64,000 bases of DNA. Origin: a virus. Lineage: Duplodnaviria > Caudoviricetes. The DNA is taken from positions 29,683-93,682 of IMG/VR virus record IMGVR_UViG_3300031992_000055; one strand, written 5' to 3'. Shown here piece after piece: positions 1 to 64,000 of the stretch. The notes beneath the pieces are model-generated. The model made no database searches. It was not told where the DNA came from and worked only from the letters and a program-made list of their open reading frames with translations. Both the position numbers and the translations under genes were made by a program. Within the stretch, counting starts at the first letter, position 1. The number at the start of each line of letters is the position of its first letter.

Positions 1-816
1 ATAGTTCTCCAATGAGAAATCTTTGAAGTAAGGATCTCTATTAAGGTTATCTCTTATGATTCTCCAATAAAGTCTTGCTTGAATCATATAAGACCACTGC
101 AAGAAACTTCCTTCAAAATTCCACTCAGAGTGTCCGCTTGTCTTAAGGTCTATAGGATAAATCTTCTTGGCATCATAGTCTACACAAATCAAATCAGCCA
201 TACATCTGTATCCTACACCTTCAAGAGTAGCCCTGAACTTTAATTGATAGTACCTTTGAACAGAAGAGAAAGGGTCATTGTCTGCAAAGTAATGAGAAGT
301 AGTAGGAGATTCCTTTAACGCTCTAACCATATTAAGAGCATCATTATACATATTAGTATCTACAATAGTCCTATCTGCATGAAGCAAGGCATTGAAATAC
401 TCTACTATGTTTCCTGTCTTTAAGACTTCTCTATACCTTATTTTATCCCACTTGTCTGCTTTCCAGAATCCAGCATCTTTAGCAGCAACAGAAACTACTA
501 TCTCAGGAATCTCTTCAAAGGACTGATATGGAAGGTTCATAGTAAGCAATTGATTGCATACATCTTTACCTCCATCAGTAACATTGATATCTAATACTTG
601 GAAGAGTTTATGGAATTCATCTTCTCCTCCTGTAAGAAGAGTATCAACAATGGAACCCAATGTAAGAGAAGGACTCTCTATCTTATCAAACAAGTGATTA
701 AGGCCATCATATCCTGTTTTCTCATAAGTTGACAGGATAGAATAACTAAGTTCTGGCATTGCCCTATATTGGGGCTCTGTGATTGGAAGTGCTATAGCAC
801 TTAGTTCTTTGTTCAT
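1..816 (-). CDS. PD-(D/E)XK exonuclease, RecE/ExoVIII-like (runs off window start)
   Basis: Not in ORF track. ATG at 816 (MNKELSAIALPITEPQYRAMPELSYS...); motif RCMADLICVD...IDLKTS...YMIQARLY. Confidence 0.8.
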   Translation of the reverse strand, partial: MNKELSAIALPITEPQYRAMPELSYSILSTYEKTGYDGLNHLFDKIESPSLTLGSIVDTLLTGGEDEFHKLFQVLDINVTDGGKDVCNQLLTMNLPYQSFEEIPEIVVSVAAKDAGFWKADKWDKIRYREVLKTGNIVEYFNALLHADRTIVDTNMYNDALNMVRALKESPTTSHYFADNDPFSSVQRYYQLKFRATLEGVGYRCMADLICVDYDAKKIYPIDLKTSGHSEWNFEGSFLQWSYMIQARLYWRIIRDNLNRDPYFKDFSLENY

Positions 817-1382
817 AATGTAATCTTCTTTAGTTTCCACTTATAACCATAAGCATACTCTTTTTTACATAACATAACCTGAAGAATAGCTGTAGTGCCT
901 TTACTTCCAAGACCTAAGTCATGCAAAGCCTGTTCTACAGAGTCAAACAATCTTGGCTCGCCTTGCTTGCCTCTTACAGGTTTATGAGTAACCTCAATAG
1001 CATAGCCTAGATAGGTCCAATGATTGTCTAAGGCTTGGAGAAGAGCCTTCTTGCAATTCTTGATTTGATAGAATATAGTAGAAGGCTCATTCTCCATTAG
1101 ATACTTGAATATATATTTCTTCTTGTTCTTCCATTCAGGAGTTTCGAATCCTTTACACTCAAGCATTATAGGGCCTATTACAAAATCTGGCTTATATGTT
1201 ATAGCTCTGACTTTATCCTTTTGGAAGGGACATCTAAAACTATCTAACAGGGTTATCTTTCTTTTCTCATATTCAAAAGGAATACCTAGTGTATCAAGTA
1301 CCTCAGCAGTATCAGCCTCCAGAGTACTTCGATACTTCACACCTTTGTACTCCTTTTCTGCTACTCCTTGGATTCTACTCAT
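813..1382 (-). CDS. Endonuclease, T7 endo I/Holliday-junction resolvase-like, with C-terminal HTH-like domain
   Basis: YRSTLE...YKPDFVIG..LECKG PD-(D/E)XK motif. Confidence 0.7.
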   Translation of the reverse strand: MSRIQGVAEKEYKGVKYRSTLEADTAEVLDTLGIPFEYEKRKITLLDSFRCPFQKDKVRAITYKPDFVIGPIMLECKGFETPEWKNKKKYIFKYLMENEPSTIFYQIKNCKKALLQALDNHWTYLGYAIEVTHKPVRGKQGEPRLFDSVEQALHDLGLGSKGTTAILQVMLCKKEYAYGYKWKLKKITL

Positions 1383-1716
1383 CTTTAAGTACCTTCTTCA
1401 GAATGTCAGAAATCTCCTTATTAGCTTCCTTCATCTCCTTCTCTAAGGCAGCAAGACGATTATCAAGCCTCTCCTGGTCAGCAATGATATAGTGCATCAA
1501 CTTCTCTATACACCAGTCATTACTATTACACTCACACTCTCCCTCCTCACACTCTGCTTTGTCTTCTTTGTCTACTTCATTTTCAATGATTCCAACCATT
1601 ACGCCAATCATTCCTTGAAGACCATCAATCAAATCTTCAATACTTTTAGGTTGATCTTTCTCATTCTTGATGCTGTTGTCTACACTCTTAAAGAACTCAA
1701 ACTTTTTCTTGTTCAT
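1375..1716 (-). CDS. Hypothetical coiled-coil protein
   Basis: Tightly packed in the minus-strand operon. Confidence 0.6.
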   Translation of the reverse strand: MNKKKFEFFKSVDNSIKNEKDQPKSIEDLIDGLQGMIGVMVGIIENEVDKEDKAECEEGECECNSNDWCIEKLMHYIIADQERLDNRLAALEKEMKEANKEISDILKKVLKDE

Positions 1717-1722
1717 TTGTTT

Positions 1723-2406
1723 TTAATTTATAATGTTAAACCATTTAATCCCATAGCCATTCTGACCAATGAGAATGTTATTTACCTCAGTCCAAACTTC
1801 TGAAGGCATGTCTTCATGTATTCTTGAGTAGTATGCCGGATGTCTAGTCTTTAGGATATGATTAAACTTACTGTTTATATAATCCTCATAAGACTGTGCG
1901 GCGCTGCCCATAAGGACATAGACAATACCTGTAGTCCATTCTGATAATTTTGAAAGTAAGGATTTCATAAAGGGTCTCCATAAAAGAGCATGTGCTTGAG
2001 GCTTTCCAACCTCACAAGATAGTGCTGAATTTAGCATTAGCACTCCTTGCTCCTCCCACTTCTCCAAACTGCAGTCAAAGTTAACCTCTGTCTTGTAAGT
2101 ACTAAAATCAATAACAGAGTTTCTAATAACATCTAATGAAGGAGAGTAGTCTTTCAATGGAGTATTAGGAGCATTGCCAAAGGCTATGCCTGTTGCTCTT
2201 GGTTTTCCTTTATAGAGATCAGGGTAAGGGTCTTGACCTAAAATAAGCACTCTCAGATTACTGAGAGTGCAATAGCGAAAAGCCTTAAAGATATCTTTGA
2301 TTTGTGGACATACATTATTATATGTAGTCAATCTATTTACTATCTTGTTAGCTTCCTTAAGATTAATTACCTTACTCCAATCTCCAAAGTACTCTTCTAT
2401 AGTCAT
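1723..2406 (-). CDS. ung: Uracil-DNA glycosylase (family 1)
   Basis: ILGQDPYP, GVLMLN and HPA motifs. Confidence 0.92.
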   Translation of the reverse strand: MTIEEYFGDWSKVINLKEANKIVNRLTTYNNVCPQIKDIFKAFRYCTLSNLRVLILGQDPYPDLYKGKPRATGIAFGNAPNTPLKDYSPSLDVIRNSVIDFSTYKTEVNFDCSLEKWEEQGVLMLNSALSCEVGKPQAHALLWRPFMKSLLSKLSEWTTGIVYVLMGSAAQSYEDYINSKFNHILKTRHPAYYSRIHEDMPSEVWTEVNNILIGQNGYGIKWFNIIN

Positions 2407-3467
2407 TCTTCTGCTTTTATCCTTGGATGGACAACATCTTTCTCATCAACATAAACAAATGGAAGCCTGTAGCAATAAGCAAGATATTTTTCATCATCAT
2501 AATTATTCAACTTTCTTACTAATCTTTCAGTTAAATCATAATCTGCTTGACTTATATATCTGTCATTGTAAGAAACATAGTAACCACTGTAACAGTTTAG
2601 TTTCTTCAACATATATTTTACAGCAGTACTAGTCTTAGCCTTAGCATATCTCCACGCTGTATTGTTCATTAATACAGTTAATACACTTTGTGGATACTTT
2701 GCATAATCTAATGCAGCCAGAGTCTTTAAGCCTAAATCTACAACATCATCACTTTTGCTATCCAGCATTTCAGCTATAGACACCATGTTCTCATATGTAG
2801 GAACATTACTCTCATCTCCTAATGTCTTCATTATAGTATCTTGAAATACTATCTTATCTTTAGGAAGCAGACCAATCATGTAGTCAAGAGCAAACATAGT
2901 AGCACTGTTGAATCCAGCTATAGGACCACAATATTCTAATGTGGCTTCTCTTATAGCATCATCTAAGTTTTGATGGGATATAGGAGGCACTAGATTTATC
3001 AATTTGGTACCTAGCTTAGTATTGCTTAATAGAATATCTGTTTGGGAATCTGTATAAAACATACACAAATATACCTTCTTTGCAGTGTCATTTATGAATA
3101 CTGCTGTACGCCTCCAAACCTCCACATCTGTAGTGCTTTTTCCTGGCACTATAATGGCATCTGCCATTACAGCATTTAAACACCTTTTATATTTAGATGC
3201 CAGAGAAGTTCTAGGAATAGTACAAGAAGGATGTATGTACACCTTGCTTGCACCAATAAGAGCTTGAGGATTTTCCTTTATCTCAAGTATGAAGTCATAG
3301 TCATTAATATAGCTTGCATCTATGGGATAATGCATAAAAACATTATTCCCATACCACCAACAGTATGGATTGCATGAGTGAGTAGTACTCTCAAATATGC
3401 TGTAACCTATCCTGGTTACTTGATAGTCTTCATACCCATAATACTTTGAACCTTTTGTTTTAGCCAT
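2403..3467 (-). CDS. Hypothetical protein downstream of MoxR ATPase
   Basis: 354-aa ORF overlapping the ung start (ATGA). Confidence 0.7.
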   Translation of the reverse strand: MAKTKGSKYYGYEDYQVTRIGYSIFESTTHSCNPYCWWYGNNVFMHYPIDASYINDYDFILEIKENPQALIGASKVYIHPSCTIPRTSLASKYKRCLNAVMADAIIVPGKSTTDVEVWRRTAVFINDTAKKVYLCMFYTDSQTDILLSNTKLGTKLINLVPPISHQNLDDAIREATLEYCGPIAGFNSATMFALDYMIGLLPKDKIVFQDTIMKTLGDESNVPTYENMVSIAEMLDSKSDDVVDLGLKTLAALDYAKYPQSVLTVLMNNTAWRYAKAKTSTAVKYMLKKLNCYSGYYVSYNDRYISQADYDLTERLVRKLNNYDDEKYLAYCYRLPFVYVDEKDVVHPRIKAEE

Positions 3468-3477
3468 GGTTTTGGTT

Positions 3478-5788
3478 TTAAATAATCACTTTATTCCTTA
3501 TATCTGCATTAAGAAGTAACCTGTTGCTTCTTGCAGGATACTTGGCCATTATAGTCTTAATAATATGGAATAGCAAATCATCAGAAAAGAGTTTCCTATC
3601 ATTGTTGACAAACTCAAGAAGCCTGTCTTGAACAAGATTTGATTTGCTTTCCTTCTGTGAGAAGTAATAAAGGATATAGTTTAACAACCTGATTGCAAGA
3701 ATACTTGCTATTTCAGGCTTAAATCTTTCTCCTTCATGAGTACAATCATAGATTTTGGGCTCTACTGTATCCCATTTCTGCATCAGCATATCCTTTGGAG
3801 GAATCAGTTTATCCAATCTTTGAGCAATAAAGGTAGTAAATAAAGTACCTACCACATTGTCTTTATCATTCAGAAAACATCCCTTAGAGATATTGAGAAT
3901 CAAAGCAAGAGATTTATCATCCTCCCAATTAGGTATTCCACTGATGGCCTTACAGAAAGTAGTATAGGCTCTTGGATTAATAGTCTGGATATTGTTATGC
4001 TTCTTGAATATCTCATCTCCATATAGAAGACAAAAGTTAATTGCTCTAGAATCTACTTGGTGAAACTCTGCCCAAGAAGCCCAATCTTTGACATCAAGTT
4101 TAAGATTAAAGTTAATAAACCTCGTCTTTTGAGCTGGATCCAAAGACTGAACACTAAACTCTCCATCATCAGGATTAGTAGTCAAACAGATGGTAGTATT
4201 CTTAGGAAGATTCCAAGAGATATACTTACCTTCATTTATTAACTCCATAGTAGCCTGCATAAACAGGACATTTGCCCTAGTGTAATCATCCAAACAAAGA
4301 ATACATCCATTAGGATTCTCCTCTTTAGGTAACCAAGAAGGAGTAGCATATCCCATTCTTGTGTGATTGGTAACAGTGACATTAGAAGGCACCTTTGATA
4401 ATAAGTTCTCAGGCCACCATTTGGTTTTCTGTGAGCCATCTTTGCCTGTCCATTGTAAGAGCACTTCCTTTTGAGGAAAACCACACAAATCACCTACTTC
4501 CTCTAACTGTGAGAGATTTAGTTTACAAAGAGTCATTCCTCTCTTCTCAGCAACTTGCTGTATGAGAGAAGTCTTCAGTTTTGTTATCGTAAGGCTTTTT
4601 ATCCTTACTTCTATAGATTGATTTCTCTATAGCTCAGCGTACATTTTCATCCTGTAGTTTTATACAGGAGCAGGGCACTCTTGGATGGATTATATTTATT
4701 CACCATCTACGCGTTACAATGTTCAACAGCCTTTCGCAATCTGCTGAATTATCTCGGTATTAGCATCTCAGCCTTCACCGATTTTACCCTGTAATAATCT
4801 TACCAATTACTTGATAAGACGGCAAGTCTATCATATTTGCGTTGTAAATAAATATTAGAATTTTTGTATAGTTTGGTTATCACTTCATCCGCGTTATTGC
4901 AATTACATGACATACAATAAGTATTATTTTTCCATCTTTTATCGTGCATTAAATTTGAAAACATAGGAAAAATTTCCTTAATATCATAAAGAAATTCTTT
5001 TGTTCCTATAATTTGTAAATGCAATCTTCCAGATGGAGTAAATGATATACAGCCATCACCATCTACATAGCCTCTTATGAAGTGATATTTCAAATCATCA
5101 TACTTAAATATATCTTTTGGAAACTTAAGATTTAATGATTTATTTGGGATACATCCTAAAGAAACTAATTGCTCTTTGAAATGTTTATTTGTTACGGCTA
5201 GCCTACATCTTAGAAAATTTTTGCCATTACAAGTGACAGCACTTATTTTTACAGGCGATTCATTTTTCAGAAATTTTCTATATTTCTCAAGATGGTCAGC
5301 ATCTACAGCAGAAAGTGATAATTCTACATTGTTTATTGTAGAAGACACATTTCCGTCTGCATATAAAAATCCTAACCAATATGCTTTTTCTTCTGAATCA
5401 ATACAGTCAAATACTGTATTATCAAATTTTAGAGCATTATGATAGTTAGGGGTATTTAAATGCAATTTTTTAAGAGCTCTTTGTACTGTTGTCCTACAAA
5501 CATTTAACTCTTTTGCCATTTCTTTCTTAGTATATCCTTCAGAGTTTAACCTTACTAATTTTTCTAAATTCAATATATTCGTAAATTTTTATGCAAAATT
5601 ACGAATACCAATACAAATATGAAGCTAGCTAAGGAAAACACTTAGACCACCTTACCAATACCTGCTGCTCCTTCTATACCAATGGCAATAGGAGTTAGGC
5701 CCTGTTCTTCCAATTGCTTGTTGTTGTCAAGCAAATAATTTAGTACATCAGTAAATTCACTGATGGTCATCTCATTTAAATTTGTCAT
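3478..5788 (-). CDS. MoxR-like AAA+ ATPase, spliced (exon1 5788-5654, exon2 4575-3478; ~410 aa)
   Basis: Exon1 MTNLNEM...IEGAAGIG plus exon2 KTSLIQQVAEKRG rebuilds Walker A GAAGIGKT. Walker B CLDDYTR, TTNP sensor and KTRF arginine finger lie in exon2. Confidence 0.9.
4576..5653 (-). mobile_element. Group I intron (IA-like) in MoxR ATPase Walker A
   Basis: Exon ends in U and intron ends in G. Core elements AAAATCGGTGAA, AATACCGAG, TGTAACGCGTAG, AAAATGTACGCTG; P3 AGGGT/GCCCT. Confidence 0.9.
4800..5573 (-). CDS. Intron-encoded double-motif LAGLIDADG homing endonuclease with N-terminal HTH
   Basis: YWLGFLYADG and FIRGYVDGDG motifs. Confidence 0.9.
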   Translation of the reverse strand: MNLEKLVRLNSEGYTKKEMAKELNVCRTTVQRALKKLHLNTPNYHNALKFDNTVFDCIDSEEKAYWLGFLYADGNVSSTINNVELSLSAVDADHLEKYRKFLKNESPVKISAVTCNGKNFLRCRLAVTNKHFKEQLVSLGCIPNKSLNLKFPKDIFKYDDLKYHFIRGYVDGDGCISFTPSGRLHLQIIGTKEFLYDIKEIFPMFSNLMHDKRWKNNTYCMSCNCNNADEVITKLYKNSNIYLQRKYDRLAVLSSNW

Positions 5789-5796
5789 AAGTTTTT

Positions 5797-6117
5797 CTAC
5801 TTAATTATGTCAAGATTATCTACATCCATTTTGATGCTTTTTATAGCCTGTGTAGAGACATCGAAGAATCTAACTTCCCTAAACACCTTTATAGGATATA
5901 TGCATCCTTTCTTGAATACATCATCTACCCTCTCATCAAAATAAAAAACTATACCTTCTGGAGTCTTTAAAGTCTCTTGAGAAGTGTACCACTTTCTCTT
6001 TCCTTTTCTTGAGATATTCAAGATGTCTGTCCATTCAGGGAGTTTCTTCTGTATAAATATAGAATATTCTCCTACATCTTTTACAATGGCTGTTCTATAG
6101 GATTTGTACTTCTTCAA
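5797..6117 (-). CDS. Small hypothetical protein, paralog of 6144-6422
   Basis: Shares V/IGE.SI....LP and TPE..V.YF...V motifs with its neighbour. Confidence 0.65.
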   Translation of the reverse strand: MKKYKSYRTAIVKDVGEYSIFIQKKLPEWTDILNISRKGKRKWYTSQETLKTPEGIVFYFDERVDDVFKKGCIYPIKVFREVRFFDVSTQAIKSIKMDVDNLDIIK

Positions 6118-6143
6118 TTGTTATAGCTCTATAAATTATTATG

Positions 6144-6422
6144 TTAGTAAATTACTTCCATACCTACCTTTAGCCAATCTGGTACTTTATCTTTAAAATA
6201 TACAACTACTGTTTCTGGGGTATGTACATCTTCTGCAACTGGTATTCCAAATGCAGCTTCAAATTTCATATAAGACATAATTCCATACTTTTTTCGAAAG
6301 TTAGCATCTGGATTTGGAAGCAATATTTTTCTGTTAGAGAGTGGAAGTATAAAAGATAATATTATTGAATGTTCTCCGATTTCTTCTATTTTCCATACTC
6401 TTGGTTCCTTAAGTTTATCCAT
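6144..6422 (-). CDS. Small hypothetical protein, paralog of 5797-6117
   Basis: Same shared motifs; overlaps the vWA gene stop. Confidence 0.65.
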   Translation of the reverse strand: MDKLKEPRVWKIEEIGEHSIILSFILPLSNRKILLPNPDANFRKKYGIMSYMKFEAAFGIPVAEDVHTPETVVVYFKDKVPDWLKVGMEVIY

Positions 6423-8754
6423 GTTCTTCTGGAATATAAATTACTTTACCAGGAAAATCCTGATGCATTCCATTAGATGTAATTACCCATACCATACCAG
6501 AAAGATTCCTATTAGGCAAAGAACATTCTCCATCAGTGAAATAGATAAGAGAAGCATATTCTTTCTTGTGCTTGATGTAGTATTCTACAGGTGGATTAAA
6601 GTCAGTTCCTCCTCTACCATATATCTCAGGTATTCTCTTACCATCATACTCTACTATCTTGTTAATACGGGTATCACATTCAAGAATAGTTACTCTTGCT
6701 CCTGCTTTATAGATATATTCTATTTCACCAAAGAAATCTCTGAGTTCCTCTGTTGATACTGAGCCTGAGGTATCTACTGCAACAAGAATACTGACTTTCT
6801 TCTTGTGTTGTATACCTGCTGCTCCCTCAAATCTTTTAGATTCCTTTCTTCTGGTTGTCTTTATATTTACATCATATATAGAGCCAAGGAGTCTTCTGAA
6901 ATAATGCTTCCAGTTAAATATCTCAGGCTTTTTCTCATTAAGCTTGGATATTATTTCAGATAATTCTCCTGGAATAGTTCCATTCTGTCTTGATATCTGT
7001 TCAGCAGTGCTTTTCAAGAGAGTATTCACATTGTTCACCATCAATTGCTTGGTGGCTTCTGGTACATCTCTAAAGTCTTTCCAAGAGTTATGGTCATCCA
7101 AAGGCTTCTTTCCTTCTGGTAGTCCCTTTGGATACTGACTTTCTTTCTTTTCTTGTTTATCTTCTTGCCCTCCTCCTTGAGAGCTACCTTGTCCTTGACC
7201 TTCCTGATTAGATTGTTGTTGTTGCTGTTGTTGTTGAGATTGTTGACTTTGATTTGTCAGCGCTTCATAATAATACTTAGTTCCTTGTCCATCAGGTAAG
7301 CCAATATCGGATGCTTTACATCCATCACTAGGAAGATTCTCTATGTAAGAGTTTACTTCCATGTCTGCAGCAATATTAAATATTTGCGCATTCGTAAAGG
7401 AGTTAACCATAAACATATGTTGAAAGGCAATATGACTACGATTGTTAACTAATACTTTCATATTAGACCAGACTATACCTTCATCCCGTTTTGGGATGGA
7501 CTTATTATAGTCGTTGAACGTCTTTCTTCTGCATATTTTTCAAATTTTACTTTCTTTCTTTCAAGAAATACAGTAGCATCAGAATACATATAATTATAGA
7601 ATTTATATGAGTCTTTAACGCTATAAACTACTGTATAGACATTATTGTAGTGTTTTATTTTATTGTATTTTGTTGGTACATACTGTATTAAACTTTCTAA
7701 AAATTCCCTGGAACCACTACAAACACCACTATTCAAAGTTGTATTATCTTTCCCAGGTAAATATTTATGAATACTAACACACCCATCCCCATCAAAATAC
7801 CCTCTTATAAAATGATGTACCAGTGAATTTTCAAGAGGGGGAAATTGAATAATATTTGATTTACAAGGAACGCATCCTAATTTACAAAGATCCTTGAAAA
7901 GTTTGTTACTGGTAATATGTAACTTCCAAATGTCTTTATGGTAGTGAGGATGTGTCTCTTTAAGTAAATTTCCAGTAAAACCAATATCTTTTTTAAACTG
8001 ATTTAACCAATCTCTGTCAATAGAGGACACAAACAATTGACCTGTTCCACATTTACCGATAGAAACATTTCCATCAGCAAACATTACTCCAAGCCAATAT
8101 GCTTTAATTTCAGTGTCAATCACTTCAAAAAAGGATTCATTACATTCATATAAGTAATTTTTACCTACTGCTCTAACTACATCAAACGAATGTAATACTT
8201 TAGCAACAGTTTTATCTCCCGCTTTAAAAATGCGAGCTATTTTATTAATTGCTAATTTTTGTTCTACGTATAAATTTACAATTTTTTCAATCTCTTCCCC
8301 TGAAAACTTTCTAATATACATAATTTTATATGAGTTAATATTCAATACAAAGATAGTAATTTATTTTAAAATATAGAAGAAATTTCGCTGCGGATTTTCC
8401 AATATTAACGCTTTTTACCATACCTGAATAATTAGTTCAGCCCTTTACTACATTACTATGTAAAGTTGGTACGTTAATCTCTAAGGAGGTTCCCGCAATT
8501 TAAAGTCTTTTACATTCTATATTACTATAGAAAGGAGCCTAGCTATTAAGCTCATGCTGGAGTAAGGCAATCTGTTCATCATCTGAGTAGTTTTCCCAGA
8601 ACTCCGGATTAATACATAACTCAAGATTGATGCCTTTTCTTCTTACACATAGAGTGTCTATTGTCGTAGTTATTGTCTTAGGTAGACTGAGACAAAAGAG
8701 ACCATAAAACGGACTCTTTATCAACAGCCTTTTAAAGGTCTTTTCTATTTCCAT
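6415..8754 (-). CDS. HExxH metallopeptidase-vWA protein (DUF2201-like), spliced (exon1 8754-8549, exon2 7438-6415; ~409 aa)
   Basis: Splicing restores HELSHIAFQH, followed by NIAADMEVN, a Q-rich linker, and vWA motifs DTSGS, GRGGTDF, YFTDG. Confidence 0.88.
7439..8548 (-). mobile_element. Group I intron (IB-like) in the HExxH motif
   Basis: P AAATTGCGGGAA, Q AATCCGCAGC, R GTTCAACGACTA, S AAGGTATAGTCT. P1 is exon GAGCU with IGS GGCUC (U-G wobble); P10 GCUA/UAGU; terminal G at 7439. Confidence 0.92.
7473..8321 (-). CDS. Intron-encoded double-motif LAGLIDADG homing endonuclease
   Basis: YWLGVMFADG and FIRGYFDGDG motifs. ATG 8321 preferred over TTG 8345 because a -7 promoter box lies at 8348-8355. 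The 3' end overlaps the intron core. Confidence 0.88.
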   Translation of the reverse strand: MYIRKFSGEEIEKIVNLYVEQKLAINKIARIFKAGDKTVAKVLHSFDVVRAVGKNYLYECNESFFEVIDTEIKAYWLGVMFADGNVSIGKCGTGQLFVSSIDRDWLNQFKKDIGFTGNLLKETHPHYHKDIWKLHITSNKLFKDLCKLGCVPCKSNIIQFPPLENSLVHHFIRGYFDGDGCVSIHKYLPGKDNTTLNSGVCSGSREFLESLIQYVPTKYNKIKHYNNVYTVVYSVKDSYKFYNYMYSDATVFLERKKVKFEKYAEERRSTTIISPSQNGMKV

Positions 8755-8773
8755 ACATAATACTTGTAAAATA

Positions 8774-8803
8774 AAAAGGAGAGAGGACATTGTTCCTCTC
8801 CCC
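8774..8803 (-). terminator. Intrinsic terminator-like hairpin after primase
   Basis: GGGGAGAGGA/TCCTCTCTCC stem plus U tract on the minus strand. Confidence 0.55.
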
Positions 8804-8821
8804 CTAACATAAACACTATGG

Positions 8822-9823
8822 CTACAAGAAGTATTCTCGCAGTTTTTTAAAATCCTCTTTATTATCTAAAGCCTTATAGTAATCAGAAAAGTCTTTTTCT
8901 TTACCTAGGTTTGGAATTACATGTATAAATCCTGTCTGTTTAGCAAGTTTTTTACCATCCATAATACCTGGAATGTCGGTATCAAAGGCTATAAAAATTC
9001 TTTTGTACCTCTGTTTTAATTCTCTGATGGCAGTATTCGACATACTATATCCTTCTCCTTGAAGACACAATGTAGGTATATGTAATTGGCATGATATACA
9101 TAAAGCATCTTTAAGAGAAGAACATATAATCACTCTATCGCCAGTTTCTGGTATTTTAGACCAAAGACCAATGACAGAACTATCCATTTTACTGCACCAT
9201 TTGAACCCCTGTTTATTAAAAGGCTGATAGATTTTTAATGATACATTTCCCTCTTTTCTTTCAACAAAACAATATGCATATTTATCGGCATTGAATATAT
9301 ATTTAATGCCTTTGCTTGTTGGACTTTCCATCTTAGTGACAATCTTATGAGAAATAGGATAGACTTCTGCATATCTTAGCCATTTTCTTTCAACCCCATA
9401 ACTCTCCCAATATTCAAAGTCATAGTCCTTCCATGGTCTAACTACTACTTGTATTTGAGTAAGACTACTTGCTTCTTTCCTTGTAAAGGTTTTTATCTGT
9501 TTAGGTTTTATAGTTATCTCTTGATTACTGATGAACATATCACATATTTTATCAAGAGCATGCCTAAACGAGCATCTCCAATACCTACAGAGTAAGTCAA
9601 GCAATCCTCCTCTTTCATTTGTAGCAAAATCTTTATAATAAACGTGGTTACTTTCGCTTAGGTAAAGACCAAAAGAAGGATTTCTGTCTTGTCTAATAGG
9701 AGAGCAAATCAAGCAAGGAAGTGTACGCACTTCAGGAAATACAGTAGTTAAAACTTCTATCTCACTTATTCTACTGAACACTTCCACTTTTGACATGTTT
9801 GATGATGTCTTTCCTATTATCAT
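8822..9823 (-). CDS. DNA primase (Zn-finger-like N-terminus plus TOPRIM)
   Basis: CSPIRQDRNPSF; SSLKDALC, QGEG and FDTDIPG TOPRIM motifs. Confidence 0.85.
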   Translation of the reverse strand: MIIGKTSSNMSKVEVFSRISEIEVLTTVFPEVRTLPCLICSPIRQDRNPSFGLYLSESNHVYYKDFATNERGGLLDLLCRYWRCSFRHALDKICDMFISNQEITIKPKQIKTFTRKEASSLTQIQVVVRPWKDYDFEYWESYGVERKWLRYAEVYPISHKIVTKMESPTSKGIKYIFNADKYAYCFVERKEGNVSLKIYQPFNKQGFKWCSKMDSSVIGLWSKIPETGDRVIICSSLKDALCISCQLHIPTLCLQGEGYSMSNTAIRELKQRYKRIFIAFDTDIPGIMDGKKLAKQTGFIHVIPNLGKEKDFSDYYKALDNKEDFKKLREYFL

Positions 9824-9856
9824 AAGATTATCACTATTAAAGGTTAGTATGAGGAA

Positions 9857-10783
9857 TTATTCCCAAGGCAACTCAGAAGAGGAGCCACCAAAAGGATCTT
9901 CACTCTTAGGAGTATCAAGATTTGTAGGCGTTACTTCCCACTCTGCAAGAGGTTGTACTTTGAACTCTGTAGTTGGATATGCTCCAGAGGCTTTTGCATT
10001 ATTGAGTTCCTTCTCCAGTTTAACATAAGACCTTTCTCCTGCATTATTAGCAAGAATCATATTGACTCTGGTTGCAATAGCCTGATACTGCCTCTGTCCA
10101 TTCTCTGTCTCTGCAGTACGAATACCATAAAGCAGCTGAATTTTGTTACTAGGCCTTATGGCAAGAGCCTCTTTAAGCTCAGAGAAGTTGCCGGAGAAAT
10201 AGTCTTTAATGTGATTCAGACTAAACATATAGTTCTCAGGATGCTCTTTCTTTACCCAAGAACCATTGACATAATTGAAAACACTCTCAACACCAAGATA
10301 GACCTTGAGGAAAAACACAAGTTCTGCTTCTCCTGCATATGCCATTCTGTACTTAGAATCAATCCTTAATTCTTTTCCTTCAGAAGACAGTAGTTTCTTT
10401 CCTGTTTTGGCGTCTTCTACTGATGCCCATGCACTGTTGCCAAAATCATCAATAACTTGAACTTTGGTCTTATCTCTATTATAGGCAGGAGTCTCACGGA
10501 GAGTAAACATCATTCTATTGATAATTTCAATGCCATTGTTTTTCTTTGGGTCAGTCTTCACTATAAAGTGAACCCTTGCTTCTCTACCATTCTCTCCATT
10601 TACTACATACTCTGGATCTTTATCCTGAGAGTTACCGTAGATAGCCTCAAGTTCCTTCTTAGAAGGATTAACTGCTAACACATAAGAACTTGCAACACCG
10701 ATGTAACGTTTAAACTCTTGGGCCTCTGTAGACTCTTTGGTGTTACCAATTGTAAGAAAACTGTAAGCGTTTATTCTTTTCAT
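9857..10783 (-). CDS. Putative single-stranded DNA-binding protein
   Basis: Located in the replication module; acidic tail ending EDPF...ELPWE. Confidence 0.6.
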   Translation of the reverse strand: MKRINAYSFLTIGNTKESTEAQEFKRYIGVASSYVLAVNPSKKELEAIYGNSQDKDPEYVVNGENGREARVHFIVKTDPKKNNGIEIINRMMFTLRETPAYNRDKTKVQVIDDFGNSAWASVEDAKTGKKLLSSEGKELRIDSKYRMAYAGEAELVFFLKVYLGVESVFNYVNGSWVKKEHPENYMFSLNHIKDYFSGNFSELKEALAIRPSNKIQLLYGIRTAETENGQRQYQAIATRVNMILANNAGERSYVKLEKELNNAKASGAYPTTEFKVQPLAEWEVTPTNLDTPKSEDPFGGSSSELPWE

Positions 10784-10801
10784 ACATTAAAAATTAAAAG
10801 A

Positions 10802-11269
10802 TTATTGAAAAATGTCATTAGAAAGAGGATCAATCTGTTTTTCCTCTTCTACTCTTTGGGCGTCATAGTCAAAGTCATTGCCAAATACTCCTTCTGTAGT
10901 AGGTACTTCGATAGGCTCTTCATTTTCTGTAGTTACTTCCTCTTCTTCAATAGCAACCACATACTGCTTCTTTGCCTCGTCATATCTTACAATGTCAGTA
11001 GGCAAGAATTTTGTTGACTTGATGGGTTTACCCTCAGCATTAGTTCCAGTAACCTCTACCACCTTCTTCACAAGGTCAGTCACATGGAATCCTGTCACCT
11101 CTACAATGCCCTTTTCTAAGGCAGCAATCATAGCCTGATAGTTCTTTCTCTCTTCTTCAAGGGCTTGTATCTTGTCCTCGATAGGCTTAAGTTTTTTGAC
11201 AATAGGATCAATTGCCTTTGCTACACTCCTCACACTCTGAAACTGTGTGTACGAAATTCTTTTTTCCAT
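10802..11269 (-). CDS. Hypothetical protein (coiled coil, acidic tail)
   Basis: In operon, with typical codon usage. Confidence 0.65.
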   Translation of the reverse strand: MEKRISYTQFQSVRSVAKAIDPIVKKLKPIEDKIQALEEERKNYQAMIAALEKGIVEVTGFHVTDLVKKVVEVTGTNAEGKPIKSTKFLPTDIVRYDEAKKQYVVAIEEEEVTTENEEPIEVPTTEGVFGNDFDYDAQRVEEEKQIDPLSNDIFQ

Positions 11270-11308
11270 TGTTTTTTGATTTTAGTTAATGATTATACTT
11301 ATGCAGTC

Positions 11309-12010
11309 TTACTGCATTTTATAATATTCTCGTATTCTATTATCTACAAGTTTAAGACTATTTGGAATCTCAAACTCTTTAAATAATCCAAGAGGTGTCT
11401 TAGCCGATGAATGATTTGCTCTTGTCTGGAAATAATATTTATTATCGCCATCATCTCCATACTCTACTCTTGTCATTAATACAATAGGGTAAAAACCTTC
11501 TGGCTGAGTTTTAGTTAGTTTCTTTCCAATCACTGAAAATACCATTTTCTCTGTTCCATCTTGCTGCGTTTGAAGCATAGTATGTCCAAAGATATAGACA
11601 ATCTGATCTTTTCTAAGAAAAGTATTACAAAGCATATTAAGTTCAATAACATCATTTGCAACATCTCTCCATTGATCAAATGACATCTTTTTTCTATCAT
11701 TGAATTCTTTCATTGCAAGATAGATATTTACAGTATCAATAGCTATCGACTTAATGCTTTCTTGTTTTGCACAATATTCAAGGGCCTTTCTAATGCCTTC
11801 AAAAGAGGCAGGCTCCATATAGTTTTTGTGCTCGGCATCCCACATTCCACCAGGAAATGGTAAAGTCTTCCTGTCAAGATTGATAATAAAATGTGATTCG
11901 GGGTCCATACCCTGATAGTTCTCAAGGTCAAATTTGCCGTCTGGATTAATAATAGTGGAAGTTGTTTTTCCATCTCCAGAGGCACCAAGGATTGCTACAA
12001 TAGTTGCCAT
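11309..12010 (-). CDS. AAA_24/Sak4-like P-loop ATPase (recombination)
   Basis: GASGDGKT Walker A, IAIDT Walker B, SAKTPLGLF. Confidence 0.8.
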   Translation of the reverse strand: MATIVAILGASGDGKTTSTIINPDGKFDLENYQGMDPESHFIINLDRKTLPFPGGMWDAEHKNYMEPASFEGIRKALEYCAKQESIKSIAIDTVNIYLAMKEFNDRKKMSFDQWRDVANDVIELNMLCNTFLRKDQIVYIFGHTMLQTQQDGTEKMVFSVIGKKLTKTQPEGFYPIVLMTRVEYGDDGDNKYYFQTRANHSSAKTPLGLFKEFEIPNSLKLVDNRIREYYKMQ

Positions 12011-12017
12011 TTATTTT

Positions 12018-12632
12018 CTATTTTTTATTATAATTTTTCATGTAAGTTTTCATGTAATCAGGATGTGCCTCTCTCCATTTTGCTGCTCTTATTCTTGCTT
12101 TTTCAAGAGTTACTGGATTTTTCTTTTGCTCTAATACTTTTTCTCTATTTTTTCTATAATAGTTTCTTGCTGCTTCTTTCTTTTTTTCTTTAAATTTTTC
12201 ATACTGTTCTTTATCATATTTATGATGAGACTCTCTGTATTTTTTGGATTGGGTAGTCCTATATTTAGCAGTTCTACTTTCCTTTCCAAAATTATGTCCA
12301 TCTCATCCTATTGTCATATTATATGAAATGCCTAAATTTCTATAGTGTCTAATTAAAGAAACTTCAAGATTCTTTGCTCTTTCTTCAGATAATTCAGAGA
12401 ATAGTATTTCGTGTTTAATATTATTCCATCCATACTTTTGAATAGCTCTGTAGAACACTGAGCATTTACTATAAAGAATACCATTTTTACCCCATCTTTT
12501 TTGTGGGTCTTTATAGTGTGTAATGTCTATATATACTTTCCCAGAAGGAGACGTATGTCTATACACACACCAACTGTCTATTGGAGTTAAACATTTTTCT
12601 GATTCCACTTCTGCTCTTTTTGGTGAACACAA
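12018..12632 (-). pseudogene. Decayed free-standing GIY-YIG homing endonuclease
   Basis: CVY...VYID (YIG changed to YID). YNMTIG*DG has a nonsense TGA at 12305-12303 in the usual GGDG motif. Frameshifts in the K/R-rich tail. Confidence 0.75.
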
Positions 12633-12673
12633 AATTACCTAGTGATAGGTCACCAGGCAATCATATTAAAAAA

Positions 12674-13786
12674 TTACTTAGTCATATTATCTTGAATTAG
12701 TTTATATACTTGTTTGAGTGCTATGTGGTCATTGCTTTTAGGTAAAGGAGCAAAGAAATTAGTTGCACCATCAAAATATAATGCTAATACACCATTACTT
12801 TCTCCTTCACGATTTAAAACTACCTCTAGGAATCGTGCATATCCTTTTAATTTTGTAATATCATACTTAAGATAATCAGGAATTTCAAAAGCATATGGAT
12901 TAGTAATTCCTAACATTACTGATGTAGCCTTTCCTGTGTCTTTAGAATCAGCTAATCCAGCTAATGTAGGTCTTATTTTATTTGCTTTAAAAGCATCTAA
13001 TCCAATAGTTTCAATATTCTGCTGTTGAACACAAATGGGAATATAGTTATAGTGATTTCTAAAGACCATCATATATTCAGTGAGTTTGTCTATACATTGT
13101 TTGAGGTTTAGGCCTCTTTCTAACTCACATAGGCTGATATGGTCATATATAGTTATCACATACTCATCTCTATCTTTTGGTTCATAGTAATCAAAGACTT
13201 CTTTTTCTTGTTTTACTCCTGTTTCTTTATTTTCTATGGTAATTGTTTTTCTATGAATAGTGCCTGCTTCTTCAGCATATCTTTTTACTGTCTTATAATA
13301 TCCTGTTGGATTTCTTTCAGTAATAAAATGCACATGTTCTTCATAAAAATCTAATATGCTCCTATATTCAAGACTATTAAGAACTTTAAGGATATCTGCA
13401 TCTATAACATTCTCTTTACTTATAGATTGCAATTTCATTGGGGATACTCTTATTTTTCTTCCCGAAAGGACATAGAGAAGATGACACATAAATCTTATGG
13501 TTATCTTCTCTGGTGTCTCTTCAAGAGGGAAATAGAATATTTGAACTCTTAGTTTGTCTTGATGATAATAAGCATATAAAATGGGAGTATAAAGAAATAG
13601 GTAACTTGTTATTTGTGATTTACCACTCTTACTTGCTCCACTAACAAGATACATTTTTCCCTGTTCAATGCCAGGGAAATCATTTCTAAAGCCTTTAAAC
13701 GGTGAAGGTATGCAATTTATATCTCCTCTAAGAACTCTTTGTCTTCTTTCTTCAAGATTATTTAAAATTCTTGTTATCAGACTCAT
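12674..13786 (-). CDS. dnaB: DnaB-like (SF4) replicative helicase
   Basis: GASKSGKS Walker A, FPLEET, IYDHISL, VQQQN, LADSK, LNREG. Confidence 0.85.
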   Translation of the reverse strand: MSLITRILNNLEERRQRVLRGDINCIPSPFKGFRNDFPGIEQGKMYLVSGASKSGKSQITSYLFLYTPILYAYYHQDKLRVQIFYFPLEETPEKITIRFMCHLLYVLSGRKIRVSPMKLQSISKENVIDADILKVLNSLEYRSILDFYEEHVHFITERNPTGYYKTVKRYAEEAGTIHRKTITIENKETGVKQEKEVFDYYEPKDRDEYVITIYDHISLCELERGLNLKQCIDKLTEYMMVFRNHYNYIPICVQQQNIETIGLDAFKANKIRPTLAGLADSKDTGKATSVMLGITNPYAFEIPDYLKYDITKLKGYARFLEVVLNREGESNGVLALYFDGATNFFAPLPKSNDHIALKQVYKLIQDNMTK

Positions 13787-14225
13787 ATATCAACTTATTA
13801 AGATGTTCTGCTTCATCTTGTAAAAGATGCTCATATTTCCATCTTGCTTTTAGTAGGCAGTTTCCCCTTCCTGCTCCTGCTCTTAAATAGGGTCTTCCAG
13901 TTAAAAGAATAGCATATTTTGCTATGGTTTTGTCTATGGCTTTTGCAATTATAGAATATAACTTCATTTTTGCTTTAGATTCTGCTATTCTTTCTCCTAA
14001 AATAGAGTCAAACACATCATCTTCATGACACTTTGCTTTTCCTGACACTGTAAGTGTGGATGTCATTGGATCAAAATTGTCTTCTGGTATATGAGATATT
14101 AAATCCCATTTGCACCACAAATCTGTTGCTCCTCCTACTAATTCTGCCTTTAGAGTAACAATAGTTACCCGATTATTAAAAGAGTAAACTGTTTTATAAT
14201 CTTTGTCAAAACTAAGTTTAATCAT
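13758..14225 (-). CDS. Hypothetical phage protein
   Basis: Contains the common phage motif GKAKCHEDDVFD...GERIA. Confidence 0.6.
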   Translation of the reverse strand: MIKLSFDKDYKTVYSFNNRVTIVTLKAELVGGATDLWCKWDLISHIPEDNFDPMTSTLTVSGKAKCHEDDVFDSILGERIAESKAKMKLYSIIAKAIDKTIAKYAILLTGRPYLRAGAGRGNCLLKARWKYEHLLQDEAEHLNKLIYESDNKNFK

Positions 14226-14228
14226 ATT

Positions 14229-14849
14229 TTAATTTTTAGAATTCATTATCCAATCTTCGTTTTCTATATTGCCTTCATCTTTATTTTCTAAGAAGGTAGC
14301 AAGATCTGAGACTTGTTCTACTTTGTTTACTATTTCCCCATTCTCATCTTGAACTTGTTTAATAGCATCTTTAAGGATAAAGTATTTGGCTAATCTCATA
14401 TCTTTGTATCTTCCAAAGAAAGAGGCAACGTATCTCTTAGTAGCATCTATAATTTCTGCATCTGTAAAATTTCCATATATAAGAAAGAATTTCTTTAGTT
14501 TACTAACAATTTCTTTTGTATTACTTCTGTAATAATACGGAGAACCTAATCTTTGCTGTTTGCCTGCAGGAAAACACTCTCTTATTTTTTCTGCAAGTTT
14601 AAGAAGTCTTTCTTCACTATGGCCATTAGAAGAATCACAGATAACCTCTTCTATTATATTATCCCATGGCTGTCTGACATAGTAGTCATTTACACTTTCA
14701 TCATAGAATAATATTTTTCTATCTTCTAATTTTTTAATAATCGCATTATAAGAGGTATCTTGATTGAGTTTTACTGCCAATATACAGGCAGCCTCTTCTA
14801 TTGTTAAACTGTATTTTTTACATGCTTCTTCAATAATTGATATTTTCAT
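14229..14849 (-). CDS. Hypothetical replication-module protein
   Basis: Lies between the SF2 and DnaB helicases, with overlapping start/stop. Confidence 0.6.
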   Translation of the reverse strand: MKISIIEEACKKYSLTIEEAACILAVKLNQDTSYNAIIKKLEDRKILFYDESVNDYYVRQPWDNIIEEVICDSSNGHSEERLLKLAEKIRECFPAGKQQRLGSPYYYRSNTKEIVSKLKKFFLIYGNFTDAEIIDATKRYVASFFGRYKDMRLAKYFILKDAIKQVQDENGEIVNKVEQVSDLATFLENKDEGNIENEDWIMNSKN

Positions 14850-16042
14850 AATTCTTTCATCGAATGAATAATTCTTATAAATTCTCTATTATAATTAGCA
14901 AACATCTTCTGCACAATCTCCTCTTCTCTAGTACCTGTGTAATAAGGTACGATAATAACAGGTTTCTTATGTCTCATTGCTCTACCCAAGCGTTGAGGAA
15001 TAATTACTTCTGAAGAAGAAAGATTAGCAAAGATAGCATATCTGCAATCTACTAAGTTGGCATTCTCGTTAAGGATATTTACTGCGGTAATATGATGTAT
15101 CTTCTTTTGATTAAATCTTTCATATATATCCGTAGCATTTTTCTTTTTTGAATGAATGCAATTTCTTCCTAATTCTTCTGATTGTTTTATAGTCTTGCAG
15201 AATGTAATAGTGCGAGAATTCCTAAGTTTCCTAAGTAGCAGTTTTACTATTTGGAGTTTGCAATCAGCAAGAAATTCAAGTCTTTTACCACAAAGGTAAA
15301 GCCAAGATTGTTCTTTTTGTTTGCTTCTTGTTCTCATATATAAATCTTTCATCCAAGATATTTGAGAATTTAACTCATTCATTTTTTGTTGCTGAGTGCA
15401 ACGAATAATGACCCTTATAGTTTTATTTTTCTTCCATTTCCATATATCCTTAAAAGGAGCTTCAATGGTTGGAGATGCTATTTTAGGATTAAGAACTATT
15501 GTTTCAGAAATTTTTGTAGTTTCGAGAGATAGAGGCCAGAGAATGATTTCTGGCTCAGGTAGAATATCATCCTCAATGGCCTCTGTAATATCACAAGAAA
15601 CTATGGCTGCTTTATACTTGTACTTAAAGAGCTGTTTGAGATCTCTGGGAATAGTAGCACTGAGACCAAGCATATAGGAAAATTTGATAGTGGACAAAAG
15701 TTCTTTTCTGATATCACTTTTTATGTGATGAACTTCATCCATGACAATAAAATCAAATGCTTCTTTTGTATGCTTTTTGAGAGATTCATAACATTCAATG
15801 ACTACATTGTCTACTTTTATTCCTCCCCATTTCTCAAATTCATCTTTCCAAGTAGTTTTATGTACATTCTTGGCTACAAGAAGAAGCATAGTTGTAGGTT
15901 TGCCTTCATACTTCTGAACTAAAGTATTAATAAGGTCAATTGCTATCTTACTCTTGCCTAGACCTGTTGCAGCCTCAAGCAAAAGACAATTACTATTGCC
16001 TAACTTCTGTAGACAAGACTCATATACTTCTTCTCTTGTCAT
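14846..16042 (-). CDS. Superfamily 2 (DExH) helicase
   Basis: AATGLGKS, DEVHH, LSAT, QRLGRAMR. Confidence 0.9.
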   Translation of the reverse strand: MTREEVYESCLQKLGNSNCLLLEAATGLGKSKIAIDLINTLVQKYEGKPTTMLLLVAKNVHKTTWKDEFEKWGGIKVDNVVIECYESLKKHTKEAFDFIVMDEVHHIKSDIRKELLSTIKFSYMLGLSATIPRDLKQLFKYKYKAAIVSCDITEAIEDDILPEPEIILWPLSLETTKISETIVLNPKIASPTIEAPFKDIWKWKKNKTIRVIIRCTQQQKMNELNSQISWMKDLYMRTRSKQKEQSWLYLCGKRLEFLADCKLQIVKLLLRKLRNSRTITFCKTIKQSEELGRNCIHSKKKNATDIYERFNQKKIHHITAVNILNENANLVDCRYAIFANLSSSEVIIPQRLGRAMRHKKPVIIVPYYTGTREEEIVQKMFANYNREFIRIIHSMKEL

Positions 16043-16053
16043 TGTTTACAGTT

Positions 16054-16314
16054 TTAATTATACCATGTGTCATGATCTAAAGAGGACCTTCTCATGAGTT
16101 CTTCATCAGCAATCATATCTTTGAAGTCCTCTTCAGCTATAGAGTCAAAGAACTCATCTTCTACAATCTGCATTTCTTCTTTATGAGTTCTATCTATAAG
16201 TTCGTTGATTTCATGAATACACTCTTCAAGCACCTCTCTTTGAGAGGGCTCATATAAATTTTCTCTTTCTCTCCACTGGGAGATGAGAGTCTGCATATCA
16301 TTTTCCCAAATCAT
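16054..16314 (-). CDS. Hypothetical acidic protein
   Basis: In operon, ATGA overlap. Confidence 0.6.
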   Translation of the reverse strand: MIWENDMQTLISQWRERENLYEPSQREVLEECIHEINELIDRTHKEEMQIVEDEFFDSIAEEDFKDMIADEELMRRSSLDHDTWYN

Positions 16315-16628
16315 AAGAACAAGGTTTTAAGTATTTTAAGAATTCTCTCCCACATTCCATTAGAGGCTTTTACACCAGCACCATTTTTACGGTTCTTGGT
16401 AGCATAGTTCTCTGTGATGTAGGAACCAATCCATACATCGTCTTTCTTAGATAGGACAGTATACCAGTGTGCTTGTACACCACTTACACTTCTGCCTATT
16501 TGTTCTGCTACAAGCATGAAGCAATGGTGGTTTCCTTTGTGTCCATACACCCTGAGAGTGTCAAGAAGGACTTTATCTTCTGCGTCAGTCCATCTTTTAA
16601 TCTGCTTTTTTGTTTTTGCTTTTTTCAT
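16311..16628 (-). CDS. Myb/SANT-like HTH DNA-binding protein
   Basis: RWTDAEDKVLL...VAEQIGRSVSGVQAHW. Confidence 0.65.
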   Translation of the reverse strand: MKKAKTKKQIKRWTDAEDKVLLDTLRVYGHKGNHHCFMLVAEQIGRSVSGVQAHWYTVLSKKDDVWIGSYITENYATKNRKNGAGVKASNGMWERILKILKTLFL

Positions 16629-16945
16629 TGTTTAAAAGATTAAATAATTAATTATGAATATATATAAAGCGTGAATTGTCAACAAATAAAAAAGCTCTCT
16701 CTTGTTTCACAACAAAAGAGAGTAGATTTCAAAATAAATTAACTCAAAATTTTATCTAAGCTCTCTTTTCACAAAGAAAACATAGATAAGGTCTTATAAA
16801 TCCGAAGTTGCATGAAAACAAAACAAATCTAACGAACTAAAAATCTTAAGGATTTATTAAGAACCTCTACCTATTAAAATAAGCAATTAAAATAATAATA
16901 ATGGCTTGTGGGCCTTGTAGGGTTTGAACCTACGACCTTCAGATT

Positions 16946-17448
16946 CCTGCCACACTATGTTACCATAGCCAAATTTAGGAAAGAAATACTACTTACCCTC
17001 CATAATAGTAAGCTGGATTAGTTTCAGTAATCTTCTTCATCATTTGTTGTGGTCTGGACTGTCTCTTTACCATATTGAAATTCTTGCAAGTAATCTATTT
17101 TAACGTAGAAGGGAATTTGCAAACCCTCATCTCTGTACGTTACAGTGTTTTTTCTTTATTCAAACTACTACGCTTATTATTAGACAATTTCAACTTAGGT
17201 ATTCACCCGTTCAGTCTCTACACGTTTGTAAGGAATATCATCCAGGTATAGGGCAATTTCAACCTACAGAGTATTCAATATATTATCTGATTCCTTATTT
17301 TCGCTCGGTATTGTCCTTACACATTATTGATTAGTGTTGTTATAAACATCATAACGGTACCTGTAATGATGTAACAACATAAAAAGGATTTCCACCGAAT
17401 TTGGGTGATTCTACATAGGGATTTCTCGCCTATGCACACAATTTTACT
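16946..17448 (-). mobile_element. Group I intron (IC3-like, ORF-less, 503 nt) immediately 3' of the CAU anticodon
   Basis: IGS AUUGUG pairs with CAU (P1) and AAU (P10). P AAATTCGGTGGAA, Q AATACCGAGC, R GTAGAGACTGA, S AAGAGACAGTCC; terminal G. Confidence 0.9.
17101..17174 (-). ncRNA. tRNA-like cloverleaf nested in intron P8
   Basis: AGCGTAG/CTACGTT acceptor, TA, GTTT/AAAC D stem, CTGTA/TACAG stem, AGAT variable loop, GAGGG/CCCTT T stem; loops non-canonical. Confidence 0.65.
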
Positions 17449-17594
17449 ATGAGTCTGCTGCTCTAACCTACTGAGCTAAAGGCCCTTAATATGTATATAA
17501 AGTTACTAATTCTTTAAATGGCGGAGTCTACCAATCTCACGACTAATAGACTCCTAGCTATCAAATCCAAATCAAATACACAATAAACATTTAG

Positions 17595-17668
<74 letters not shown>

Positions 17669-17986
17669 AAGAGAGGGGGAGCTGGCAAAGGTACACAACA
17701 TTTTATGAAAATCCAAAACAACTATGAGTACTCCCCCTCCTATTATTAGAAGAGGTCTAAAAGACCTCTATCTCCATCTCCACAGCATGTTGCTATTATG
17801 CATAATGCTAATATAAGTGCAAAGAAAGTGTATAATATTATTTCTTCCAAATTATTTTTTAATTTCTTTCTCATCCTTATTATTTTTGTAATATTTCTCA
17901 TAACTTTCAAAATTAACTTTTCCATGTGAATAAGTACATCTTGCAATAAGATTACAGTTACTTTTATCTAGATATTTATACATAGG

Positions 17987-18190
17987 TCAGTCTTTTTTGA
18001 TGTTTGTCCATGCACTTATATGTAAAGCACTTTTATTTTCTTGTTCTCTCAGATATCTATTTTGAATCTCCTCCATTACTGGATTCAACTCAGTGATGTA
18101 CTGTACAAAGACTCTGCCTTGTTTTGTTAGCTCACTTTGAATGTCTTTAATAGCACATTCTTGGGCTTGTTTTTGTTCGATTGTTAGCAT
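17987..18190 (-). CDS. Small hypothetical early protein
   Basis: ATG with an A-rich leader. Confidence 0.5.
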   Translation of the reverse strand: MLTIEQKQAQECAIKDIQSELTKQGRVFVQYITELNPVMEEIQNRYLREQENKSALHISAWTNIKKD

Positions 18191-18300
18191 AATTATAAAT
18201 GTTTAAGGTTAGGTTAAGTCAGGGATTAATGTACAAAAAGGGAAGGACAGTAAGTACTGTCACTTCCCATCATTGTACTAACCCCTTAAACAATGATAAC

Positions 18301-18386
18301 TGGTACCTCCAATGGGATTCGAACCCACACACCCAAATGGGCAAGGGATTTTAAGTCCCTAGTGTCTACCATTCCACCATGGAGGC
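18301..18386 (-). tRNA. tRNA-Leu(UAA)
   Basis: Cloverleaf with long variable arm, anticodon loop CTTAAAA, encoded CCA. Confidence 0.95.
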
Positions 18387-18804
18387 AACTTTTTTAGTAT
18401 TAATCTAAAGTCCAAGAATCTAATCCTATAGGAATATTTTCAACTTCAATAAGCTGAGGCGTCATAACAGTAATTTGAACTTGTATAGTTCTATCTGTTG
18501 GAAGGCTTCCTTTGATAATATTCTTAGAAATCTTAAGATTAACTATTTGTTGTGTGTATATCATTTCTGTAATAAAAGAAGTAATAGGAGTTTGGCGAAT
18601 CTTCTTATTAGAAGCTCTTTTAAAGAGTTTCTTTATTCCTGCTTTATGTTCTGCGCATCTCTTATCTCATTTTTTGTTTTTCTTGTTGTCTTTCGTTGTT
18701 CTGCTCATCTTTATAGGAATTACATAATTTTATTGAGCTTACCATGATGCCACAGTACTTTTGTACTGGGCAACCATGGCAATTTTTATAAACATCTAAA
18801 TATT

Positions 18805-19059
18805 TCATATTTTTGTTGTAAAACCTCTTCTTTTTAGTTCTGCACAAAGATATGGAAGAAAGGCTTTTCTTATACCTAATCTTTTAATCATTTTTACACA
18901 ATTTAGAATATGCCATAAAGACATGTCTTTATAGAGGATTAGTTCACCCTCTTTGGTTGTCCACCCTAAATGTCTATTGTTATACGCTTCTTCTATCTCT
19001 GTAAGGATGCTGTCCTCATCTATCATGAAAGGAGCTATCCAATCGTCATAGTATGCCAT
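18805..19059 (-). CDS. Small hypothetical phage protein
   Basis: WTTKEG...KDMS..HI.NC motif common in phage early genes. Confidence 0.6.
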   Translation of the reverse strand: MAYYDDWIAPFMIDEDSILTEIEEAYNNRHLGWTTKEGELILYKDMSLWHILNCVKMIKRLGIRKAFLPYLCAELKRRGFTTKI

Positions 19060-19082
19060 TAGTTTATTGTATATAATCTGTA

Positions 19083-19422
19083 AAAGTAGAGTAGAGGAAG
19101 GAGCAATAGTCAGTCAGACTATATTGATTGATGGAATTAAAGGAATGTAATTAACTATTGAAGTAAGTCTAACTTACGGCATCCTTCCTCTATTACACAG
19201 CCACTATGGTGGGTGGAATTTGTTCTGTGTCTCTACTATGAAAACTACCCTGAATTATGCACCCTTTATAGAGTGTGACGCCAACAGGGTTTAGTGAAAA
19301 TGGAGTCTTCGCGGCCCTACTAAAATGGGTAAGCAACTCCGCTCTTCTTACGTCAATTAAAGGCAAGGAGTAGACACTGCGGCGCTACAGCAGGCAGTGT
19401 AAGTCCTACTCTTCTTACCTTG
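19083..19422 (-). ncRNA. Candidate large structured ncRNA (~340 nt)
   Basis: Many nested stems, more GC-rich than flanks, G-U pairs mostly favour the minus strand, ends in a U tract. Confidence 0.6.
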
Positions 19423-19423
19423 A

Positions 19424-19831
19424 TTATTTCAGCCCAAATTGGATGGAATCCTTGTACTCTTCAGAGGGTTCTTTCTCAGTGCCATACACTGAGAACCAGT
19501 CCTCCAATAGGGGAGTTGAGTAATGATAGAAATCTTCCCAATCTCCATTGAGAAGTGAGTCTATTTTCGCATATTCTTTAGTTGGAACAAAATCAGTAAA
19601 CCAACTTTCATGGTCATCGTTACTGTAAAATCTGTGTAGCCCTTCAAAGAGTGCTATTATCAGTTCTCTTTGTTGAATAAGGGTTTCTTCTTTATTTTCA
19701 AAATGAGGATACCAAATAGATTTTGTTCCGTCTTGCCGACAATCTGCAGCCATATATATTTCTTGTCCTCCTAAGTTGTAGGAGAGCATAGATACTATGA
19801 TTAATATGGTTGTGTAAAGTAATTTTTTCAT
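19424..19831 (-). CDS. Hypothetical protein with N-terminal signal/anchor
   Basis: MKKLLYTTILIIVSMLSY hydrophobic N-terminus. Confidence 0.6.
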   Translation of the reverse strand: MKKLLYTTILIIVSMLSYNLGGQEIYMAADCRQDGTKSIWYPHFENKEETLIQQRELIIALFEGLHRFYSNDDHESWFTDFVPTKEYAKIDSLLNGDWEDFYHYSTPLLEDWFSVYGTEKEPSEEYKDSIQFGLK

Positions 19832-19980
19832 AATGATTTGGATTTAGAATAAATAAGAAAAGGCCTCTCATGTCTTCTTCTCCTACCAGTTAGCTATCTA
19901 ATTTCAGCCTGTCGTAGAGAATCAAGTGACATTTGAGGCCTTTGAGAATTTAATTTAGATAAGGAGAGCAAATAGCCCTC

Positions 19981-20328
19981 CTATATGGCGATGCCTTCAT
20001 GGTCATAGTCCCAATTGGCATAAGTATTACGATGGGTATCAAGTACTTTGTATCCTCTATTGTCGTAATTGAGGTCTCTGATTGTGAAGGATTTGTGGAT
20101 GTATTTTCCCACCATTTGTATATCTGCATGTAGCTTTCCTACTCCAATCTTCTCAGTGTACTTAGATGCAAGATGCTTGTAGCGTGAGGCTTCTTCTCTT
20201 GCGTATGCAAGAGCTTCTTCAAAGGAAGGAAACAGTACTGCGCTTGCTGAGATTGCATTTGTTTGGCTAACTAAGTCGGAGTGTATGACTATGAAAGCCT
20301 CTTTTTTGGATTTTTCAAGATTAATCAT
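19981..20328 (-). CDS. Hypothetical early protein
   Basis: ATG with an A-rich leader. Confidence 0.6.
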   Translation of the reverse strand: MINLEKSKKEAFIVIHSDLVSQTNAISASAVLFPSFEEALAYAREEASRYKHLASKYTEKIGVGKLHADIQMVGKYIHKSFTIRDLNYDNRGYKVLDTHRNTYANWDYDHEGIAI

Positions 20329-20478
20329 AATTGTAATGTTGTTTAAAGGGGTTTGACTAATTTTGTTCCCACAGTGATTTCGATATCACATGCCTTCACA
20401 GGTTAAGTGCCACGCTTTTGATGTAATCTCAATGGCTGCTGTGGGAAAAATTTGTAATATTTTGTTGTTGTCTTATTT

Positions 20479-20521
20479 AAAAAAGAAGAGAGGAAAGGTG
20501 TCAATTAAGACACCTTCCTCT
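20479..20521 (-). terminator. Intrinsic terminator
   Basis: AGAGGAAGGTGTC/GACACCTTTCCTCT stem plus U tract. Confidence 0.7.
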
Positions 20522-20545
20522 ATGTCGGTCAGTAGCAAGTGTTAT

Positions 20546-20956
20546 TTACTTGCTCATTGCTGCAAGAGCACGCCAGTTGAAGCCGAGGGACTTGCGCTTG
20601 CTCTGGCCCTGCCTGCACAATACATAAGATTCCATCTGCACTTTGCGAGGCTTTGTGCCATTGGCTTTGGCTTCCTCGTCATACTGTTTCTGGAGCTCAC
20701 GACGTCTTGCCAAGGTCTCCTCATCAGGCTCTGTCTGGCACACCTGTAAGGTGGCATAGTTGGCATTGAGGAATTCCTTTGTCACAGGCTCTTCAAGTCT
20801 GCTTGAGATTGCCACATAGGTGTCTTTCCCTGTCAAAGGGTCGTTGAACACAAGGCACTCTCCATTAGAGGTTTCCTGCACATTGGGGTCACCATGAAGC
20901 ATGCAGAACTGCAGAAAGCTGAATGAATCAATGGGTGAAAAGTTTGTTGTTGCCAT
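20546..20956 (-). CDS. First early gene, hypothetical
   Basis: First ORF after the control region, capsid-like codon usage, own terminator. Confidence 0.7.
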   Translation of the reverse strand: MATTNFSPIDSFSFLQFCMLHGDPNVQETSNGECLVFNDPLTGKDTYVAISSRLEEPVTKEFLNANYATLQVCQTEPDEETLARRRELQKQYDEEAKANGTKPRKVQMESYVLCRQGQSKRKSLGFNWRALAAMSK

Positions 20957-21788
20957 AGTTGTAAATGTATTTTTGGTGGTGTGAATACTAAGTTTATGAA
21001 GAGACCACCACTCTCCACAAACCTTGGTTAAACTATCATTGGTTACTCAGCAATTGCCTTTCGCCAAAATATAGGGGTAGTGGTTTGTGCTTTTGTTTTA
21101 AAATTTTGAGAAGCATTATATTAGAATGTTTCATTAGTCTTGTTAGTTTATGCTCACTTACTATTAGTCTTGTAAGCTTATATTAGAACTGCAATATCCT
21201 TGGATTTGCAGTTGGGAGGGGGGCCTGTCCCACTCCCAAAGTATAGGGGTGGTGGTTTGTGCTTTATACCTTCTCTTTAACCATACTTCCTGTTTTAAAT
21301 TTCTGCCCCTTTTTCCATTTTGTTTTTAATGCTTTTATTTATATTTTTCTTTTTCTAAATCATTCCCCCATATTTACCCCCCCCCTACCACTGCTGCTGT
21401 TTAAATTGCCTCTAAGATGCTTTCTCAATTTTAATTTATATTTTTATAATGCAAACTATACACATAAAAACAGTAAAAGTAGGCTTCAATTATTTGCATT
21501 TTAATGGGCAAAATTTTGCATTATCTTCTTTTTATTTATTCAAAGAGAAATAGAAAAAGGGAAAGAAAGAAATATATAAAGAAAGAAAGGGAAAAAGAAA
21601 AGAGAAAGTATAGGGGGGGGGGAATATCCCAAAAATAAAAATGGGGGAGGGGATATTTATAAAAATAAAAAGGAAGCTTCACAGCTTCCTTTTCCCCTAA
21701 AATAATTAACCAAAATCTTAATAAATCACTAAAAACCTAAATCAACATCAAAGGCCCTTACAAAAAGGCTAAGAGCTACCTAATATAA
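20957..21788. other. Non-coding control region (candidate terminal-repeat junction, origin or early promoters)
   Basis: No credible ORF. Contains a 24-nt direct repeat, G/C homopolymers and a pyrimidine-to-purine strand switch. Confidence 0.55.
21070..21265 (-). repeat. 24-nt direct repeat TATAGGGGT(A/G)GTGGTTTGTGCTTT (21070-21093, 21242-21265)
   Basis: 23/24 identical; upstream of the early genes. Confidence 0.85.
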
Positions 21789-22250
21789 CTATTTTATTGT
21801 TAATGTTATTTTTTCTCCCTTCTTCAATGCTGGCATTACATGCTCATCCATCAGTTTATAATAGTATATTGTAGATTGAAGAACCTTTCCTTTCTGAAGA
21901 TTTCTTCCTACAGCTATACATCCAAGAGAATCTTCTGCTGTATTAAAGGGATGTATTCTTACTCCTTGGTATCCCTTTACATCCATTATCTCTAGCACTT
22001 TCCCTCCATACTTTCTGGCAAAAGCTCTATTTGCAAACTTAGGAGAGTAGGTCATCTTTACTTCATAAGTACCTGTTGGAATAGCTGTCTTACCATAGAT
22101 CTTCTTTGCTTTAATCTCATTGATAGGCATTGTGCTCATAAGGCCTCTGTCTTTATCCTCACAGGTCTCTGAGAACTTTACATTATTGATAAAACACTCT
22201 CCAATAGTGTAAGTATCTTTCTTCCAACGTCTATTTATCAATATCTCCAT
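21789..22250 (-). CDS. Putative endolysin (DUF5675-like)
   Basis: TIG...TCED...TAIPTGTY...GVRIHPFNTAEDSLGCIAVG. Confidence 0.75.
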   Translation of the reverse strand: MEILINRRWKKDTYTIGECFINNVKFSETCEDKDRGLMSTMPINEIKAKKIYGKTAIPTGTYEVKMTYSPKFANRAFARKYGGKVLEIMDVKGYQGVRIHPFNTAEDSLGCIAVGRNLQKGKVLQSTIYYYKLMDEHVMPALKKGEKITLTIK

Positions 22251-22614
22251 CAGTGCTACCTTTTGACTTTTTCTTAGGAGTTGATTCTACAGAACCTAAA
22301 TACTTTATCATCTGCATCTGCAAAGTACTTAATTGACTTTTGAGACTATCATTTTCTTTTTGCAAGTATTCTATCTTTTCATTGAGAGATAGTATAGTCT
22401 CTTCAAATCTTTGCTTTTGTGCAGCCATTGATTCTTCCATTGTCTTTTTATATAATTCAAATGAAGCATTTTGATTCTCAATATGCTGACTTTCTACTTC
22501 TGTATTATACTTTCTTCTTGTGAATATAAATGTTACCCAACTTGAGACTGTAGTACAGAACAGTCCCACTAATGCTATAATAATTTCTGCTCCCATCTCT
22601 TTTAGTTTTTGCAA
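22231..22614 (-). CDS. Holin-like membrane protein
   Basis: N-terminal TM segment plus coiled coil, directly upstream of the endolysin. Confidence 0.6.
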   Translation of the reverse strand: MQKLKEMGAEIIIALVGLFCTTVSSWVTFIFTRRKYNTEVESQHIENQNASFELYKKTMEESMAAQKQRFEETILSLNEKIEYLQKENDSLKSQLSTLQMQMIKYLGSVESTPKKKSKGSTDGDIDK

Positions 22615-22736
22615 ATGTACTCATAATATTGACATAATATTTAGACATTACAAAAAGACTAAGGTTAATAACCTGTATTATTAATATGTACTCTTAAGAA
22701 GTTTCTATGTAGTACTTTTGCATAAACAAAAATAGA

Positions 22737-23339
22737 ATGAAGCAGATAGTATTTATATTGGTGTTTATTCTGGGGTTAGCTCTAGTCCTTGCTGTTAAGC
22801 AGATAGAGATACTTGATAAGAAGTGGAAAGATGCCACTATAAACATGAAGGCATATAGTGCTCAGTTAGATGCAAGCAAGAAGGATAATGTAGCATTTCA
22901 AATGACTATAGATCAGTTGAGATACTATGGAGATTCCATCATGAGGGAACTTGATAAGACTAAGAAGGAACTCAATGTTAAGGATAAAAACACTATAGCT
23001 CTTCAGTATGTAGGTTCTACATTTACTAAGAGTGATACTGTCATGTTAAGAGATACTGTATTCAAGGAACCTGCTTTTGCTTTAGATACTACTCTTGAAG
23101 ATCAGTGGTATTCTATGAGAATAGGCCTTAGTTATCCTTCTACTGTAGCTGTATCTCCTAGATTCCATAGTGAGAAGCATATTATAGTATCCTCTAAGAA
23201 GGAAACAGTGAATCCTCCTAAGAAGTTTTTTCTTTTAAGGTGGTTTCAGAAGAAGCATAGGGTAGTCAAGGTAGATGTTATAGAGAAGAATCCTTATGTT
23301 AAGGATGAAGAGAATACGTATATTCACATAGTCAAATGA
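22737..23339 (+). CDS. Spanin-like protein
   Basis: N-terminal TM, coiled coil, C-terminal KKFFLLRWF motif; next to the lysis genes. Confidence 0.6.
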   Translation: MKQIVFILVFILGLALVLAVKQIEILDKKWKDATINMKAYSAQLDASKKDNVAFQMTIDQLRYYGDSIMRELDKTKKELNVKDKNTIALQYVGSTFTKSDTVMLRDTVFKEPAFALDTTLEDQWYSMRIGLSYPSTVAVSPRFHSEKHIIVSSKKETVNPPKKFFLLRWFQKKHRVVKVDVIEKNPYVKDEENTYIHIVK

Positions 23340-23380
23340 TCATAGTGATTTAATAGTTGTTGTTAAGTTAAGATTTTATG

Positions 23381-24562
23381 TTAACTTGTTTCGTGTGTCA
23401 TTTTTTCTCCCTTGCTTGTGAAAGTGGGGGAGTTTTTTATTGCCTTCACTACAGTCTCATCTAACAGTTTAGCATATATTTGCTCTGTTATCCTTGTAGA
23501 TGAATGTCCGCATATTCTTGCTATTATCTTCATATCTATACCTTCATTCAATAACATAGTTGCTCCTGTGTGTCTAGCCCAATGAGAGCTTATTGGTTTA
23601 TCTACTCCTGAAGCCTGGGCAACTACTTTGAGATACTCATTGTACTTGACATTGCTTATGATAGGTAATGTTTGATTATACTTATCTAGTATTCTTAAGG
23701 CGTCTTGTACTAAGGGTATAGTGAAAGGTTTATCAGTCTTCTTTCTTTTCCCTATGTATACCTTCGTCCCCTCTAACTCTGTTACATCATTATATTTAAA
23801 TCTTACAAGGTCAGAATAGGATAAACAAGTATAGGTTTGGAATATAAATAAATCTCTTACTCTCTCAAGGCACTTAGTTGGTAATATAGAAGTCTTTATC
23901 TTGTAGAACTCTTCTTCAGTCAGGTATCTTGATGTGTGAATGTTCTTGCCTTTATTGATGTTTACCCAGTTATATGGATTCTTATTAAGTAAACCATCTT
24001 TAAGGGCATCAAGAATAAAAGAGTTCAAGAACCTGTGATAATTGTTCCATTTACTATATATCTTCATTTCTTTACTTTCTAAATATCTATCATAGGCAAT
24101 TATGTTAATCTCATTGACATCTTCAAAGTATATAATTTTTCCCCACTCTTCAAAGAATCTAAGGAACCTATTATATCTTTCTTGGCTATCTTTGGACTTT
24201 CCATATTTCCTTATCTCTGCTCTAGTCTTACAGAAAGCCAGGAAAGAAATGTTCTTTTCCTTCAAGAGTTCCATTCTTCTGGGAATATCAGATAGGGTAA
24301 TATTGCCTTCTTCAGACATTGTTAAGAGAACTTGTCTGATCTTGGATAGTAAAGACTCTATTAAGTCATTATACTTAGAAGCATCTGGAGTATTTATAAC
24401 TTTATCTTTTCTCCATTGATTAGGATATACTCTGATGCCTGTACTCAGATACTTTTGTTTGTAATTATAGGTTATACGTATTTCTATGGTAGCCTTTTTC
24501 TTTGAGGAGGCTTTCTTGTATCTGTCATAGATAAGACAGATTTGAGGAAAATGGTTAATCAT
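23381..24562 (-). CDS. int: Tyrosine integrase (Bacteroidota type)
   Basis: Arm-binding N-terminus (IEIRITYN..YLSTGI), TCLSYSDL, KKT, HWARHT, GHSS..TEQIYA. Confidence 0.93.
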   Translation of the reverse strand: MINHFPQICLIYDRYKKASSKKKATIEIRITYNYKQKYLSTGIRVYPNQWRKDKVINTPDASKYNDLIESLLSKIRQVLLTMSEEGNITLSDIPRRMELLKEKNISFLAFCKTRAEIRKYGKSKDSQERYNRFLRFFEEWGKIIYFEDVNEINIIAYDRYLESKEMKIYSKWNNYHRFLNSFILDALKDGLLNKNPYNWVNINKGKNIHTSRYLTEEEFYKIKTSILPTKCLERVRDLFIFQTYTCLSYSDLVRFKYNDVTELEGTKVYIGKRKKTDKPFTIPLVQDALRILDKYNQTLPIISNVKYNEYLKVVAQASGVDKPISSHWARHTGATMLLNEGIDMKIIARICGHSSTRITEQIYAKLLDETVVKAIKNSPTFTSKGEKMTHETS

Positions 24563-24669
24563 TGTTAAATGTAATTGGTAAGGTTAAGTGTCAGCAGTGG
24601 TAGTGTAAATATGTAATAAAAGAAAAGTATACTATAATAAATGTGTATATGATAATATATGCCAATGAC

Positions 24670-24700
24670 CAAAAAAGAGAGCCATAGAAGGCTCTCTTTT
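24670..24700 (-). terminator. Terminator following the att-embedded tRNA 3' end
   Basis: AAAAGAGAGCC/GGCTCTCTTTT hairpin plus U tract. Confidence 0.75.
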
Positions 24701-24708
24701 AGATTTTG

Positions 24709-24751
24709 CGGAAGGTGAGGGATTCAAACCCCCGATACCCGAAAGGGGTAT
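24709..24751 (-). other. attP candidate: 3' half of a tRNA-Ser
   Basis: ATACCCCTTTCGGGTAT (variable arm), CGGGGGTTTGAATCCCTC (T arm), ACCTTCCG (acceptor, G73). No 5' half; ~150 nt upstream of int. Confidence 0.8.
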
Positions 24752-24931
24752 ATTTTATTGAGAACCAATTGCTTATATAATTCTTAATAAAATGATACTA
24801 CGGAGGATATAATGAATACATAATAAATAGGTTTAAAAGGATTATAATAGATGGTAAAGCAAAGATAAATAATCCATATGAAACTTCCAAGGTATAATTT
24901 TAAAAAATATTGTATTTTTTTAAGTTGAAAA

Positions 24932-24963
24932 TTTGGAAGTATAAATGGAAATGTATATCTTTG
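24932..24963 (+). promoter_or_regulatory. Canonical Bacteroidota sigma70 promoter
   Basis: TTTG-N20-TATCTTTG; a divergent CTTG-N20-TATCTTTG lies on the minus strand at 24891-24860. Confidence 0.7.
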
Positions 24964-25090
24964 TGGAGTCTTAAATAACAGATACTTTAACCTATCAAGT
25001 CACTATAATAGAGATACATATTTAGTTTGACTAAAGTATTACTTTAAGTGATTTTGTCCTAAATTATAAACTAATTTAAACTACTGTAAT

Positions 25091-25291
25091 ATGAAGAAGT
25101 TTCCAACAAGTGAAAAAGAGTGGCAGGCAGAAAGTGATGCCAGGACTCTAGCAGAATACCAAAAGATAATGGGAGATAAAGATAGAATGAGCAGGGCTCT
25201 TAAAATTGCTAAAAGGGAAGCTGCTCGTTATAGGGAGCAGGCTGATGCTATGGATAAAGTTGTAGGAAGTAGACCCAGAAGAAAAAAGTAA
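25091..25291 (+). CDS. Small basic protein
   Basis: WQAESDARTL motif; first rightward gene after the promoter. Confidence 0.65.
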   Translation: MKKFPTSEKEWQAESDARTLAEYQKIMGDKDRMSRALKIAKREAARYREQADAMDKVVGSRPRRKK

Positions 25292-25295
25292 TGAT

Positions 25296-25472
25296 ATGCC
25301 ACAGAAGAAAGAGAAAAAAGAATTGGCTATTATTCAAGCCCATTCTCTAAGAGACTTGCTTAATCAAGTAAATGAAGTTAATTTCAATGATAGCAAACCT
25401 ACTATAATGAGGGATGATATTATTGGATTACAAAAAATCGACGATACTTATTTTCTTTTATATTTTAGATAA
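25296..25472 (+). CDS. Small hypothetical protein (58 aa, not in ORF track)
   Basis: MPQKKEKKELAIIQAHSLRDLLNQVN...YFLLYFR fills the gap. Confidence 0.6.
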   Translation: MPQKKEKKELAIIQAHSLRDLLNQVNEVNFNDSKPTIMRDDIIGLQKIDDTYFLLYFR

Positions 25473-25488
25473 ATAAAAGGAGGAGCCT

Positions 25489-25911
25489 ATGTGTAGTCAA
25501 GAGAAGAGGAAAGAATATGACGAAGAACCTGTCAAGTACTGCACTAACTGCTACTCTTTAAAGATAAAATATGAAGAGACTATAGATAGCGATTGTTGTG
25601 CAAATTGTGGATGTCTCAGTATAAGAGAATCTAATATAAGGGAATGGGAGAAGTTATACGAGAAAAAATATGGAAAAAAATTTGTTGAAGATACCTGTAA
25701 TCTAAAGCAATCAGCATACTTCAATATGCCTATCTCAAAGCTAAAGAAAAAGGTATTTGAAAGCAAAAACTTTGATACTATTCTCAAAACACTTTATCCT
25801 AATTTTCCTGGAGGATATAGTAAAGCTGATTCTGTCATATTACTATTTGACAAGCTTTCTAAAGATAACAAGTTAGATGAATTACGTTTATTATTATTAA
25901 AATTGAACTAA
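25489..25911 (+). CDS. Zn-finger protein
   Basis: EPVKYCTNCYSLKI...CANCG. Confidence 0.7.
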   Translation: MCSQEKRKEYDEEPVKYCTNCYSLKIKYEETIDSDCCANCGCLSIRESNIREWEKLYEKKYGKKFVEDTCNLKQSAYFNMPISKLKKKVFESKNFDTILKTLYPNFPGGYSKADSVILLFDKLSKDNKLDELRLLLLKLN

Positions 25912-25915
25912 GGCA

Positions 25916-26206
25916 ATGGAAGAGAAGAAAACAATTACAACTGAGAATGTTCAAGAGAACAATCAGAAATTGAGTTATGAACAGCTTAATGAGGCCTGCT
26001 CTCAACTTTATCAGCAGAATCAAAATTTGCTTAGACAGTTGCAGCAGGCTAATCTTACTAACATGTTTAAAAGATTAGATTATCTTTTTAATGTATTAAA
26101 TTATAATAGTTTGTTTGATGCTGATTTTGTATATGATTGTGTAAAAGAGATAAAAGAAGCTCTTACTGTTGATCAGCCAGAAGAAAAAAAGATTAAGGAG
26201 GAGTAA
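25916..26206 (+). CDS. Coiled-coil hypothetical protein
   Basis: KLSYEQL...RLDYLF. Confidence 0.65.
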   Translation: MEEKKTITTENVQENNQKLSYEQLNEACSQLYQQNQNLLRQLQQANLTNMFKRLDYLFNVLNYNSLFDADFVYDCVKEIKEALTVDQPEEKKIKEE

Positions 26207-26208
26207 TC

Positions 26209-26640
26209 ATGGATGAGGCCAATACTGACAAAAAGATAATTAAGAGGCAGTTAAGGCCAAATAATGTAGTGGCTGTTCCTACAACCTTTGGCACTGAATT
26301 CTTTAAATGGTGGTGCATATTTCTCAGGCCATTTATTAATCTCACAGATAGAGAAGTTCAAGTAATTTCCTGTTTCCTTAAAGAGAGATATGAACTCTCT
26401 AAGTATATTTCAGATGCAGGTATTCTTGATAAAATGGTAATGAGTGAAGATACTAGGCAGAAAGTACAAAAGGAATGCAAAATATCTTCTCAGCATCTAT
26501 GTGTAGTACTTAATAAACTGAGAAAAAACAAAGTGATTATAGACAACATGATTAATCCTAGATTAATACCTAATATTAGAACAGATGATAATGGATGTTT
26601 TCAATTGCTTATTCTGTTTAAGGAGAAAGAAGAGAAATGA
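26209..26640 (+). CDS. Winged-HTH-like protein
   Basis: LTDREVQV...LNKLRKNKVI. Confidence 0.55.
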   Translation: MDEANTDKKIIKRQLRPNNVVAVPTTFGTEFFKWWCIFLRPFINLTDREVQVISCFLKERYELSKYISDAGILDKMVMSEDTRQKVQKECKISSQHLCVVLNKLRKNKVIIDNMINPRLIPNIRTDDNGCFQLLILFKEKEEK

Positions 26641-26894
26641 CATTAAATGATGTTTTTAAAATAGTATCTGATGATGTAGGATTATCTAAAGCAGAAGTAG
26701 AAAAGATATATAAGGCTTATTGGAAAGCAATAAGAGAACATATTACTTCTATTCCTTTAAAAGAAGATCTTACAGAGGAAGAATTTGAAGATTATCGTCC
26801 TAATGTTAATATTCCGTCTATAGGTAAACTTTATGTGACCTTTGATAAGTATAAGAAAAGAAGAGATATAGTAAAAGGAGTACTTGGAGAATGA
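26637..26894 (+). CDS. IHF/HU-like DNA-binding protein
   Basis: VSDDVGLSKAEVEKI...NIPSIGKLYV. Confidence 0.6.
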   Translation: MTLNDVFKIVSDDVGLSKAEVEKIYKAYWKAIREHITSIPLKEDLTEEEFEDYRPNVNIPSIGKLYVTFDKYKKRRDIVKGVLGE

Positions 26895-27307
26895 TACATA
26901 TTAAAAAAATAAAACCTCTATTTACCACTGTAATTACTACAGGAGATAAGTTTGAACAGGATATGGTTGATGGAGGTATTATCATAGCTAAAAAAGGAGA
27001 CCTTAAATTATGGCAGAAAGTTATAGCAACAGGTTCTGCTGTAAGAGATATCAATGTTGGAGACATGGTGATGATTAATGCAGATCACTTTGCCTTCAAG
27101 AAATATGATAAGAACTCTATTCAGAATGACTTGGATAACAATCCTACATTAGGATATCACTTTAATTGGGTGACTATAGATAATGAAAAAGGAGAGCCTG
27201 AAGAATGCCTGCTCTTAAATGATAGAGATATTATGTATGTCTTTGAAGGAGAAGAAAAGGAAGATTCTATAATAGTTCCCTCAACCAACAAAATAATACT
27301 AAGCTAA
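26891..27307 (+). CDS. GroES/Cpn10-like co-chaperonin
   Basis: IKPLFTTV..GGIII..KVIATGSAVRDINVGDMV..LLLNDRDI. Confidence 0.75.
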   Translation: MIHIKKIKPLFTTVITTGDKFEQDMVDGGIIIAKKGDLKLWQKVIATGSAVRDINVGDMVMINADHFAFKKYDKNSIQNDLDNNPTLGYHFNWVTIDNEKGEPEECLLLNDRDIMYVFEGEEKEDSIIVPSTNKIILS

Positions 27308-27308
27308 T

Positions 27309-27500
27309 ATGAAAGATATAAAGGTGAACTCTTCAGGAGGAGTAGGATTTTGGGGACTTCTTACTATAGTATTTATAGTATTGAAACTTACCCATGTTAT
27401 TGACTGGTCTTGGTGGTTAGTATTATCTCCTATTATTATAGGATTTGTCTTGACTATTGTAATAGCGTTGCTAGTTATCATATTTTCTAATTTAAGGTAG
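27309..27500 (+). CDS. Small two-TM membrane protein
   Basis: GGVGFWGLLTIVFIVLKLTHVIDWSWWLVLSP. Confidence 0.7.
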   Translation: MKDIKVNSSGGVGFWGLLTIVFIVLKLTHVIDWSWWLVLSPIIIGFVLTIVIALLVIIFSNLR

Positions 27501-27519
27501 AAGATTGTTTGGGAGAAGG

Positions 27520-27550
27520 AGCCTGAGCCTATTACAGGCTTAGGCTTTTT
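27520..27550 (+). terminator. Intrinsic terminator
   Basis: AGCCTGAGCCT/AGGCTTAGGCT plus T tract. Confidence 0.75.
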
Positions 27551-27585
27551 AATTATACCTTATAATATATATAGGAGATTATAAA

Positions 27586-28140
27586 ATGAAGTTAATAAAG
27601 GTTGAAGACTATCAATTAAAGGTAGCAGATGAGGCCTTGCTTGTTAAGCCTTTCAGAAAACTTTGGAATATGGATAGATCTCAAGGCAAGGAACAGTTCT
27701 ATAAACAAATGTCTTTGCTCTACTATGTTTATTCTCCTTCTTCTAACTATTCTTATATAGTAGATGAGAAGGCTAGAATGAAAGAGGTAATGGAGCAAGA
27801 GGATATTCGAGATATCAAAAACAATACTGAATTTAAGGCTGCTGTTGAAGTATATAAGAAGCTTGTGAAGACTGCTTCCAGTGAACTGCTTACTGATGTT
27901 AGAATGACTATAGATAAAGTCAGACAGGCTTTGAATAGTATTAACTTTGATGACTTGGAAGAGAAAGACAAGGTAACTGCTCTTAATACTGTTACATCTA
28001 TAGTTAGTAAAATACCTAAGCTTGTAAAAGATCTTTCAGAAGCAGAAAAAGCAGTAGCAAAAGAGTTAGAGGAACAGAATACTGCTAGAGGCTCTCAGGA
28101 GCTTACAGTAGGTGATATATGGTCAGGACAAGGTCTATAG
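27586..28140 (+). CDS. crAss-like protein (possible terminase small subunit)
   Basis: Helical protein ending ARGSQE; resembles the gene I recall preceding terL in crAss-like phages. Confidence 0.5.
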   Translation: MKLIKVEDYQLKVADEALLVKPFRKLWNMDRSQGKEQFYKQMSLLYYVYSPSSNYSYIVDEKARMKEVMEQEDIRDIKNNTEFKAAVEVYKKLVKTASSELLTDVRMTIDKVRQALNSINFDDLEEKDKVTALNTVTSIVSKIPKLVKDLSEAEKAVAKELEEQNTARGSQELTVGDIWSGQGL

Positions 28141-28230
28141 TAAATAGTAGATTTAAGTGTTTATAAGTAAGGGGTTAAGGCATTTGGAGACATTCTCTGG
28201 ATGCCTTAATTTTGTGAAAAATTTTATATT

Positions 28231-31200
28231 ATGGCTAAGAAAGATGGAAGTTGGCTTAATAAATTATCAGGCAATATAACTAAAGCTAAAAAGAAGATAG
28301 ATAAAAAGATTCAATCAAATAAAAGGAATAATAAATCTGTCGATATAAATAATACTTGGAGTAGTCCTTTCCCAGAGTTTTATGAAACTGCTGGAGGGAA
28401 CCCTTTTGCACACGCTTTAAGAAAGCAGATATATGATAATCTATATCCAGCAGGGTATGGTAGAGATGATACAGGCACTCTTAGAGAAAGAGCAAATGCT
28501 GTATTATTTAATGAACCAGAGTATTTAGGAGAAAGGCATAAAAATAGGGATGATATATTTGCTACATATCTAGGTATTCCTGAAAGTGAAAGATATGATA
28601 TTGGAGCTCCTAAAGTAGAACTCTCTGAGTATAAACCATCTAACTCCAAAGACAATATTGCTTACTATAGTATTCCTTGGAATTCTATATTGAGACATGA
28701 TGATGGTTCTGCAAGTACTACAGTGGCTAATACTTTTGTAGAAGGAGCAGGTATAACACCTTGGGATTTAAATAAGAATAAAGTTGCTAGTCCTCTTAAT
28801 GCTTTATTTGGAGACCATACCGTTAGTTCTGGCTATGATGATAAAGGGCATTATTATTCTTATTATGATAGATGGGACATAAATCCTTTTTATGGTAAAA
28901 GTGGAGAAAGAAATGGGCTCTTAAAAAGAATTTTAGAAAATAAGGATGATATATCACTTGGAATAGGTACGCCTATAGAATTTTATAATCGTCTTTACTT
29001 AGATGACTATTACGGAGTTCCTGGGAATAAAGGATTATATCTACCTCCTCTTGAAGTTTATGGAGCTAAACACTCTTATGGAGGCCCATTAATTCAGCAG
29101 GCTAATAAGTTTGGGGATGGTGGGCCTAAAAGAAATAAAAAACAAAGAGAGCCTTATTATGGTATATATGGTAATGTATCTCCTTATATAGGAGAAGGTT
29201 CTCCTATACTACAGTATGATGCAGAAAAAGATGAATGGCTTTCTGATACTTGGTCTGATGATTTAGATAGAGTAAAAGAAGAAAAGGAGTGGTATAAGAA
29301 TGCTCCTGAAAGTTTTAGGAACAATTATAGGATGATAGTAGATTTAAATGGTGGTAAAGTTAAATATGTTACTCCAGAGCAACAATACTTAGGATCTTGG
29401 AGAAATAAGGATATTGGTCATTGGGGAGGTGCAACTTTTGGAACTGATGAAAATGGAGATATAGTAGCTGCTAATCCTTTTGATGGTGAGATAATTACTG
29501 GAGATGGCAGATTAGCTGTACCAGTTGAAGGAATGGTAGATGACTATGGAAATCAAATATATGAAGCTGGAAATGACTATTATATAGAAGGTAAAAGCCC
29601 TAATGAATTTGCAGAGGGAGGCTCTCTTAATACTCCTAAACAATGGAAAGACCTATCTGTTAAAGAGAAGTCTGATATAATGAAGGTTGCTATTAGAAAT
29701 GGTATTACTAATCTTCCTGATATTAGGAATAAATATAATGAGTTTGCTGCAGGAGGGAATATATATGGTTTAGGTAGTGTTATGAGTAAAGCATCTAAAG
29801 TCGTTAATAATATAGCAAATAGAGTAGAAGCTGCCAATCAAGCACAACAAAGCAAAGACGCATTTAACTTATATAGCTATTTACCAATGTTATTTACTCA
29901 AGACGGAGTAAATATTTATGTTACTTCTGGTTATAGAGAAGGGGCAAAAGTAAAAGGAAAAGGAAACAGATCAAGACATAGTATAATGAATGGAGCTGCA
30001 GATATTGTTCCTACAGGTAAATCTACTTTTGCTGATATAAGAAGAGTTTTAGATAATCCTCAATCTAATACAGCTAAGTGGTTAGCATCTCATGGTTATG
30101 GTTATCTTGATGAAACTAGTGCTACTGGTACTACTAAATACTGGCATGATTATAATAAAGACCATAGTCATTATCACATAGGTCAAGATTATGGTAATAA
30201 ATACACTGCTTGGTTTAATACAGCAGCTAGTCGTCCAGGACAAGAAATATTCAATGATGGGGATTATATTAATATAGCAAAGGACTATATAAGAAGGAAT
30301 GAAAGTTTCAGAAGAATGTCCTATGCTGACGCTCCTAAAGGAAAAAATTGGAGAAGTACAGGCTATGGCTTTAATGATTCTGGTTTCTGGAGTAAGTATC
30401 CTGGAGGTATATCTAAATATTATGATGCAAGAGGAGGTATAACAGAAGCAGAAGCAGAACAAGAACTTGAATGGATTTTAAGAAATAGTACTATTCCTTA
30501 TCTTGAGAGAACTTATGGTTCTAGTTGGAATAACTTTACTCCTCAACAGAAAGCAGCTATTATAGATACTGCATATCAATCTCCTAATGCAGTAGGAAAC
30601 AAATCAAGATTCTATAGGGCAATTATACAAGGAGATCCTAATGCTATTAATTATCTTGGTGTTACTGGCTATGATAAGAGAAATAATATTAGAAGAAGTT
30701 TATATAATTCTAGAACAATGCCTAATATTACTCCTATTCAACAGCAACAAACTATTCCTGATAATTTAGCATATGGAGATATTTTTAATTATAATCCTTT
30801 ATATGATAATATGTCATCTCCAAGACCAGGAGATTATACAATGGCAGAAAACAGTTTATTACAACAATCATTAGAAGATTCTATAAATGCTTTTAAAGAA
30901 CAACAAGTAGAAGAGGAAAGACAGAGAGTATTAGCAGATAGGCAGCAGAAGAGAAACAATTTAAATTTCTTCCTAGGGATGTCAGGATTCTTTGGAGATA
31001 ATTCTTCTTCAGAAAATTATTTTATGCCTGGTATTATGGGATTGTTGAGTAATACAAATAGTAATCAAAGTGCTTATGGAGGCAATTTATATAAAGGTGG
31101 AAGTTGGTTAAATAACTATACTCCTTCTGCAGTTATAAATAGAGCAAAGAATAGAGTAAGCAAGAAGAGAATTACTCCAAGTGAATATGTAGATAGAGCA

Positions 31201-31920
31201 GTAGAAACTGTTAGAAATGTAGCTAGAGAAACTGCAAATAAGCAGCCTGAGATAATATTCGATGCTTTAGCTGAGGAGATGCCTAGATATAGAGATGTAA
31301 ATATTCCATGGATTGAAGACAAAGCTATTACTCTAACTAATGCTGGAAAGGCTACAGGAGCTAGACTATCTACTAACATGTTAGATAGTATAGCGAAATA
31401 TGCTGATGAAGCAGGGCTTCCTATAGATACAGCAGTTGGCTTAGCAATTAAAGAGACTACATTAGGTAATCCTACGAATGATGCATCACTTTATTATTTA
31501 GCTGGAAGTCCTAACAGGAAAGAGGCCTTCAAAAAATGGTATGCTGAAAGAGGTACTAGACAGTATATAAATCCTGGAGTAGATATAGCAGCAAGTAATT
31601 TAATAAATATGCACTATAGTCCTAATCCTTATAAAGATGCTTTGGCTGAAGCTAGAGAAAAATCAGTAAGTCAAGAAGATTTTAATAGAAGATTGCTGTT
31701 AGGACTGGATTATGCAAATAGAAAAGCAACATCGTTAATTGCTTCTGGAGAATTAAATAAAAATGTATTACAAGCAGGTCTTGAGAAGTATAGAAATTCT
31801 CCGAGAGGATATAACAGCAATCAAAGAAATCATCCGGATTTAGTTGCTGCTAGAGCTATGGAGATTCAGAATAGTCCTGAATATCAGAGATGGAAAAGAA
31901 GTTATAATAAGAAAAAATAA
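28231..31920 (+). CDS. Large multidomain virion protein with predicted peptidoglycan hydrolase domains
   Basis: M15-like (VTSGYR..SRH..AADI..HYHI); lysozyme-like (NESFR..Y.D..TGYGF..AAIIDTAYQ); SLT-like C-terminus (GLAIKETTLG). Confidence 0.65.
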   Translation: MAKKDGSWLNKLSGNITKAKKKIDKKIQSNKRNNKSVDINNTWSSPFPEFYETAGGNPFAHALRKQIYDNLYPAGYGRDDTGTLRERANAVLFNEPEYLGERHKNRDDIFATYLGIPESERYDIGAPKVELSEYKPSNSKDNIAYYSIPWNSILRHDDGSASTTVANTFVEGAGITPWDLNKNKVASPLNALFGDHTVSSGYDDKGHYYSYYDRWDINPFYGKSGERNGLLKRILENKDDISLGIGTPIEFYNRLYLDDYYGVPGNKGLYLPPLEVYGAKHSYGGPLIQQANKFGDGGPKRNKKQREPYYGIYGNVSPYIGEGSPILQYDAEKDEWLSDTWSDDLDRVKEEKEWYKNAPESFRNNYRMIVDLNGGKVKYVTPEQQYLGSWRNKDIGHWGGATFGTDENGDIVAANPFDGEIITGDGRLAVPVEGMVDDYGNQIYEAGNDYYIEGKSPNEFAEGGSLNTPKQWKDLSVKEKSDIMKVAIRNGITNLPDIRNKYNEFAAGGNIYGLGSVMSKASKVVNNIANRVEAANQAQQSKDAFNLYSYLPMLFTQDGVNIYVTSGYREGAKVKGKGNRSRHSIMNGAADIVPTGKSTFADIRRVLDNPQSNTAKWLASHGYGYLDETSATGTTKYWHDYNKDHSHYHIGQDYGNKYTAWFNTAASRPGQEIFNDGDYINIAKDYIRRNESFRRMSYADAPKGKNWRSTGYGFNDSGFWSKYPGGISKYYDARGGITEAEAEQELEWILRNSTIPYLERTYGSSWNNFTPQQKAAIIDTAYQSPNAVGNKSRFYRAIIQGDPNAINYLGVTGYDKRNNIRRSLYNSRTMPNITPIQQQQTIPDNLAYGDIFNYNPLYDNMSSPRPGDYTMAENSLLQQSLEDSINAFKEQQVEEERQRVLADRQQKRNNLNFFLGMSGFFGDNSSSENYFMPGIMGLLSNTNSNQSAYGGNLYKGGSWLNNYTPSAVINRAKNRVSKKRITPSEYVDRAVETVRNVARETANKQPEIIFDALAEEMPRYRDVNIPWIEDKAITLTNAGKATGARLSTNMLDSIAKYADEAGLPIDTAVGLAIKETTLGNPTNDASLYYLAGSPNRKEAFKKWYAERGTRQYINPGVDIAASNLINMHYSPNPYKDALAEAREKSVSQEDFNRRLLLGLDYANRKATSLIASGELNKNVLQAGLEKYRNSPRGYNSNQRNHPDLVAARAMEIQNSPEYQRWKRSYNKKK

Positions 31921-31931
31921 TATATAAAACT

Positions 31932-32087
31932 ATGGCAAAAATTCATATTAATCCTAAGAACAAAGGAAAGTTTACTGCAACTAAAAAGAGAACTGGAAAA
32001 TCTACTGAGGAGTTAACTCACAGCAAGAACCCACTGACTAGAAAGAGAGCTATTTTTGCACAAAATGCAAAGAAATGGAAGCATTAA
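31932..32087 (+). CDS. Small basic crAss-like protein (51 aa, not in ORF track)
   Basis: MAKIHINPKNKGKFT...KRAIFAQNAKKWKH. Confidence 0.75.
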   Translation: MAKIHINPKNKGKFTATKKRTGKSTEELTHSKNPLTRKRAIFAQNAKKWKH

Positions 32088-32177
32088 ATTTATTATACAT
32101 TAATACTTTTCTTATGCTCTTTTTATGTAATAGTTTCTAAGTTAATTTTGCAAATATAATAATTAAAATATGACAAT

Positions 32178-34604
32178 ATGGCATACAATGGATTAGGAGG
32201 ATTTCCTTCTCAACAGTTGTCATTCAGTAGAAAGAATAAAGTATGGAGGAAGAAGTGTGTAGACTTTGGTGATGACCATAGTCTTCTGCACTATCATCTT
32301 ACCAGGAAGTCTGTATTTTCTATGAAGATTAACTATGATCTTCTTAATGGCAAGTTGCACATGTCTGACTTGAGGATGCTATTAAATCCTTATGAGCTTG
32401 ATGCTTCTTTTGTGCCAGATTCAATACAGCATTATCCTATATTGAACTCTAAACTTGAAGTTCTTAGAGGAGAAGAGAGTGAGAGATGGTTTGATTTTAG
32501 GGTAATAGTTACTAACCCTACTGCTGTATCTGAAATAGAGGAAGAGAAGAATGAGCAGTTAAATGGGATGTTGCAGCAGTTGTTAGCAGATACTTCACAA
32601 AGTCAAGAGGATTTTGATAAAGAAGCTGAAGGTCTTGTTGACTATTTTAGGTATGACTATCAGGACAAGAGAGAAATGAGGGCTAATAGGCTTCTTAATC
32701 ACTATATGCAGGAGTTAGATATTCCTCAATTGTTTAATAGAGGATTTGTTGATGCTCTTACTGTAGGGGAGGAAATATACCAATGCAGTATTGTTGGAGG
32801 AGAGCCTTTTATAGAGAAGATAGATCCAATGAAAATTAGAGTAATAAGATCTGGATATTCTAATAAAATAGAAGATGCAGATATTATTATTCTAGAAGAT
32901 TACTGGAGTCCTGGTAGAGTATTAGACACTTATTGGGATCAACTATCTCCCAAAGACATAAAAGCTATAGATGAGGCCCCTGATAATATGGGAAGTACCT
33001 ATAGTGATTCTATGGATAATGTAGATGAGAGATATGGCTTTGTTCCTAATTTAAGTTTGGACATGGTAGCAGGAGATACTTTCATTGATCCTTTAAGCCT
33101 GTTTGAGGAGCATATAGATACCAGTCTTCTTCCTTATGATATGAATGGCAACATTAGAGTGCTTAGGGTATACTGGAAGTCAAGAAGAAAAATAAAGAAG
33201 GTAAAAAGTTATAATCCTGAAACAGGAGAAGAAGAGTTTAATTTCTATCCTGAGACCTTCCACTGTAATCCTGATAAGGGTGAGGAAGAAGAGGTGTTTT
33301 GGATTAATGAGGCTTGGGAAGGTACTAAGATAGGTAATGATATATATGTTGATATGAGACCTTGTCCTATACAGTACAACAGGCTCAGCAATCCTTCTGC
33401 TTGTCACTTTGGTATTATAGGTTCTCTGTATAATATTAATGGGGATGTAGCCTATAGCATGATTGACATGATGAAGCCTTACAGTTATTTATATGATGTT
33501 GTCCATGATAGATTAAACAAGACTCTTGCCAAGAATTTAGGAAAAATAGTAAGGATGGACTTTGCTAAAGTTCCTAAGGGATGGGAGGTAGAAAAATGGC
33601 TTTATTATATTAAGGTGAACAATATTGCTGTTGAGGATAGCTTCAATGAAGGAGATAGAGGTATGGCTACTGGTAAACTTGCCGGTGGTATGAATAATGC
33701 TTCTTCTGGAGTTATTGATGCTTCTTTAGGAAATGAAATTCAACAGTATATTAATTATCTTGAATGGATATCAAATAAGATAGGGGAAATCTCTGGCATA
33801 TCAAGACAAAGAGAAGGTCAGATTTCTAATAGAGAAACTGTTGGGGGTGTAGAAAGAGCTACTTTGCAGTCTTCCCATATTACTAAGAGATGGTTCTTTA
33901 TTCATGACAGTGTGAAAAAGAGAGCTCTTGAGTGCTTCCTTGAGACTGCTAAGATTGCTATGAAGGGAAGAAAGAAGAAATTCAGCTACATTCTATCAGA
34001 TGGCTCTATGCAGTTTATTGATATTGATGGTGATGAGTTTGCAGAATGTGACTACGGTCTTGTAGTAGATAACAGCACAGGTACACAAGAGCTTAACCAG
34101 AAGCTTGATGTTCTTGCTCAGGCTGCCTTACAGAATCAGCTGCTTGACTTTTCTAGCATCATGAAGCTCTACACTACTAAGTCTGTTGCTGAAAAGCAGA
34201 GAATGGTTGAGGCTAATGAAAGAAGAGTTAGAGAAGAGCAACAGCAACAACAGCAGCAGCAAATGCAGTTGCAACAGCAACAGATACAGCAGCAAGGTCA
34301 GATTGCAGAACAGCAGCAGCAGTTGCAATATCAGATGCATCAAGAAGATAATGAGACTAAGTTGCTTGTGGCTCAGATTAACTCCCAGGCTGAAGCAGAC
34401 AGGTTAGCTCTTATGAATGAGGAGCAAGGTCTTACAAGAGCAGAAGAGGCTGAATATAAGCAGCAAGAGTTAAGTCAAAGTGCTAAGGAATTCGAGGCCA
34501 AGATGAAGCAAGAAAGTGATAAGCTTGCCTTCGAAAGAAAGAAGCATGAGGATGATGTCAGACTTAAAGAGAAGCAGATAAACAAGTCTGGTTCTAAGAA
34601 GTAA
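32178..34604 (+). CDS. Portal protein
   Basis: FPSQQLSFSRK..W, INYDLLNG, GISRQREGQISNRETVGGVERA; Q-rich C-terminal barrel. Confidence 0.92.
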   Translation: MAYNGLGGFPSQQLSFSRKNKVWRKKCVDFGDDHSLLHYHLTRKSVFSMKINYDLLNGKLHMSDLRMLLNPYELDASFVPDSIQHYPILNSKLEVLRGEESERWFDFRVIVTNPTAVSEIEEEKNEQLNGMLQQLLADTSQSQEDFDKEAEGLVDYFRYDYQDKREMRANRLLNHYMQELDIPQLFNRGFVDALTVGEEIYQCSIVGGEPFIEKIDPMKIRVIRSGYSNKIEDADIIILEDYWSPGRVLDTYWDQLSPKDIKAIDEAPDNMGSTYSDSMDNVDERYGFVPNLSLDMVAGDTFIDPLSLFEEHIDTSLLPYDMNGNIRVLRVYWKSRRKIKKVKSYNPETGEEEFNFYPETFHCNPDKGEEEEVFWINEAWEGTKIGNDIYVDMRPCPIQYNRLSNPSACHFGIIGSLYNINGDVAYSMIDMMKPYSYLYDVVHDRLNKTLAKNLGKIVRMDFAKVPKGWEVEKWLYYIKVNNIAVEDSFNEGDRGMATGKLAGGMNNASSGVIDASLGNEIQQYINYLEWISNKIGEISGISRQREGQISNRETVGGVERATLQSSHITKRWFFIHDSVKKRALECFLETAKIAMKGRKKKFSYILSDGSMQFIDIDGDEFAECDYGLVVDNSTGTQELNQKLDVLAQAALQNQLLDFSSIMKLYTTKSVAEKQRMVEANERRVREEQQQQQQQQMQLQQQQIQQQGQIAEQQQQLQYQMHQEDNETKLLVAQINSQAEADRLALMNEEQGLTRAEEAEYKQQELSQSAKEFEAKMKQESDKLAFERKKHEDDVRLKEKQINKSGSKK

Positions 34605-34662
34605 TTAGGAAGTTTCTTTTAATTAAGATACTTAATGTTATAGTTATTATTTTTGCAAAAAT

Positions 34663-37600
34663 ATGATATTTATGAGTAAGATAATTAAAGACAAACACAT
34701 TGGAGAAGCGACGCTTTCAAAGAAGCCGACTCAAGGCATTTCTCTTGTTATTAATGAGGGAGCTGTTACTACTGATAAGATAGCTGATAAAGCAGTGACT
34801 CCTGAGAAGCTCAGTGATTCTGTCAAAGAAGAACTTGTAGATCCTAGTATTCAAGATTTGCAGAATCAAATTGATTCTATTCAAACTACTGGAATTGCTC
34901 TTAGTGGTGAACTTGGAGATAATACCCATATTGGCATACACCAACAGAAGATTACTGAAACTGTAAATGATCTTGATTCTAGAATTATTTCTGCTGGTGA
35001 TAAAGCTGATGAGGCTTTAATGTTGGCAAGAAGTATTAGTGAAACTCCTGCTGTAAATAAGGTATTTGTTGGATCTGATAATAATGAGGGGATGTTGGAG
35101 CCAGAGGCTGGAACTGTTACTTGGCCTACTCCAATCAGGCAGATTATTTATATAACTCATTGGAGAAAAGAAGAAGCTTCTTGGCAAGGAGAGGAAGGAG
35201 AGTATTGGTATGATCCAACTGAAAACATGCTTTATTTATTTGTAACAGAAGGAAATCATACTTACACAATTGATGTTACGCTTCATCCTGAAAGTTTATA
35301 TATCTACAATAATGAAGGATATAGATATGATGTAACTTCTAATACTCTTGTAAAAGTATTGAATAGTGCGTCTGGTTCTAATACTAGTGGAAAAATCTTT
35401 CCTGTAGTAGCACTTACTCAAAATATAGATACAGATCCTATTGACTATACTAAAGTAAATATAGGAGATTATCTATTTATAGAAGATTATGTTGCTAAAT
35501 ATATAGGAAATGGAGCCATTGACACTAATATAGAGGATGGTACTTTCTTTGTATGGAAGGAAGACTTGTTTATGTCAACTCAAGGAGGTTATCTTAGCAC
35601 AATGATTGATCATTATGTTGTAACTAATGATATTATTAATAGAGCAGTAACTACAGATAAAATTGCAGATAAAGCAATTACTACTACTAAGATAGCAGAT
35701 AAAGCCATTACAAAAGATCAGATAGCTGATATGACTATTGAAGGCAGTAATATACGACATGCAACTATCACAGGACATCATATAGCATCTGGTACTATTG
35801 ACGGAGAGCATATTGTTAGCAAATCAATTACTGGTAATAATATAGCTGATCAAACTATAACAGGAGATAAACTTGTCAATGGCACTATTACAAATAATAA
35901 GATTCAAGCAGGTTCTATTGGAGAACAAGAGATTGCTGAAGGTGGAGTAAAAGGCTATAATATTGGAGAAGAAGAAATTACTGCTTTCCATCTTTCAAGT
36001 GGATGTGTTGGTGCAGATGCTCTTGGAGATGGAGTAATATATTCTACTCATATAGTTGATGGTGAGATTACTACAAATAAAATTAAGAATCTTGGTGTTA
36101 CTACTAATAAGATAGCTAATGGTGCTGTAGATGCCAATAAGTTAGCTACAAATTCTGTTACTACTGCAAAAGTAGCTAATGGAGCCATTACAGATACCAA
36201 ATTAGCATCAAAGTACATAAAAGGAATCAGAGTTAATGGAGGAGATCCTTATTTTCCTGGTGATGATCGAATAGTAAATCTTAATATTGATAGTGGTGGA
36301 GGAGTATCTCCAATAGGTCCATCTATTCCAGAGGGATTTGATGAGATTCCTACTAATCCTGAAGAGCCGACAGTTCTTTATTCTTATTTGTTAGAAGAGG
36401 ATGAAAAATATTTAGTATCTAAAGAGTATACAGTTGATGGTGGTTTATTAGAGTTTCCTCCAAATGTGCAGCTTCTTTTTAACGGAGGAAAGATTACAGG
36501 AAATGCTGTTCTTGTAGGTAATGGTACTAAAATAATAGATACTACAGAACAGATTTTTGGAGAAGATGTAGCTATTGACAATCAAGGAACTTGGAATATT
36601 GAGTTTGCCAGACCTGAATGGTTTGGTGCAAAATCAGATGATGTTGATTATGGTTCTTGGCCTCTTAGGATATATGGAGCAACAGTTAATAATGTAACAG
36701 ATAGTGGTACTCTAAATGACAATAGTAACTATCCACATGATCCTGATATTTTTTTCAGCACGGCTTCAAAACCTGTAATTGATTCACAAACACATCAGCC
36801 TACTGGAGAATATTATATAGTATATGAAAAAATACATGATTTAGGTCTAGCTCCTGATTCTATTGCTTTTAATGTAGTTTATGATACCAGTAACAAGTGT
36901 TTCCTTTATGAGTATTCAGAGGGTGGAAATACTTATTACTATTCTAAGTGGCATAATTCAGAAGAATGGAATGACTATTCTGGAGAATATGTTAGAGCAA
37001 GAAGAGATTGCGTTTTCATCAGCAGTTCAGAAGTAAACGGAAGAACTTTTGGATCAACAACAGGAATTCAAACAGCTGCTCATATATTTAAGTATAATTC
37101 AGATAATGAATTATTACCTTCATTTATTGATCTTATTACCTATAATGATTGTAGAATTCCTTTCCAAAGGGCATTGATTATGGGAAGGGGAAACATACAA
37201 CTTCAGAAAGATGGAGTGTATACTTTTAGATCAGCTGCAATAAATGGAGAAGGTGAATATGCTTGTATTGATTTTAATAATCTTCTTTATGATGGAACTT
37301 TTGAAGGAAATGGTGCTACTCTTTTCTTTCTCCCTCAGGAAATAAAAGTTGGAAATGTAGTTGTAGATTTCAATGGTTTCTACATTAATGGTAGTCCTTC
37401 TAATAATACTAAATATACTATTCAAAATTTAAAATGTACTACAATTAGAGGATTTAAAGTAGAAGATAATGAAAACTATATACATATAGATTGTACTACA
37501 TCTAACTGCAAACTTTTCCAAATACAAAGAGGTTTTGATGTTAATATAAAAAACATTGAAACTATGTATATGCATGAAGATTTTTATACTACGGCTAATG

Positions 37601-38790
37601 GATTAAATAATCCTCTTCCTGCAGGAAGAGGCATTGTTATTAAAAATTGGAAAAGTAGAGAATCTTCTCAACCATTATATTGTGGTTGGGGCATGCAAAA
37701 GTTAGTAATTGAAGATTCCGATATTACTAATAGGAGATATGGGCAAGCAGGACATCATATGTTTTATATTAACTTTGGTGGAACATCTGTAAGAGATCAT
37801 ATATTATGTAAGAATACAAAAGTTGTAATCCCAGATGGTTTTACTTCATGTGTATTTGATCTCACAACTATAGCGGAAGGCAGTTCTTTTAACTATGCAA
37901 GACTTCAAAACACTATTAAGTTTATAGATTGTGATGTAATAGGTCATTCTTTTGGAACTGTAAATAGAGGAGTAACTTTAATATGTGAAAATTTAAAGTT
38001 CTATGCTACAGACGATACTGTAGTGTCTAAAGATCTTACTATATTAGATGATAGATCTATATTCAATAAAACAGTAAATGCACCAGCAGCTTTTGAATTT
38101 ACAGATTGTTTCTTTGAATGTGGAAGTGCTCCTTTCTTCAGGAATAATTCGAATAGTAATTATGGGCAAGACATCTTAACTATGAGAAATTGTAGAGTAA
38201 GTGGAAGTTTTGGAGAAAGCTCATATACTAATAAATCTGGTAAAGATTTAAGCTCTTCAGTTATTGTTACAAGAGGATATATTAGTGTTAAGAACTGTGC
38301 TTTTGAAACTCCATATGCTCCAGTTATATCTATGGGAGGAGGGATTGGTGATGATTATATACTAGGAGCTAAAGGCAAATGCAGAAAATTTGAATTTGAA
38401 AACAATACTGCTAATTGTGCAGGTTATTTCTTCTATGCTACAGATGTTAATAATACTGTAGGAAGTACTATTATTAATAATAGAATACACATTGCTCATA
38501 CTAGAATTAAAATTAGAGGAAATAGTTATTACTGGATGGCCGCACTAGCAACTTGTTTTTATAATAATGATTCAGAATCTGCTACCTATACAGTGTCTGA
38601 TTTAGATAATGTGTCTATTGCATATAATACTATAGTAACTAATGCAAATGAGCTTCCTAGTACTGGTATGAGTAGTACTACCCAAAAGGCTACTAGTATT
38701 ACTACAAGAATTGTAAACAGTAATTATACTTTGTTTAAAGGAAATACTGTTGATGGAGTTGTTAAAGGTCCTGAAGATGAACAGTTATAA
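34663..38790 (+). CDS. Tail fibre/spike with pentad-repeat shaft and beta-helix (depolymerase-like) C-terminus
   Basis: AVTTDKIADKA repeats; PEWFGAKSD followed by an N/I/T-rich beta-helix-like region. Confidence 0.75.
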   Translation: MIFMSKIIKDKHIGEATLSKKPTQGISLVINEGAVTTDKIADKAVTPEKLSDSVKEELVDPSIQDLQNQIDSIQTTGIALSGELGDNTHIGIHQQKITETVNDLDSRIISAGDKADEALMLARSISETPAVNKVFVGSDNNEGMLEPEAGTVTWPTPIRQIIYITHWRKEEASWQGEEGEYWYDPTENMLYLFVTEGNHTYTIDVTLHPESLYIYNNEGYRYDVTSNTLVKVLNSASGSNTSGKIFPVVALTQNIDTDPIDYTKVNIGDYLFIEDYVAKYIGNGAIDTNIEDGTFFVWKEDLFMSTQGGYLSTMIDHYVVTNDIINRAVTTDKIADKAITTTKIADKAITKDQIADMTIEGSNIRHATITGHHIASGTIDGEHIVSKSITGNNIADQTITGDKLVNGTITNNKIQAGSIGEQEIAEGGVKGYNIGEEEITAFHLSSGCVGADALGDGVIYSTHIVDGEITTNKIKNLGVTTNKIANGAVDANKLATNSVTTAKVANGAITDTKLASKYIKGIRVNGGDPYFPGDDRIVNLNIDSGGGVSPIGPSIPEGFDEIPTNPEEPTVLYSYLLEEDEKYLVSKEYTVDGGLLEFPPNVQLLFNGGKITGNAVLVGNGTKIIDTTEQIFGEDVAIDNQGTWNIEFARPEWFGAKSDDVDYGSWPLRIYGATVNNVTDSGTLNDNSNYPHDPDIFFSTASKPVIDSQTHQPTGEYYIVYEKIHDLGLAPDSIAFNVVYDTSNKCFLYEYSEGGNTYYYSKWHNSEEWNDYSGEYVRARRDCVFISSSEVNGRTFGSTTGIQTAAHIFKYNSDNELLPSFIDLITYNDCRIPFQRALIMGRGNIQLQKDGVYTFRSAAINGEGEYACIDFNNLLYDGTFEGNGATLFFLPQEIKVGNVVVDFNGFYINGSPSNNTKYTIQNLKCTTIRGFKVEDNENYIHIDCTTSNCKLFQIQRGFDVNIKNIETMYMHEDFYTTANGLNNPLPAGRGIVIKNWKSRESSQPLYCGWGMQKLVIEDSDITNRRYGQAGHHMFYINFGGTSVRDHILCKNTKVVIPDGFTSCVFDLTTIAEGSSFNYARLQNTIKFIDCDVIGHSFGTVNRGVTLICENLKFYATDDTVVSKDLTILDDRSIFNKTVNAPAAFEFTDCFFECGSAPFFRNNSNSNYGQDILTMRNCRVSGSFGESSYTNKSGKDLSSSVIVTRGYISVKNCAFETPYAPVISMGGGIGDDYILGAKGKCRKFEFENNTANCAGYFFYATDVNNTVGSTIINNRIHIAHTRIKIRGNSYYWMAALATCFYNNDSESATYTVSDLDNVSIAYNTIVTNANELPSTGMSSTTQKATSITTRIVNSNYTLFKGNTVDGVVKGPEDEQL

Positions 38791-38820
38791 CCAAGTAATT
38801 TATAAATAAATAAAATAAAT

Positions 38821-39861
38821 ATGGAAACGATAGAAGGGAAAATATCTGAGATAACAATAGAAGATAAGACTAATCGATACAAGTTTACTTTTGAAGAAAA
38901 GAAGAAACTGAATATTCTTATTATAGGAGATGCCCAAATATTTGCTCATGTAAAATATCTTCCTTTTATATTAGAGTCTGCTGGAATAAAATGTACAATA
39001 GGGGTACTATCTATGTGGGTAGGAGGAATAACACAATTGGGATGGGCCCAAGGAATGTACTATCATTATACAAATGGGGAAACATATTGGGATGAAGCTA
39101 CTTATTTTAGTGGAACAGATAGTGTTATTAATACTTCTGATAATTGGAATATATTAATTATTAATGATCGTAATGGTCAGGGAGAATATGGAGGCAGTGA
39201 AATTAATAGCTATAGGATATGGTCTGTAATTAGAGGTTTTTGTACAAAGTACAATATTAAAGCTTCTATTGGATTGGTAATACCTTGGCATCCTATTAGT
39301 AAGGAGTTGTTAACTAATTTATCTACTTGTATTGATGAAATTTCTTATTGGAAAGATTCAGTTTTGAATTATTCAGGCTGTCATTGTATTTGTGATTTTA
39401 TAATCCATGAAAGTTTGGCTTTAACTTTAGCATCATGTGTATGGTATAGGAAGTGGGATGTTGTAAAAGGAATGGTAGAAGCAGACCATATAGAAGATTC
39501 TCAAGTAGATGATAATGGAGCTCCTATAATCTGTGCTGGAGCGCAAGGGCTAACAACTAGTTATTTGTATGCTGCAGCAATAAACAAATACCTTGGTTTA
39601 GGCAAAAACTTGCATACAATTTCTTGGTGTGATCCGTATGATGATACTACAAACTATAATTTAACTCCTTATCAAGATTACTTTGACGAAGGAAGTGATT
39701 TAACAACTCCTCGTTATTATAATAGAGCTGGAGATAGTGAAGTGTTGGATGTAATAGAAGATATGGAACAATTTAGCTGTGCTTTTGATATAGTTAATAT
39801 TGTCAATACTCAAGCAGATGCTATTATTCAAGATTTTAAAGACATAATAAGTTCCGTATAG
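38821..39861 (+). CDS. Divergent SGNH-hydrolase-like protein
   Basis: LNILIIGDA...YLPFIL...IGVL resembles SGNH block I but lacks the Ser. Confidence 0.4.
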   Translation: METIEGKISEITIEDKTNRYKFTFEEKKKLNILIIGDAQIFAHVKYLPFILESAGIKCTIGVLSMWVGGITQLGWAQGMYYHYTNGETYWDEATYFSGTDSVINTSDNWNILIINDRNGQGEYGGSEINSYRIWSVIRGFCTKYNIKASIGLVIPWHPISKELLTNLSTCIDEISYWKDSVLNYSGCHCICDFIIHESLALTLASCVWYRKWDVVKGMVEADHIEDSQVDDNGAPIICAGAQGLTTSYLYAAAINKYLGLGKNLHTISWCDPYDDTTNYNLTPYQDYFDEGSDLTTPRYYNRAGDSEVLDVIEDMEQFSCAFDIVNIVNTQADAIIQDFKDIISSV

Positions 39862-39878
39862 TCAAATGCAATAAAATA

Positions 39879-40016
39879 ATGAGTACGACAAAAATAAAAC
39901 AAGTAAAAAAAGAAACTGATTCTTCAAAAAGAAGAAGAGCCAATCCTGTAGCAGCAAAAGCAGGATATACTAAAACTCCAGGAAGAAGATATGGCTGTGG
40001 AGGGAAACTTAAATAG
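39879..40016 (+). CDS. Small basic protein ending YGCGGKLK (45 aa, not in ORF track)
   Basis: MSTTKIKQVKK...GRRYGCGGKLK; overlaps the next gene. Confidence 0.65.
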   Translation: MSTTKIKQVKKETDSSKRRRANPVAAKAGYTKTPGRRYGCGGKLK

Positions 40017-40383
40017 ATTATTATATAAGGTTGTGTTGTTTTCTGTGAAGGTGATTCCTATGATTATCATGGGAATCTACCTTCTCAACACAATATTGTC
40101 TTATGTAGGTATAGACCTATTATTGTTTTCCTATTTAGTACAGTTCTTGTTTATAGGTTTAATGTACTTAACTTCTTATGCTTTTAAGTTCTGTTCTTGG
40201 CATAGAATGTTTATTCACTATATCTTTATTACTTTAGTATTAAATATCTGGGATTATCATATTGGAATACCTTTATCTGATAGAGGCATTCTTTCTCTCT
40301 ATATAATCATTACTTCTATTTGTTTATTATCTGCTATTTATTTAAAGTTTAAAGCATGCAAGCATCAATTATCAGACTGTTAG
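39991..40383 (+). CDS. Four-TM membrane protein
   Basis: Hydrophobic segments; FKFCSWHRMFIHY. Confidence 0.75.
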   Translation: MAVEGNLNRLLYKVVLFSVKVIPMIIMGIYLLNTILSYVGIDLLLFSYLVQFLFIGLMYLTSYAFKFCSWHRMFIHYIFITLVLNIWDYHIGIPLSDRGILSLYIIITSICLLSAIYLKFKACKHQLSDC

Positions 40384-40637
40384 TAAATCAACTTAGAAAG
40401 ACTGCTGATAAAATAGAGGCAGGAAATTGTGAACTCAGTGATTCAGAAGCAATGGATATAATGGGCATTATATCTCATCAGGCAATGAGTAAAGCAGATG
40501 CTTGTGCTTATCTTAATATAAGTAGAAGTAGATTTGATGATTTAGTAAAGGAAGGAAAATTACCAAAAGGCAAGAAGAGAAGAGGTTTTAAAGAGCTTGT
40601 CTATTATAAAGAAGATTTAGATTTAGCACTAAAGTAA
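40356..40637 (+). CDS. HTH (excisionase/AlpA-like) DNA-binding protein
   Basis: SKADACAYLNISRSRFDDLVKEGKLPKG. Confidence 0.8.
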   Translation: MQASIIRLLVNQLRKTADKIEAGNCELSDSEAMDIMGIISHQAMSKADACAYLNISRSRFDDLVKEGKLPKGKKRRGFKELVYYKEDLDLALK

Positions 40638-40790
40638 TGAGTTTTATCTCTAACTATTTGATAGTTAGGGATTTATTTTATTTATAGGCATTGTTTTCAT
40701 TCAGTTAGTTTATGTTCTATCTTTGCACTGTACTTCGAGGTATAGTGTTTTTTATTTTATTACTAACTAGATTAAAACAATTTTACTATT

Positions 40791-41756
40791 ATGGGAGAAA
40801 ATGGAGTTTTAGTATTCCCTGATGCTGCCAAGGCTGCTTCAAGTTTAGATCCTAATCTCTTACTTGCCTTACAGAATAATGGTGGTTTTGGCAATAATAA
40901 CTGGATTTGGATTCTTTTCCTTTGGATGCTTTATGGCAACAATGGTTGGGGAAACAATGGCTTTAATGGAAACAATGGAACAGGCTATCTTGCCAATCAG
41001 ATTAGCAATGGTGAAGGCAGAGATTTGCTTCTTCAGGCTATTAATGGCAGGGCTGATGCTATTGGTCAGCTTGCACAGATTACCAATACTGGTATTGACA
41101 CTGTGAAGAATGGTATTTTTGCTCTCCAGAATGCTATCAATCAAGTTGGCAATCAAGTGGGCATGAGTGGTCTCCAAGTGCAGAATGCTGTACAGGCTGG
41201 TAATGCTGCTCTTAGCCAGCAGCTTTGCAACTGTTGCTGTGAGAACAGGCTTGCTACTTTAAATCAGACTAATGCTCTGCAGAGTCAGGCAGCTGCTAAC
41301 TATTCAGCATCTACTCTTCAGGCAGCCCAAAACCAAGCTGCTGCTCAGCTTCAGATGGCTCAGATTGAAAGTGCTGATCAGCTTGCTGTATGTCAGCAGA
41401 CTAATCAGTTGGGAAGCCAGGCAGATAGGAATACTAATAGTATCTTGAATGCTATTGCAGGACAGAATACCTTAATTACACAGGAATTCTGCGCACTTAA
41501 GGAGAGAGAACTGCAGAACAAGATTGATACTCAAGGAGATATTATTACTCAGCTTAGAGGACAGATTAGTAATGACAAGCAGACAGAGGCATTTAATGCT
41601 GCATTTAATTCTTTGAATGATAAGATTAATAGCATTGCTGCACGTCAGCCTAATACTGTTCCTGTGCAGTGGCCTAACATTGTAGCTGCTAATGCTACTC
41701 CTTATGTGGGCAGTGTTTATGGTGGATATTATCCTCAGAATAACTTCTGGAATTAA
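40791..41756 (+). CDS. Membrane-anchored N/Q-rich coiled-coil protein with CxCCC motif
   Basis: WIWILFLWMLY TM flanked by G/N-rich segments; QLCNCCCENRL; long heptads. Own TATCTTTG promoter at 40718. Confidence 0.8.
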   Translation: MGENGVLVFPDAAKAASSLDPNLLLALQNNGGFGNNNWIWILFLWMLYGNNGWGNNGFNGNNGTGYLANQISNGEGRDLLLQAINGRADAIGQLAQITNTGIDTVKNGIFALQNAINQVGNQVGMSGLQVQNAVQAGNAALSQQLCNCCCENRLATLNQTNALQSQAAANYSASTLQAAQNQAAAQLQMAQIESADQLAVCQQTNQLGSQADRNTNSILNAIAGQNTLITQEFCALKERELQNKIDTQGDIITQLRGQISNDKQTEAFNAAFNSLNDKINSIAARQPNTVPVQWPNIVAANATPYVGSVYGGYYPQNNFWN

Positions 41757-41774
41757 TCAGGAAGGAGGTGAACT

Positions 41775-42122
41775 ATGAATGGTTCTACTAATTATCCTGT
41801 TAACTTTTCTAATATGAGAGGCATACCAATGATTGCTTCAACTTCTGTAGAGGTTACTGATACCAATGTAGTTATTGGTCTTCCAAGAAGAGCCTTTAGA
41901 GGATTGGCAGATAGTGGTATTCTTGCATTCAGACTTACTCAAGAGATTCCTACAACAGGAGCTGCTCTTCCTGTAGTATTCAGCTCTGCTGATTTTCTTC
42001 AGACTTTGACTGTAGTTGGAGGTACAGCAGCAACAGGAGCTCAGGTAACTCCTGCAGGTGTATATCTGATATGGTATGATAAGTGTGCAAGCACTATGCA
42101 ATTATTGACAGTTGCCCCATAA
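41775..42122 (+). CDS. Small beta-rich protein of the accessory module
   Basis: In operon; GGAGG RBS-like leader. Confidence 0.7.
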   Translation: MNGSTNYPVNFSNMRGIPMIASTSVEVTDTNVVIGLPRRAFRGLADSGILAFRLTQEIPTTGAALPVVFSSADFLQTLTVVGGTAATGAQVTPAGVYLIWYDKCASTMQLLTVAP

Positions 42123-42147
42123 ATATTAATAAATAAAAGTATTAACT

Positions 42148-42636
42148 ATGTTTTCAAATTTAAGTAAAGGCAGTGTATTGTATGGTTTGGATACTAAAGA
42201 TAAAGTCAAAGTATTCACTGCATCAGTAGAGATGGTATCTTTACCTTATCCTAGAAATACTCAAACTACATTTGGACAATTACCAGAAATGGTTGTTGAT
42301 ATTGTAGTTAATGTAGGAGGGGAAAAGAAAGAATTTAAAAGAGTTCCTGCTAATAATCTTATTGCTGATTTTGGACCTAATACTTTAGTATTATCTGATA
42401 CTAAAGATTCTCTGATTAACTATATAAAATCATTAAGACAAGAGAGTAAAAATGTTGTAGATAGCTATCCAAGACATCAGGAATTAATTCCTCAGTATGA
42501 TAAAGCATTACAAGATTTAGATCCTGGTATTGCTAATGAGAATGTAGTAAAAGAGTTGAGAAATCAAGTATCTACAATGCAGAGTCAATTTGCTGAAATA
42601 CTTGCCTTACTTAAAGCTGATAACTCTAAAAAATAA
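42148..42636 (+). CDS. Accessory-module protein (beta-barrel-like N-terminus plus coiled coil)
   Basis: MFSNLSKGSVLYGLD... Confidence 0.7.
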   Translation: MFSNLSKGSVLYGLDTKDKVKVFTASVEMVSLPYPRNTQTTFGQLPEMVVDIVVNVGGEKKEFKRVPANNLIADFGPNTLVLSDTKDSLINYIKSLRQESKNVVDSYPRHQELIPQYDKALQDLDPGIANENVVKELRNQVSTMQSQFAEILALLKADNSKK

Positions 42637-42640
42637 AGAT

Positions 42641-42847
42641 ATGGTAGTAATGTATAGAATGTCTGCTGAGAAAAGAGACAAGATGATCCACAAGTTGGAC
42701 AAGATGATGGATTTCCTTGAAGAGTACAAAACTTGCCTTGAGGAGGCTTCTGAAGAAGAGGAATATCGTGGTGGAAGTTACCGCAAGGATAAAGAGTGGG
42801 ATGAAGAGGAGTCCTATAGAGGTGGTAGATATAGATATCGTCGTTAA
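42641..42847 (+). CDS. Small protein with acidic/YRGG repeats
   Basis: EEEEYRGGSYR...SYRGGRYRYRR; start chosen just after the upstream stop. Confidence 0.7.
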   Translation: MVVMYRMSAEKRDKMIHKLDKMMDFLEEYKTCLEEASEEEEYRGGSYRKDKEWDEEESYRGGRYRYRR

Positions 42848-42855
42848 TTATTAAT

Positions 42856-42880
42856 GGGCTTGGCTCTGTCAAGCCCTTTT
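42856..42880 (+). terminator. Intrinsic terminator
   Basis: GGGCTTG/CAAGCCC plus TTTT. Confidence 0.7.
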
Positions 42881-42892
42881 AAATTCTAAGCT

Positions 42893-43309
42893 ATGTACAG
42901 TACAAAGACAGGAAGTTATGATGAGATACCTGATGGTATGAAGTACTACATTAATAATTATGGTTGCCATTTCAATAAGAAACTTAGTGATGAGGCAGCT
43001 AGAAGAATGTATGCTATTACTGCAGGTAAGAAGACCAGAATAAAACCTTATACCAAAGAACAAGTTGATACTCTACTTAAAACCTATAATATAGAAATCC
43101 AAAGAGGAAAACTCTATGATTGTGTATATGTAGCTAATATGTGTAAAGCTGATTTCTTTGGTAAGTCAGTACCTTCTGAAGAGCATCTTGCTAAATATAT
43201 TAAAGATGTAATTGATGATGTTGATGCTACAGAAGGATATGTGTTTAATAGGTTTTATGCTGATTGTATGTTTATGGATAATCCTATAGATTGGGAAGAC
43301 ATGATATGA
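42893..43309 (+). CDS. Helical phage protein of the accessory module
   Basis: YGCHFNKKL...YDCVYVANMCKADF...IDWEDMI. Confidence 0.75.
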   Translation: MYSTKTGSYDEIPDGMKYYINNYGCHFNKKLSDEAARRMYAITAGKKTRIKPYTKEQVDTLLKTYNIEIQRGKLYDCVYVANMCKADFFGKSVPSEEHLAKYIKDVIDDVDATEGYVFNRFYADCMFMDNPIDWEDMI

Positions 43310-43707
43310 TTAAGCAAGTATTTCATATAAAGAACTATTGGAAGGTTATAGTCTACTATAATGTGGACTATAACTTTTTTGATATTATCAGAAAAGATCT
43401 TGTAAAAATAAATGCTTCTGATACAACTATAGATGATATTTATTATAATTTAGTTGTAAGAGAAGCTAAAGGTGCTACTTATAGCAATACCCATAAACAT
43501 GTTAGTATAATGTTGTTTAATCACCACTCTTCTAAAACTGACTATATTAATACTGTTGTTCATGAGGCAGAGCACGTTAAGCAGGCAATGTTAAAAGTGT
43601 ATAAGGTAGAAGACAAAGGGGAATCTCCTGCTTATACTATAGGATATTTACTCTCAAAAATGTACCCTGTAGTAATGAAGATTATAAATAGACTGTCTGT
43701 TTTTTAA
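43306..43707 (+). CDS. HExxH zinc metalloprotease-like protein
   Basis: VVHEAEH...E.PAY..GYL. Confidence 0.7.
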   Translation: MIKQVFHIKNYWKVIVYYNVDYNFFDIIRKDLVKINASDTTIDDIYYNLVVREAKGATYSNTHKHVSIMLFNHHSSKTDYINTVVHEAEHVKQAMLKVYKVEDKGESPAYTIGYLLSKMYPVVMKIINRLSVF

Positions 43708-43783
43708 TATTAGTAGTTTTTTAATGTGATTCCTTTCAGGAATTAATTATCTTAATTTTGTGCTTCGGAAGAATAGGTGTTTT

Positions 43784-46054
43784 ATGGATAATTTCATATT
43801 TAATAAATGTCAGACTTCTCTAAAGGAATTAGAGTTACAAAAATACCCTGAAGAAGTACAGGAAATGTTTTGGGGCTTCCTTAATAATGTGCCTTTTATT
43901 AAATGGATGGTATCTCCAGATAGGCCTCTTATATCTGAGTTACCAAGAGATAAATATGGTAGAGCTATTATTGATGTTGCCCATCCTCCTATACTTGAAG
44001 GCTCAGACTATTTCAGAAGTACTGCTCTAAAGTGGCAGGAAAGAGGTTCATATACCCATCTCAGGCCTAGCATAAATCCTAACAGCGATTTTGGTAAATG
44101 GCTGTTAGAAGAGAAAAATAGAGGCTGGGAAGGGTATGTGAATCCTAAAACAGGAATGTGGGTAACTGGAGATTACTATTGGATGCTTAACTATTGTCCT
44201 ATACATATGGTTGTTAAAAGGGATGATGGTTTGGAAATGCGTGCTACTAGGCATCCTAAATTTTGGGATGGGCAATTTTTGATATCTCATTATATATATC
44301 AAAGTAGAATTAATAAGCATCATTCTGCATATCTTGCTAGTCGTGGTAAAGGAAAAACGTCATTTGCTGCTGCTATGCTTGCCAAAAGATTTATTATAGG
44401 AGAAGCTTCTGATAACAGGAAAGAGGTACAATGTATGGTTACAGCAGCGGATAGAACAAAGCTGATAGGTACTAACCAGATACTTGATGTATTTGTAGAC
44501 AACATAGACTTTTGTGCCAAAAACACTCAATTTGATTCTCTCAGATTAAAGAGTAGTATACAGGAGTTATATTGGGAGATGGGATATAAGAAAAGAGGTA
44601 GTGATGCTGCCTATGGTTCTAAGAATTCAGTATCCGGCATTATTTCAGGTATTAACCAAGATAAGCTTAATGGTTCCCGTGGTGTGCTTTATCTTATAGA
44701 AGAGGCTGGTATCTTTAGAGACTTAAGAGATGTATATAGTCTTATAAGGCCTTCTGTAGAACAGGGTTCTTCAGTGTTTGGATTAATTTGTCTTTATGGT
44801 ACAGCAGGTAATGAGCAGAGTGATTTTACGTCATTTGCAGAAATGTTCTATTCTCCAGAAGGATATAATATAAATTCCCTTGATAATGTTTTTGATAAAG
44901 AAGGGCAGGGCAGACAGAAATGTGCTATGTTTTATCCTGCATATATGAACTATGATGATAGTTGTGTAGATAAAGATGGTAACAGTGATGTTACTAAGGC
45001 TTTGCTTACTTTATGTGCAGATAGATACAAAGTTAAATATGGCACTTCTGATATTAATGCTATAACTAAGAGAATCTCCCAATATCCTATTACTCCTCAA
45101 GAGGCTATTATTAGGAGTCAAGGCAACGTGTTTCCTGTTACAGAATTAAATGAAAGACTTAATCAAATAGATAATAATCCTAGTGAGTATGATGATGTTT
45201 ATGTTGGTGAGCTAGTACAGGAAGGAAGTAAAGGAGAAGTAAAGTTTAATCCTACTATCGACGTACCCATAAGGAATTTTCCTACTGCTGATAATAAAGT
45301 TAAAGGGGCTATTGAAATATTTCAGATGCCTGAAAAGAATGCTAATGGTGAAATTCCTTTTGGAAGATATATAATTAGTTTTGACCCTGTAGATTCAGAT
45401 GAGGCTAAGACAATGTCTTTAGGCTCATGTCTTGTATTAGATTTGTGGACAGATAAAATAGTGGCTGAGTATACAGGAAGGCCTATGTTTGCGGATGATC
45501 TCTATGAGATAGTAAGAAAGATGTGCTTGTTTTATAATGCTTTATGTATGTATGAGCAGAATATTAAAGGTACCTTTTCTTATTTTAGTTCTCATAATTG
45601 TTCTCATCTTCTTGCTACTACTCCTGAGTATTTGAAAGACAAGCAGCTTGTTTCTAATATAGGGTATGGTAATAAAGCTTGTGGTATTCATGCTACTGTA
45701 CCTATTATTAATTATGGATTTAGACTTATAAGAGATTGGCTTTTAAAATCAGATACTAAAATAGAAAAGGATGCAGAAGGCAATGAGGCGGAAGTGACTT
45801 TGCCTCATTTGTATCATATAAGAAATAGAGCATTATTGCAAGAGCTAATTCAATGGAATCCTAATGGTAACTTTGATAGAGTAATGTCTTTAGTACAGCT
45901 GATGTTGTATAGGGAAGAGAAGATGGTGTTGTTTCAAGGAAATCTTAGGAAGCAAGAAACAAGTTCTGGTCTTGAAAATGATGATTATTGGGAAAGAAAT
46001 TTTCATCCTTCAAGGGCAAAAACAAACAGAAGCCTTACTAATTTTTTTAGATGA
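43784..46054 (+). CDS. terL: Terminase large subunit
   Basis: ASRGKGKT Walker A, IEEAG Walker B, YGTAG, FDPVD nuclease, GNFDRV. Confidence 0.93.
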   Translation: MDNFIFNKCQTSLKELELQKYPEEVQEMFWGFLNNVPFIKWMVSPDRPLISELPRDKYGRAIIDVAHPPILEGSDYFRSTALKWQERGSYTHLRPSINPNSDFGKWLLEEKNRGWEGYVNPKTGMWVTGDYYWMLNYCPIHMVVKRDDGLEMRATRHPKFWDGQFLISHYIYQSRINKHHSAYLASRGKGKTSFAAAMLAKRFIIGEASDNRKEVQCMVTAADRTKLIGTNQILDVFVDNIDFCAKNTQFDSLRLKSSIQELYWEMGYKKRGSDAAYGSKNSVSGIISGINQDKLNGSRGVLYLIEEAGIFRDLRDVYSLIRPSVEQGSSVFGLICLYGTAGNEQSDFTSFAEMFYSPEGYNINSLDNVFDKEGQGRQKCAMFYPAYMNYDDSCVDKDGNSDVTKALLTLCADRYKVKYGTSDINAITKRISQYPITPQEAIIRSQGNVFPVTELNERLNQIDNNPSEYDDVYVGELVQEGSKGEVKFNPTIDVPIRNFPTADNKVKGAIEIFQMPEKNANGEIPFGRYIISFDPVDSDEAKTMSLGSCLVLDLWTDKIVAEYTGRPMFADDLYEIVRKMCLFYNALCMYEQNIKGTFSYFSSHNCSHLLATTPEYLKDKQLVSNIGYGNKACGIHATVPIINYGFRLIRDWLLKSDTKIEKDAEGNEAEVTLPHLYHIRNRALLQELIQWNPNGNFDRVMSLVQLMLYREEKMVLFQGNLRKQETSSGLENDDYWERNFHPSRAKTNRSLTNFFR

Positions 46055-46141
46055 TATTAGTAAACTATTAATATTTAAATGATAACTTATTGTTATAGAT
46101 AATTTTGCATATAGAGTTTTAACTAAGAGAGGAGAATAGCA

Positions 46142-47305
46142 ATGGATGAAGAGTTAAGTTTTGACAATATCCTTGGTGAAGATGAGATTGAAACCTTATT
46201 CGTAGAACCTGAGGATAACAACGAAGAGCCTGAAACTTCAGAAGAAGAGCAGGATGATGATGAAAAAGAAAAGACTACTGAGGCTGTAAGTCCTGATGAG
46301 TTGTTTGAGGAGACACAGCCAGAGAGCGTAGGTAGTGGAAAGAAAAAAGAAGAAAAAGGGGAAAAGGAAGATGCTGTCCCTGAACAAGACAGTGGTACTT
46401 CTCCAAAAAACTTCTACTCTTCCATTGCCAGTGCTTTGGCAGTGGACGGTATCTTCCCTAACCTTGATGAAGATACAATTAGTAAGGTTGACACAGCGGA
46501 AGCATTTAGTGATTTGATTGAAGCTGAGATTAAAGCCAGACTTGATGATAGGCAACTTAGAGTATCTCAAGCACTTTCTAATGGTGTAGAACCTTCTGAT
46601 ATTAGAAAATATGAAAATACATTAAATTTCATAGCTTCTATAACGGAGGCATCTATAGCAGAAGAAGGAGAGAAAGGAGAGACTCTTAGAAGAAATCTTA
46701 TTTATCAAGACTTCCTTAATAAGGGGTATTCTCCTGATAAAGCTCAAAAGTTTACAGAAAGAACTATTGATGCTGGAACAGATGTAGAGGATGCCAAGGA
46801 AGCTCTTCAAAGTAATAAGGAATTTTTTCAAAATGCTTATAACAAGCTTTTACATGAAGCTCAACAAAAAGCAGATGCTGAAAAGGCAGAGAGGACTAAG
46901 CAGGTTGAGAAAGTTAAAGACTCCCTTTTGAAAGATAAAAATCTTTTAGGTGATCTTGAATTGAGTCAGGATATTCGTAAAAAGGTAGTAGACAATATCT
47001 TTAAGCCTGTTTATAAGGATCCTGATACTGGGGAATACCTCACAGCAATTCAAAAGTATGAGCTTGAGAACAGAAGTGATTTCCTAAAGTATGCTGGTCT
47101 TGTGTTTACCCTAACTAATGGATTTACTGACTTTGATTCCTTTACTAAAGGTAAAGTGAAGAAAGAAGTCAGAAAAGGTCTCAGAGAGTTGGAGCATACT
47201 CTTACTGGCATGAACAAATCTTCTGATGGAAATTTAAGAATGGTTTCCAATGGATATGGAGATCCAGAATCATTTATTGGTAAGGGTATAAAGCTAGACA
47301 TTTGA
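46142..47305 (+). CDS. Acidic/coiled-coil protein upstream of MCP (scaffold-like)
   Basis: Position and composition typical of crAss-like genomes. Confidence 0.6.
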   Translation: MDEELSFDNILGEDEIETLFVEPEDNNEEPETSEEEQDDDEKEKTTEAVSPDELFEETQPESVGSGKKKEEKGEKEDAVPEQDSGTSPKNFYSSIASALAVDGIFPNLDEDTISKVDTAEAFSDLIEAEIKARLDDRQLRVSQALSNGVEPSDIRKYENTLNFIASITEASIAEEGEKGETLRRNLIYQDFLNKGYSPDKAQKFTERTIDAGTDVEDAKEALQSNKEFFQNAYNKLLHEAQQKADAEKAERTKQVEKVKDSLLKDKNLLGDLELSQDIRKKVVDNIFKPVYKDPDTGEYLTAIQKYELENRSDFLKYAGLVFTLTNGFTDFDSFTKGKVKKEVRKGLRELEHTLTGMNKSSDGNLRMVSNGYGDPESFIGKGIKLDI

Positions 47306-47352
47306 GACTACATTATATAGAATGTATTTTTAATGTTTAACTTTTTATAAAA

Positions 47353-49703
47353 ATGGCTGGAAAATTAGGTAAATTTCAGAGACAGACTTTTAGCCACTGG
47401 AAGGGTTGACTCACAAGTTAAGCCCTTGTAAAATCGGGTAAAATCGGTGAAGCCCTCCAAATTAAAGTCAAGGGTAATACCGAGCTAAGGCAGTGGATAA
47501 TACCACTGAACAGTGTAACGCATAGAAGATGAACCTATGAATGGATTTATTTACATCATAAAGAATACTGTAAACAAAAAGGTTTATATAGGTCAGACCA
47601 AAGTTTCAGTAGAACTAAGATGGAAAGAACATTTAAGACATGCTCAGTACGGAGATCAGTTAATAAACAGAGCGATGAAAAAGCATGGAGTAGATAAATT
47701 CTTTATTGAGACATTAGAGCTTTGTGATATTTCTTTGTTAGATGAGAGGGAAATGTATTACATTGATTTGTATGACTCTACAGATAAATCCAAGGGATAT
47801 AATGTAAGTATTGGAGGAAATACTCCAAGATTCAAAAGGAAAGTTTTAAGCATATCAGATTTAATAGATTTATATGTAAACAAGCAATTTCCTTTAAAAA
47901 AGATAGCAGAAAAATATAATGTATCAAGATACATAATATGTTCTGAGCTTACAAATGCAGGAGTGACAATTAGAGATAGGCATAATTCAGCTTGTAAGAC
48001 AAATAAAACGTCAAAGAGATGGATTAAAGAATGCTTAGAGAAAGGAAAGAGTTTAAGAAATGCTGCAAAAATAGCAAAAATGACTTACTCTACTTTTAGG
48101 AATGCCTGCAAATATCACAACATAGAATATAATTCTTCCAAGAGTGCCCGACACTAGAAATAGTGAAAATATATGCTGGACTTACACAATGGTAAAGTGT
48201 AAGAACTATGGGATAAAAAGCCCGTAGGATAACAGAACGTTGACTAAGGATAACCATCTTGGCGCAATCTTTCAGTTGCAACCCCAGAAGGCTACTAATC
48301 TGATGGTGCAGTTGCTTGCTTGGTATAGAGGCAAGACTCTTGATACTTTCTTGTCACAGTTCCCCACTAAGGAGTTTGATACTGATGATGAGTACACTTG
48401 GGATGTTATTGGAAGTTCCAGAAGGAATATTCCTCTTGTAGAAGCCCGTACTGTTGATGGTACTATTGTAGATAGTAACTGTGAGTATAACATTGGTATT
48501 GGCGGTGAACCTTTCTATCTTGTGTTTGGTGAGGACTGGTTTGCTGATGGCGAGGTGATTGTTGGTGAGCTTAATGAGCTTTATCCCTTCAGAATCCTTG
48601 GTGATGGCAGATTTGAGGGTACCAATACTGTATATAAGGTAGAACTCATGGGTGGTATTACTACTGGTGTTCCTGTTGATCAGGTGCTTCCTGGCAAGAG
48701 ATTCTCAGTTGAGTATGCTCCTGTGGAGAGAACTCTCAGTAGAAAAGTTGGTGATATTCGTTTCACTAGCCCTGTGGCTATGAGAAATGAGTTCACTACT
48801 ATTAGAATTCAGCACAAGGTTCCTGGTAATATGCTTGGCAAGAAGGTTGCTTTTGGTATTCCTGTAACAAGAGAGACTAATGGTAGATACGTCAAGGACA
48901 CTGTTAACATGTGGATGCATGAGGTGCAGTGGCAGCTTGAGCAGCAGTGGAATGACTACAAGAACAATGTGCTTGCCTTTGGTAGAAGCAATAGAAATCT
49001 CAATGGTGAATATCTCAACTATGGCAAGAGTGGTGAGGTTATTCGCATGGGTGCTGGTCTTTATGAGCAGATGGAGGTTTCCAATACTATGCCTTATAAC
49101 ACCTTCTCTCTTAAGTTGATTGAAGATGCTCTCTATCAGCTTTCTGCTTCTAAGCTTGATTGGAATGAGCGTACTTTTGTCATCAAGACAGGTGAGCGTG
49201 GTGCTATTCAGTTCCATAAGGCAGTGCTTGATACTGTTAGTGGCTGGACTGCTTTCCAGATTAATGGTGACCAGCTTGGTATGGTGAGAAAGACTAACTC
49301 TCCTCTCCATGAGAATGCTCTTACTGCTGGCTTCCAGTTTGTTGAGTTCCAGGCTCCTAATGGTGTCAAGGTGAAGGTTGAAGTTGATCCTTACTATGAT
49401 GATCCTGTGAGAAATAAGATTAGTCATCCTATGGGTGGTCCTGCCTTCTCTTACAGATATGACATCTTTGATATTGGTACTATGGATCAGCCTAATATCT
49501 TCAAGGTTGCTGTTAAGGGTCAGAATGGTGACTTCACTAGTTATGAGTGGGGTCTGAGAAATCCCTTCACTGGTCAGATGGGTAATCCTTATGCAAGCCA
49601 TGATGAGGACAGTGCTACTATCCACAAGATGTGTACTACTGGTATTTGCGTGCTTGATCCTACAAGAACCATGAGCCTTATTCCTGCTTTGCTAGTAGGT
49701 TAA
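47353..49703 (+). CDS. Major capsid protein, spliced (exon1 47353-47406, exon2 48240-49703; ~505 aa)
   Basis: MAGKLGKFQRQTFSHWKG|LTKDNHLGAIFQ matches the crAss-like MCP N-terminus as recalled for PhiCrAss001. Confidence 0.95.
47407..48239 (+). mobile_element. Group I intron (IA-like) in the major capsid gene
   Basis: IGS AGTTAAGCCCTT pairs with exon1 AAGGGT (U-G) and exon2 TTGACT. Core AAAATCGGTGAA, AATACCGAG, TGTAACGCATAG, AAAATATATGCTG; terminal G. Confidence 0.95.
47537..48157 (+). CDS. Intron-encoded GIY-YIG homing endonuclease
   Basis: GFIY...VYIGQT..RWKEH..E..YI..GYN..GG plus HTH tails. Confidence 0.92.
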   Translation: MNGFIYIIKNTVNKKVYIGQTKVSVELRWKEHLRHAQYGDQLINRAMKKHGVDKFFIETLELCDISLLDEREMYYIDLYDSTDKSKGYNVSIGGNTPRFKRKVLSISDLIDLYVNKQFPLKKIAEKYNVSRYIICSELTNAGVTIRDRHNSACKTNKTSKRWIKECLEKGKSLRNAAKIAKMTYSTFRNACKYHNIEYNSSKSARH

Positions 49704-49794
49704 TTTTCATAGTAATATAGGTTAATTGTTTGACGTGAGGCAGTGAGGGAGTTCTTCCCTCCTGCTCTCACAAATTTAAAAGGAGAATATAAAA

Positions 49795-50811
49795 ATGGGT
49801 AAAAAGAGAGTAGAAGAGAATGTCAATACTAATGTGGTAATAGATGATGCTTTTGAAGAGGCTCCTAAGATGGAAATTCCTAAGGCTCCTGTCTATAACT
49901 ACAAAGAAGAAAAGAAGATTGAACAGACAGCATTTGATGAGCCTGTAAACTGTTTGAGAAATGAGAGAATTATCGTAAGGTTTATTCCAAGGCCATCAGC
50001 AATGGTACAAAATCCTAAACACATCCTTTATGGGGGTATGGCAGAGAATGCTACAAGGAGTTTTGTAGTACCTAGATATAACTCTACAGGATTGTTCAAG
50101 AATGTACTTACTGATTCAGAGAAAGCATTCCTTGAGAAGGTAATGGGACTTGAATATAATGCTCTTAGTATCTATAGAAAGAAGGATAACTTTTGGGATG
50201 ATAGCAACCCTATGGGTATAGGAAGAGTTACTCTTCATAAGCAAGATAACTTTCTTGACTTGAGTATTCCAGAAGACTACATTAAATATAAGATTCTTCT
50301 TGCTAATAAAGATGCTATTTGCCCCTCAATGCAAGAGCTTGAAGACAGACCTAAGGCAACTTATCAGTATGTCATCATCTCAGAGAATACAGAGGCTAAG
50401 ATGAATCTTAATAGGATGGATGTAACCATGAAGAGTTACATGGAGTATGGTAAGATAGAGGATGATGTTGATACTTTGAGAGTCCTCATAGAACTCCTTG
50501 AGAAGAGGCCTCTCGCGCAGAAAGTCAAACTTGATTATCTTCAGGGAAAGGTCAATGAGTGGATTCAGAGAAATCCTAAGAAGTTCCTTCTTACTATCCA
50601 AGATGAATATCTTTCTGCTAAAGTCCTTATTAAGAGATGTGTTGAGGCAGGCCTCATAGGAATGAAGAATGATACTTATTATCTTAGACAGGATGGTTCT
50701 CCTTTGTGTGATTTAGGAGAAGAGAGCACTCTTAATAATGCTGCTAGATATATTAGTAATATCAAACACCAAGAGCTGAAGTATATGCTTGAGGCTAAAC
50801 TTAAAGATTAA
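49795..50811 (+). CDS. Conserved crAss-like protein downstream of MCP
   Basis: Synteny; LDLSIPEDYIKYKILL. Confidence 0.7.
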   Translation: MGKKRVEENVNTNVVIDDAFEEAPKMEIPKAPVYNYKEEKKIEQTAFDEPVNCLRNERIIVRFIPRPSAMVQNPKHILYGGMAENATRSFVVPRYNSTGLFKNVLTDSEKAFLEKVMGLEYNALSIYRKKDNFWDDSNPMGIGRVTLHKQDNFLDLSIPEDYIKYKILLANKDAICPSMQELEDRPKATYQYVIISENTEAKMNLNRMDVTMKSYMEYGKIEDDVDTLRVLIELLEKRPLAQKVKLDYLQGKVNEWIQRNPKKFLLTIQDEYLSAKVLIKRCVEAGLIGMKNDTYYLRQDGSPLCDLGEESTLNNAARYISNIKHQELKYMLEAKLKD

Positions 50812-50816
50812 ACATA

Positions 50817-52016
50817 ATGACTATTCAAGAGTTTTCAGATCAATTTGATGTTCTTTGGAACAACATAGCTTCCAATCAGGCACCTGGCTTGAATGAGTAT
50901 GAAAAAAGTGTTTTCCTGACTAATGCAGAAAAACAACTTGTAAGAGAGTATTTCAATGCCAATGTTGATGGTGTTGGAAGAGGATTTGATGGCTCTCAGA
51001 AAAGGCAGTATGATTTCTCTAAGATTATAAAAACAGTTTCTTTGTTTAATGTTAATACTTACGAAGAAAGAGTTTCTGATGCTGATAAGATAGATAGAAG
51101 GAGCGAAGTATTTCTTCTTCCTGATGATTACTTTTTATCTGTCAATGAGATTATTTCAGATGATAAATGGCAATTTTCAGTAATGGCTATAGACTATGCA
51201 GAGTATCAAAGACTTATGCTGAAGCCTTATAGTTATCCTGTTAAAAGAGGAGCCTGGAGGTTAATTACTAATAAAGTAGGAAGTAATTCATACAAAGAAG
51301 ATGGGTACTCTTTCTCCTCTACTTGGACAGAAAACAATCACTCTCTTTTGATAAACATTATTGTAGAAACAAGAACACTACAGGAAGGACCAGAGCCTTT
51401 TATTTATAATGGGGAATCTATGGGACTACTTGTAGACTATCGTCCTGAAAGAAGTGCTGGAAGGATTAGGTATGATATTACTTTAGATCCTACAGTAAGA
51501 CTGTTAAATCTTGATGATGCTGGAATTATAAAAGCTATTCAGGAATTCTTTAAGCAGTGGATGGAAAGAGTTAAGGATGCAGAAGAAAGGGGAGAAGAGC
51601 CTGTTAATGGTTGGTCTTCAGAATATGGGGGACTGTGTAAAGCAACAGATGCTTTTTCTAATGTTTCTGCTCCTGTAGGCAAATACAAGATGCAAGAAGT
51701 TGATAGTAGAAATATGCCAAAAGCATTTTCTTTTCAGACTTCTTACAAGTTATTGCCTGTAGTGGAAATAATAGGAAAGTTTAATAGTACTCCTCAATAT
51801 CAATTAAGGTATGTGAGAACTCCTAATCCTATAATCTTGGATAATCTTGCTATTTATGGGGACGATCTTACTATTGATAATCAGCATGGTCCTGTTGAGT
51901 GTGAGCTTCCTGAGGAAATGCATGAGGAGATTCTTGAAAGAGCAGTCACTTTAGCCAAGATAGCATGGCAGGGTGGTACAATGACTCAAGCAGCACAAAG
52001 TAACAATAGAGAGTAA
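50817..52016 (+). CDS. Tail ring protein (gp34-like) with a ~160-aa insertion
   Basis: EFSDQFDVLWNNIASNQAPGLNEYEKSVFLT...PNPIIL...CELPEEMHEEIL. Confidence 0.85.
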   Translation: MTIQEFSDQFDVLWNNIASNQAPGLNEYEKSVFLTNAEKQLVREYFNANVDGVGRGFDGSQKRQYDFSKIIKTVSLFNVNTYEERVSDADKIDRRSEVFLLPDDYFLSVNEIISDDKWQFSVMAIDYAEYQRLMLKPYSYPVKRGAWRLITNKVGSNSYKEDGYSFSSTWTENNHSLLINIIVETRTLQEGPEPFIYNGESMGLLVDYRPERSAGRIRYDITLDPTVRLLNLDDAGIIKAIQEFFKQWMERVKDAEERGEEPVNGWSSEYGGLCKATDAFSNVSAPVGKYKMQEVDSRNMPKAFSFQTSYKLLPVVEIIGKFNSTPQYQLRYVRTPNPIILDNLAIYGDDLTIDNQHGPVECELPEEMHEEILERAVTLAKIAWQGGTMTQAAQSNNRE

Positions 52017-52022
52017 TAGACT

Positions 52023-52748
52023 ATGACTAATCAAGAATTCAGTGATACTTTTGATGTCCTTCTCAACAGTTATGCTGAAAAGATGGCAGAAGGAGAGCAG
52101 GGAGCAAGAATAGATGTTGTTCTTGATGAATATGAAAAGTCTGTATACCTGACAGAGGCTCAAGATGACTTGGTGATAGGTCTATATACTGGAAGGAATA
52201 ACTTTGGTACCTCTTTTGAAGAAACAGAAGAGATGAGAAGATATCTTTCTAAACTGGTTAAGGATGATGTTCTTTATGAAGAAACTAATAGTTCTGGTAA
52301 ACCTATAGGAGTATCTAATTCTCATTTCTTTACTTTGAAAGATGATGTTTGGTTTATTACCTATGAGAGAGTTGACTTGAATGAAGAGAGGTGTGGAGAA
52401 ACAGGTTCATTAGAGGTTATACCTGTAACACAAGATGAATATCATAAGATAAAGAGAAATCCTTTTAGAGGAGCTAATAATAGGAGAGCACTTAGGCTTG
52501 ATTTGGCAGATGGACTTATTGAAGTAGTATGCAAGTTTCCTGTGAAGGATTATTATCTTAGATACCTTAGAAGACCTAATCCTATTATCCTTACAGATAT
52601 AGGCAACAATGGTGATGATGCATTAGAGATTCATAGTAAATCTACTGAAACTCCTTGTGAATTACATGAAGCTTTGCATCAAAGGATACTTAATAATGCT
52701 GTTGCTATGGCTTATCAAAGCAGAGCCAGATCACAGCAATCTAAATAA
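52023..52748 (+). CDS. Tail ring protein (gp35-like)
   Basis: Paralog of the upstream gene: EFSDTFDVLLNS..LDEYEKSVYLT..PNPIIL..CELH. Confidence 0.85.
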   Translation: MTNQEFSDTFDVLLNSYAEKMAEGEQGARIDVVLDEYEKSVYLTEAQDDLVIGLYTGRNNFGTSFEETEEMRRYLSKLVKDDVLYEETNSSGKPIGVSNSHFFTLKDDVWFITYERVDLNEERCGETGSLEVIPVTQDEYHKIKRNPFRGANNRRALRLDLADGLIEVVCKFPVKDYYLRYLRRPNPIILTDIGNNGDDALEIHSKSTETPCELHEALHQRILNNAVAMAYQSRARSQQSK

Positions 52749-52818
52749 ATGTGATTTTATAACGTCTGAGACTTTTAGCCAGAAGCTCAGATAATGTCTA
52801 ACTTAAACTTTTTATATT

Positions 52819-53877
52819 ATGGTTTTTAGTACAAATCAGAATAGGCATTTCTTTGTTGTCAAAACTTTCAACACAGAAGCGGCTACTGGAGATACTTGGC
52901 TTCAGAAGACTCTTGGAACTCTTGAGGCTGGTGAGATTGGAGATATAGATAAGAAGCTGTATTTCCGTTACATGGGTCCTGCAGGTCCTATCAAGACTGA
53001 CTACATCCCTCTCAAGAGCATTGAGTATGTTAGAGTTACTAAGAGTACTGCCCTTAGAGAAGTCCTCAAGAAATTTAAGGTGACTCTTGATTCTGATTAT
53101 CTTGATAGTGGTAAGCCTATTGCAGGTCAGGACTATGTGCTTAGAATTGCTTTCAGACAGTTCTATGGCATGAGTGATGAGGATCAGTATTTCAAGGATG
53201 CAGTTGTCCATGTGACTCCTGGAATGACTACTGCTCAGTTCTACAAGAAGATGGTAGAAAGTCTTAATCTCAACTTCTCTAGAGAGCTGGGAGCAACAAA
53301 GACTGCTAACCCCTATCTTGAGTTCAGTGCAGGCACTGCAGGTTCAGAGGATGGTATCTACATTACTGAGAAGGAACAGGAGTGGATTCTTGGTGTTGCT
53401 GCTCAGCAGAGAGTGATGTTTGAGGTGTTCCCCACTACTATCTTTAAGGATGGTGATGACTTTATTTGGGGTGAAGTAGAGGACATTACTCCTCCTAAGA
53501 CTATTGAGGATACTGATGAGAATTCAGAGACCAATGGAGAGCAGATTCCTAATCCTGAGTGGGAGAGTGGTTCTATTCCTGATGGCAAGAAGATTGCTGA
53601 TCTTGAGTATTTCTGCATGGGTGAGAGAGGTGACCAGTATAGAATGGTTGGTTGGCCTAATATTGTTCCTACCACCTATCTTGTGGATCCTTCTAAGGAG
53701 TACAATGTTCTTGATATTCACTTCTCTTTCAGAGATACTGGTGTCAACAGTTACAAGAGTGAGAAGGATATCATCTTTGTAGGTGTGGTTCCCACAGGAG
53801 GTGCTAGCGATGTTATTGAGCAGCTTGCTACTTATCTTGGTAATAAGCTGGAGTGTGACATCGAAGTAATAGAGTAG
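52819..53877 (+). CDS. Auxiliary capsid protein (gp36-like)
   Basis: FSTNQNRHFFV...IADLEYFCMGERGDQYR; capsid-like codon bias. Confidence 0.85.
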   Translation: MVFSTNQNRHFFVVKTFNTEAATGDTWLQKTLGTLEAGEIGDIDKKLYFRYMGPAGPIKTDYIPLKSIEYVRVTKSTALREVLKKFKVTLDSDYLDSGKPIAGQDYVLRIAFRQFYGMSDEDQYFKDAVVHVTPGMTTAQFYKKMVESLNLNFSRELGATKTANPYLEFSAGTAGSEDGIYITEKEQEWILGVAAQQRVMFEVFPTTIFKDGDDFIWGEVEDITPPKTIEDTDENSETNGEQIPNPEWESGSIPDGKKIADLEYFCMGERGDQYRMVGWPNIVPTTYLVDPSKEYNVLDIHFSFRDTGVNSYKSEKDIIFVGVVPTGGASDVIEQLATYLGNKLECDIEVIE

Positions 53878-53914
53878 TTCCATTTTACTTTTGCGAATTA
53901 TTGTTCTATACAAT

Positions 53915-53950
53915 GGGAGGAGAGGCTTGGTCCTCCCTCCCTTTCTTTTT
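53915..53950 (+). terminator. Intrinsic terminator
   Basis: GGGAGG-GAGG/CCTC-CCTCCC plus T tract. Confidence 0.7.
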
Positions 53951-53967
53951 AATTTAAATGTGAAGAT

Positions 53968-54258
53968 ATGCAATACTTGAAGCTGATTATTTCTAATAAT
54001 GCTCCTAATACAAGGAGTGTCATTTGGGCAAAACCTATAGAGGGAGGATATGCTTTATATATTTTTGGCAATGGTATGTGGAAACCTTTGAAGGCTGTTG
54101 ATGATAAGGGTACTTCTTCCATATCAGATGATACTATTATTTCTACAAGCGGATCTCTTAGTGCTAAAATCTACGAGCTAGAAGATAGTACTTATGGTAT
54201 TAAACTTTCTTCTTCAGAAGAAGATATTTTTGAGCCTTTGGAGGAAAGCACTATTTAA
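53968..54258 (+). CDS. Small structural protein
   Basis: IISNNAP..VIWAKP...GNGMWKP, fibre-like motif. Confidence 0.6.
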   Translation: MQYLKLIISNNAPNTRSVIWAKPIEGGYALYIFGNGMWKPLKAVDDKGTSSISDDTIISTSGSLSAKIYELEDSTYGIKLSSSEEDIFEPLEESTI

Positions 54259-54283
54259 TTATCTTGTTTAATACTTATATGCC

Positions 54284-54946
54284 ATGGTAATATTTGATCA
54301 GTTAAGGATCTCTGACAAAGGAGATCAAATGTATATAAATGCCCATATTAACAAAGCAACATATAAAGATGCTGCGGGTAACCAGCAAGAGTACTTCAAA
54401 GATATGTACATTAAGAAGCTGACTATCATGGCAGCAGATGATGTTTCAGAAGATACTCCTTGTGTTGTTCCTGATGATGTAGAGAAGATTCTTCATGAGC
54501 AAGAGTTTCCTGAGGGCACTAAAGAGATAAACCTGATTATTCCTTTTTGGGACTTTAGTCATATAAGACTTGCAGATGATCCTTGTGTCAGACAGTTTAC
54601 AATAAAGGAAATGATAGGTACTTTATTCTTTGTGTTTATAGAGACAGAAGGAACTCCTAGTGACTGCGTTCCTTGTTATGCAGATAAGACTACTTCAGTT
54701 GGGGTTACTTTTGATGAGAATGTTCTCTATCAAAGAGTAATGGATTACACAAGACAGTTGGCAAGTGATTGTACTATTCCTACAGAGTTTACAGATTTTA
54801 TCTTGCTCTGGAATGCTTTCAAGGCTTCTGTTGAGACAGAGCACTATATACCAGCAATAAAGTACTATAATTTGTTGTTTGGCAAGGGTAATACTCCTCA
54901 ATCAAGGAGTGGTCGTGCAATCAAAGGTTGTGGGTGTCATGGATAG
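54284..54946 (+). CDS. Tail hub protein A (gp38-like)
   Basis: FDQLRIS...GCGCHG C-terminus. Confidence 0.75.
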   Translation: MVIFDQLRISDKGDQMYINAHINKATYKDAAGNQQEYFKDMYIKKLTIMAADDVSEDTPCVVPDDVEKILHEQEFPEGTKEINLIIPFWDFSHIRLADDPCVRQFTIKEMIGTLFFVFIETEGTPSDCVPCYADKTTSVGVTFDENVLYQRVMDYTRQLASDCTIPTEFTDFILLWNAFKASVETEHYIPAIKYYNLLFGKGNTPQSRSGRAIKGCGCHG

Positions 54947-55391
54947 AATACTATATGATTCTTTAAGCAGATACTATAATGCTTTAGAAAAAACAGGCTA
55001 TATGTCTCACGACAACTCTTTAAAGCTTCTTCTTCTGATTTTCTATAGAGACTTTGTCTACAGTGATTACAGAGGATTACTTACAAGAGAAGACTACTGT
55101 TGGATTGAGAGAGCCCTTGAGTGTTTATATGGAACTACATGTTTAATACCTTATCCAGATTATCTAAAAATGGGAAAATTGAAATTAGGAGATATCTCAG
55201 AGCTTGCATGTAGAGTCAAGTCTCTTGAGGATGAGAAAGTTCTTAAGTTAATACATAACATAGAAGAAATGACCAATGATCCACATTCTGATGTTATTGT
55301 TAGGATAGAGGAAGAAGTAGAGGATAATAATGAGGAGGAAGACAATGCTGAAGATACTCCTATTATTACTGACCCTTCTCAGATTCTCTAG
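54939..55391 (+). CDS. Tail hub protein B (gp39-like)
   Basis: RYYNALEKTGY...ALECLYGTTCLIPYP. Confidence 0.75.
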   Translation: MDRILYDSLSRYYNALEKTGYMSHDNSLKLLLLIFYRDFVYSDYRGLLTREDYCWIERALECLYGTTCLIPYPDYLKMGKLKLGDISELACRVKSLEDEKVLKLIHNIEEMTNDPHSDVIVRIEEEVEDNNEEEDNAEDTPIITDPSQIL

Positions 55392-55486
55392 TAAAGAAGT
55401 CTTTTAGTAAATAAAACAGTATTATTAATGTGGCTCAGAGGTATGATAAAATATTATACCTTTGGGCCATAATAAATTATAACATT

Positions 55487-56233
55487 ATGTTAGTAAAGGA
55501 AATAGTCTATATGTGTCTTGACCTTGCGAAGGCTGCTACTAGTGATGATTCTTTCTTCACTGAAGAGCATGTCATCTTTCTTATAAAGAAGTTCAGGAGC
55601 TTCCTTATAAAGAAAGAGCAGGAGAAAGAGAAGAATAGTACAGATATTGCCTCAGAGTTTGAGTATCAACAGATTTGTCTAAATCTAGAAAAGGTTCCTG
55701 CTATTGATGGTGATCCTTGTACAGGAGGTTATTACCTTAGGACAGAAGAGGAGATACCTAAGATTCTTGAAGGGACTCAGCTAAGAGTATACCCTGTAGA
55801 CTTCTATCAAGGTATTAATGTTGCTTATGTTCCTAGAGAGAGAATGAGGTATGTAGGTACTAATAATTACTTGCGTAATATTATCTATACTTCATTAGGT
55901 CCTGATATGCACATGTATCTTAACAGTAGTAATCCTCAGTTCTTCTATTTGAAACAACTTAGAGTTAGTGCTATCTTTGAAGACTTTGATAAAGCTGCTG
56001 AGTATGCTTGTGATGATGAAGGTACTAGTGCTGCTTGTGATGTTCTTGAGGCAGAGTTTCCTGTAAGAGAATACTTGGTTCCTTCTCTGATAGAACTTGT
56101 AGTGAAAGAACTTGTTGGAGCTAATTATAAGCCTAAGGACACTGCTAATGACGCTGCTGATGATCTTGCAGACTTGGCAGCCTTCATAAGGAGAAACAGC
56201 AAGTCTGATTTACAGAAGCAAATTGAGGCATGA
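55487..56233 (+). CDS. Tail ring protein (gp40-like)
   Basis: SDDSFFTEEHVIFLI..YQQICLNLEKVPAIDGDPC. Confidence 0.8.
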   Translation: MLVKEIVYMCLDLAKAATSDDSFFTEEHVIFLIKKFRSFLIKKEQEKEKNSTDIASEFEYQQICLNLEKVPAIDGDPCTGGYYLRTEEEIPKILEGTQLRVYPVDFYQGINVAYVPRERMRYVGTNNYLRNIIYTSLGPDMHMYLNSSNPQFFYLKQLRVSAIFEDFDKAAEYACDDEGTSAACDVLEAEFPVREYLVPSLIELVVKELVGANYKPKDTANDAADDLADLAAFIRRNSKSDLQKQIEA

Positions 56234-56757
56234 TGAACTACAGTGACTTTGAAAATAAAATCTTGCGTAGGGGAGATGGAGTATTTAAAGTCCGTAATTC
56301 CTGGGGAGTGTATGATGCCTATAAACATATAAGGAAAAACAAATGGTATAATATTGGAAGACCTGTAAAGGAACAAGAGTTTTATTCTATAATCCGGAAG
56401 GTTAATATCTTGCTAGCTAAAAGTCTTTCTGACGGGGAGAACGTTATTTTTCCTTCTTGTATGGGATGTTTAGAACTTAGAAAGAGAAAGGCAGAAGCCT
56501 ATCTTAAGGATGATAAAGTAGAAATTAATTATCCTGTAGACTGGAAGAATACTTTGGTATTGTGGTATAAGGATGAAGAGGAATACAATAAGAGGACTCT
56601 TATAAGAAGGAATGTACCATTTGTATACAAGATAGCCTATAATAAAAGAAGAGCTAATTATCAGAATAAAGGCTTTTATAAGTTTGTCCTCAACAGAAAG
56701 GTAAAGAGGGCATTAAGGGATAATATAGAAAAAGGTAAAATAGATGCATTATGGTAA
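56230..56757 (+). CDS. IHF-like protein
   Basis: NSWGVYDAYK..FPSCMGCLELRK..VDW..T..LW. Confidence 0.7.
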   Translation: MMNYSDFENKILRRGDGVFKVRNSWGVYDAYKHIRKNKWYNIGRPVKEQEFYSIIRKVNILLAKSLSDGENVIFPSCMGCLELRKRKAEAYLKDDKVEINYPVDWKNTLVLWYKDEEEYNKRTLIRRNVPFVYKIAYNKRRANYQNKGFYKFVLNRKVKRALRDNIEKGKIDALW

Positions 56758-57647
56758 GAGAATTACAATATACAAGTATAAGGAGAGTGTTGGATAATCT
56801 GTTGGATCATCCATTACTTAGAGATGTTAACCTTGAACAAGCAGTAAGATATACTTTACGCTTTATCGGGTTACATGGTTATGCTAAACTCTATCAAGAT
56901 AAAATAGAAGATGTAGATATCAAGGATTTTAGAGGAATGCTTCCTTGTGATCTTATAAGCATTATTCAAGTTAAAGACTTGGATTCAGGAATTTGTTTGA
57001 GGGCTATGACAGATAACTTTACTCCAGGACTTGTTCCTCATGATAAGAGGCATCATCATCGCCCTCCACGCTTTGGAGTATACATACCCCCTACTTACAG
57101 CTCCTCTAGAGAGCCTGCTTTCAAGACTCAGGGTAGAGTTATATTTACCTCCTTCCCGAGAGGCAGAGTAGGCATTGCTTATAAGGCTATTCCTATTGAT
57201 GAGGATGGGTATCCTCTGTTGATAGATAATGAGACTTACTTGGCTGCTCTTGAGGCTTACATTAAGATGAAAGTGTTTACTGTCAAGTTTGATACAGGGA
57301 AAATCCAGATAGGTGTTTTGCAGAATGCTCAGCAAGAGTATGCTTTTCTTGCAGGACAATTGAGAGATGAGTTTGTTACTCCGAGTATCTCTGAGATGGA
57401 AGCTATCTCTAGGTGCATCAATACTCTTATTCCTCAAGTCAGACACTTTGATAATGGCTTTGTTGATTTGGGTAATAGAGAGTATCTTGTTAATCATAGA
57501 GGTGGCAATACTGTTAGAAGAAGATTGCCTTTGAGAGGTATGGGAATCAAGCCTGGTGAGCTTGGTCCTGAGGATATTAATCTTCCTCCTCTGAAGGCTA
57601 TTACTAAGGATGATGTTGATGAAGTTACTAATACCCATGCAGAATGA
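56751..57647 (+). CDS. Tail ring protein 1 (gp43-like) with C-terminal extension
   Basis: LDHPLLRDVNLE...RGMLPCDLISIIQV..LRAMTDNF. Confidence 0.85.
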   Translation: MVRELQYTSIRRVLDNLLDHPLLRDVNLEQAVRYTLRFIGLHGYAKLYQDKIEDVDIKDFRGMLPCDLISIIQVKDLDSGICLRAMTDNFTPGLVPHDKRHHHRPPRFGVYIPPTYSSSREPAFKTQGRVIFTSFPRGRVGIAYKAIPIDEDGYPLLIDNETYLAALEAYIKMKVFTVKFDTGKIQIGVLQNAQQEYAFLAGQLRDEFVTPSISEMEAISRCINTLIPQVRHFDNGFVDLGNREYLVNHRGGNTVRRRLPLRGMGIKPGELGPEDINLPPLKAITKDDVDEVTNTHAE

Positions 57648-58036
57648 GACTATATGGAGACAAAGCATTAGACCAAACAGGACTTGCTTATTTATGGCAG
57701 AAGATCCTTAATCTTGTTAAGAAGTCTGTTCCAACAAAGATTTCTCAGCTTGAGAATGATAAGAAGTATATTACTGAAAAGGAGATACCTGGCTATACTA
57801 AAGAGGAGATAGATAGTCTTTTATCTGGCAAAGAGAATGTAATACCAGACTTGAATATTATTAGAGATACTACTAAAAATATTGATGGTAAAGCAGATAA
57901 AGTTTCTAGTGCTGTTTATGGAAATCTTGCTGGTTTAGATTTTAACGGTAATCTTATAAATAGTGGTATAGATGGAGAAGATGTAGCAGATCAAGAATTG
58001 ACATTAGAAGAGATAAATAGTTTAATAAATTTTTAA
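57644..58036 (+). CDS. Short fibre segment protein
   Basis: LDQTGLAYLWQKI; VPTKISQLENDKKY; KADKV. Confidence 0.7.
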   Translation: MRLYGDKALDQTGLAYLWQKILNLVKKSVPTKISQLENDKKYITEKEIPGYTKEEIDSLLSGKENVIPDLNIIRDTTKNIDGKADKVSSAVYGNLAGLDFNGNLINSGIDGEDVADQELTLEEINSLINF

Positions 58037-58048
58037 AAGTAAATAAAT

Positions 58049-59203
58049 ATGGCAAAATATTTAGGAGAGACTGGTCTTATATACTTATGGAGTAAGATTA
58101 AGACATGGGTAAGTAATTATGCAAAGATTACTTCAAGTACAGGCAAAGACACTATTACTGCAGGTAATAATAGTGTTGACGTCTATGATTGGGCTCAAGC
58201 TAGCACTAAGCCTAGTTATACTGCTGATGAGATTAGTGACGGTACTACTTATAAAAGATTTAGTGCTACAGAGAAAGAAAAACTGTTTGGAATAGCAGCT
58301 AATGCTGATGTTAATATGATTGAAGTAGTAGAGATTCCTGATCCAAATGAGGTTGATGGTGATACAGTACAGCTTTCAAGAACAAATAAGATTATAAGCA
58401 TACCTGCTGTAAGTAATATTCCTGGAGATGAAACTTATGGTCTTATGGCTCCAAGTCAAAAAACTAAGCTTGACAGTCTTTCTGATGATAGTGATGTAGT
58501 TCATATAGATGGAATTGAAACTATTAGTGGCTCTAAAGAATTCACTAATCAACTTACTGTTTCTAGTATTTGTTCACAGGTTTCTTATGATAATACTAGT
58601 GATTTTACTTGGATTACTAATGGTGGAAGTGGTCCTTATTCTTTACAAGATGCTCTTAATGCACGTGATAATCAAAATGCTTTTAGTAATGTAAAAGTAG
58701 GTAATTCTACTATTGCAGCCGATGGAACAACAGATACTTTAGAGCTTGCTGTAGCTTCTAACAGTGTGGTTTCTCTTACTGCGGATACTACTAATGACAA
58801 GGTAACTATAGATGTAGATAAAGACTTGTCAAAGTATAATAATACTACATCGGCCTTTATTGCTTCTTCTTTAGTGGGTGCTGCTAATGGTATTTGTCCT
58901 CTTGATGCTAATACTAAGATAGCTTCTTCTTATCTTCCTTCTTATGTTGATGATGTTATTGAGGCTTATATTAGAAGTGGACAAACTGCTCTTAGTTCTA
59001 CTTGGCTTGCTACAGGAAGTGCATCAGGAACAGTTATTACTCCAGAGGCAGGAAAGATATATGTATTAATGAATTCAGATAGTACTTATTCTGAGAATAC
59101 AGAGTTCAGATGGGGATCTTCAGCGTATGTAAAAATTAATGATGGTGGTATCTCTGAGATGACTACTGCTGAAATGGATACTGCAACATCAAATTGGACA
59201 TAA
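58049..59203 (+). CDS. Fibre protein
   Basis: YLGETGLIYLWSKIK; GLMAPSQKTKLD; GAANGICPLD..YLPSYVDDVIE. Confidence 0.75.
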   Translation: MAKYLGETGLIYLWSKIKTWVSNYAKITSSTGKDTITAGNNSVDVYDWAQASTKPSYTADEISDGTTYKRFSATEKEKLFGIAANADVNMIEVVEIPDPNEVDGDTVQLSRTNKIISIPAVSNIPGDETYGLMAPSQKTKLDSLSDDSDVVHIDGIETISGSKEFTNQLTVSSICSQVSYDNTSDFTWITNGGSGPYSLQDALNARDNQNAFSNVKVGNSTIAADGTTDTLELAVASNSVVSLTADTTNDKVTIDVDKDLSKYNNTTSAFIASSLVGAANGICPLDANTKIASSYLPSYVDDVIEAYIRSGQTALSSTWLATGSASGTVITPEAGKIYVLMNSDSTYSENTEFRWGSSAYVKINDGGISEMTTAEMDTATSNWT

Positions 59204-59213
59204 AATAATTGTT

Positions 59214-61010
59214 ATGGGGAAGTATATTGGAGCAAACGGACTGCAGTATTTGTGGGAAAAGATAAAAGCTTTTTTTACTCAAGCTCTCACTAATTACTAT
59301 ATGAAGAGTGAAATTGATGCATTAGTATCTAAACCTATTGAGTTTGAGAGATGGTATCAACCTTACTCTGCCAAGTTCACAGGGTCACGGAGTACCAATA
59401 ACGGAGTTAAAGTAGAGAGTGGAACGGCAAAGATAAACACTATTTATGGTGTAACATTTGTGTGGAATCAGTTGTTTGATGCTGTCGGCACAACAGTGAC
59501 ACCTGTTGAAGATTCTACATATTTGCTGCAAATAAATGGTGTGAGAAGCATTGTTGTTGCGGATGCCAACACTGCGAACTTTGTGTCTACCACAGAGACT
59601 GACATGTGCATCAACTTGAGGCATTTATATGGTGCGGAGAATGGTGCTACCCCATTTACTATAGCGCAATTTGAGGAGTTCTTTCCCTTGCCATATTATT
59701 CTTATGATGCTGGCAGACTGATAAACATGGCTATCACGTCATTTACATCTCAAGGAACTGACAAGGACGGAAATGTTTTCTATAAAGCAATCAATCTACC
59801 TATCACTACTATGACAGGGAAATTGAATGGAATCGGAAATAGTGAGACTATTTTCTCGAATGGGATGGGAAATGCCTATGGACTTCCAAGTTCCATTTCT
59901 AACGCATACGCAGATAGTATTACAAAAGTAGGTGGTGTTTGGAAAGCGACTCAAAGAACACATTTTGTTACCATTAACTTGGCGAATGTCACTTGGTCAA
60001 ACGCAGGGAGTTATAGTTCGCTATACAGTGCTACAAATGCTGTGATGCCTATTGGTACTGGTAATACAAGTTCTATAAATGTTGTTTGTGACAAGTTCGT
60101 TAGTAGACGAAATGCTGCTGGAAATTTTGTAAAAGGATATACTGCAATGTACCCAGGCTCAGTGGGTAACAACACTTGTTTTATTTTGTGTCGAGATGAG
60201 CCAAAAGTAGGTACCGCAAATTTCGCGTATCCCAAAAAGACGGCAAGTGTATATGTCCTTGACGATGAGTATCAAGCAATGCTGAATGAAGTTTTCCCAA
60301 CTAATGACGGTGGTACGGAAATCGTCTACCCAAGTAATGGTGTTGCACCTGTAACCACTCCTGTAAATGTCAAAATTGATTATCCTATTATTGATTATGA
60401 GGTTAAGAGAATATGCGTTGAAAACTGGGGAGGAAATTATATTGAAGGTGAAATAACTTATGCAGAAGCGGCTGGCGTGACTGTTAGCACTACTACTGGA
60501 CATTTTGACTACCAATTTAGAGGAAATACAAATATTGTAAGATTCAATGAATTAAAATATTTCAAAGGATTAACAAGATTTTCTCGTAGTGACAACGCAA
60601 CAACAGGGTTTTTTGAGTCATGTAATAATTTGACAGAAATAACTCTCCCCGCCACAACTTCCACATGGGTTGGAAGAGTGTTTGGCAATTGTAGTAAATT
60701 AGTGACACTCGCAATAGATGGAACTTTGATAACATCCGATAGCGTCAGTTTTTCTGATTGTTTCTTCAATTGTAATAGTCTTAAAAATATTGTTGGAAAT
60801 ATTCATTATATAGGTCAAAGTATTAATTTTCAATATTGTCCATTAACTGTTGAGTCTGCTACAAAGATTATTAATTGCCTTTCATCAAATGGTTCTGGAA
60901 AAACTTGTAAATTAAGGAACGCAATGAAAACAACTTACGAGGAAGATGATGATTTTAACGCAGCAGTTACAACAGCGACTGCAAAAGGATGGTCAATCGC
61001 TTACGCATAA
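59214..61010 (+). CDS. Fibre tip / receptor-binding protein with BspA-like LRR
   Basis: YIGANGLQYLWEKIK; FNELKYFKGL, FESCNNLTEITLP, F.NC.SL repeats; KGWSI end. Confidence 0.75.
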   Translation: MGKYIGANGLQYLWEKIKAFFTQALTNYYMKSEIDALVSKPIEFERWYQPYSAKFTGSRSTNNGVKVESGTAKINTIYGVTFVWNQLFDAVGTTVTPVEDSTYLLQINGVRSIVVADANTANFVSTTETDMCINLRHLYGAENGATPFTIAQFEEFFPLPYYSYDAGRLINMAITSFTSQGTDKDGNVFYKAINLPITTMTGKLNGIGNSETIFSNGMGNAYGLPSSISNAYADSITKVGGVWKATQRTHFVTINLANVTWSNAGSYSSLYSATNAVMPIGTGNTSSINVVCDKFVSRRNAAGNFVKGYTAMYPGSVGNNTCFILCRDEPKVGTANFAYPKKTASVYVLDDEYQAMLNEVFPTNDGGTEIVYPSNGVAPVTTPVNVKIDYPIIDYEVKRICVENWGGNYIEGEITYAEAAGVTVSTTTGHFDYQFRGNTNIVRFNELKYFKGLTRFSRSDNATTGFFESCNNLTEITLPATTSTWVGRVFGNCSKLVTLAIDGTLITSDSVSFSDCFFNCNSLKNIVGNIHYIGQSINFQYCPLTVESATKIINCLSSNGSGKTCKLRNAMKTTYEEDDDFNAAVTTATAKGWSIAYA

Positions 61011-61021
61011 ACATTATAGAT

Positions 61022-61219
61022 ATGACAACAAAAGAAAAGAATGGTTACACTGAGATGGTTGCTGATGAAGGAAAATTCCTTACGCAAAAAGAGGACACTG
61101 ATGATAAGATGTTTGTCCTTGTGGTGCAGACACGGCATCCAGAAATGTGGGAAGAGTGTGATGCACAAAGAAAGAAAGAATGGGAAGATGCTCACCAAGA
61201 ACAATATGATATTGAATAA
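61022..61219 (+). CDS. Small fibre-associated (chaperone-like) protein
   Basis: ADEGKFLTQ...WEE motif, following the LRR fibre. Confidence 0.6.
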   Translation: MTTKEKNGYTEMVADEGKFLTQKEDTDDKMFVLVVQTRHPEMWEECDAQRKKEWEDAHQEQYDIE

Positions 61220-61237
61220 TTAAAATAAAGCTATACA

Positions 61238-64000
61238 ATGGAAAAGAAAGCAATGGGGTGGAGAACAAAAGGCATGAACAGGGATCTTGCAGTCTCTGTC
61301 TTCAGTGCTGACTTTACCTTTGAAAATCATAATTTAAGATTAGCTACTACTGAGAGCAATACTCTAATGAGCTGGGTTAATGAAAAAGGACCTCAGTTAT
61401 TTGGACTCAGTATAAATAAGAATCCTTGGATAGAGAATAGTACATATACTAATGAAGATCATATAGAAGGTATGGCTATTGGTACTGCTGTATTAAACCA
61501 CCAATTAGTTATATTTACTACTACTTCAAGAGTAGATGAAAGGAGTGTTAATGATAGAGATTGTATTTATGTCTTTATTGAGAACAAGGAAGGAGGTTGT
61601 TCTTTGAAGGGTGAATTAATATATAAAGGTAATCTCAACTTCAATGCTCAGCATCCATTAGAAACTTTAGTATCTTATGAGGCAGAACATATACAGAAAG
61701 TATACTGGACTGATGGAGAGAATCAGCCTAGGGTTATCAATATAGCTGCTGATAAATCTAAATTAGAAAGGTGGAATCATGCTGATTCTAATGACCCACA
61801 TGACTTTTCTATAGTAGATACCTTCTTTGATTTCATTCCTGCATTTAGTACTAATGAGGAAGTTGCTATAGTAAAGAACATATCAGGAGGTGGTTTATTT
61901 AGTCCTGGAACTATTCAGTATGCCTTTACTTATTTCAATAGATATGGGCAGCAAAGTAATATATTCTATCTTTCTCCTATTGATTATCTTACATTCTCTG
62001 ACAGAGCAGGAAGTCCTGAGGAAAGAGTATCATGTGCTTTTACAATTAGTATAAGTGGTTTAGATCGTTCTTTTGATAAAGTAAGAATATACTCCATTCA
62101 AAGAACATCATTAAATCTTGATCCTATTGTCAGGATAGTAAAGGATATTACTATTGTAGGAGATAGTTTTACCTTTATAGATAAAGGAACTTCAGGTAGT
62201 GCTATAGATCCCACAGAGCTTTTGTTTGTTGGAGGCAGAGAGATTCATGCTCTTACTATGACTGATAAGGATAATACCCTCTTTGTTGGAAACTTTAAAG
62301 AGATTACCCCTAATACCTCTATATTACAGGCAAGGATAAATGAGTATAGGAGTAGTGAGAAAGATCAAGGTAGAGAATTAGTCACTTTTACATATGATAA
62401 TGATAACAGCAAGACTCTATACTTAGGTACTGTTGATAGTTATTATTCTCATTATAATACCCTCAAAGAACAACAGCGTAAGATTACCACATATAAAGGT
62501 GGAGAAGAATATAGGTTTGGATTTCAGTTGCAAAAGAAGACAGGTGAGTGGGTACCTCCAATTTGGTTTGATGATGCAACTAATCCTTTATATCCTAATA
62601 TAGACTTTAGCAATAACTCTGCTAAGCTTGTTTATGCTGAAGGAAATGTTCCTATATTTGATATAGAAGGATTTAAAGTCAGTGATTATATTAGAATCAG
62701 ACCTGTAGTTATATTCCCATCTATTGTAGATAGAAATGTATTGTGCCAAGGTGTACTTAATCCTACAGTATTCAATGTGGAGGATAGAAAGGATAATTCT
62801 CCTTTTGCTCAAGCATCTTGGTATTTTAGACCTTATATTAAATCTTTTGCTGATTTAAACCCAGACTCATTGTATTATATTCCTAAGAGTGAAGCTACAG
62901 AACTTAAAGTAGAAAAGGGTTGGGAATCTTCTGATAAATTTAGTTTTGAAGACCAGGCCTGGTGGGAAGATCAAGTAGATCAGGTATATGTTTTAGTGGC
63001 TAAAATAGATAAACAATATGCAGCAGAAGTACTTGCAAGAGGATATCTTACTTATAGAGAAGGTACTAATGAAAATGATAATATACAGCACCTAGATTTT
63101 GATAGAGGAGTTATATTTCTCAAAGAAAATCCTTCTTATGTATGGTATGTTTTTGTAAGAGGCTCTTATTGGAGTGATCCTATTGTAGATGGTGAAAAAT
63201 GTTATATGGATAGAGGTATTGTAGAAGCTTTTAAGACTGCAAGCCGTACACTTCCTGGTCAACCTTCTTCTGAAGAAATTTCTTTTAAATTATATAAAAA
63301 AGCAAAAAAGACTAGCACCTATAATCTCCTTTATTACGATGTTCTTCCTGAGAAATCTCATTGGTATGAAAATATAGTGAATTTAGAAGAGTCAACAGAA
63401 GAGATACCTAGAGGAGATTTTGGAAAATATACTTTTAAATTCGCAGTTGGGTTAGAAGAAAATCCTAGTACTGTAGAGGATGAAGCAGGAATATATTATA
63501 AGGTAGAAATTAAAAGGTCAGCTGTAGGAGATTATTCTTATGATGCTATAAGTAAAGACGGTGCTCCTTTAGCATTCTCTCATTATGCATCTATCCCTAC
63601 ACAAGAAGAGAGTAAAGCCAAAGAATGGCAAAGATCTGTAGAAATACAAGGATCTATAAAGTCCTATAATACCCCATTCTCTGAAGATAAAATACTAGTA
63701 AATGGAAAGGATGTACCTTCTAATACTCAGTTCTTTATAGATCAAAGTATTGTTACTTTAAATTCTCCTGATCTTGAGTTTAATACAGAAACTCAGATAT
63801 ATAACATGGAAGATATCAAACTAAGAATAGTTGGAGTGGTTCCTATCACAGCTAGTTATTCTTCTCATGCTATTTATAACTCTAGTGCTATGCTGGAGAC
63901 TAATCATAATGATAATGGTAATGGAATATCTCATGAGTTTGGTAAAGGAGAAACAGGTATTAATGTGTATCATCTTAATACAAGTGCTTATGCAGCACAT
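61238..64000 (+). CDS. Muzzle/tail stabilisation protein (gp44-like; runs off window end)
   Basis: Not in ORF track. MEKKAMGWRTKGMNRDLAVSVFS...QKVYWTDGENQPRVINI. Confidence 0.88.
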   Translation, partial: MEKKAMGWRTKGMNRDLAVSVFSADFTFENHNLRLATTESNTLMSWVNEKGPQLFGLSINKNPWIENSTYTNEDHIEGMAIGTAVLNHQLVIFTTTSRVDERSVNDRDCIYVFIENKEGGCSLKGELIYKGNLNFNAQHPLETLVSYEAEHIQKVYWTDGENQPRVINIAADKSKLERWNHADSNDPHDFSIVDTFFDFIPAFSTNEEVAIVKNISGGGLFSPGTIQYAFTYFNRYGQQSNIFYLSPIDYLTFSDRAGSPEERVSCAFTISISGLDRSFDKVRIYSIQRTSLNLDPIVRIVKDITIVGDSFTFIDKGTSGSAIDPTELLFVGGREIHALTMTDKDNTLFVGNFKEITPNTSILQARINEYRSSEKDQGRELVTFTYDNDNSKTLYLGTVDSYYSHYNTLKEQQRKITTYKGGEEYRFGFQLQKKTGEWVPPIWFDDATNPLYPNIDFSNNSAKLVYAEGNVPIFDIEGFKVSDYIRIRPVVIFPSIVDRNVLCQGVLNPTVFNVEDRKDNSPFAQASWYFRPYIKSFADLNPDSLYYIPKSEATELKVEKGWESSDKFSFEDQAWWEDQVDQVYVLVAKIDKQYAAEVLARGYLTYREGTNENDNIQHLDFDRGVIFLKENPSYVWYVFVRGSYWSDPIVDGEKCYMDRGIVEAFKTASRTLPGQPSSEEISFKLYKKAKKTSTYNLLYYDVLPEKSHWYENIVNLEESTEEIPRGDFGKYTFKFAVGLEENPSTVEDEAGIYYKVEIKRSAVGDYSYDAISKDGAPLAFSHYASIPTQEESKAKEWQRSVEIQGSIKSYNTPFSEDKILVNGKDVPSNTQFFIDQSIVTLNSPDLEFNTETQIYNMEDIKLRIVGVVPITASYSSHAIYNSSAMLETNHNDNGNGISHEFGKGETGINVYHLNTSAYAAH

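Follow-up and report, generated by a model that had tools for sequence, protein, structure and literature searches.

The gap and its neighbourhood

The window, by which we mean the whole stretch of DNA analysed here, forms the final 64 kb of an IMG/VR virus record of 93.7 kb whose completeness is estimated at 91%. The portal, terminase and major capsid proteins encoded in it are of the crAss-like type, and the capsid protein is ~70% identical to those of crAss001, IAS virus and other Steigviridae references (Crassvirales). Two minus-strand open reading frames (ORFs), 19424-19831 and 18805-19059, leave a gap of 364 nt between them (19060-19423). A tRNA-Arg and a tRNA-Leu gene lie 700-1800 nt from this gap, the tRNA-Leu at ~700 nt (ARAGORN), and a helicase gene, for which no relatives were found in IMG/VR, lies at a distance of 3 kb. 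The GC content is 0.47 at 19200-19500 compared with ~0.32 in the surroundings, and the enrichment falls into the 5' half of the gap (as read on the minus strand).

Further features were seen in the neighbourhood. An imperfect inverted repeat of 33 nt (19842-19874 / 19928-19960, 73% complementary) fills the gap upstream of ORF 19424-19831. Positions 17452-17482 repeat the 5' half of the tRNA-Arg (17635-17665) over 31 nt with 84% identity, which points to a third tRNA, interrupted or degenerate, within the non-coding stretch 16630-17590; Rfam at the gathering score detected no group I intron in that region. In the replication module, a LAGLIDADG_3 homing-endonuclease-like ORF (7473-8345, minus strand) adjoins the gene of a DUF2201 protein (6415-7461, minus strand) that combines a VWA-like domain with a putative metallopeptidase domain.

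A preliminary description made from the letters of the DNA had interpreted the gap as one multi-domain RNA of ~340 nt belonging to an unrecognised class. All the stems that it listed are present in the sequence (Table 1), and folding confirms a real structured RNA on the minus strand: the whole gap folds with -105 kcal/mol and a z-score of -5.0 on this strand (0 of 100 shuffles were as good), versus a z-score of -2.4 on the plus strand. When the halves were folded alone, the 3' half reached a z-score of -5.6 and the 5' half one of -2.2, with 4 of 200 shuffles being as good as the latter. Rfam recognised nothing in the gap, either at the gathering score or at E<=10, and ARAGORN found no tRNA or tmRNA inside it; the RNA is indeed none of tRNA, tmRNA, RNase P, SRP, group I intron or hammerhead. 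A blastn search of the gap against 50,697 phage records gave no match. The idea of a single RNA of an unrecognised class fared less well, as the 3' ~155 nt fall by homology into a known class and are the only part conserved in related phages.

Table 1. Features of the gap, with the stems as they appeared in the preliminary description (DNA letters).
Feature	Position	Strand	Composition	Preliminary description
H1	19360-19421	-	Interrupted hairpin of 21 bp, 2 nt after the stop codon of ORF 19424-19831	AAGG..GAGTAG..ACACTGC hairpin
H2	19296-19347	-	Branched hairpin, GGAGU/ACUCC and other stems	GGAGT/ACTCC
H3	19244-19295	-	ACCCUG/CAGGGU enclosing a small hairpin	ACCCTG/CAGGGT
Y RNA-like domain (putative ncRNA)	19085-19237	-	P1 closing the P2 hairpin and the P3 long stem-loop
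P1, closing stem	19085-19091 with 19231-19237	-	AGUAGAG/CUCUACU	AGTAGAG/CTCTACT
P2, hairpin	19195-19230	-	Stem ACACAG/CUGUGU, inner hairpin CCAC-CCACCAUA-GUGG	ACACAG/CTGTGT
P3, Y stem	19093-19192	-	10-bp outer helix, distorted conserved helix, 9-bp inner helix, AU-rich loop of ~45 nt	Outer stem TAGAGGAAGGA / TCCTTCCTCTA
5'-strand motif GAUGCCGUAAG	19173-19183	-	Candidate Ro60/Rsr contact site
UUACUUCAA	19158-19166	-	From the last inner-helix pair into the apical loop; conserved
3'-strand motif UAUUGCU	19102-19108	-	Pairs with the 5' motif

The 3' domain in four phage contigs

We looked for copies of the RNA through its neighbours and by its own sequence. ORF 18805-19059 was found only in identical copies of this phage, in which the RNA is identical too. 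ORF 19424-19831 has 46 relatives, and genomic contexts were fetched for about 20 of them. Using nhmmer, positions 196-345 of the RNA, which correspond to the 3' half alone, were found to recur in a 97.8-kb ENA scaffold (L006:2689-2827). The domain at 19085-19237 is homologous to L006:2680-2832 and to a further contig, L159. The copies of the window and L006 are 78% identical and differ by 10 compensatory base-pair changes. A covariance model built from these two sequences alone (R1) retrieved a third copy, L023, with 52.5 bits, and the fourth, L159, was found with a later model.

In all four phage contigs the element adjoins a gene of the ORF 19424-19831 family, upstream of it in L006, L159 and L023 and downstream of it in the window. 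The proteins of these relatives are only 56-61% identical to the product of ORF 19424-19831, and the stem is still kept. The other neighbours in the window and L006 are unrelated genes without synteny. Approximately 16 other contexts of the gene family are without the element, which is thus present in 4 of ~20. Among reference Steigviridae, crAss001, IAS virus and cr85_1 gave no match to the element and cr106_1 a weak one of 17.9 bits. Pattern scans of IMG/VR found no further copies: the 16-mer CCACCCACCATAGTGG gave two chance matches, and a three-part pattern gave 15 loci with no true member among them, the best reaching 21.9 bits with many mispairs.

Comparison of the copies revealed how the domain is maintained. 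The counterpart of P1 in L006 and L159 is AAGAGU/ACUCUU, a sequence other than that of the window. The outer stem of P2 reads GUAGUG/CACUAC in both, with 4 of 6 pairs changed on both sides, and the inner CCAC-CCACCAUA-GUGG is nearly letter-identical; neither L023 nor the bacterial copies described below have P2. The long stem of P3 has the order GAUGCCGUAAG...UUACUUCAA...UAUUGCU. Its outer 10-bp helix is variable, and a 3-nt bulge lies between the distorted helix and the covarying inner helix of 9 bp. In the distorted helix, UGCCGUA of the 5' strand faces U(G/A)UUGC of the 3' strand, with the pairs G-C, C-G, C facing U, G-U, U-A (U-G in most relatives) and A-U. All phage and rsr-adjacent copies have UGCCGUA with little or no variation, and UACUUC is conserved in nearly all phage and bacterial copies. 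Pairs 13-127, 14-126, 16-124 and 18-122 are invariant, and 17-123 shows a one-sided change only. As the G-U pair (two of them in most relatives) and the C facing U would not pair on the opposite strand, the RNA is assigned to the minus strand.

Some of the originally listed pairings look different in this light. CAATAGT/ACTATTG and GTAAGT/ACTTAC exist in the sequence and are probably non-native, because they compete with the long-range inner helix that is supported by covariation in the relatives. We also considered a local hairpin, AUAGUC/GACUAU, in place of the inner helix; as L006 retains this hairpin and L023 does not, the long-range helix is preferred. The suggested UGACGU/GCGUCA pseudoknot is possible, in a part of the RNA that has identical copies alone. 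The AU-rich loop of P3 is without a T-loop, and no YrlA or tRNA match was obtained in 18800-19700 at E<=10.

Relatives beside rsr and the search for a phage partner

The conserved tracts GGATGCCGTA and TTACTTCA were used to scan a genome collection. The pattern GGATGCCGTAN{6,12}TTACTTCA gave 5 viral and 112 genome loci, at a chance estimate of ~120. When R1 was run on 85 of the pattern loci, L075, a Prevotella MAG contig, and L089, from Mucilaginibacter aquariorum, were the only matches. Both carry arrays of the stem, with three copies in L075 and six in L089, and each array adjoins a gene encoding TROVE and vWA_Ro60 domains (rsr). A further covariance model, R2, whose seed includes three phage sequences, was run on the whole genomes G001 (the Prevotella MAG, 2.2 Mb) and G002 (6 Mb), and all of its matches lay at the rsr locus. 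We detected TROVE in 3 of 121 sampled genomes of the family of G001, and in each of these three genomes 2-5 R2 copies, on the strand of rsr, directly precede this gene. Two more genomes of the family have R2 copies and no detectable TROVE.

The window's P3 scores 94.8 bits with R2 on the minus strand versus 17.4 bits on the plus strand. We also built a model, R3, from 17 bacterial rsr-adjacent copies only (Prevotella-family genomes and Mucilaginibacter). This model, which is less circular and not fully free of circularity as its copies were selected and aligned with R2, gave a single strong match in 64 kb, on the minus strand of the window at 19094-19191 (70.5 bits, E 1.9e-19), and no P3 match on the plus strand at E<=1. 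The other phage copies were matched as well, with 60.6 bits for L159, 55.7 for L006 and 50.5 for L023. In an alignment of 7 sequences, 94% of cells were paired and 16 of 24 pairs were compensatory; none of 500 shuffles was as high, and all slid registers stayed at or below 55% paired. Among the 17 bacterial copies, compensatory changes occurred at 19 of 23 pairs. Covariation, which the preliminary description had named as a check, is present for the 3' Y-type stem; for the 5' half there are no homologues to compare. These data indicate that the 3' ~155 nt are homologous to the Ro60/Rsr-associated Y RNAs of Bacteroidota, an assignment made by comparison of sequence and pairing, and that their structure is under selection.

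Some array members carry T and D arms in their loops. The Rfam YrlA model gave 25-35 bits on the bacterial rsr-adjacent copies, which is only about half its gathering score of 69; matches of 31.7-35.5 bits fell inside the loops of some copies. At L089:5054-5793, six tandem Y-type modules follow rsr, several with a T-arm or T- plus D-arm insert, and one, copy D at L089:5466-5542, is a bare stem. As YrlA gave only 25-32 bits on these modules, the Bacteroidota type of Y RNA appears to be under-annotated.

Several observations concern the surroundings of these and related stems. Inside one array, L150:1732-1804 (minus strand) gave a tRNA match of 53.8 bits, well above threshold. A divergent WYL and WCX regulator is encoded at L075:60-1088 (minus strand) in the Prevotella MAG, and two RlaP nucleotidyltransferase genes follow the array in Mucilaginibacter (L089:5825-7647, plus strand). 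Both these RlaP genes (see PMC12776372, PMC7824862) and rsr-yrlBA-rtcBA, which damaged tRNAs induce (PMC7790460), connect bacterial rsr loci with RNA repair. Of the two family genomes without detectable TROVE, G081 carries two identical Y-stem copies 10.8 kb apart (C89:242-322 and 11025-11105), one of which adjoins an HNH_3 endonuclease ORF, and G105 a single copy (C278:282-372). These copies score 53.8-56.1 bits with R2 and 59.3-65 bits with R3, and may be orphan Y RNAs on a mobile element. From such copies without TROVE it follows that the stem may work without Ro60, or that the MAGs are incomplete. In the window itself, the hairpin UAGAGGAAGGUGUCUUAAUUGACACCUUUCCUCU at 20489-20522 (minus strand) has a 10-nt 5' arm that is the same as in P3 and a UGUC..GACA core. 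R3 scores it at 20.6 bits as a Y stem with the interior deleted, and its place behind ORF 20546-20956 is that of a terminator. A second Y copy may have collapsed here, or the likeness may be due to chance.

We wondered whether the phage brings its own partner protein. TROVE, the Prevotella Rsr protein, DUF2828, RtcB and RlaP all gave no match in the 93.7-kb record (~91% complete), and vWA_Ro60 gave none beyond a 10-bit match in the DUF2201 protein. A hidden phage Ro60 in the form of a vWA protein was considered and rejected, since this sole weak vWA_Ro60 match is the VWA-like protein with the putative metallopeptidase domain. While the bacterial homologues adjoin a Ro60/rsr gene on the same strand, the phage RNA does not. 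It is possible that a Ro60 gene lies in the missing part of the record.

The 5' hairpins, rival readings and a possible role

The 5' ~180 nt (19241-19423) form three GC-rich hairpins, H1-H3. Neither nhmmer nor blastn found homologues of this half in all the fetched loci, and the three related phages with a Y domain do not have it. The decamer GUAAGAAGAG occurs twice, at 19342-19351 and, within H1, at 19409-19418. Inspection by eye shows GUAAG..CUUAC..UUGC in H1 and H2 in the order of P3, and GACGUAAG in H2 as well. H1 and H2 were tried as further Y modules and dismissed, R2 giving only 1.3 and 0.7 bits; the duplicated decamer as a pattern matched 38 loci in IMG/VR, largely on giant-virus contigs, and no locus was homologous. 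Behind H1 stands UUUAAUU, and H1 could be the terminator of ORF 19424-19831. A scan for the intrinsic terminator consensus found no minus-strand site in the gap and one weak plus-strand site at 19201-19216, P3 being a stem-loop of 100 nt and H1 having UUUAAUU only behind it, neither of which has the form of an intrinsic terminator. The junction of the halves lacks a clear promoter box of the Bacteroidota type and shows just a relaxed TAGTTTTC, at 19247. It may be that the 5' half extends the Y RNA at its 5' end in this lineage only, or that it belongs to the upstream gene as a terminator or 3' UTR.

On balance we consider it likely that the gap encodes a Y RNA-like ncRNA (~19085-19237, minus strand) that docks on the Rsr protein of the host, and that the three GC-rich hairpins at 19241-19423 are a second, different element. 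The view that the whole of 19060-19423 is one new multi-domain RNA, in which the Y stem would be the docking module and H1-H3 an effector module in place of the tRNA-like domain of YrlA, seems unlikely to us. It gains from the hairpins filling the gap without a spacer, the strong fold of the whole gap, the want of a clear promoter box between the halves, the GC enrichment of the 5' half, the decamer common to H1 and H2 together with their P3-like order of tracts, and the modular build of Y RNAs, which combine a Ro-binding stem with a second module (PMC4201824). However, no homologue of the 5' half was found in the loci and collections searched; this half is missing from three related phages with the Y domain, reaches ~1 bit with the Y-stem model and folds barely better than shuffles, and H1 sits terminator-like directly behind a stop codon. 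We regard it as quite improbable that the element acts in cis on a phage mRNA as a terminator, as an RNase-processing or stabilising structure, or as the 5' leader of the ORF 19424-19831-family gene. Such a role would suit its position next to the family gene in all four phage contigs, the U-rich tract after the closing stem (ACUUUUACA in the window, CUUUAUACA in L006, CUUUUUUACC in L023), and the short hairpin at 20489-20522 with the same 5' arm in a terminator position. Yet the side of the gene differs between phages, ~16 other contexts of the gene family lack the element, and the bacterial homologues are laid out like trans-acting Y RNAs, standing beside rsr in tandem, 2-6 to an array, and in part with tRNA-like inserts. 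A terminator, moreover, needs neither the invariant distorted helix nor the UACUUC tract.

The element could also be a passenger, a functionless piece of a bacterial rsr locus that the phage lineage acquired. Its patchy distribution (4 of ~20 contexts, none in crAss001, IAS virus or cr85_1, no more copies in IMG/VR) and the lack of partner genes found in the phage record fit this idea, which is nevertheless highly improbable: the element has been kept in four phage contigs despite the divergence of the flanking protein and the otherwise unrelated neighbours, all helices are maintained by compensatory changes with the motifs intact, and 150 nt of neutral DNA are rarely retained for so long in phage genomes. 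Scarcely any credence is due to a DNA-level element near the replication genes, such as a replication origin or a recombination site composed of inverted repeats. Many nested inverted repeats in an intergenic position near the helicase gene might suggest one, but the G-U pair or pairs and the C facing U have no equivalent on the other strand, R2 and R3 both single out the minus strand, the plus strand folds worse, and the bacterial homologues adjoin rsr.

How does the putative Y RNA compare with characterised ones? Bacterial Y RNAs are encoded beside rsr, as seen for YrlA and YrlB of Salmonella, Yrn1 of Deinococcus and YrlA of M. smegmatis (Chen et al., 2014, PMC4201824; Rfam RF02553). In common with these, the phage RNA has a long stem with a conserved purine-rich motif, the candidate Rsr site, in the 5' strand, a modular build of stem plus variable second module, and covariance-model homology to arrays adjacent to TROVE/vWA_Ro60 genes, some of which have YrlA-type T and D arms. 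The phage motif GCCGUAAG is one base, U for A, off the published Rsr-site motif GNCGAAN0-1G, which is the likely Rsr contact in bacterial Y RNAs and which these authors relate to GGUCCGA, the sequence that Xenopus Ro60 contacts (Chen et al., 2014, PMC4201824). As nearly every rsr-adjacent Bacteroidota copy that we saw has the U variant, this variant probably represents the local form of the putative Rsr site. Unlike the bacterial Y RNAs, the phage RNA does not lie beside rsr, and it possesses the conserved P2 hairpin and the P1 closing stem as extra parts. It differs from YrlA (RF02553) in lacking the tRNA-like domain with its T and D arms and in falling below Rfam detection. Without a tRNA-like domain it is not a YrlA and comes closer to the short YrlB-like type, such as the bare stem of copy D in L089.

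Vertebrate Y RNAs (hY1, hY3, hY4 and hY5, as well as Xenopus Y3 with Ro60) share with the phage RNA a terminal stem in which a distorted or bulged helix is conserved. In contrast, the Rfam Y_RNA model does not match the phage RNA even at E<=10, and the transcription machinery and 3' end biology are different. The hY1 tract GAGUUAUCUCAAUUGAU presumably resembles GAGUUACUUCAAAUACUGAU of L006, which we take as a lead and not as a test. Ro60 is reported to read the helix of vertebrate Y RNAs mainly on the 5' strand, GGUCCGA (cited in PMC4201824, PMC12135203).

Pairs of Ro60 and Y RNA-like RNAs have been described for mycobacteriophages, for CcrColossus of Caulobacter and for phage G of Bacillus (PMC4201824, PMC12135203), and one has been proposed for Listeria phage CKA15 (PMC12282133). 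Thermus phage phiLo encodes phiRo60 together with Yrl1 and Yrl2, for which co-opting of the host PNPase was proposed (PMC12135203). The likeness lies in a Y RNA-like RNA being encoded by a phage, that of the window close to phage tRNA genes. Those phages encode a Ro60 of their own, however, whereas the record analysed here gave none with TROVE, vWA_Ro60 or DUF2828, so that its RNA would depend on the Rsr of the host or on a different partner. Each published phage Y RNA that we found is paired with a phage Ro60, and we found no Y RNA reports for crAss-like phages in the literature. Judged from the genome sequence, an orphan Y RNA of the Bacteroidota type in a crAss-like phage thus appears to be a new arrangement compared with the published phage cases. 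Phage tRNA regions carry stable RNAs of unassigned role, for instance the species 1 and 2 RNAs of T4; these are likewise small structured ncRNAs near phage tRNA genes, and the analogy is one of context only.

We infer that the RNA is transcribed and, as no Ro60-like gene was found in the phage record, that it binds the Rsr of the host during infection and would thereby affect the host. Its location among early/replication genes and tRNAs on the same strand suggests that the RNA would be made early in infection. By analogy with characterised Y RNAs, the conserved distorted helix would then serve as the dock for the Rsr ring. The RNA might act as a tether that uses the AU-rich loop or the extra hairpins to re-target Rsr to an exoribonuclease such as PNPase; tethering of Rsr to PNPase was shown in Deinococcus, and a similar role was proposed for phage phiLo (PMC12135203). 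Alternatively, it might be a gate or decoy that occupies Rsr and blunts RNA surveillance or repair by the host. We offer only tentatively the possibility that a Ro60-less crAss-like lineage captures host Rsr in this manner, disabling surveillance or repair or redirecting Rsr together with an exoribonuclease, and that the 5' hairpins or P2 would be an effector-binding module replacing the tRNA-like domain. The Rsr partner may be missing in many hosts, and a Ro-independent role is possible given that rsr is rare in the sampled host family (3 of 121 genomes).

Conservation of Y RNAs and Ro60 extends from bacteria to humans, yet what they do in bacteria is poorly understood. Some species of gut and rumen Bacteroidota have a Ro60 that has been considered as a trigger of autoimmunity in lupus. 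Among gut viruses, the crAss-like phages belong to the most abundant ones, and, to our knowledge, very few of their non-coding RNAs have been described. A phage that carries the RNA only points to an RNA that acts on a host protein, as a hijacking device or as a decoy, and would offer a simple test system that needs a single small RNA and a single host protein and is read out as a plus/minus phenotype. If the proposed role is true, this would be the first virus to supply only the RNA half of the Ro ribonucleoprotein. The comparison further defines a Bacteroidota-type Y stem, UGCCGUA...UACUUC...UGUUGC, which lies outside the reach of the Rfam YrlA model and tracks rsr in 3 of 3 cases in the sample searched, and which could serve for Y RNA annotation in gut and rumen Bacteroidota.

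Follow-up and report, generated by a model that had tools for sequence, protein, structure and literature searches.

CrAss-like phages are the most abundant phages of the human gut. To our knowledge, published work on their middle-to-late shift says that host RNA polymerase carries it out from host-like promoters, and nothing further. Two described promoter types lie closest to the elements reported here. The canonical Bacteroidota sigma-A(Bfr) promoter carries a -7 TAnnTTTG, with the T at -12 (PMC6847099), and a -33 TTTG or TTG ~19-21 bp upstream; transcription starts ~5 nt past the G of the -7 element. In the related phage phi14:2, host RNA polymerase transcribes both the middle and the late genes, and this transcription is rifampicin-sensitive (10.1101/2020.03.07.982082). 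The 'tripartite' motif of phi14:2 and Steigviridae, found before middle and late genes such as the portal and RNA polymerase genes, comes from the same phage family and marks host-RNA-polymerase-dependent promoters with a -7-type element (Drobysheva et al., 10.1101/2020.03.07.982082). Reading phi14:2 promoters P070, P075, P108 and P110 directly, we found an A-rich block, TTG(C/A/G) and TAnnTTTG, with no phased TTAG boxes. Further afield, the activator-dependent promoters of lambda CII (TTGC-N6-TTGC) and PhoB (pho boxes) carry direct repeats one helical turn apart. With the P2 Ogr and P4 Delta zinc fingers and T4 MotA-AsiA, phages use small proteins to steer host primary-sigma RNA polymerase to late or middle promoters. 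The E. coli rrn UP element, with subsites near -42 and -52, one turn apart, boosts promoters with a poor core; its proximal and distal subsites are reportedly described in work by Ross and Gourse.

We analysed a 64,000-nt window of a 93.7-kb crAss-like phage genome, for which the original prediction had proposed late promoters with TTA boxes at fixed distances of 43 and 32 nt upstream of TAnnTTTG. All ten of its TAnnTTTG boxes and every hexamer it quoted are present where it placed them. Two-box spacing captured part of the layout: the -43 and -32 boxes are real, and two further boxes lie at -53 and -65/-66. Measured from the -7 box, boxes start 31/32, 43, 53 and 65/66 nt upstream, two to four per promoter and about one helical turn apart. 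Their consensus is yTTAG(t)A, with TWAR tolerated and the G retained in 62-79% of boxes; consecutive boxes are spaced 12-10-12 (11 in this genome), and the peaks are sharp to a single base. In this genome the proximal box reads TTAA, at -32; in most relatives it is yTTAG, at -31. The window promoters considered here are as follows.

5594-5654, minus strand: homing-endonuclease promoter with three boxes, at 5651-5654 (-53), 5641-5644 (-43) and 5629-5632 (-31).
22612-22684, minus strand: leftward lysis promoter; -7 box TACATTTG at 22612-22619, CTTAG at 22659-22662 (-43), TTAA at 22681-22684 (-65).
22660-22720, plus strand: promoter of a 200-aa gene; -7 box at 22713-22720, TAAG at 22660-22663 (-53), TTAA at 22681-22684 (-32).
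28141-28214, plus strand: promoter of a 1229-aa gene with four boxes, at 28141 (-66), 28154 (-53), 28164 (-43) and 28176 (-31); -7 box at 28207-28214.
32100-32150, plus strand: portal promoter; only the -43 box is present (TTAA, 32100-32103).
34595-34655, plus strand: promoter of a 1375-aa tail-fibre gene; boxes at 34595 (-53) and 34605 (-43, TTAG).
43710-43760, plus strand: large-terminase promoter; TTAG at 43710 (-43), TTAA at 43721 (-32), hairpin in the spacer.
46047-46107, plus strand: promoter of a 387-aa gene with three boxes, at 46047 (-53), 46057 (-43) and 46068 (-32).
55392-55464, plus strand: promoter of a 248-aa virion structural gene; boxes at 55392 (-65), 55404 (-53) and 55425 (-32), without a -43 box.
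24956-24963, plus strand: unboxed promoter with a canonical -33 TTG, heading operon 25091-28140, which holds DNA-binding candidates.
40718-40725, plus strand: accessory operon promoter (operon 40791-43707); only a -53 match, counted as unboxed.

The leftward lysis promoter at 22619(-) drives a 121-aa gene (22231-22596) and a DUF5675 gene (21789-22250). The gene behind the divergent 22713(+) promoter (200 aa, 22737-23339) is homologous to the crAss001 gp27 lysis regulator (44% identity), and the two promoters use the same two quasi-palindromic box sites. In the 28207 promoter, which has a -33-like TTG, the stretch from the proximal box to the -7 box contains a strong hairpin (dG -16 kcal/mol). 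The 387-aa gene lies downstream of the terminase gene, and the 5601(-) promoter precedes the homing-endonuclease gene 4800-5519(-).

Position-locking is evident in the window itself. Among the ten promoters of the original prediction, TTA starts at -43 and at -32 in five each, at -53 in four and at -65 in three; the remaining offsets from -75 to -9 have TTA in 0-2 promoters. Against an intergenic TTA frequency of 0.035, five of ten at one offset gives p = 1.2e-5, or 8e-4 corrected for 67 offsets. The proposed 43- and 32-nt spacing thus stands as an enrichment at both offsets, although the match is loose for GTAATG at 22619 and for TAAGTA at 28207. Across the whole genome, we scored boxes at -53+/-1, -43 and -31+/-1 with the pattern T[TA]A[GA]. 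At least two of the three were present at 9/19 intergenic, gene-facing TAnnTTTG sites versus 3/128 other TAnnTTTG sites (Fisher 2.4e-7). We also trained a weight matrix exclusively on other phages, using just the upstream part, and scanned this genome with it: of 24 top matches, six lie exactly 70 nt before a perfect TAnnTTTG (~0.02 expected). Every boxed promoter has a perfect TAnnTTTG, and boxed arrays before one-mismatch -7 variants were absent except for one coding-region match. The range first proposed, 22612-55464, proved too narrow: 5601(-) within the window and two promoters left of it carry three to four boxes each.

The same architecture recurs in related phages. At 219 non-redundant candidate promoters, TTAG was counted 30 times at -43, 29 at -31, 19 at -53 and 29 at -65/-66, whereas other offsets averaged 1.07 (Poisson p for the peaks 1e-32 to 1e-10). 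In orthologous promoters from six promoter families, mean pairwise identity is 0.85-1.0 at -53, -43, -41, -31 and -29 and 0.79 at -51, whereas the spacers have diverged to background (0.25-0.45). At the large-terminase promoter, for example, yTWAG-N7-TTWAG is kept in 13 orthologous promoters while the spacer has diverged; at 55457, the spacer GGCTCAGAGGTAT is conserved among orthologs. The portal promoter has three to four boxes in four relatives (G004, G008, G009, G012), and non-homologous promoters inside one genome have a common layout. Taken together, these data support boxes that are real, position-locked to a host-type -7 element, conserved by selection and phage-specific; the spacing exceeds AT-rich chance in window, genome and relatives alike. 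Judged from sequence, they are putative cis-acting elements of a distinct promoter class in one clade of Steigviridae crAss-like phages from gut and rumen. The box-rich phages form one portal clade, and MAG binning indicates that they are probably phages of Prevotella.

Presence of the boxes goes with loss of the -33 element. In box-poor relatives (crAss001 and G014-G018) and in Prevotella MAGs, a -33 TTTG lies 20-21 nt upstream. At orthologous late promoters, TTG occurs at -33 in 8/30 of the box-rich clade versus 18/18 of box-poor relatives including crAss001 (Fisher p = 3e-7, uncorrected for phylogeny), and boxes occur in 24/30 versus 3/18. Because the portal tree shows a single origin of the box-rich state, the -33 loss and the gene-content correlations given below are single events, not independent replicates. 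Inside box-rich genomes, -33 TTG did not differ significantly between boxed (11/54) and unboxed (17/55) promoters; among the window's boxed promoters, only 28207 has it. Two Prevotella MAGs, the inferred host, present a -33 TTTG peak at 191 candidate promoter sites, at least two boxes at 5/191 and no TTAG peak; their promoters carry only a diffuse A/T-rich patch from -41 to -36. Where the original prediction had invoked classical sigma70, the host factor is instead of the Bacteroidota sigma-A(Bfr) type (PMC6847099). Relative to the TA, the proximal box covers -31 to -28, and the slot of the -33 element lies downstream of it, at -24 to -21. With the T of the TA taken as -12, boxes would start at about -43/-44, -55, -65 and -77 from the predicted transcription start.

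The regulon includes TerL, portal, tail-fibre, structural and lysis genes, and homing endonucleases; in relatives, boxed promoters also precede giant genes presumed to encode virion RNA polymerase. Virion and lysis genes are thus served as first proposed, but with homing endonucleases and giant genes also boxed, the statement that all such promoters serve lysis or virion genes is too narrow. The promoters at 24956 and 40718 do lack the pattern, 40718 having its lone -53 match. The 24956 promoter, with a leader of 89-128 nt, is unboxed in 5/6 relatives and has two boxes in G004. The winged-helix, zinc-ribbon and HU-like genes of operon 25091-28140 lie under this unboxed promoter of their own.

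How do the boxed promoters compare with the described systems? They have the -7 element of the sigma-A(Bfr) class in common, yet its -33 element is mostly missing and phased TTAG boxes lie further upstream instead. Unlike the phi14:2 motif they have no A-rich block and mostly no TTG; that motif, considered as a prior description, is a different thing (A-rich block, -33 TTG and -7 box). The boxed promoters resemble those of CII and PhoB in that short direct repeats recur every 10-12 bp and keep a fixed distance from the core, with an upstream core element that is weak or missing; arrays can reach four repeats, as they do in pho promoters that have two pho boxes. CII and PhoB sites straddle or replace the -35 element, whereas the phage boxes do not overlap the -33 region: the nearest box ends 3-4 nt upstream of the would-be -33, the array extends to about -77, and the sequence is unrelated. 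We found no description of the boxes in the literature searched, in keeping with the view that such a late-gene switch motif is undescribed for crAss-like phages.

The best reading, with about an even chance of being right, is a late switch in which a phage-encoded activator on the phased boxes works with host sigma-A RNA polymerase. A phage DNA-binding protein, probably a product of the unboxed operon 25091-28140, would occupy the boxes, perhaps as two pairs (12-10-12), and would bring in host sigma-A RNA polymerase, or stabilise it, at promoters poorly usable without a -33 element; the outcome would be delayed, late expression. A fuller version, which we put slightly below even, is that the Prevotella-associated clade traded its -33 element for up to four phased TTAG boxes, and that either the zinc-ribbon protein at 25489 or the winged-helix gp13 homolog reads them and hands host sigma-A RNA polymerase to the late genes. 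If so, Crassvirales would gain its first defined late-gene switch, and Bacteroidota a new activator-promoter pair. The result already in hand is a cis-element that is precisely defined, conserved and open to testing, with its box sequence, four positions and regulon, along with a natural sister-clade comparison of boxes against the -33 element and a short list of candidate proteins. The element could mark late promoters for annotation in hundreds of uncultured Crassvirales genomes and may offer an orthogonal phage-inducible promoter part for Prevotella and Bacteroides genetics.

The boxes might need no phage protein at all. In E. coli, the positions of the two best-placed boxes are those at which alpha C-terminal domains bind UP elements, so an activator may be unnecessary: a phage-evolved UP-like element, read by host alpha C-terminal domains, would offset the missing -33 and be strong without phage protein. 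Box positions of about -43/-44 and -55 fit the proximal and distal subsites, the boxes keep their distance from the -7 box to the exact base, and promoters that lost the -33 have gained boxes. But UP elements, which consist of A- and T-tracts and have no conserved G, occur in host promoters and do not reach -77, whereas a conserved G and four boxes out to about -77 are unusual for alpha-CTD sites. Moreover, the flexible alpha linker would not predict peaks so sharp at -65, and host-like Prevotella promoters show the diffuse patch in place of a TTAG peak. We regard this explanation, the main rival, as unlikely, if still worth serious attention. It is improbable that a host protein, nucleoid-associated or a global regulator, binds the boxes and lets the phage tie late transcription to host physiology. 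In its favour, the boxes resemble sites of bending proteins in being short and degenerate, and box-bearing phages encode HU/IHF-like proteins, which suggests that promoter architecture matters; yet boxed arrays are unenriched at the 191 candidate host promoters, where a host regulon should be visible.

Operators for a repressor or silencer, which would prevent late promoters from firing in a lysogen or in early infection, deserve similarly little weight. An integrase gene lies at 23381-24562, and a box array at -30, -19 and -9 overlaps the TAGATTTG core promoter at 16824-16831(-), so a protein bound to it would stand in the way of RNA polymerase. That 16.8-kb array is not conserved in relatives, boxes of the regular class sit wholly upstream of the core promoter, a poor site for simple occlusion, and loss of the -33 weakens promoters, which calls for activation, not repression. 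Chance or shared ancestry in AT-rich intergenic DNA has next to no credibility. T[TA]A[GA] turns up often in 65% A+T DNA, and some hexamers first quoted match loosely, but the enrichment (p down to 1e-32), the matrix from other phages that finds sites here, and the ortholog-identity test, with spacers at background identity and one layout in non-homologous promoters, refute it.

Under the activator reading, the following genes come into question as box readers.

16311-16628, minus strand: Myb-like protein, 105 aa.
25091-25291, plus strand: basic helical protein, 66 aa, first gene of the unboxed operon.
25489-25911, plus strand: zinc-ribbon protein, 140 aa, ortholog of crAss001 gp11.
26209-26640, plus strand: winged-helix-like protein, 143 aa, ortholog of crAss001 gp13.
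40356-40637, plus strand: HTH_17 protein, 93 aa, resembling excisionases or small terminase subunits.

Three of these, at 16311, 26209 and 40356, had been named as candidate activators. The Myb-like protein is an unlikely one: box-rich G008 and G012 lack it, and box-poor G017, G018 and G021 have it. The HTH_17 protein is unlikely too; it is missing from G008 and encoded behind boxed promoters in G003, G004 and G012. The 26209 protein remains a possible activator, with a predicted fold similar to winged-helix DNA-binding domains. It occurs in every relative examined, including box-poor crAss001 (53% identity), and so gives no account of why this clade alone is box-rich. The many winged-helix matches to its model include two weak ones to MotA, at Z 6.3 with rmsd 5.9 A and at Z 5.7 with rmsd 6.9 A. 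Structure matches of both protein candidates are weak (Z <= 6.6), within noise for small helical domains, and we found no sequence homology of the phage candidates to Ogr, Delta or MotA. Their likeness to those regulators lies in the zinc ribbon with its clade-specific domain and in the weakly MotA-like winged helix; Ogr sites are a dyad, TGT-N12-ACA near -55, unlike the direct-repeat boxes, and the MotA box replaces the -35 at -30, a position different from the phage boxes.

The candidates are now the winged-helix-like 26209 protein, the 25489 zinc ribbon with its extra domain, and the 66-aa 25091 protein. The zinc-ribbon protein carries an extra C-terminal helical domain (~70 aa) in 7/7 box-rich genomes, whereas its orthologs in box-poor relatives are 67-82 aa long; with this clade-specific domain it is a new lead as a candidate box-binding protein. 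By tblastn, the 66-aa protein is found in 6/6 box-rich relatives and 0/5 box-poor genomes, with weak homologs in a partly boxed sister group.

All ten TAnnTTTG boxes of the original prediction, and every upstream hexamer quoted with them, sit where they had been placed, as direct inspection confirmed. TAnnTTTG is the -7 box of the Bacteroidota sigma-A(Bfr) promoter, whose upstream TTTG or TTG is called the -33 element; offsets are counted here from the T of TAnnTTTG, and boxes are the short TTAG-like words at about -31/-32, -43, -53 and -65/-66. Between -75 and -9 of these ten promoters, TTA occurs five times at -43, five at -32, four at -53 and three at -65, and zero to two times at each remaining offset. 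With an intergenic TTA frequency taken as 0.035, five of ten at a single offset has p = 1.2e-5, or 8e-4 corrected for 67 offsets. Over the whole genome, two or more of the three boxes (T[TA]A[GA] at -53±1, -43 and -31±1) precede 9 of 19 intergenic gene-facing TAnnTTTG sites versus 3 of 128 others (Fisher 2.4e-7). A weight matrix covering only positions -70 to -26, trained without this genome, returned 24 top hits here, six of them exactly 70 nt upstream of a perfect TAnnTTTG (expected 0.02). The boxed class was predicted for 22612-55464 and is found there, but it is not confined to that range: 5601(-), genome 22947(-) and genome 25984(+) carry three to four boxes.

The same arrangement recurs in related phages, 107 loci of which were collected by TerL and portal searches of IMG/VR. 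At 219 non-redundant intergenic gene-facing TAnnTTTG sites, TTAG is locked in position far above background, with 30 occurrences at -43, 29 at -31, 19 at -53, 16 at -66 and 13 at -65 against a mean of 1.07 at other offsets (Poisson p of the peaks 1e-32 to 1e-10); the canonical -33 TTTG peaks at -24 within these same sites, which validates the anchoring. The box consensus is yTTAG(t)A, and the commonest spacings are 12, 10 and 12, with a proximal pair spaced by 11 in this genome. Orthologous TerL promoters share yTWAG-N7-TTWAG, ending ~27 nt upstream of TAnnTTTG, while the intervening sequence has fully diverged. When six orthologous promoter families are compared, pairwise identity averages 0.85-1.0 at -53, -43, -41, -31 and -29 and 0.79 at -51, compared with 0.25-0.45 in the spacers. 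One-mismatch variants of the -7 box have no boxed arrays upstream. Chance or AT-richness is ruled out as the source of the boxes by the offset counts, the weight matrix and the genome-wide Fisher test, and a repeated promoter cassette is ruled out because promoters of one genome have only the boxes in common. The original observation is confirmed and broadened, and a function of the boxes as promoter elements is almost certain.

The window occupies bases 29683-93682 of a 93.7-kb phage contig with the following landmarks (bare coordinates are those of the window):
32178-34604, crAss-type portal
43784-46054, large terminase (TerL)
48303-49703, major head protein
genome 1-9423 (-), giant left ORF, at least 3141 codons
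61238-64000 (+), giant right ORF, at least 921 codons
23381-24562 (-), full-length tyrosine integrase with Phage_integrase, Arm-DNA-bind_5 and SAM-like domains

The portal is 58-62% identical to Steigviridae portals (cr128_1, DAC15, crAss001). The two giant ORFs, cut by the contig ends and pointing towards each other, match the layout in crAss001, in which convergent genes are annotated as RNA polymerase; the genome is nearly complete, and the contig breaks within this gene block. The promoter of the left giant ORF, genome 9395(-), has a -33 TTTG and the proximal box only. Homologs of the integrase are present in three related genomes (G003, G005, G012) and absent from the other relatives examined.

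Boxed promoters lie upstream of the portal, TerL, the gene after TerL, tail fibres, structural genes and lysis genes, most of them late genes by orthology to crAss001 (PMC8375218). Service to lysis and virion genes, as originally proposed, therefore holds, but not exclusively: boxed promoters also precede homing endonucleases and, in relatives, giant genes of 2300-4100 codons, presumed virion RNA polymerase genes on the grounds of their size and position. Two quasi-palindromic sites, CTAAG (22659-22663) and TTAA (22681-22684), are common to the divergent promoters 22619(-) and 22713(+), each site being in register with both promoters. The three promoters outside the predicted range drive two phrog_4645 paralogs and one GIY-YIG gene. 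Three phrog_4645 endonuclease paralogs and the GIY-YIG homing-endonuclease gene are dispersed over the replication arm, at:
4800-5519 (-)
7473-8321 (-)
genome 21973-22917 (-)
genome 26022-26840 (+)
Each of the four has its own TAnnTTTG promoter, fully boxed in three cases, and these mobile genes seem either to carry the late-type promoter of the phage or to acquire it.

Comparison with ten full relatives and crAss001 separated seven box-rich genomes (G000, G003, G004, G005, G008, G009, G012) from five box-poor ones (G014, G016, G017, G018, crAss001). At orthologous late promoters (portal, TerL, post-TerL gene, 248-aa structural gene, lysis regulator and tail fibre), box-rich genomes have boxes at 24 of 30 and a -33 TTG at 8 of 30, whereas box-poor genomes have boxes at 3 of 18 and a -33 TTG at all 18 (Fisher 3e-7, a value that overstates independence because the box-rich genomes form a single clade on the portal tree, with 100% support, and hence reflect one evolutionary change). 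Boxed and unboxed sites inside box-rich genomes do not differ significantly in -33 TTG. Locus L039, basal in the clade, is box-poor, and a sister group (L078-L080, L091) is partly boxed. The boxed class is absent from crAss001, whose late promoters retain the -33 TTG, with nothing beyond loose matches at -66/-43.

The published -33/-7 consensus puts the T of TAnnTTTG at -12 (PMC6847099), so the boxes begin near -43/-44, -55, -65 and -77 on that scale. In the related phage phi14:2, middle and late transcription is rifampicin-sensitive, and a 'tripartite' motif is common to Steigviridae (Drobysheva et al., 10.1101/2020.03.07.982082). Four phi14:2 promoters are built from an A-rich block, TTG(C/A/G) and TAnnTTTG, with no phased TTAG, which rules out the boxes being that motif; full-text literature searches found no description of them. 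Binning placed relatives of the phage in two Prevotella MAGs, both contigs falling within the box-rich clade; from the binning we infer a Prevotella host. Sampling 400 kb per MAG gave 103 and 88 candidate promoters, which have a -33 TTTG peak and no TTAG peak; only 2 and 3 of them, respectively, have at least two boxes, ruling out a general host promoter feature for these two MAGs. The best explanation, with about an even chance of being right, is that a phage activator would read the boxes. The main rival, in which the host alpha subunit reads the boxes directly, is unlikely; binding by a host factor is improbable, as is a role of the boxes as repressor sites.

Three HTH genes had been put forward as the activator, and only one stays a possible candidate. 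Telomeric Myb domains read TTAGGG, which made the Myb-like gene at 16311 attractive; its absence from box-rich G008 and G012 makes it unlikely, and it occurs in box-poor G017, G018 and G021. The HTH_17 gene at 40356 is unlikely as well, being absent from G008 and having a boxed promoter of its own in three relatives. The gene at 26209, whose protein is 53% identical to crAss001 gp13, is present in every relative; its model (pLDDT 82) gave winged-helix matches at Z 5.3-6.6, a consistent theme below the confidence line of the tool. When all 134 ORFs were profiled phylogenetically against 11 genomes, three leads with the same distribution emerged:
10802-11269 (-), 155-aa protein
25091-25291, 66-aa basic protein
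25489-25911, extra domain of a zinc-ribbon protein
The zinc-ribbon protein has 138-149 aa in all seven box-rich genomes versus 67-82 aa in box-poor ones, and its extra 70 residues are predicted to form a small helical domain with weak SAP-/CARD-like matches (Z ≤ 5.5). These hits are leads and not evidence, because the portal tree has only one box-rich clade; no further independent transition appeared when the zinc-ribbon correlation was extended to 48 portal loci. The candidate proteins gave nothing useful in sequence searches of Pfam, PHROGs and PDB, and Foldseek found nothing significant for the models of 26209 and 25489.

Other promoter arrangements accompany the boxed class. Upstream of the operon at 25091-28140 is the unboxed promoter 24956, which carries a -33 TTG and is followed by a long leader. 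Five of six relatives keep this arrangement; the G004 promoter has two boxes. The operon promoter region (24886-25090) and its orthologous sites in G003-G012 carry CTTAAA near -64 and a TTTAAA-like word ~10-16 nt before the -7 box, and the leader, 89-128 nt long, contains a conserved ACTTTAAG; this layout may represent either a promoter class of its own (middle?) or an element of the leader. At 16824-16870(-), which heads the leftward replication arm and lies ~190 nt upstream of the Myb-like gene, TTAA, CTTAAG and TTAG at -30, -19 and -9 run into TAGATTTG at 16824-16831(-). The register of this array differs from that of the late class; the array would overlap the core promoter and is not conserved among relatives.

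Strong hairpins in the interval from the proximal box to the -7 box occur in a subset only (16% versus 5% with dG ≤ -5) and are ruled out as a general feature of boxed promoters. Strong examples with compensatory changes lie at 28178-28206, at 43727-43742 and in five related TerL promoters (L011, L012, L015, L018, L021), reaching a dG of -16 kcal/mol; in some cases a T-run follows and merges into the -7 box. These hairpins look like upstream-operon terminators nested in the next promoter. The motif (A)GTAGAAG(A)TT(G/T)T is kept ~20 nt before the TerL ATG in loci L001-L026 (43770-43783 in the window), even with no promoter nearby, and may serve as an element of translation initiation or of the leader. 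The -43 box is missing from the promoters of the 248-aa structural gene, in which the spacer GGCTCAGAGGTAT between the -32 box and the -7 box (55429-55447 in the window) is conserved in six genomes.

Follow-up and report, generated by a model that had tools for sequence, protein, structure and literature searches.

A putative attP-integrase module aimed at a tRNA-Ser gene in a Steigviridae-like crAss phage of rumen Prevotella

Introduction

The NBU elements of Bacteroides have short common cores and enter their host chromosome at tRNA genes, NBU1 at the 3' end of tRNA-Leu and NBU2 at the 3' end of tRNA-Ser. In the POP' arrangement of lambda-type attP sites and in tRNA-targeting integration, arm sites flank a core that is identical to the 3' part of a tRNA. 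Within the IntCTnDOT subgroup of tyrosine integrases, IntDOT lacks the first catalytic Arg and uses a downstream Arg in its place, while the NBU integrases retain the first Arg (PMC8138268).

The Crassvirales are one of the most abundant orders of gut phages. How cultured crAss-like phages persist for so long has been put down to a carrier state, to phase variation or to plasmid-like maintenance. One report (PMC8375218) calls phages of the crAss001 type incapable of lysogeny, and lysogeny among Crassvirales has been described as very rare (PMC10983915). Annotated integrases have been reported chiefly for Intestiviridae and the Zeta group, and seldom for Steigviridae (PMC13503771), and a dozen crAss-like prophages have been listed in metagenome-assembled genomes (MAGs) from pigs (PMC12454387). 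In the literature that we searched, integrase annotations and 'crAss-like prophages' appear only in the latter two surveys, and we found nothing on the rumen lineage considered here or on its att sites.

The DNA analyzed here, hereafter called the window, is a stretch of 64,000 nucleotides corresponding to bases 29683-93682 of a linear IMG/VR record of 93,682 bp, with a CheckV completeness of 91%. An original prediction, made from the letters of the window alone, proposed that an intact integrase and a tRNA-Ser attP in a crAss-like phage are evidence for true lysogeny. The explanation that we favour, with a probability of roughly 0.85, is that the phage is temperate, belongs to a Steigviridae-like branch of crAss phages and infects rumen Prevotella, and that the region is its functional attP-integrase module, as judged from its sequence and that of its relatives. 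The features of the module are collected in table 1.

Table 1. Predicted features of the integrase region, in window coordinates
Feature	Positions	Strand	Remarks
Tyrosine integrase gene (int)	23381..24562	-	393 aa; arm-binding, SAM-like core-binding and catalytic domains (Pfam)
P' arm and int leader	24563..24656	-	candidate arm repeats at 24612-24621, 24633-24642 and 24651-24660
Core and terminator block	24657..24752	-	96/96 nt identical to metagenome contig L194, which has an intact tRNA-Ser(CGA)
Hairpin terminator	24673..24700	-	directly after the tRNA fragment; perfect 11-bp stem and T-run; inverted repeat I8, 11/11 complementary
attP common core	24707..24752	-	46/46 nt identical to the 3' end of Prevotella tRNA-Ser(CGA)
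P arm	24753..24867	-	candidate arm repeats at 24808-24817, 24819-24828 and 24843-24852; -7 box TATCTTTG
-7 box TATCTTTG (TAnnTTTG)	24867-24860	- (int strand)	on the far side of the core as seen from int, just before the P-arm repeats, pointing to core and int; motif match only
Divergent -7 box TATCTTTG	24956..24963	+	faces the rightward operon starting at 25091; motif match only

The Phage and Its Integrase

On sequence evidence, the phage can be assigned to the Crassvirales because its major capsid protein is ~70% identical, over the full length, to that of crAss001, as it is to those of IAS virus, cr85_1 and the PhiCrAssBcn isolates; a large terminase, a portal, a record length of 93.7 kb, as against the ~90-105 kb of crAss-like genomes, and two opposed gene blocks agree with this assignment. 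Comparison with PHROGs returned matches to portal (E 8e-148), large terminase (E 4e-107) and major head protein (E 2e-105), families that may not be specific to crAss phages, and at its left end the record has a giant ORF exceeding 3139 aa. Genes run leftward to the left of window position 22614 and rightward to the right of 25091, with the integrase region between these two blocks. The neighbours of the integrase are, on one side, a DUF5675 protein and a homologue of the crAss 'lysis regulatory protein' and, on the other side, a homologue of the crAss zinc-finger 'transcription factor'. Since phage genes thus flank the site on both sides, as also the capsid and PHROGs matches indicate, the site corresponds to the free form of the phage, namely attP, just as the original prediction had read it.

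The homologues of the lysis regulator and of the zinc-finger transcription factor, as well as the similarity of the capsid protein, are common to the window phage and the cultured Steigviridae (crAss001, DAC15/DAC17 and PhiCrAssBcn). The latter, which are reported as non-lysogenizing (PMC8375218), differ in that neither they nor other named crAss phages among GenBank phage records have a homologue of the window integrase at E<=1e-10. A megablast search of the region against GenBank phages gave no match. We also considered a picture of simple insertion, in which the flanking genes would be adjacent in crAss phages devoid of int, and discarded it, for in cr85_1 the two genes lie 13 kb apart.

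The integrase is full length, as originally predicted, its reading frame being open and its three domains scoring above the Pfam cut-offs: Arm-DNA-bind_5 (PF17293; E 1.1e-7, 32.7 bits vs. a cut-off of 22.6), Phage_int_SAM_5 (PF13102; E 2e-7, 31.7 bits vs. 22.3) and Phage_integrase (PF00589; E 4.5e-16). The protein is thus intact and looks active and, on the basis of its domain build and catalytic residues, we place it in the IntCTnDOT/NBU type of Bacteroidota integrases. It has the three-domain build (PF17293, SAM-like and catalytic) and a Bacteroidota host in common with IntDOT of CTnDOT, IntN1 of NBU1 and IntN2 of NBU2 from Bacteroides, but elements of the IntCTnDOT type are conjugative or mobilizable carriers, whereas the window integrase resides on a tailed phage of the Crassvirales with a genome of ~100 kb. 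Among 50,697 GenBank phage records, the best matches are the integrases of LoVEphage, BI-TP1 and PV4-TP1 (35% identity over 94% of the protein). These phages are described as temperate and infect Bacteroidales (Bacteroides/Phocaeicola), but they are unrelated, ~71 kb in size and not crAss-like, and 35% identity denotes a different integrase subfamily.

The catalytic set comprises S248, which occupies the Arg-I position within TCLSYSD, R273 (the alternative Arg), K275, H327, R330, H353 and Y363. The presence of Ser in place of the first catalytic Arg, which the original prediction had likened to IntDOT, is therefore verified, and a dispensable first Arg that is replaced by a downstream Arg is indeed a property of IntDOT (PMC8138268). 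In an alignment of the window integrase with 28 homologues (29 sequences), K275, H327, R330, H353 and Y363 are kept throughout and positions 248 and 273 are mutually exclusive: 25 of the 29 sequences combine S/A248 with R273, and four combine R248 with Q273. The latter pairing counts as one evolutionary event, because all four sequences form one clade. Such a covariation fits the two alternative Arg positions of the IntCTnDOT subgroup (PMC8138268).

The Attachment Site and Its Host tRNA

The core lies 145 nt upstream of the integrase on the same strand and spans the variable arm, the T arm and the 3' acceptor strand, starting right after the anticodon stem and ending one base past the tRNA 3' end. 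The tRNA-Ser 3' half of the original prediction, delimited as 24709-24751, is substantiated by the match of 46/46 nt to Prevotella tRNA-Ser(CGA), its limits having been drawn slightly too short. ARAGORN called no tRNA beside the integrase, and the sole Rfam match to the core is a plastid element, which we take to be antisense to trnS.

Among species-representative genomes, 109 contain a 33-nt seed of the core; with few exceptions they bear the title Prevotella or Prevotellaceae, and many come from the rumen or other ruminant gut; tRNA-Ser(CGA) was called at 20/20 seed loci scanned. Comparison with the tRNA-Ser genes of Bacteroidota thus reveals a matching host tRNA, with the full 46/46 nt in 61 of the 109 genomes, which are of Prevotella species, and identity ends exactly where the anticodon stem begins. 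The core in the phage and the site in the host chromosome, being identical, would constitute an attP/attB pair, and this names the host as Prevotella carrying this variant of tRNA-Ser(CGA).

Directly downstream, the replacement terminator that had been postulated takes the form of a hairpin folding at -19.4 kcal/mol (z -3.8), a stability reached by 0/200 shuffles; a simple terminator scan missed it because the T-run is partly inside the stem. Core and terminator recur as one block in L194, a metagenome contig with a GC content of 55-60% on its host side. We considered L194 as the attL of the window phage and rejected it, for beyond the 96 identical nt it runs into an island of type III restriction and ATPase genes that lacks an integrase. 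The native terminators downstream of tRNA-Ser(CGA) in Prevotella are very similar and, because of this resemblance, L194 is read as attB and not as a junction; it is probably the attB of the natural host, with 96 bp in common with attP.

This anatomy, with candidate arm sites in the window phage, resembles that of lambda, P4, HP1 and P22: arm sites lie on both sides of a core that matches the 3' end of a tRNA gene, insertion restores that gene, and int adjoins attP. It differs from lambda-type modules in that the window phage has no recognized Xis/RDF or CI/Cro pair and carries a predicted terminator for the rebuilt tRNA, while its relatives L153 and L160 carry a whole downstream tRNA. A further difference concerns the NBU elements, whose cores are short, whereas that of the window phage is long, 46 nt and up to 96.

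Candidate Arm Repeats and Promoters, and a Proposed Mechanism

Six copies of a repeat with the consensus TYTATTATR (minus strand) flank the core, all on the same strand. Those of the P' arm lie 58, 79 and ~98 nt upstream of the int ATG, and most relatives have repeats spaced 58/79 as well, the motif differing from phage to phage. Each phage has a 9-mer of its own, repeated on one strand as a pair ~265 and 254 nt upstream of the int ATG and as a group ~90, 79 and 58 nt upstream of it. In a stretch of 450 nt, the observed count of 9-mers was reached by 0/40 shuffles in 9 of 15 phages, the window phage included; in a longer stretch of 528 nt the repeats of the window phage are marginal (4/60 shuffles matched), and the positions of TYTATTATR match those of the stronger repeats in the relatives. 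The pattern looks like that expected of arm-type sites co-evolving with the arm-binding domain, and we consider these repeats as candidate sites.

The original prediction also placed a promoter at 24891-24860, across att from int, and expected it to be detached on integration. The part that stands is a -7 box of the Bacteroidota kind on the opposite side of the core from int, at the level of a motif match; a single TAnnTTTG on the int strand is found upstream of the core in most relatives too. Detachment is a different matter. In the integrated relative L143, a host tRNA promoter occupies the place equivalent to the -7 box and, because such a promoter would take the upstream place after integration, detachment alone does not mean that int is turned off. 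A scan for sigma-70 promoters found 12 against 9.6 expected and is uninformative for Bacteroidota.

The mechanism that emerges is a classical one, namely that of a heterobivalent tyrosine integrase aimed at the 3' end of a tRNA gene. The integrase, a recombinase of the IntCTnDOT/NBU type, would bind the repeated arm sites on both sides of the core with its N-terminal domain, while its core-binding and catalytic domains would bring the 46-bp tRNA-like core together with the 3' portion of the host tRNA-Ser(CGA) gene, to which it is identical. Two ordered strand exchanges would then insert the genome of ~100 kb. At the resulting attL, an intact tRNA-Ser would be rebuilt from the 3' half borne by the phage, ended by the terminator borne by the phage and followed by int, and attR would hold the P arm and the displaced 3' half of the host. 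The sequence anatomy of the module is observed directly; that the module of the window phage is active is what we infer from it.

Integration of Related Phages

Insertion of this kind can be followed at the nucleotide level in a related phage, L152, whose integrase, capsid protein and large terminase are 59%, 69% and 72% identical, respectively, to those of the window phage. Its attP is contained in contig L152 (JGI 3300011005), which joins both ends of the IMG/VR record G408 at 100% identity. The latter is 117,540 bp long, is considered a provirus by IMG/VR with a CheckV completeness of 100% and ends in 439 bp of GC-rich host DNA encoding a lipoprotein, thereby providing attR. A contig of 148,372 bp (L284, JGI 3300011008), found by exact-protein look-up of the integrase, provides attL: 10 kb of ordinary bacterial genes end at an intact tRNA-Ser(CGA), int comes 166 bp further on, and phage genes lie behind it. 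Look-up of the lipoprotein retrieved a second attR in a contig of 148,409 bp (L289) that passes from phage genes into host genes, and five assemblies (L286-L288, L290 and L291) contain the empty attB, the host flanks being directly adjacent around the same tRNA-Ser.

Once aligned, these sites read B-core-B', P-core-P', B-core-P' and P-core-B', and the flanks swap exactly across a 33-nt core that starts at the T-loop and reaches 10 nt beyond the end of the tRNA. Each junction comes from a different contig, and the near-equal lengths of 148 kb fit one prophage of ~117 kb. In the L152 relative, we are thus dealing with conservative site-specific recombination, with real integration and excision. 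The search for attL/attR junctions that was to follow up the original prediction has consequently recovered all four sites for a relative with a 59% identical integrase, and none for the window phage. Free and inserted assemblies of a relative sharing this layout make it very probable that prophages arise in this branch of a group regarded as non-integrating. The concrete attP/attB pair of the window phage and the resolved set of attB, attP, attL and attR of its relative suggest that the ruminant Steigviridae-like branch uses ordinary site-specific integration.

Another junction between host and crAss-like DNA is present in L143, where fucosidase, MatE and LptD genes (GC 48%) are followed by tRNA-Arg(TCT), an integrase and six genes homologous to those of the window (GC 38%), at which point the contig ends. 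The L143 integrase is 61% identical to that of the window but frameshifted. Of note, two relatives in which a whole tRNA-Glu precedes int, L160 and L153, were considered as integrated forms and are now read as attP instead of attL: L160 has no second copy at the far end of its 99-kb record, and in L153 the upstream tRNA-Ser(GCT) is just a fragment.

Frequency of Integration and Control of Lysogeny

Searches for integrated copies of the window phage itself returned neither its attL nor its attR from the 109 genome loci, IMG/VR or a metagenome scan. None of the 109 loci bearing the seed carries the arms of the phage, IMG/VR contains no attL and no second P-arm junction, and a single metagenome scan for the predicted attL found only L194, with its 96 nt in common and without an integrase. 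The exact integrase does occur on two Logan contigs of 5-10 kb; one of them starts inside the core, which is uninformative because such a start is expected for a repeat common to phage and host. In a sample of 401 Prevotella species genomes, one contains a crAss-type capsid gene, which is distant (27% identical), so stable lysogens look rare. A search of the species genomes with the large terminase produced one contig of 3 kb, and searches for the capsid protein in four Prevotella genomes and in the bin to which L143 belongs gave nothing.

We also examined the genes that might control lysogeny. In 74 small ORFs covering the whole record of 93.7 kb, no member of the CI, Cro, Xis, Bro or KilA families (HTH_3, Peptidase_S24 and Xis/HTH_17) was detected at E<=0.001, a family search with limited sensitivity for small, fast-evolving proteins, and no repressor or excisionase family was found near int. 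The original remark that no CI-like repressor is visible nearby can thus be extended to the entire record.

It follows that the claim of true lysogeny has to be divided. The capacity of the window phage to integrate is very likely, given the match of attP with the host tRNA and the four sites of the relative; how lysogeny would be maintained and ended is a matter that we infer, because no repressor or excisionase was recognized. These data also accommodate a different reading, according to which the module is capable of recombination while insertion is infrequent or transient. The phage would then be mainly lytic or in a carrier state, as cultured crAss phages are, and would use insertion as an occasional refuge instead of establishing a lysogeny that is regulated and confers repressor-based immunity. 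The lack of repressor, anti-repressor and excisionase families in the 74 small ORFs, the near-absence of crAss-type capsid genes from the 401 Prevotella genomes and the failure to find an integrated copy of the window phage in genome loci, IMG/VR and the metagenome scan all agree with this reading. However, the related prophage is present whole (~117 kb, CheckV 100%) in host contigs of 148 kb from at least two samples, which implies a sizeable population of lysogens. Moreover, throughout a diverse clade the integrase has stayed intact and the arm sites covary, which points to selection having been sustained, and species-representative MAGs are a poor sample for prophages. We therefore consider rare integration as possible, though rather unlikely.

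Conservation of the Module in Rumen crAss-Like Phages

Approximately 20 related crAss-like contigs from the rumen in IMG/VR have an orthologous integrase in the same position and share crAss genes with the window. The order in these relatives is tRNA 3' fragment, hairpin and int, with fragments of 23-46 nt lying ~100-200 nt upstream of int and, wherever matched, ending at the tRNA 3' end. Their targets are represented either by fragments of Ser(CGA), Ser(TGA), Ser(GGA), Cys and Lys tRNAs or by whole genes for tRNA-Glu, tRNA-Lys and tRNA-Val. A hairpin is found at the equivalent place in every relative, each time with a different sequence. One relative, G407, is a genome of 123 kb with direct terminal repeats and 100% completeness in which int and attP are internal; a complete phage genome of the packaged kind thus includes the module.

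Homologues of the integrase at 50-64% identity are distributed between crAss-like contigs and Prevotella chromosomes, in which they lie beside tRNA-Ser genes. In ~30 rumen Prevotella genomes, integrases that are 50-58% identical are located, nearly always, 250-350 bp downstream of an intact tRNA-Ser (CGA, TGA or GGA) and on the same strand, a layout that is the integrated counterpart of that in the phage. The cargo of these Prevotella elements is not crAss-like. In a FastTree tree, of which we use the topology only, the crAss integrases make up what is essentially a single clade, with the integrases of Prevotella islands as its sister group.

Such a distribution bears on the possibility that the cassette no longer works, being either an inactive relic or a small mobile element of unrelated origin that landed in the phage, an outcome that would have undermined the original prediction. 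The family is also found in Prevotella islands and prophages that are not crAss-like, and so was horizontally acquired at some point, and the integrated relative L143 does have a frameshifted integrase. Yet the cassette consists of int and att alone, without other cargo, and occupies the same place in ~20 divergent phages. Furthermore, 20/20 full-length crAss copies of the integrase are open (376-407 aa) and keep their catalytic residues, besides forming essentially one clade. The phages have kept a core, a hairpin and arm repeats even as the sequences of these elements drifted apart, and the tRNA copy is undecayed at 46/46 nt. A relic is thus very improbable. Least probable of all, and dismissed here, is that the tRNA-like stretch reflects an assembly chimera or chance similarity and that the integrase has another role such as resolving genome multimers: short repeats between phage and host can break or mis-join assembly graphs, and a Logan contig with the exact integrase does start inside the core, but phage DNA adjoins the fragment on either side within a record of 93.7 kb, the arrangement recurs in independent assemblies of many relatives, and NCBIfam gives the integrase only sub-threshold Xer and integron matches, its Xer models lying far below their cut-off (65 vs. 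330 bits). Xer-type resolvases are not known to have an arm-binding domain or to lie beside tRNA halves.

Implications and Neighbouring Genes

Beyond the working module of the window phage, a broader and clearly tentative proposal is that Steigviridae-like crAss phages of the rumen are, as an entire lineage, truly temperate, their integrase having been retargeted among at least eight tRNA genes by way of co-evolving core and arm sites. Lysogeny would then proceed without recognizable CI, Cro or Xis, perhaps by means of the conserved promoter facing int from across attP, which on insertion would be swapped for the host tRNA promoter. If true, this would represent a new kind of lysis-lysogeny switch in an order so abundant in the gut. 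The pairs of integrase and attP specific for different tRNA genes might also become leads for genetic tools in Prevotella.

With regard to the genes around the module, the small gene at 25091-25291, which is the first across attP from int, was evaluated as a candidate excisionase or lysogeny gene and rejected. It has no match in GenBank phages, and its family, found in 80 IMG/VR loci with an adjacent integrase in 23, is not specific to lysogeny because 34 of these loci clearly have no integrase next to it. Matches to DNA-binding domains were obtained for a Myb-like protein encoded at 16311-16628 and, weakly, for winged-helix or HTH domains (HTH_29, HTH_7 and HTH_11) in small ORFs.

Integrase Cassettes at the Module Boundary

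Another integrase family occupies the position of the window integrase in five crAss-like contigs of IMG/VR (L209, L211, L215, L247 and L248), in which the integrases, 25-28% identical, lie immediately upstream of the conserved small gene that opens the rightward operon. Integrase cassettes seem to have landed repeatedly at the module boundary before this operon. The product of the first gene (see table below) has no match among GenBank phages, and its family is represented in 80 IMG/VR loci, both with and without an integrase. For 23 of the 80, a contig end lies less than 2 kb away, a hint that genomes or assemblies end near the gene.

Features of the window and of related phages
Feature	Location	Strand	Remarks
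Conserved helical protein, 65-75 aa	window 25091-25291	+	first gene of rightward block; motif WQAE.DA..MA.YQEI; alignment A3
Terminator-like hairpin	window 23407-23432	+	for rightward lysis-regulator gene (22737-23339)
Myb-like DNA-binding protein, 105 aa	window 16311-16628	-	among early genes; Pfam E 2e-5
Large-terminase gene	L159:1267-4701; L161:1268-4702; L181:2982-6431		match split in two pieces ~1.1 kb apart

Attachment Sites and Host tRNA Genes

In the attP of two crAss-like relatives, L153 (1-170) and L160 (1-120), a complete tRNA-Glu(CTC) comes after a 3' fragment of tRNA-Ser(GCT), which copies the arrangement Ser(GCT)-Glu(CTC)-Ser(CGA) of the host at Prevotella locus L007. These phages seem to supply a substitute for the co-transcribed downstream tRNA.

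In the metagenome contig containing the probable attB (ODAI011907223.1; L194:1-7865), a low-GC island (36-45%, vs. 55-60% on the host side) immediately follows tRNA-Ser(CGA). This island encodes a type III restriction methylase, a Res helicase, an SMC-like AAA protein and a HerA/FtsK-like ATPase; the 7.8 kb seen lack an integrase. The island's first 50 nt past the tRNA are common to the phage P' arm, the segment between the attP core and the integrase.

Other Possible crAss-like Elements in Host DNA

A further crAss-like element is integrated at tRNA-Arg(TCT) in a contig of Bacteroidales type that is binned as Lachnospiraceae (L143:10001-11150). Since a frameshift breaks its integrase and its genes stand in scrambled order, it is probably either a prophage in decay or an artefact of assembly. 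The sole match to the crAss capsid protein in a sample of 401 Prevotella species genomes (G242:C203:23172-24410, locus L198) is a 513-aa open frame with 27% identity, which may belong to a distant crAss-like prophage or to a mis-binned phage contig.

Terminase Genes and Regulatory Features

The large-terminase gene gives a split match in several relatives (table) and contains a single in-frame TAG in the IMG/VR provirus G408 (C1:12427-14682). An intron, an intein, a homing-endonuclease insertion or stop-codon recoding are possible explanations. Within the window, the terminator-like hairpin falls in the 3' end of the integrase coding sequence, which runs in the opposite direction. Recognizable DNA-binding regulators are few in the record; they include the Myb-like protein, a candidate for a role in lysogeny control.
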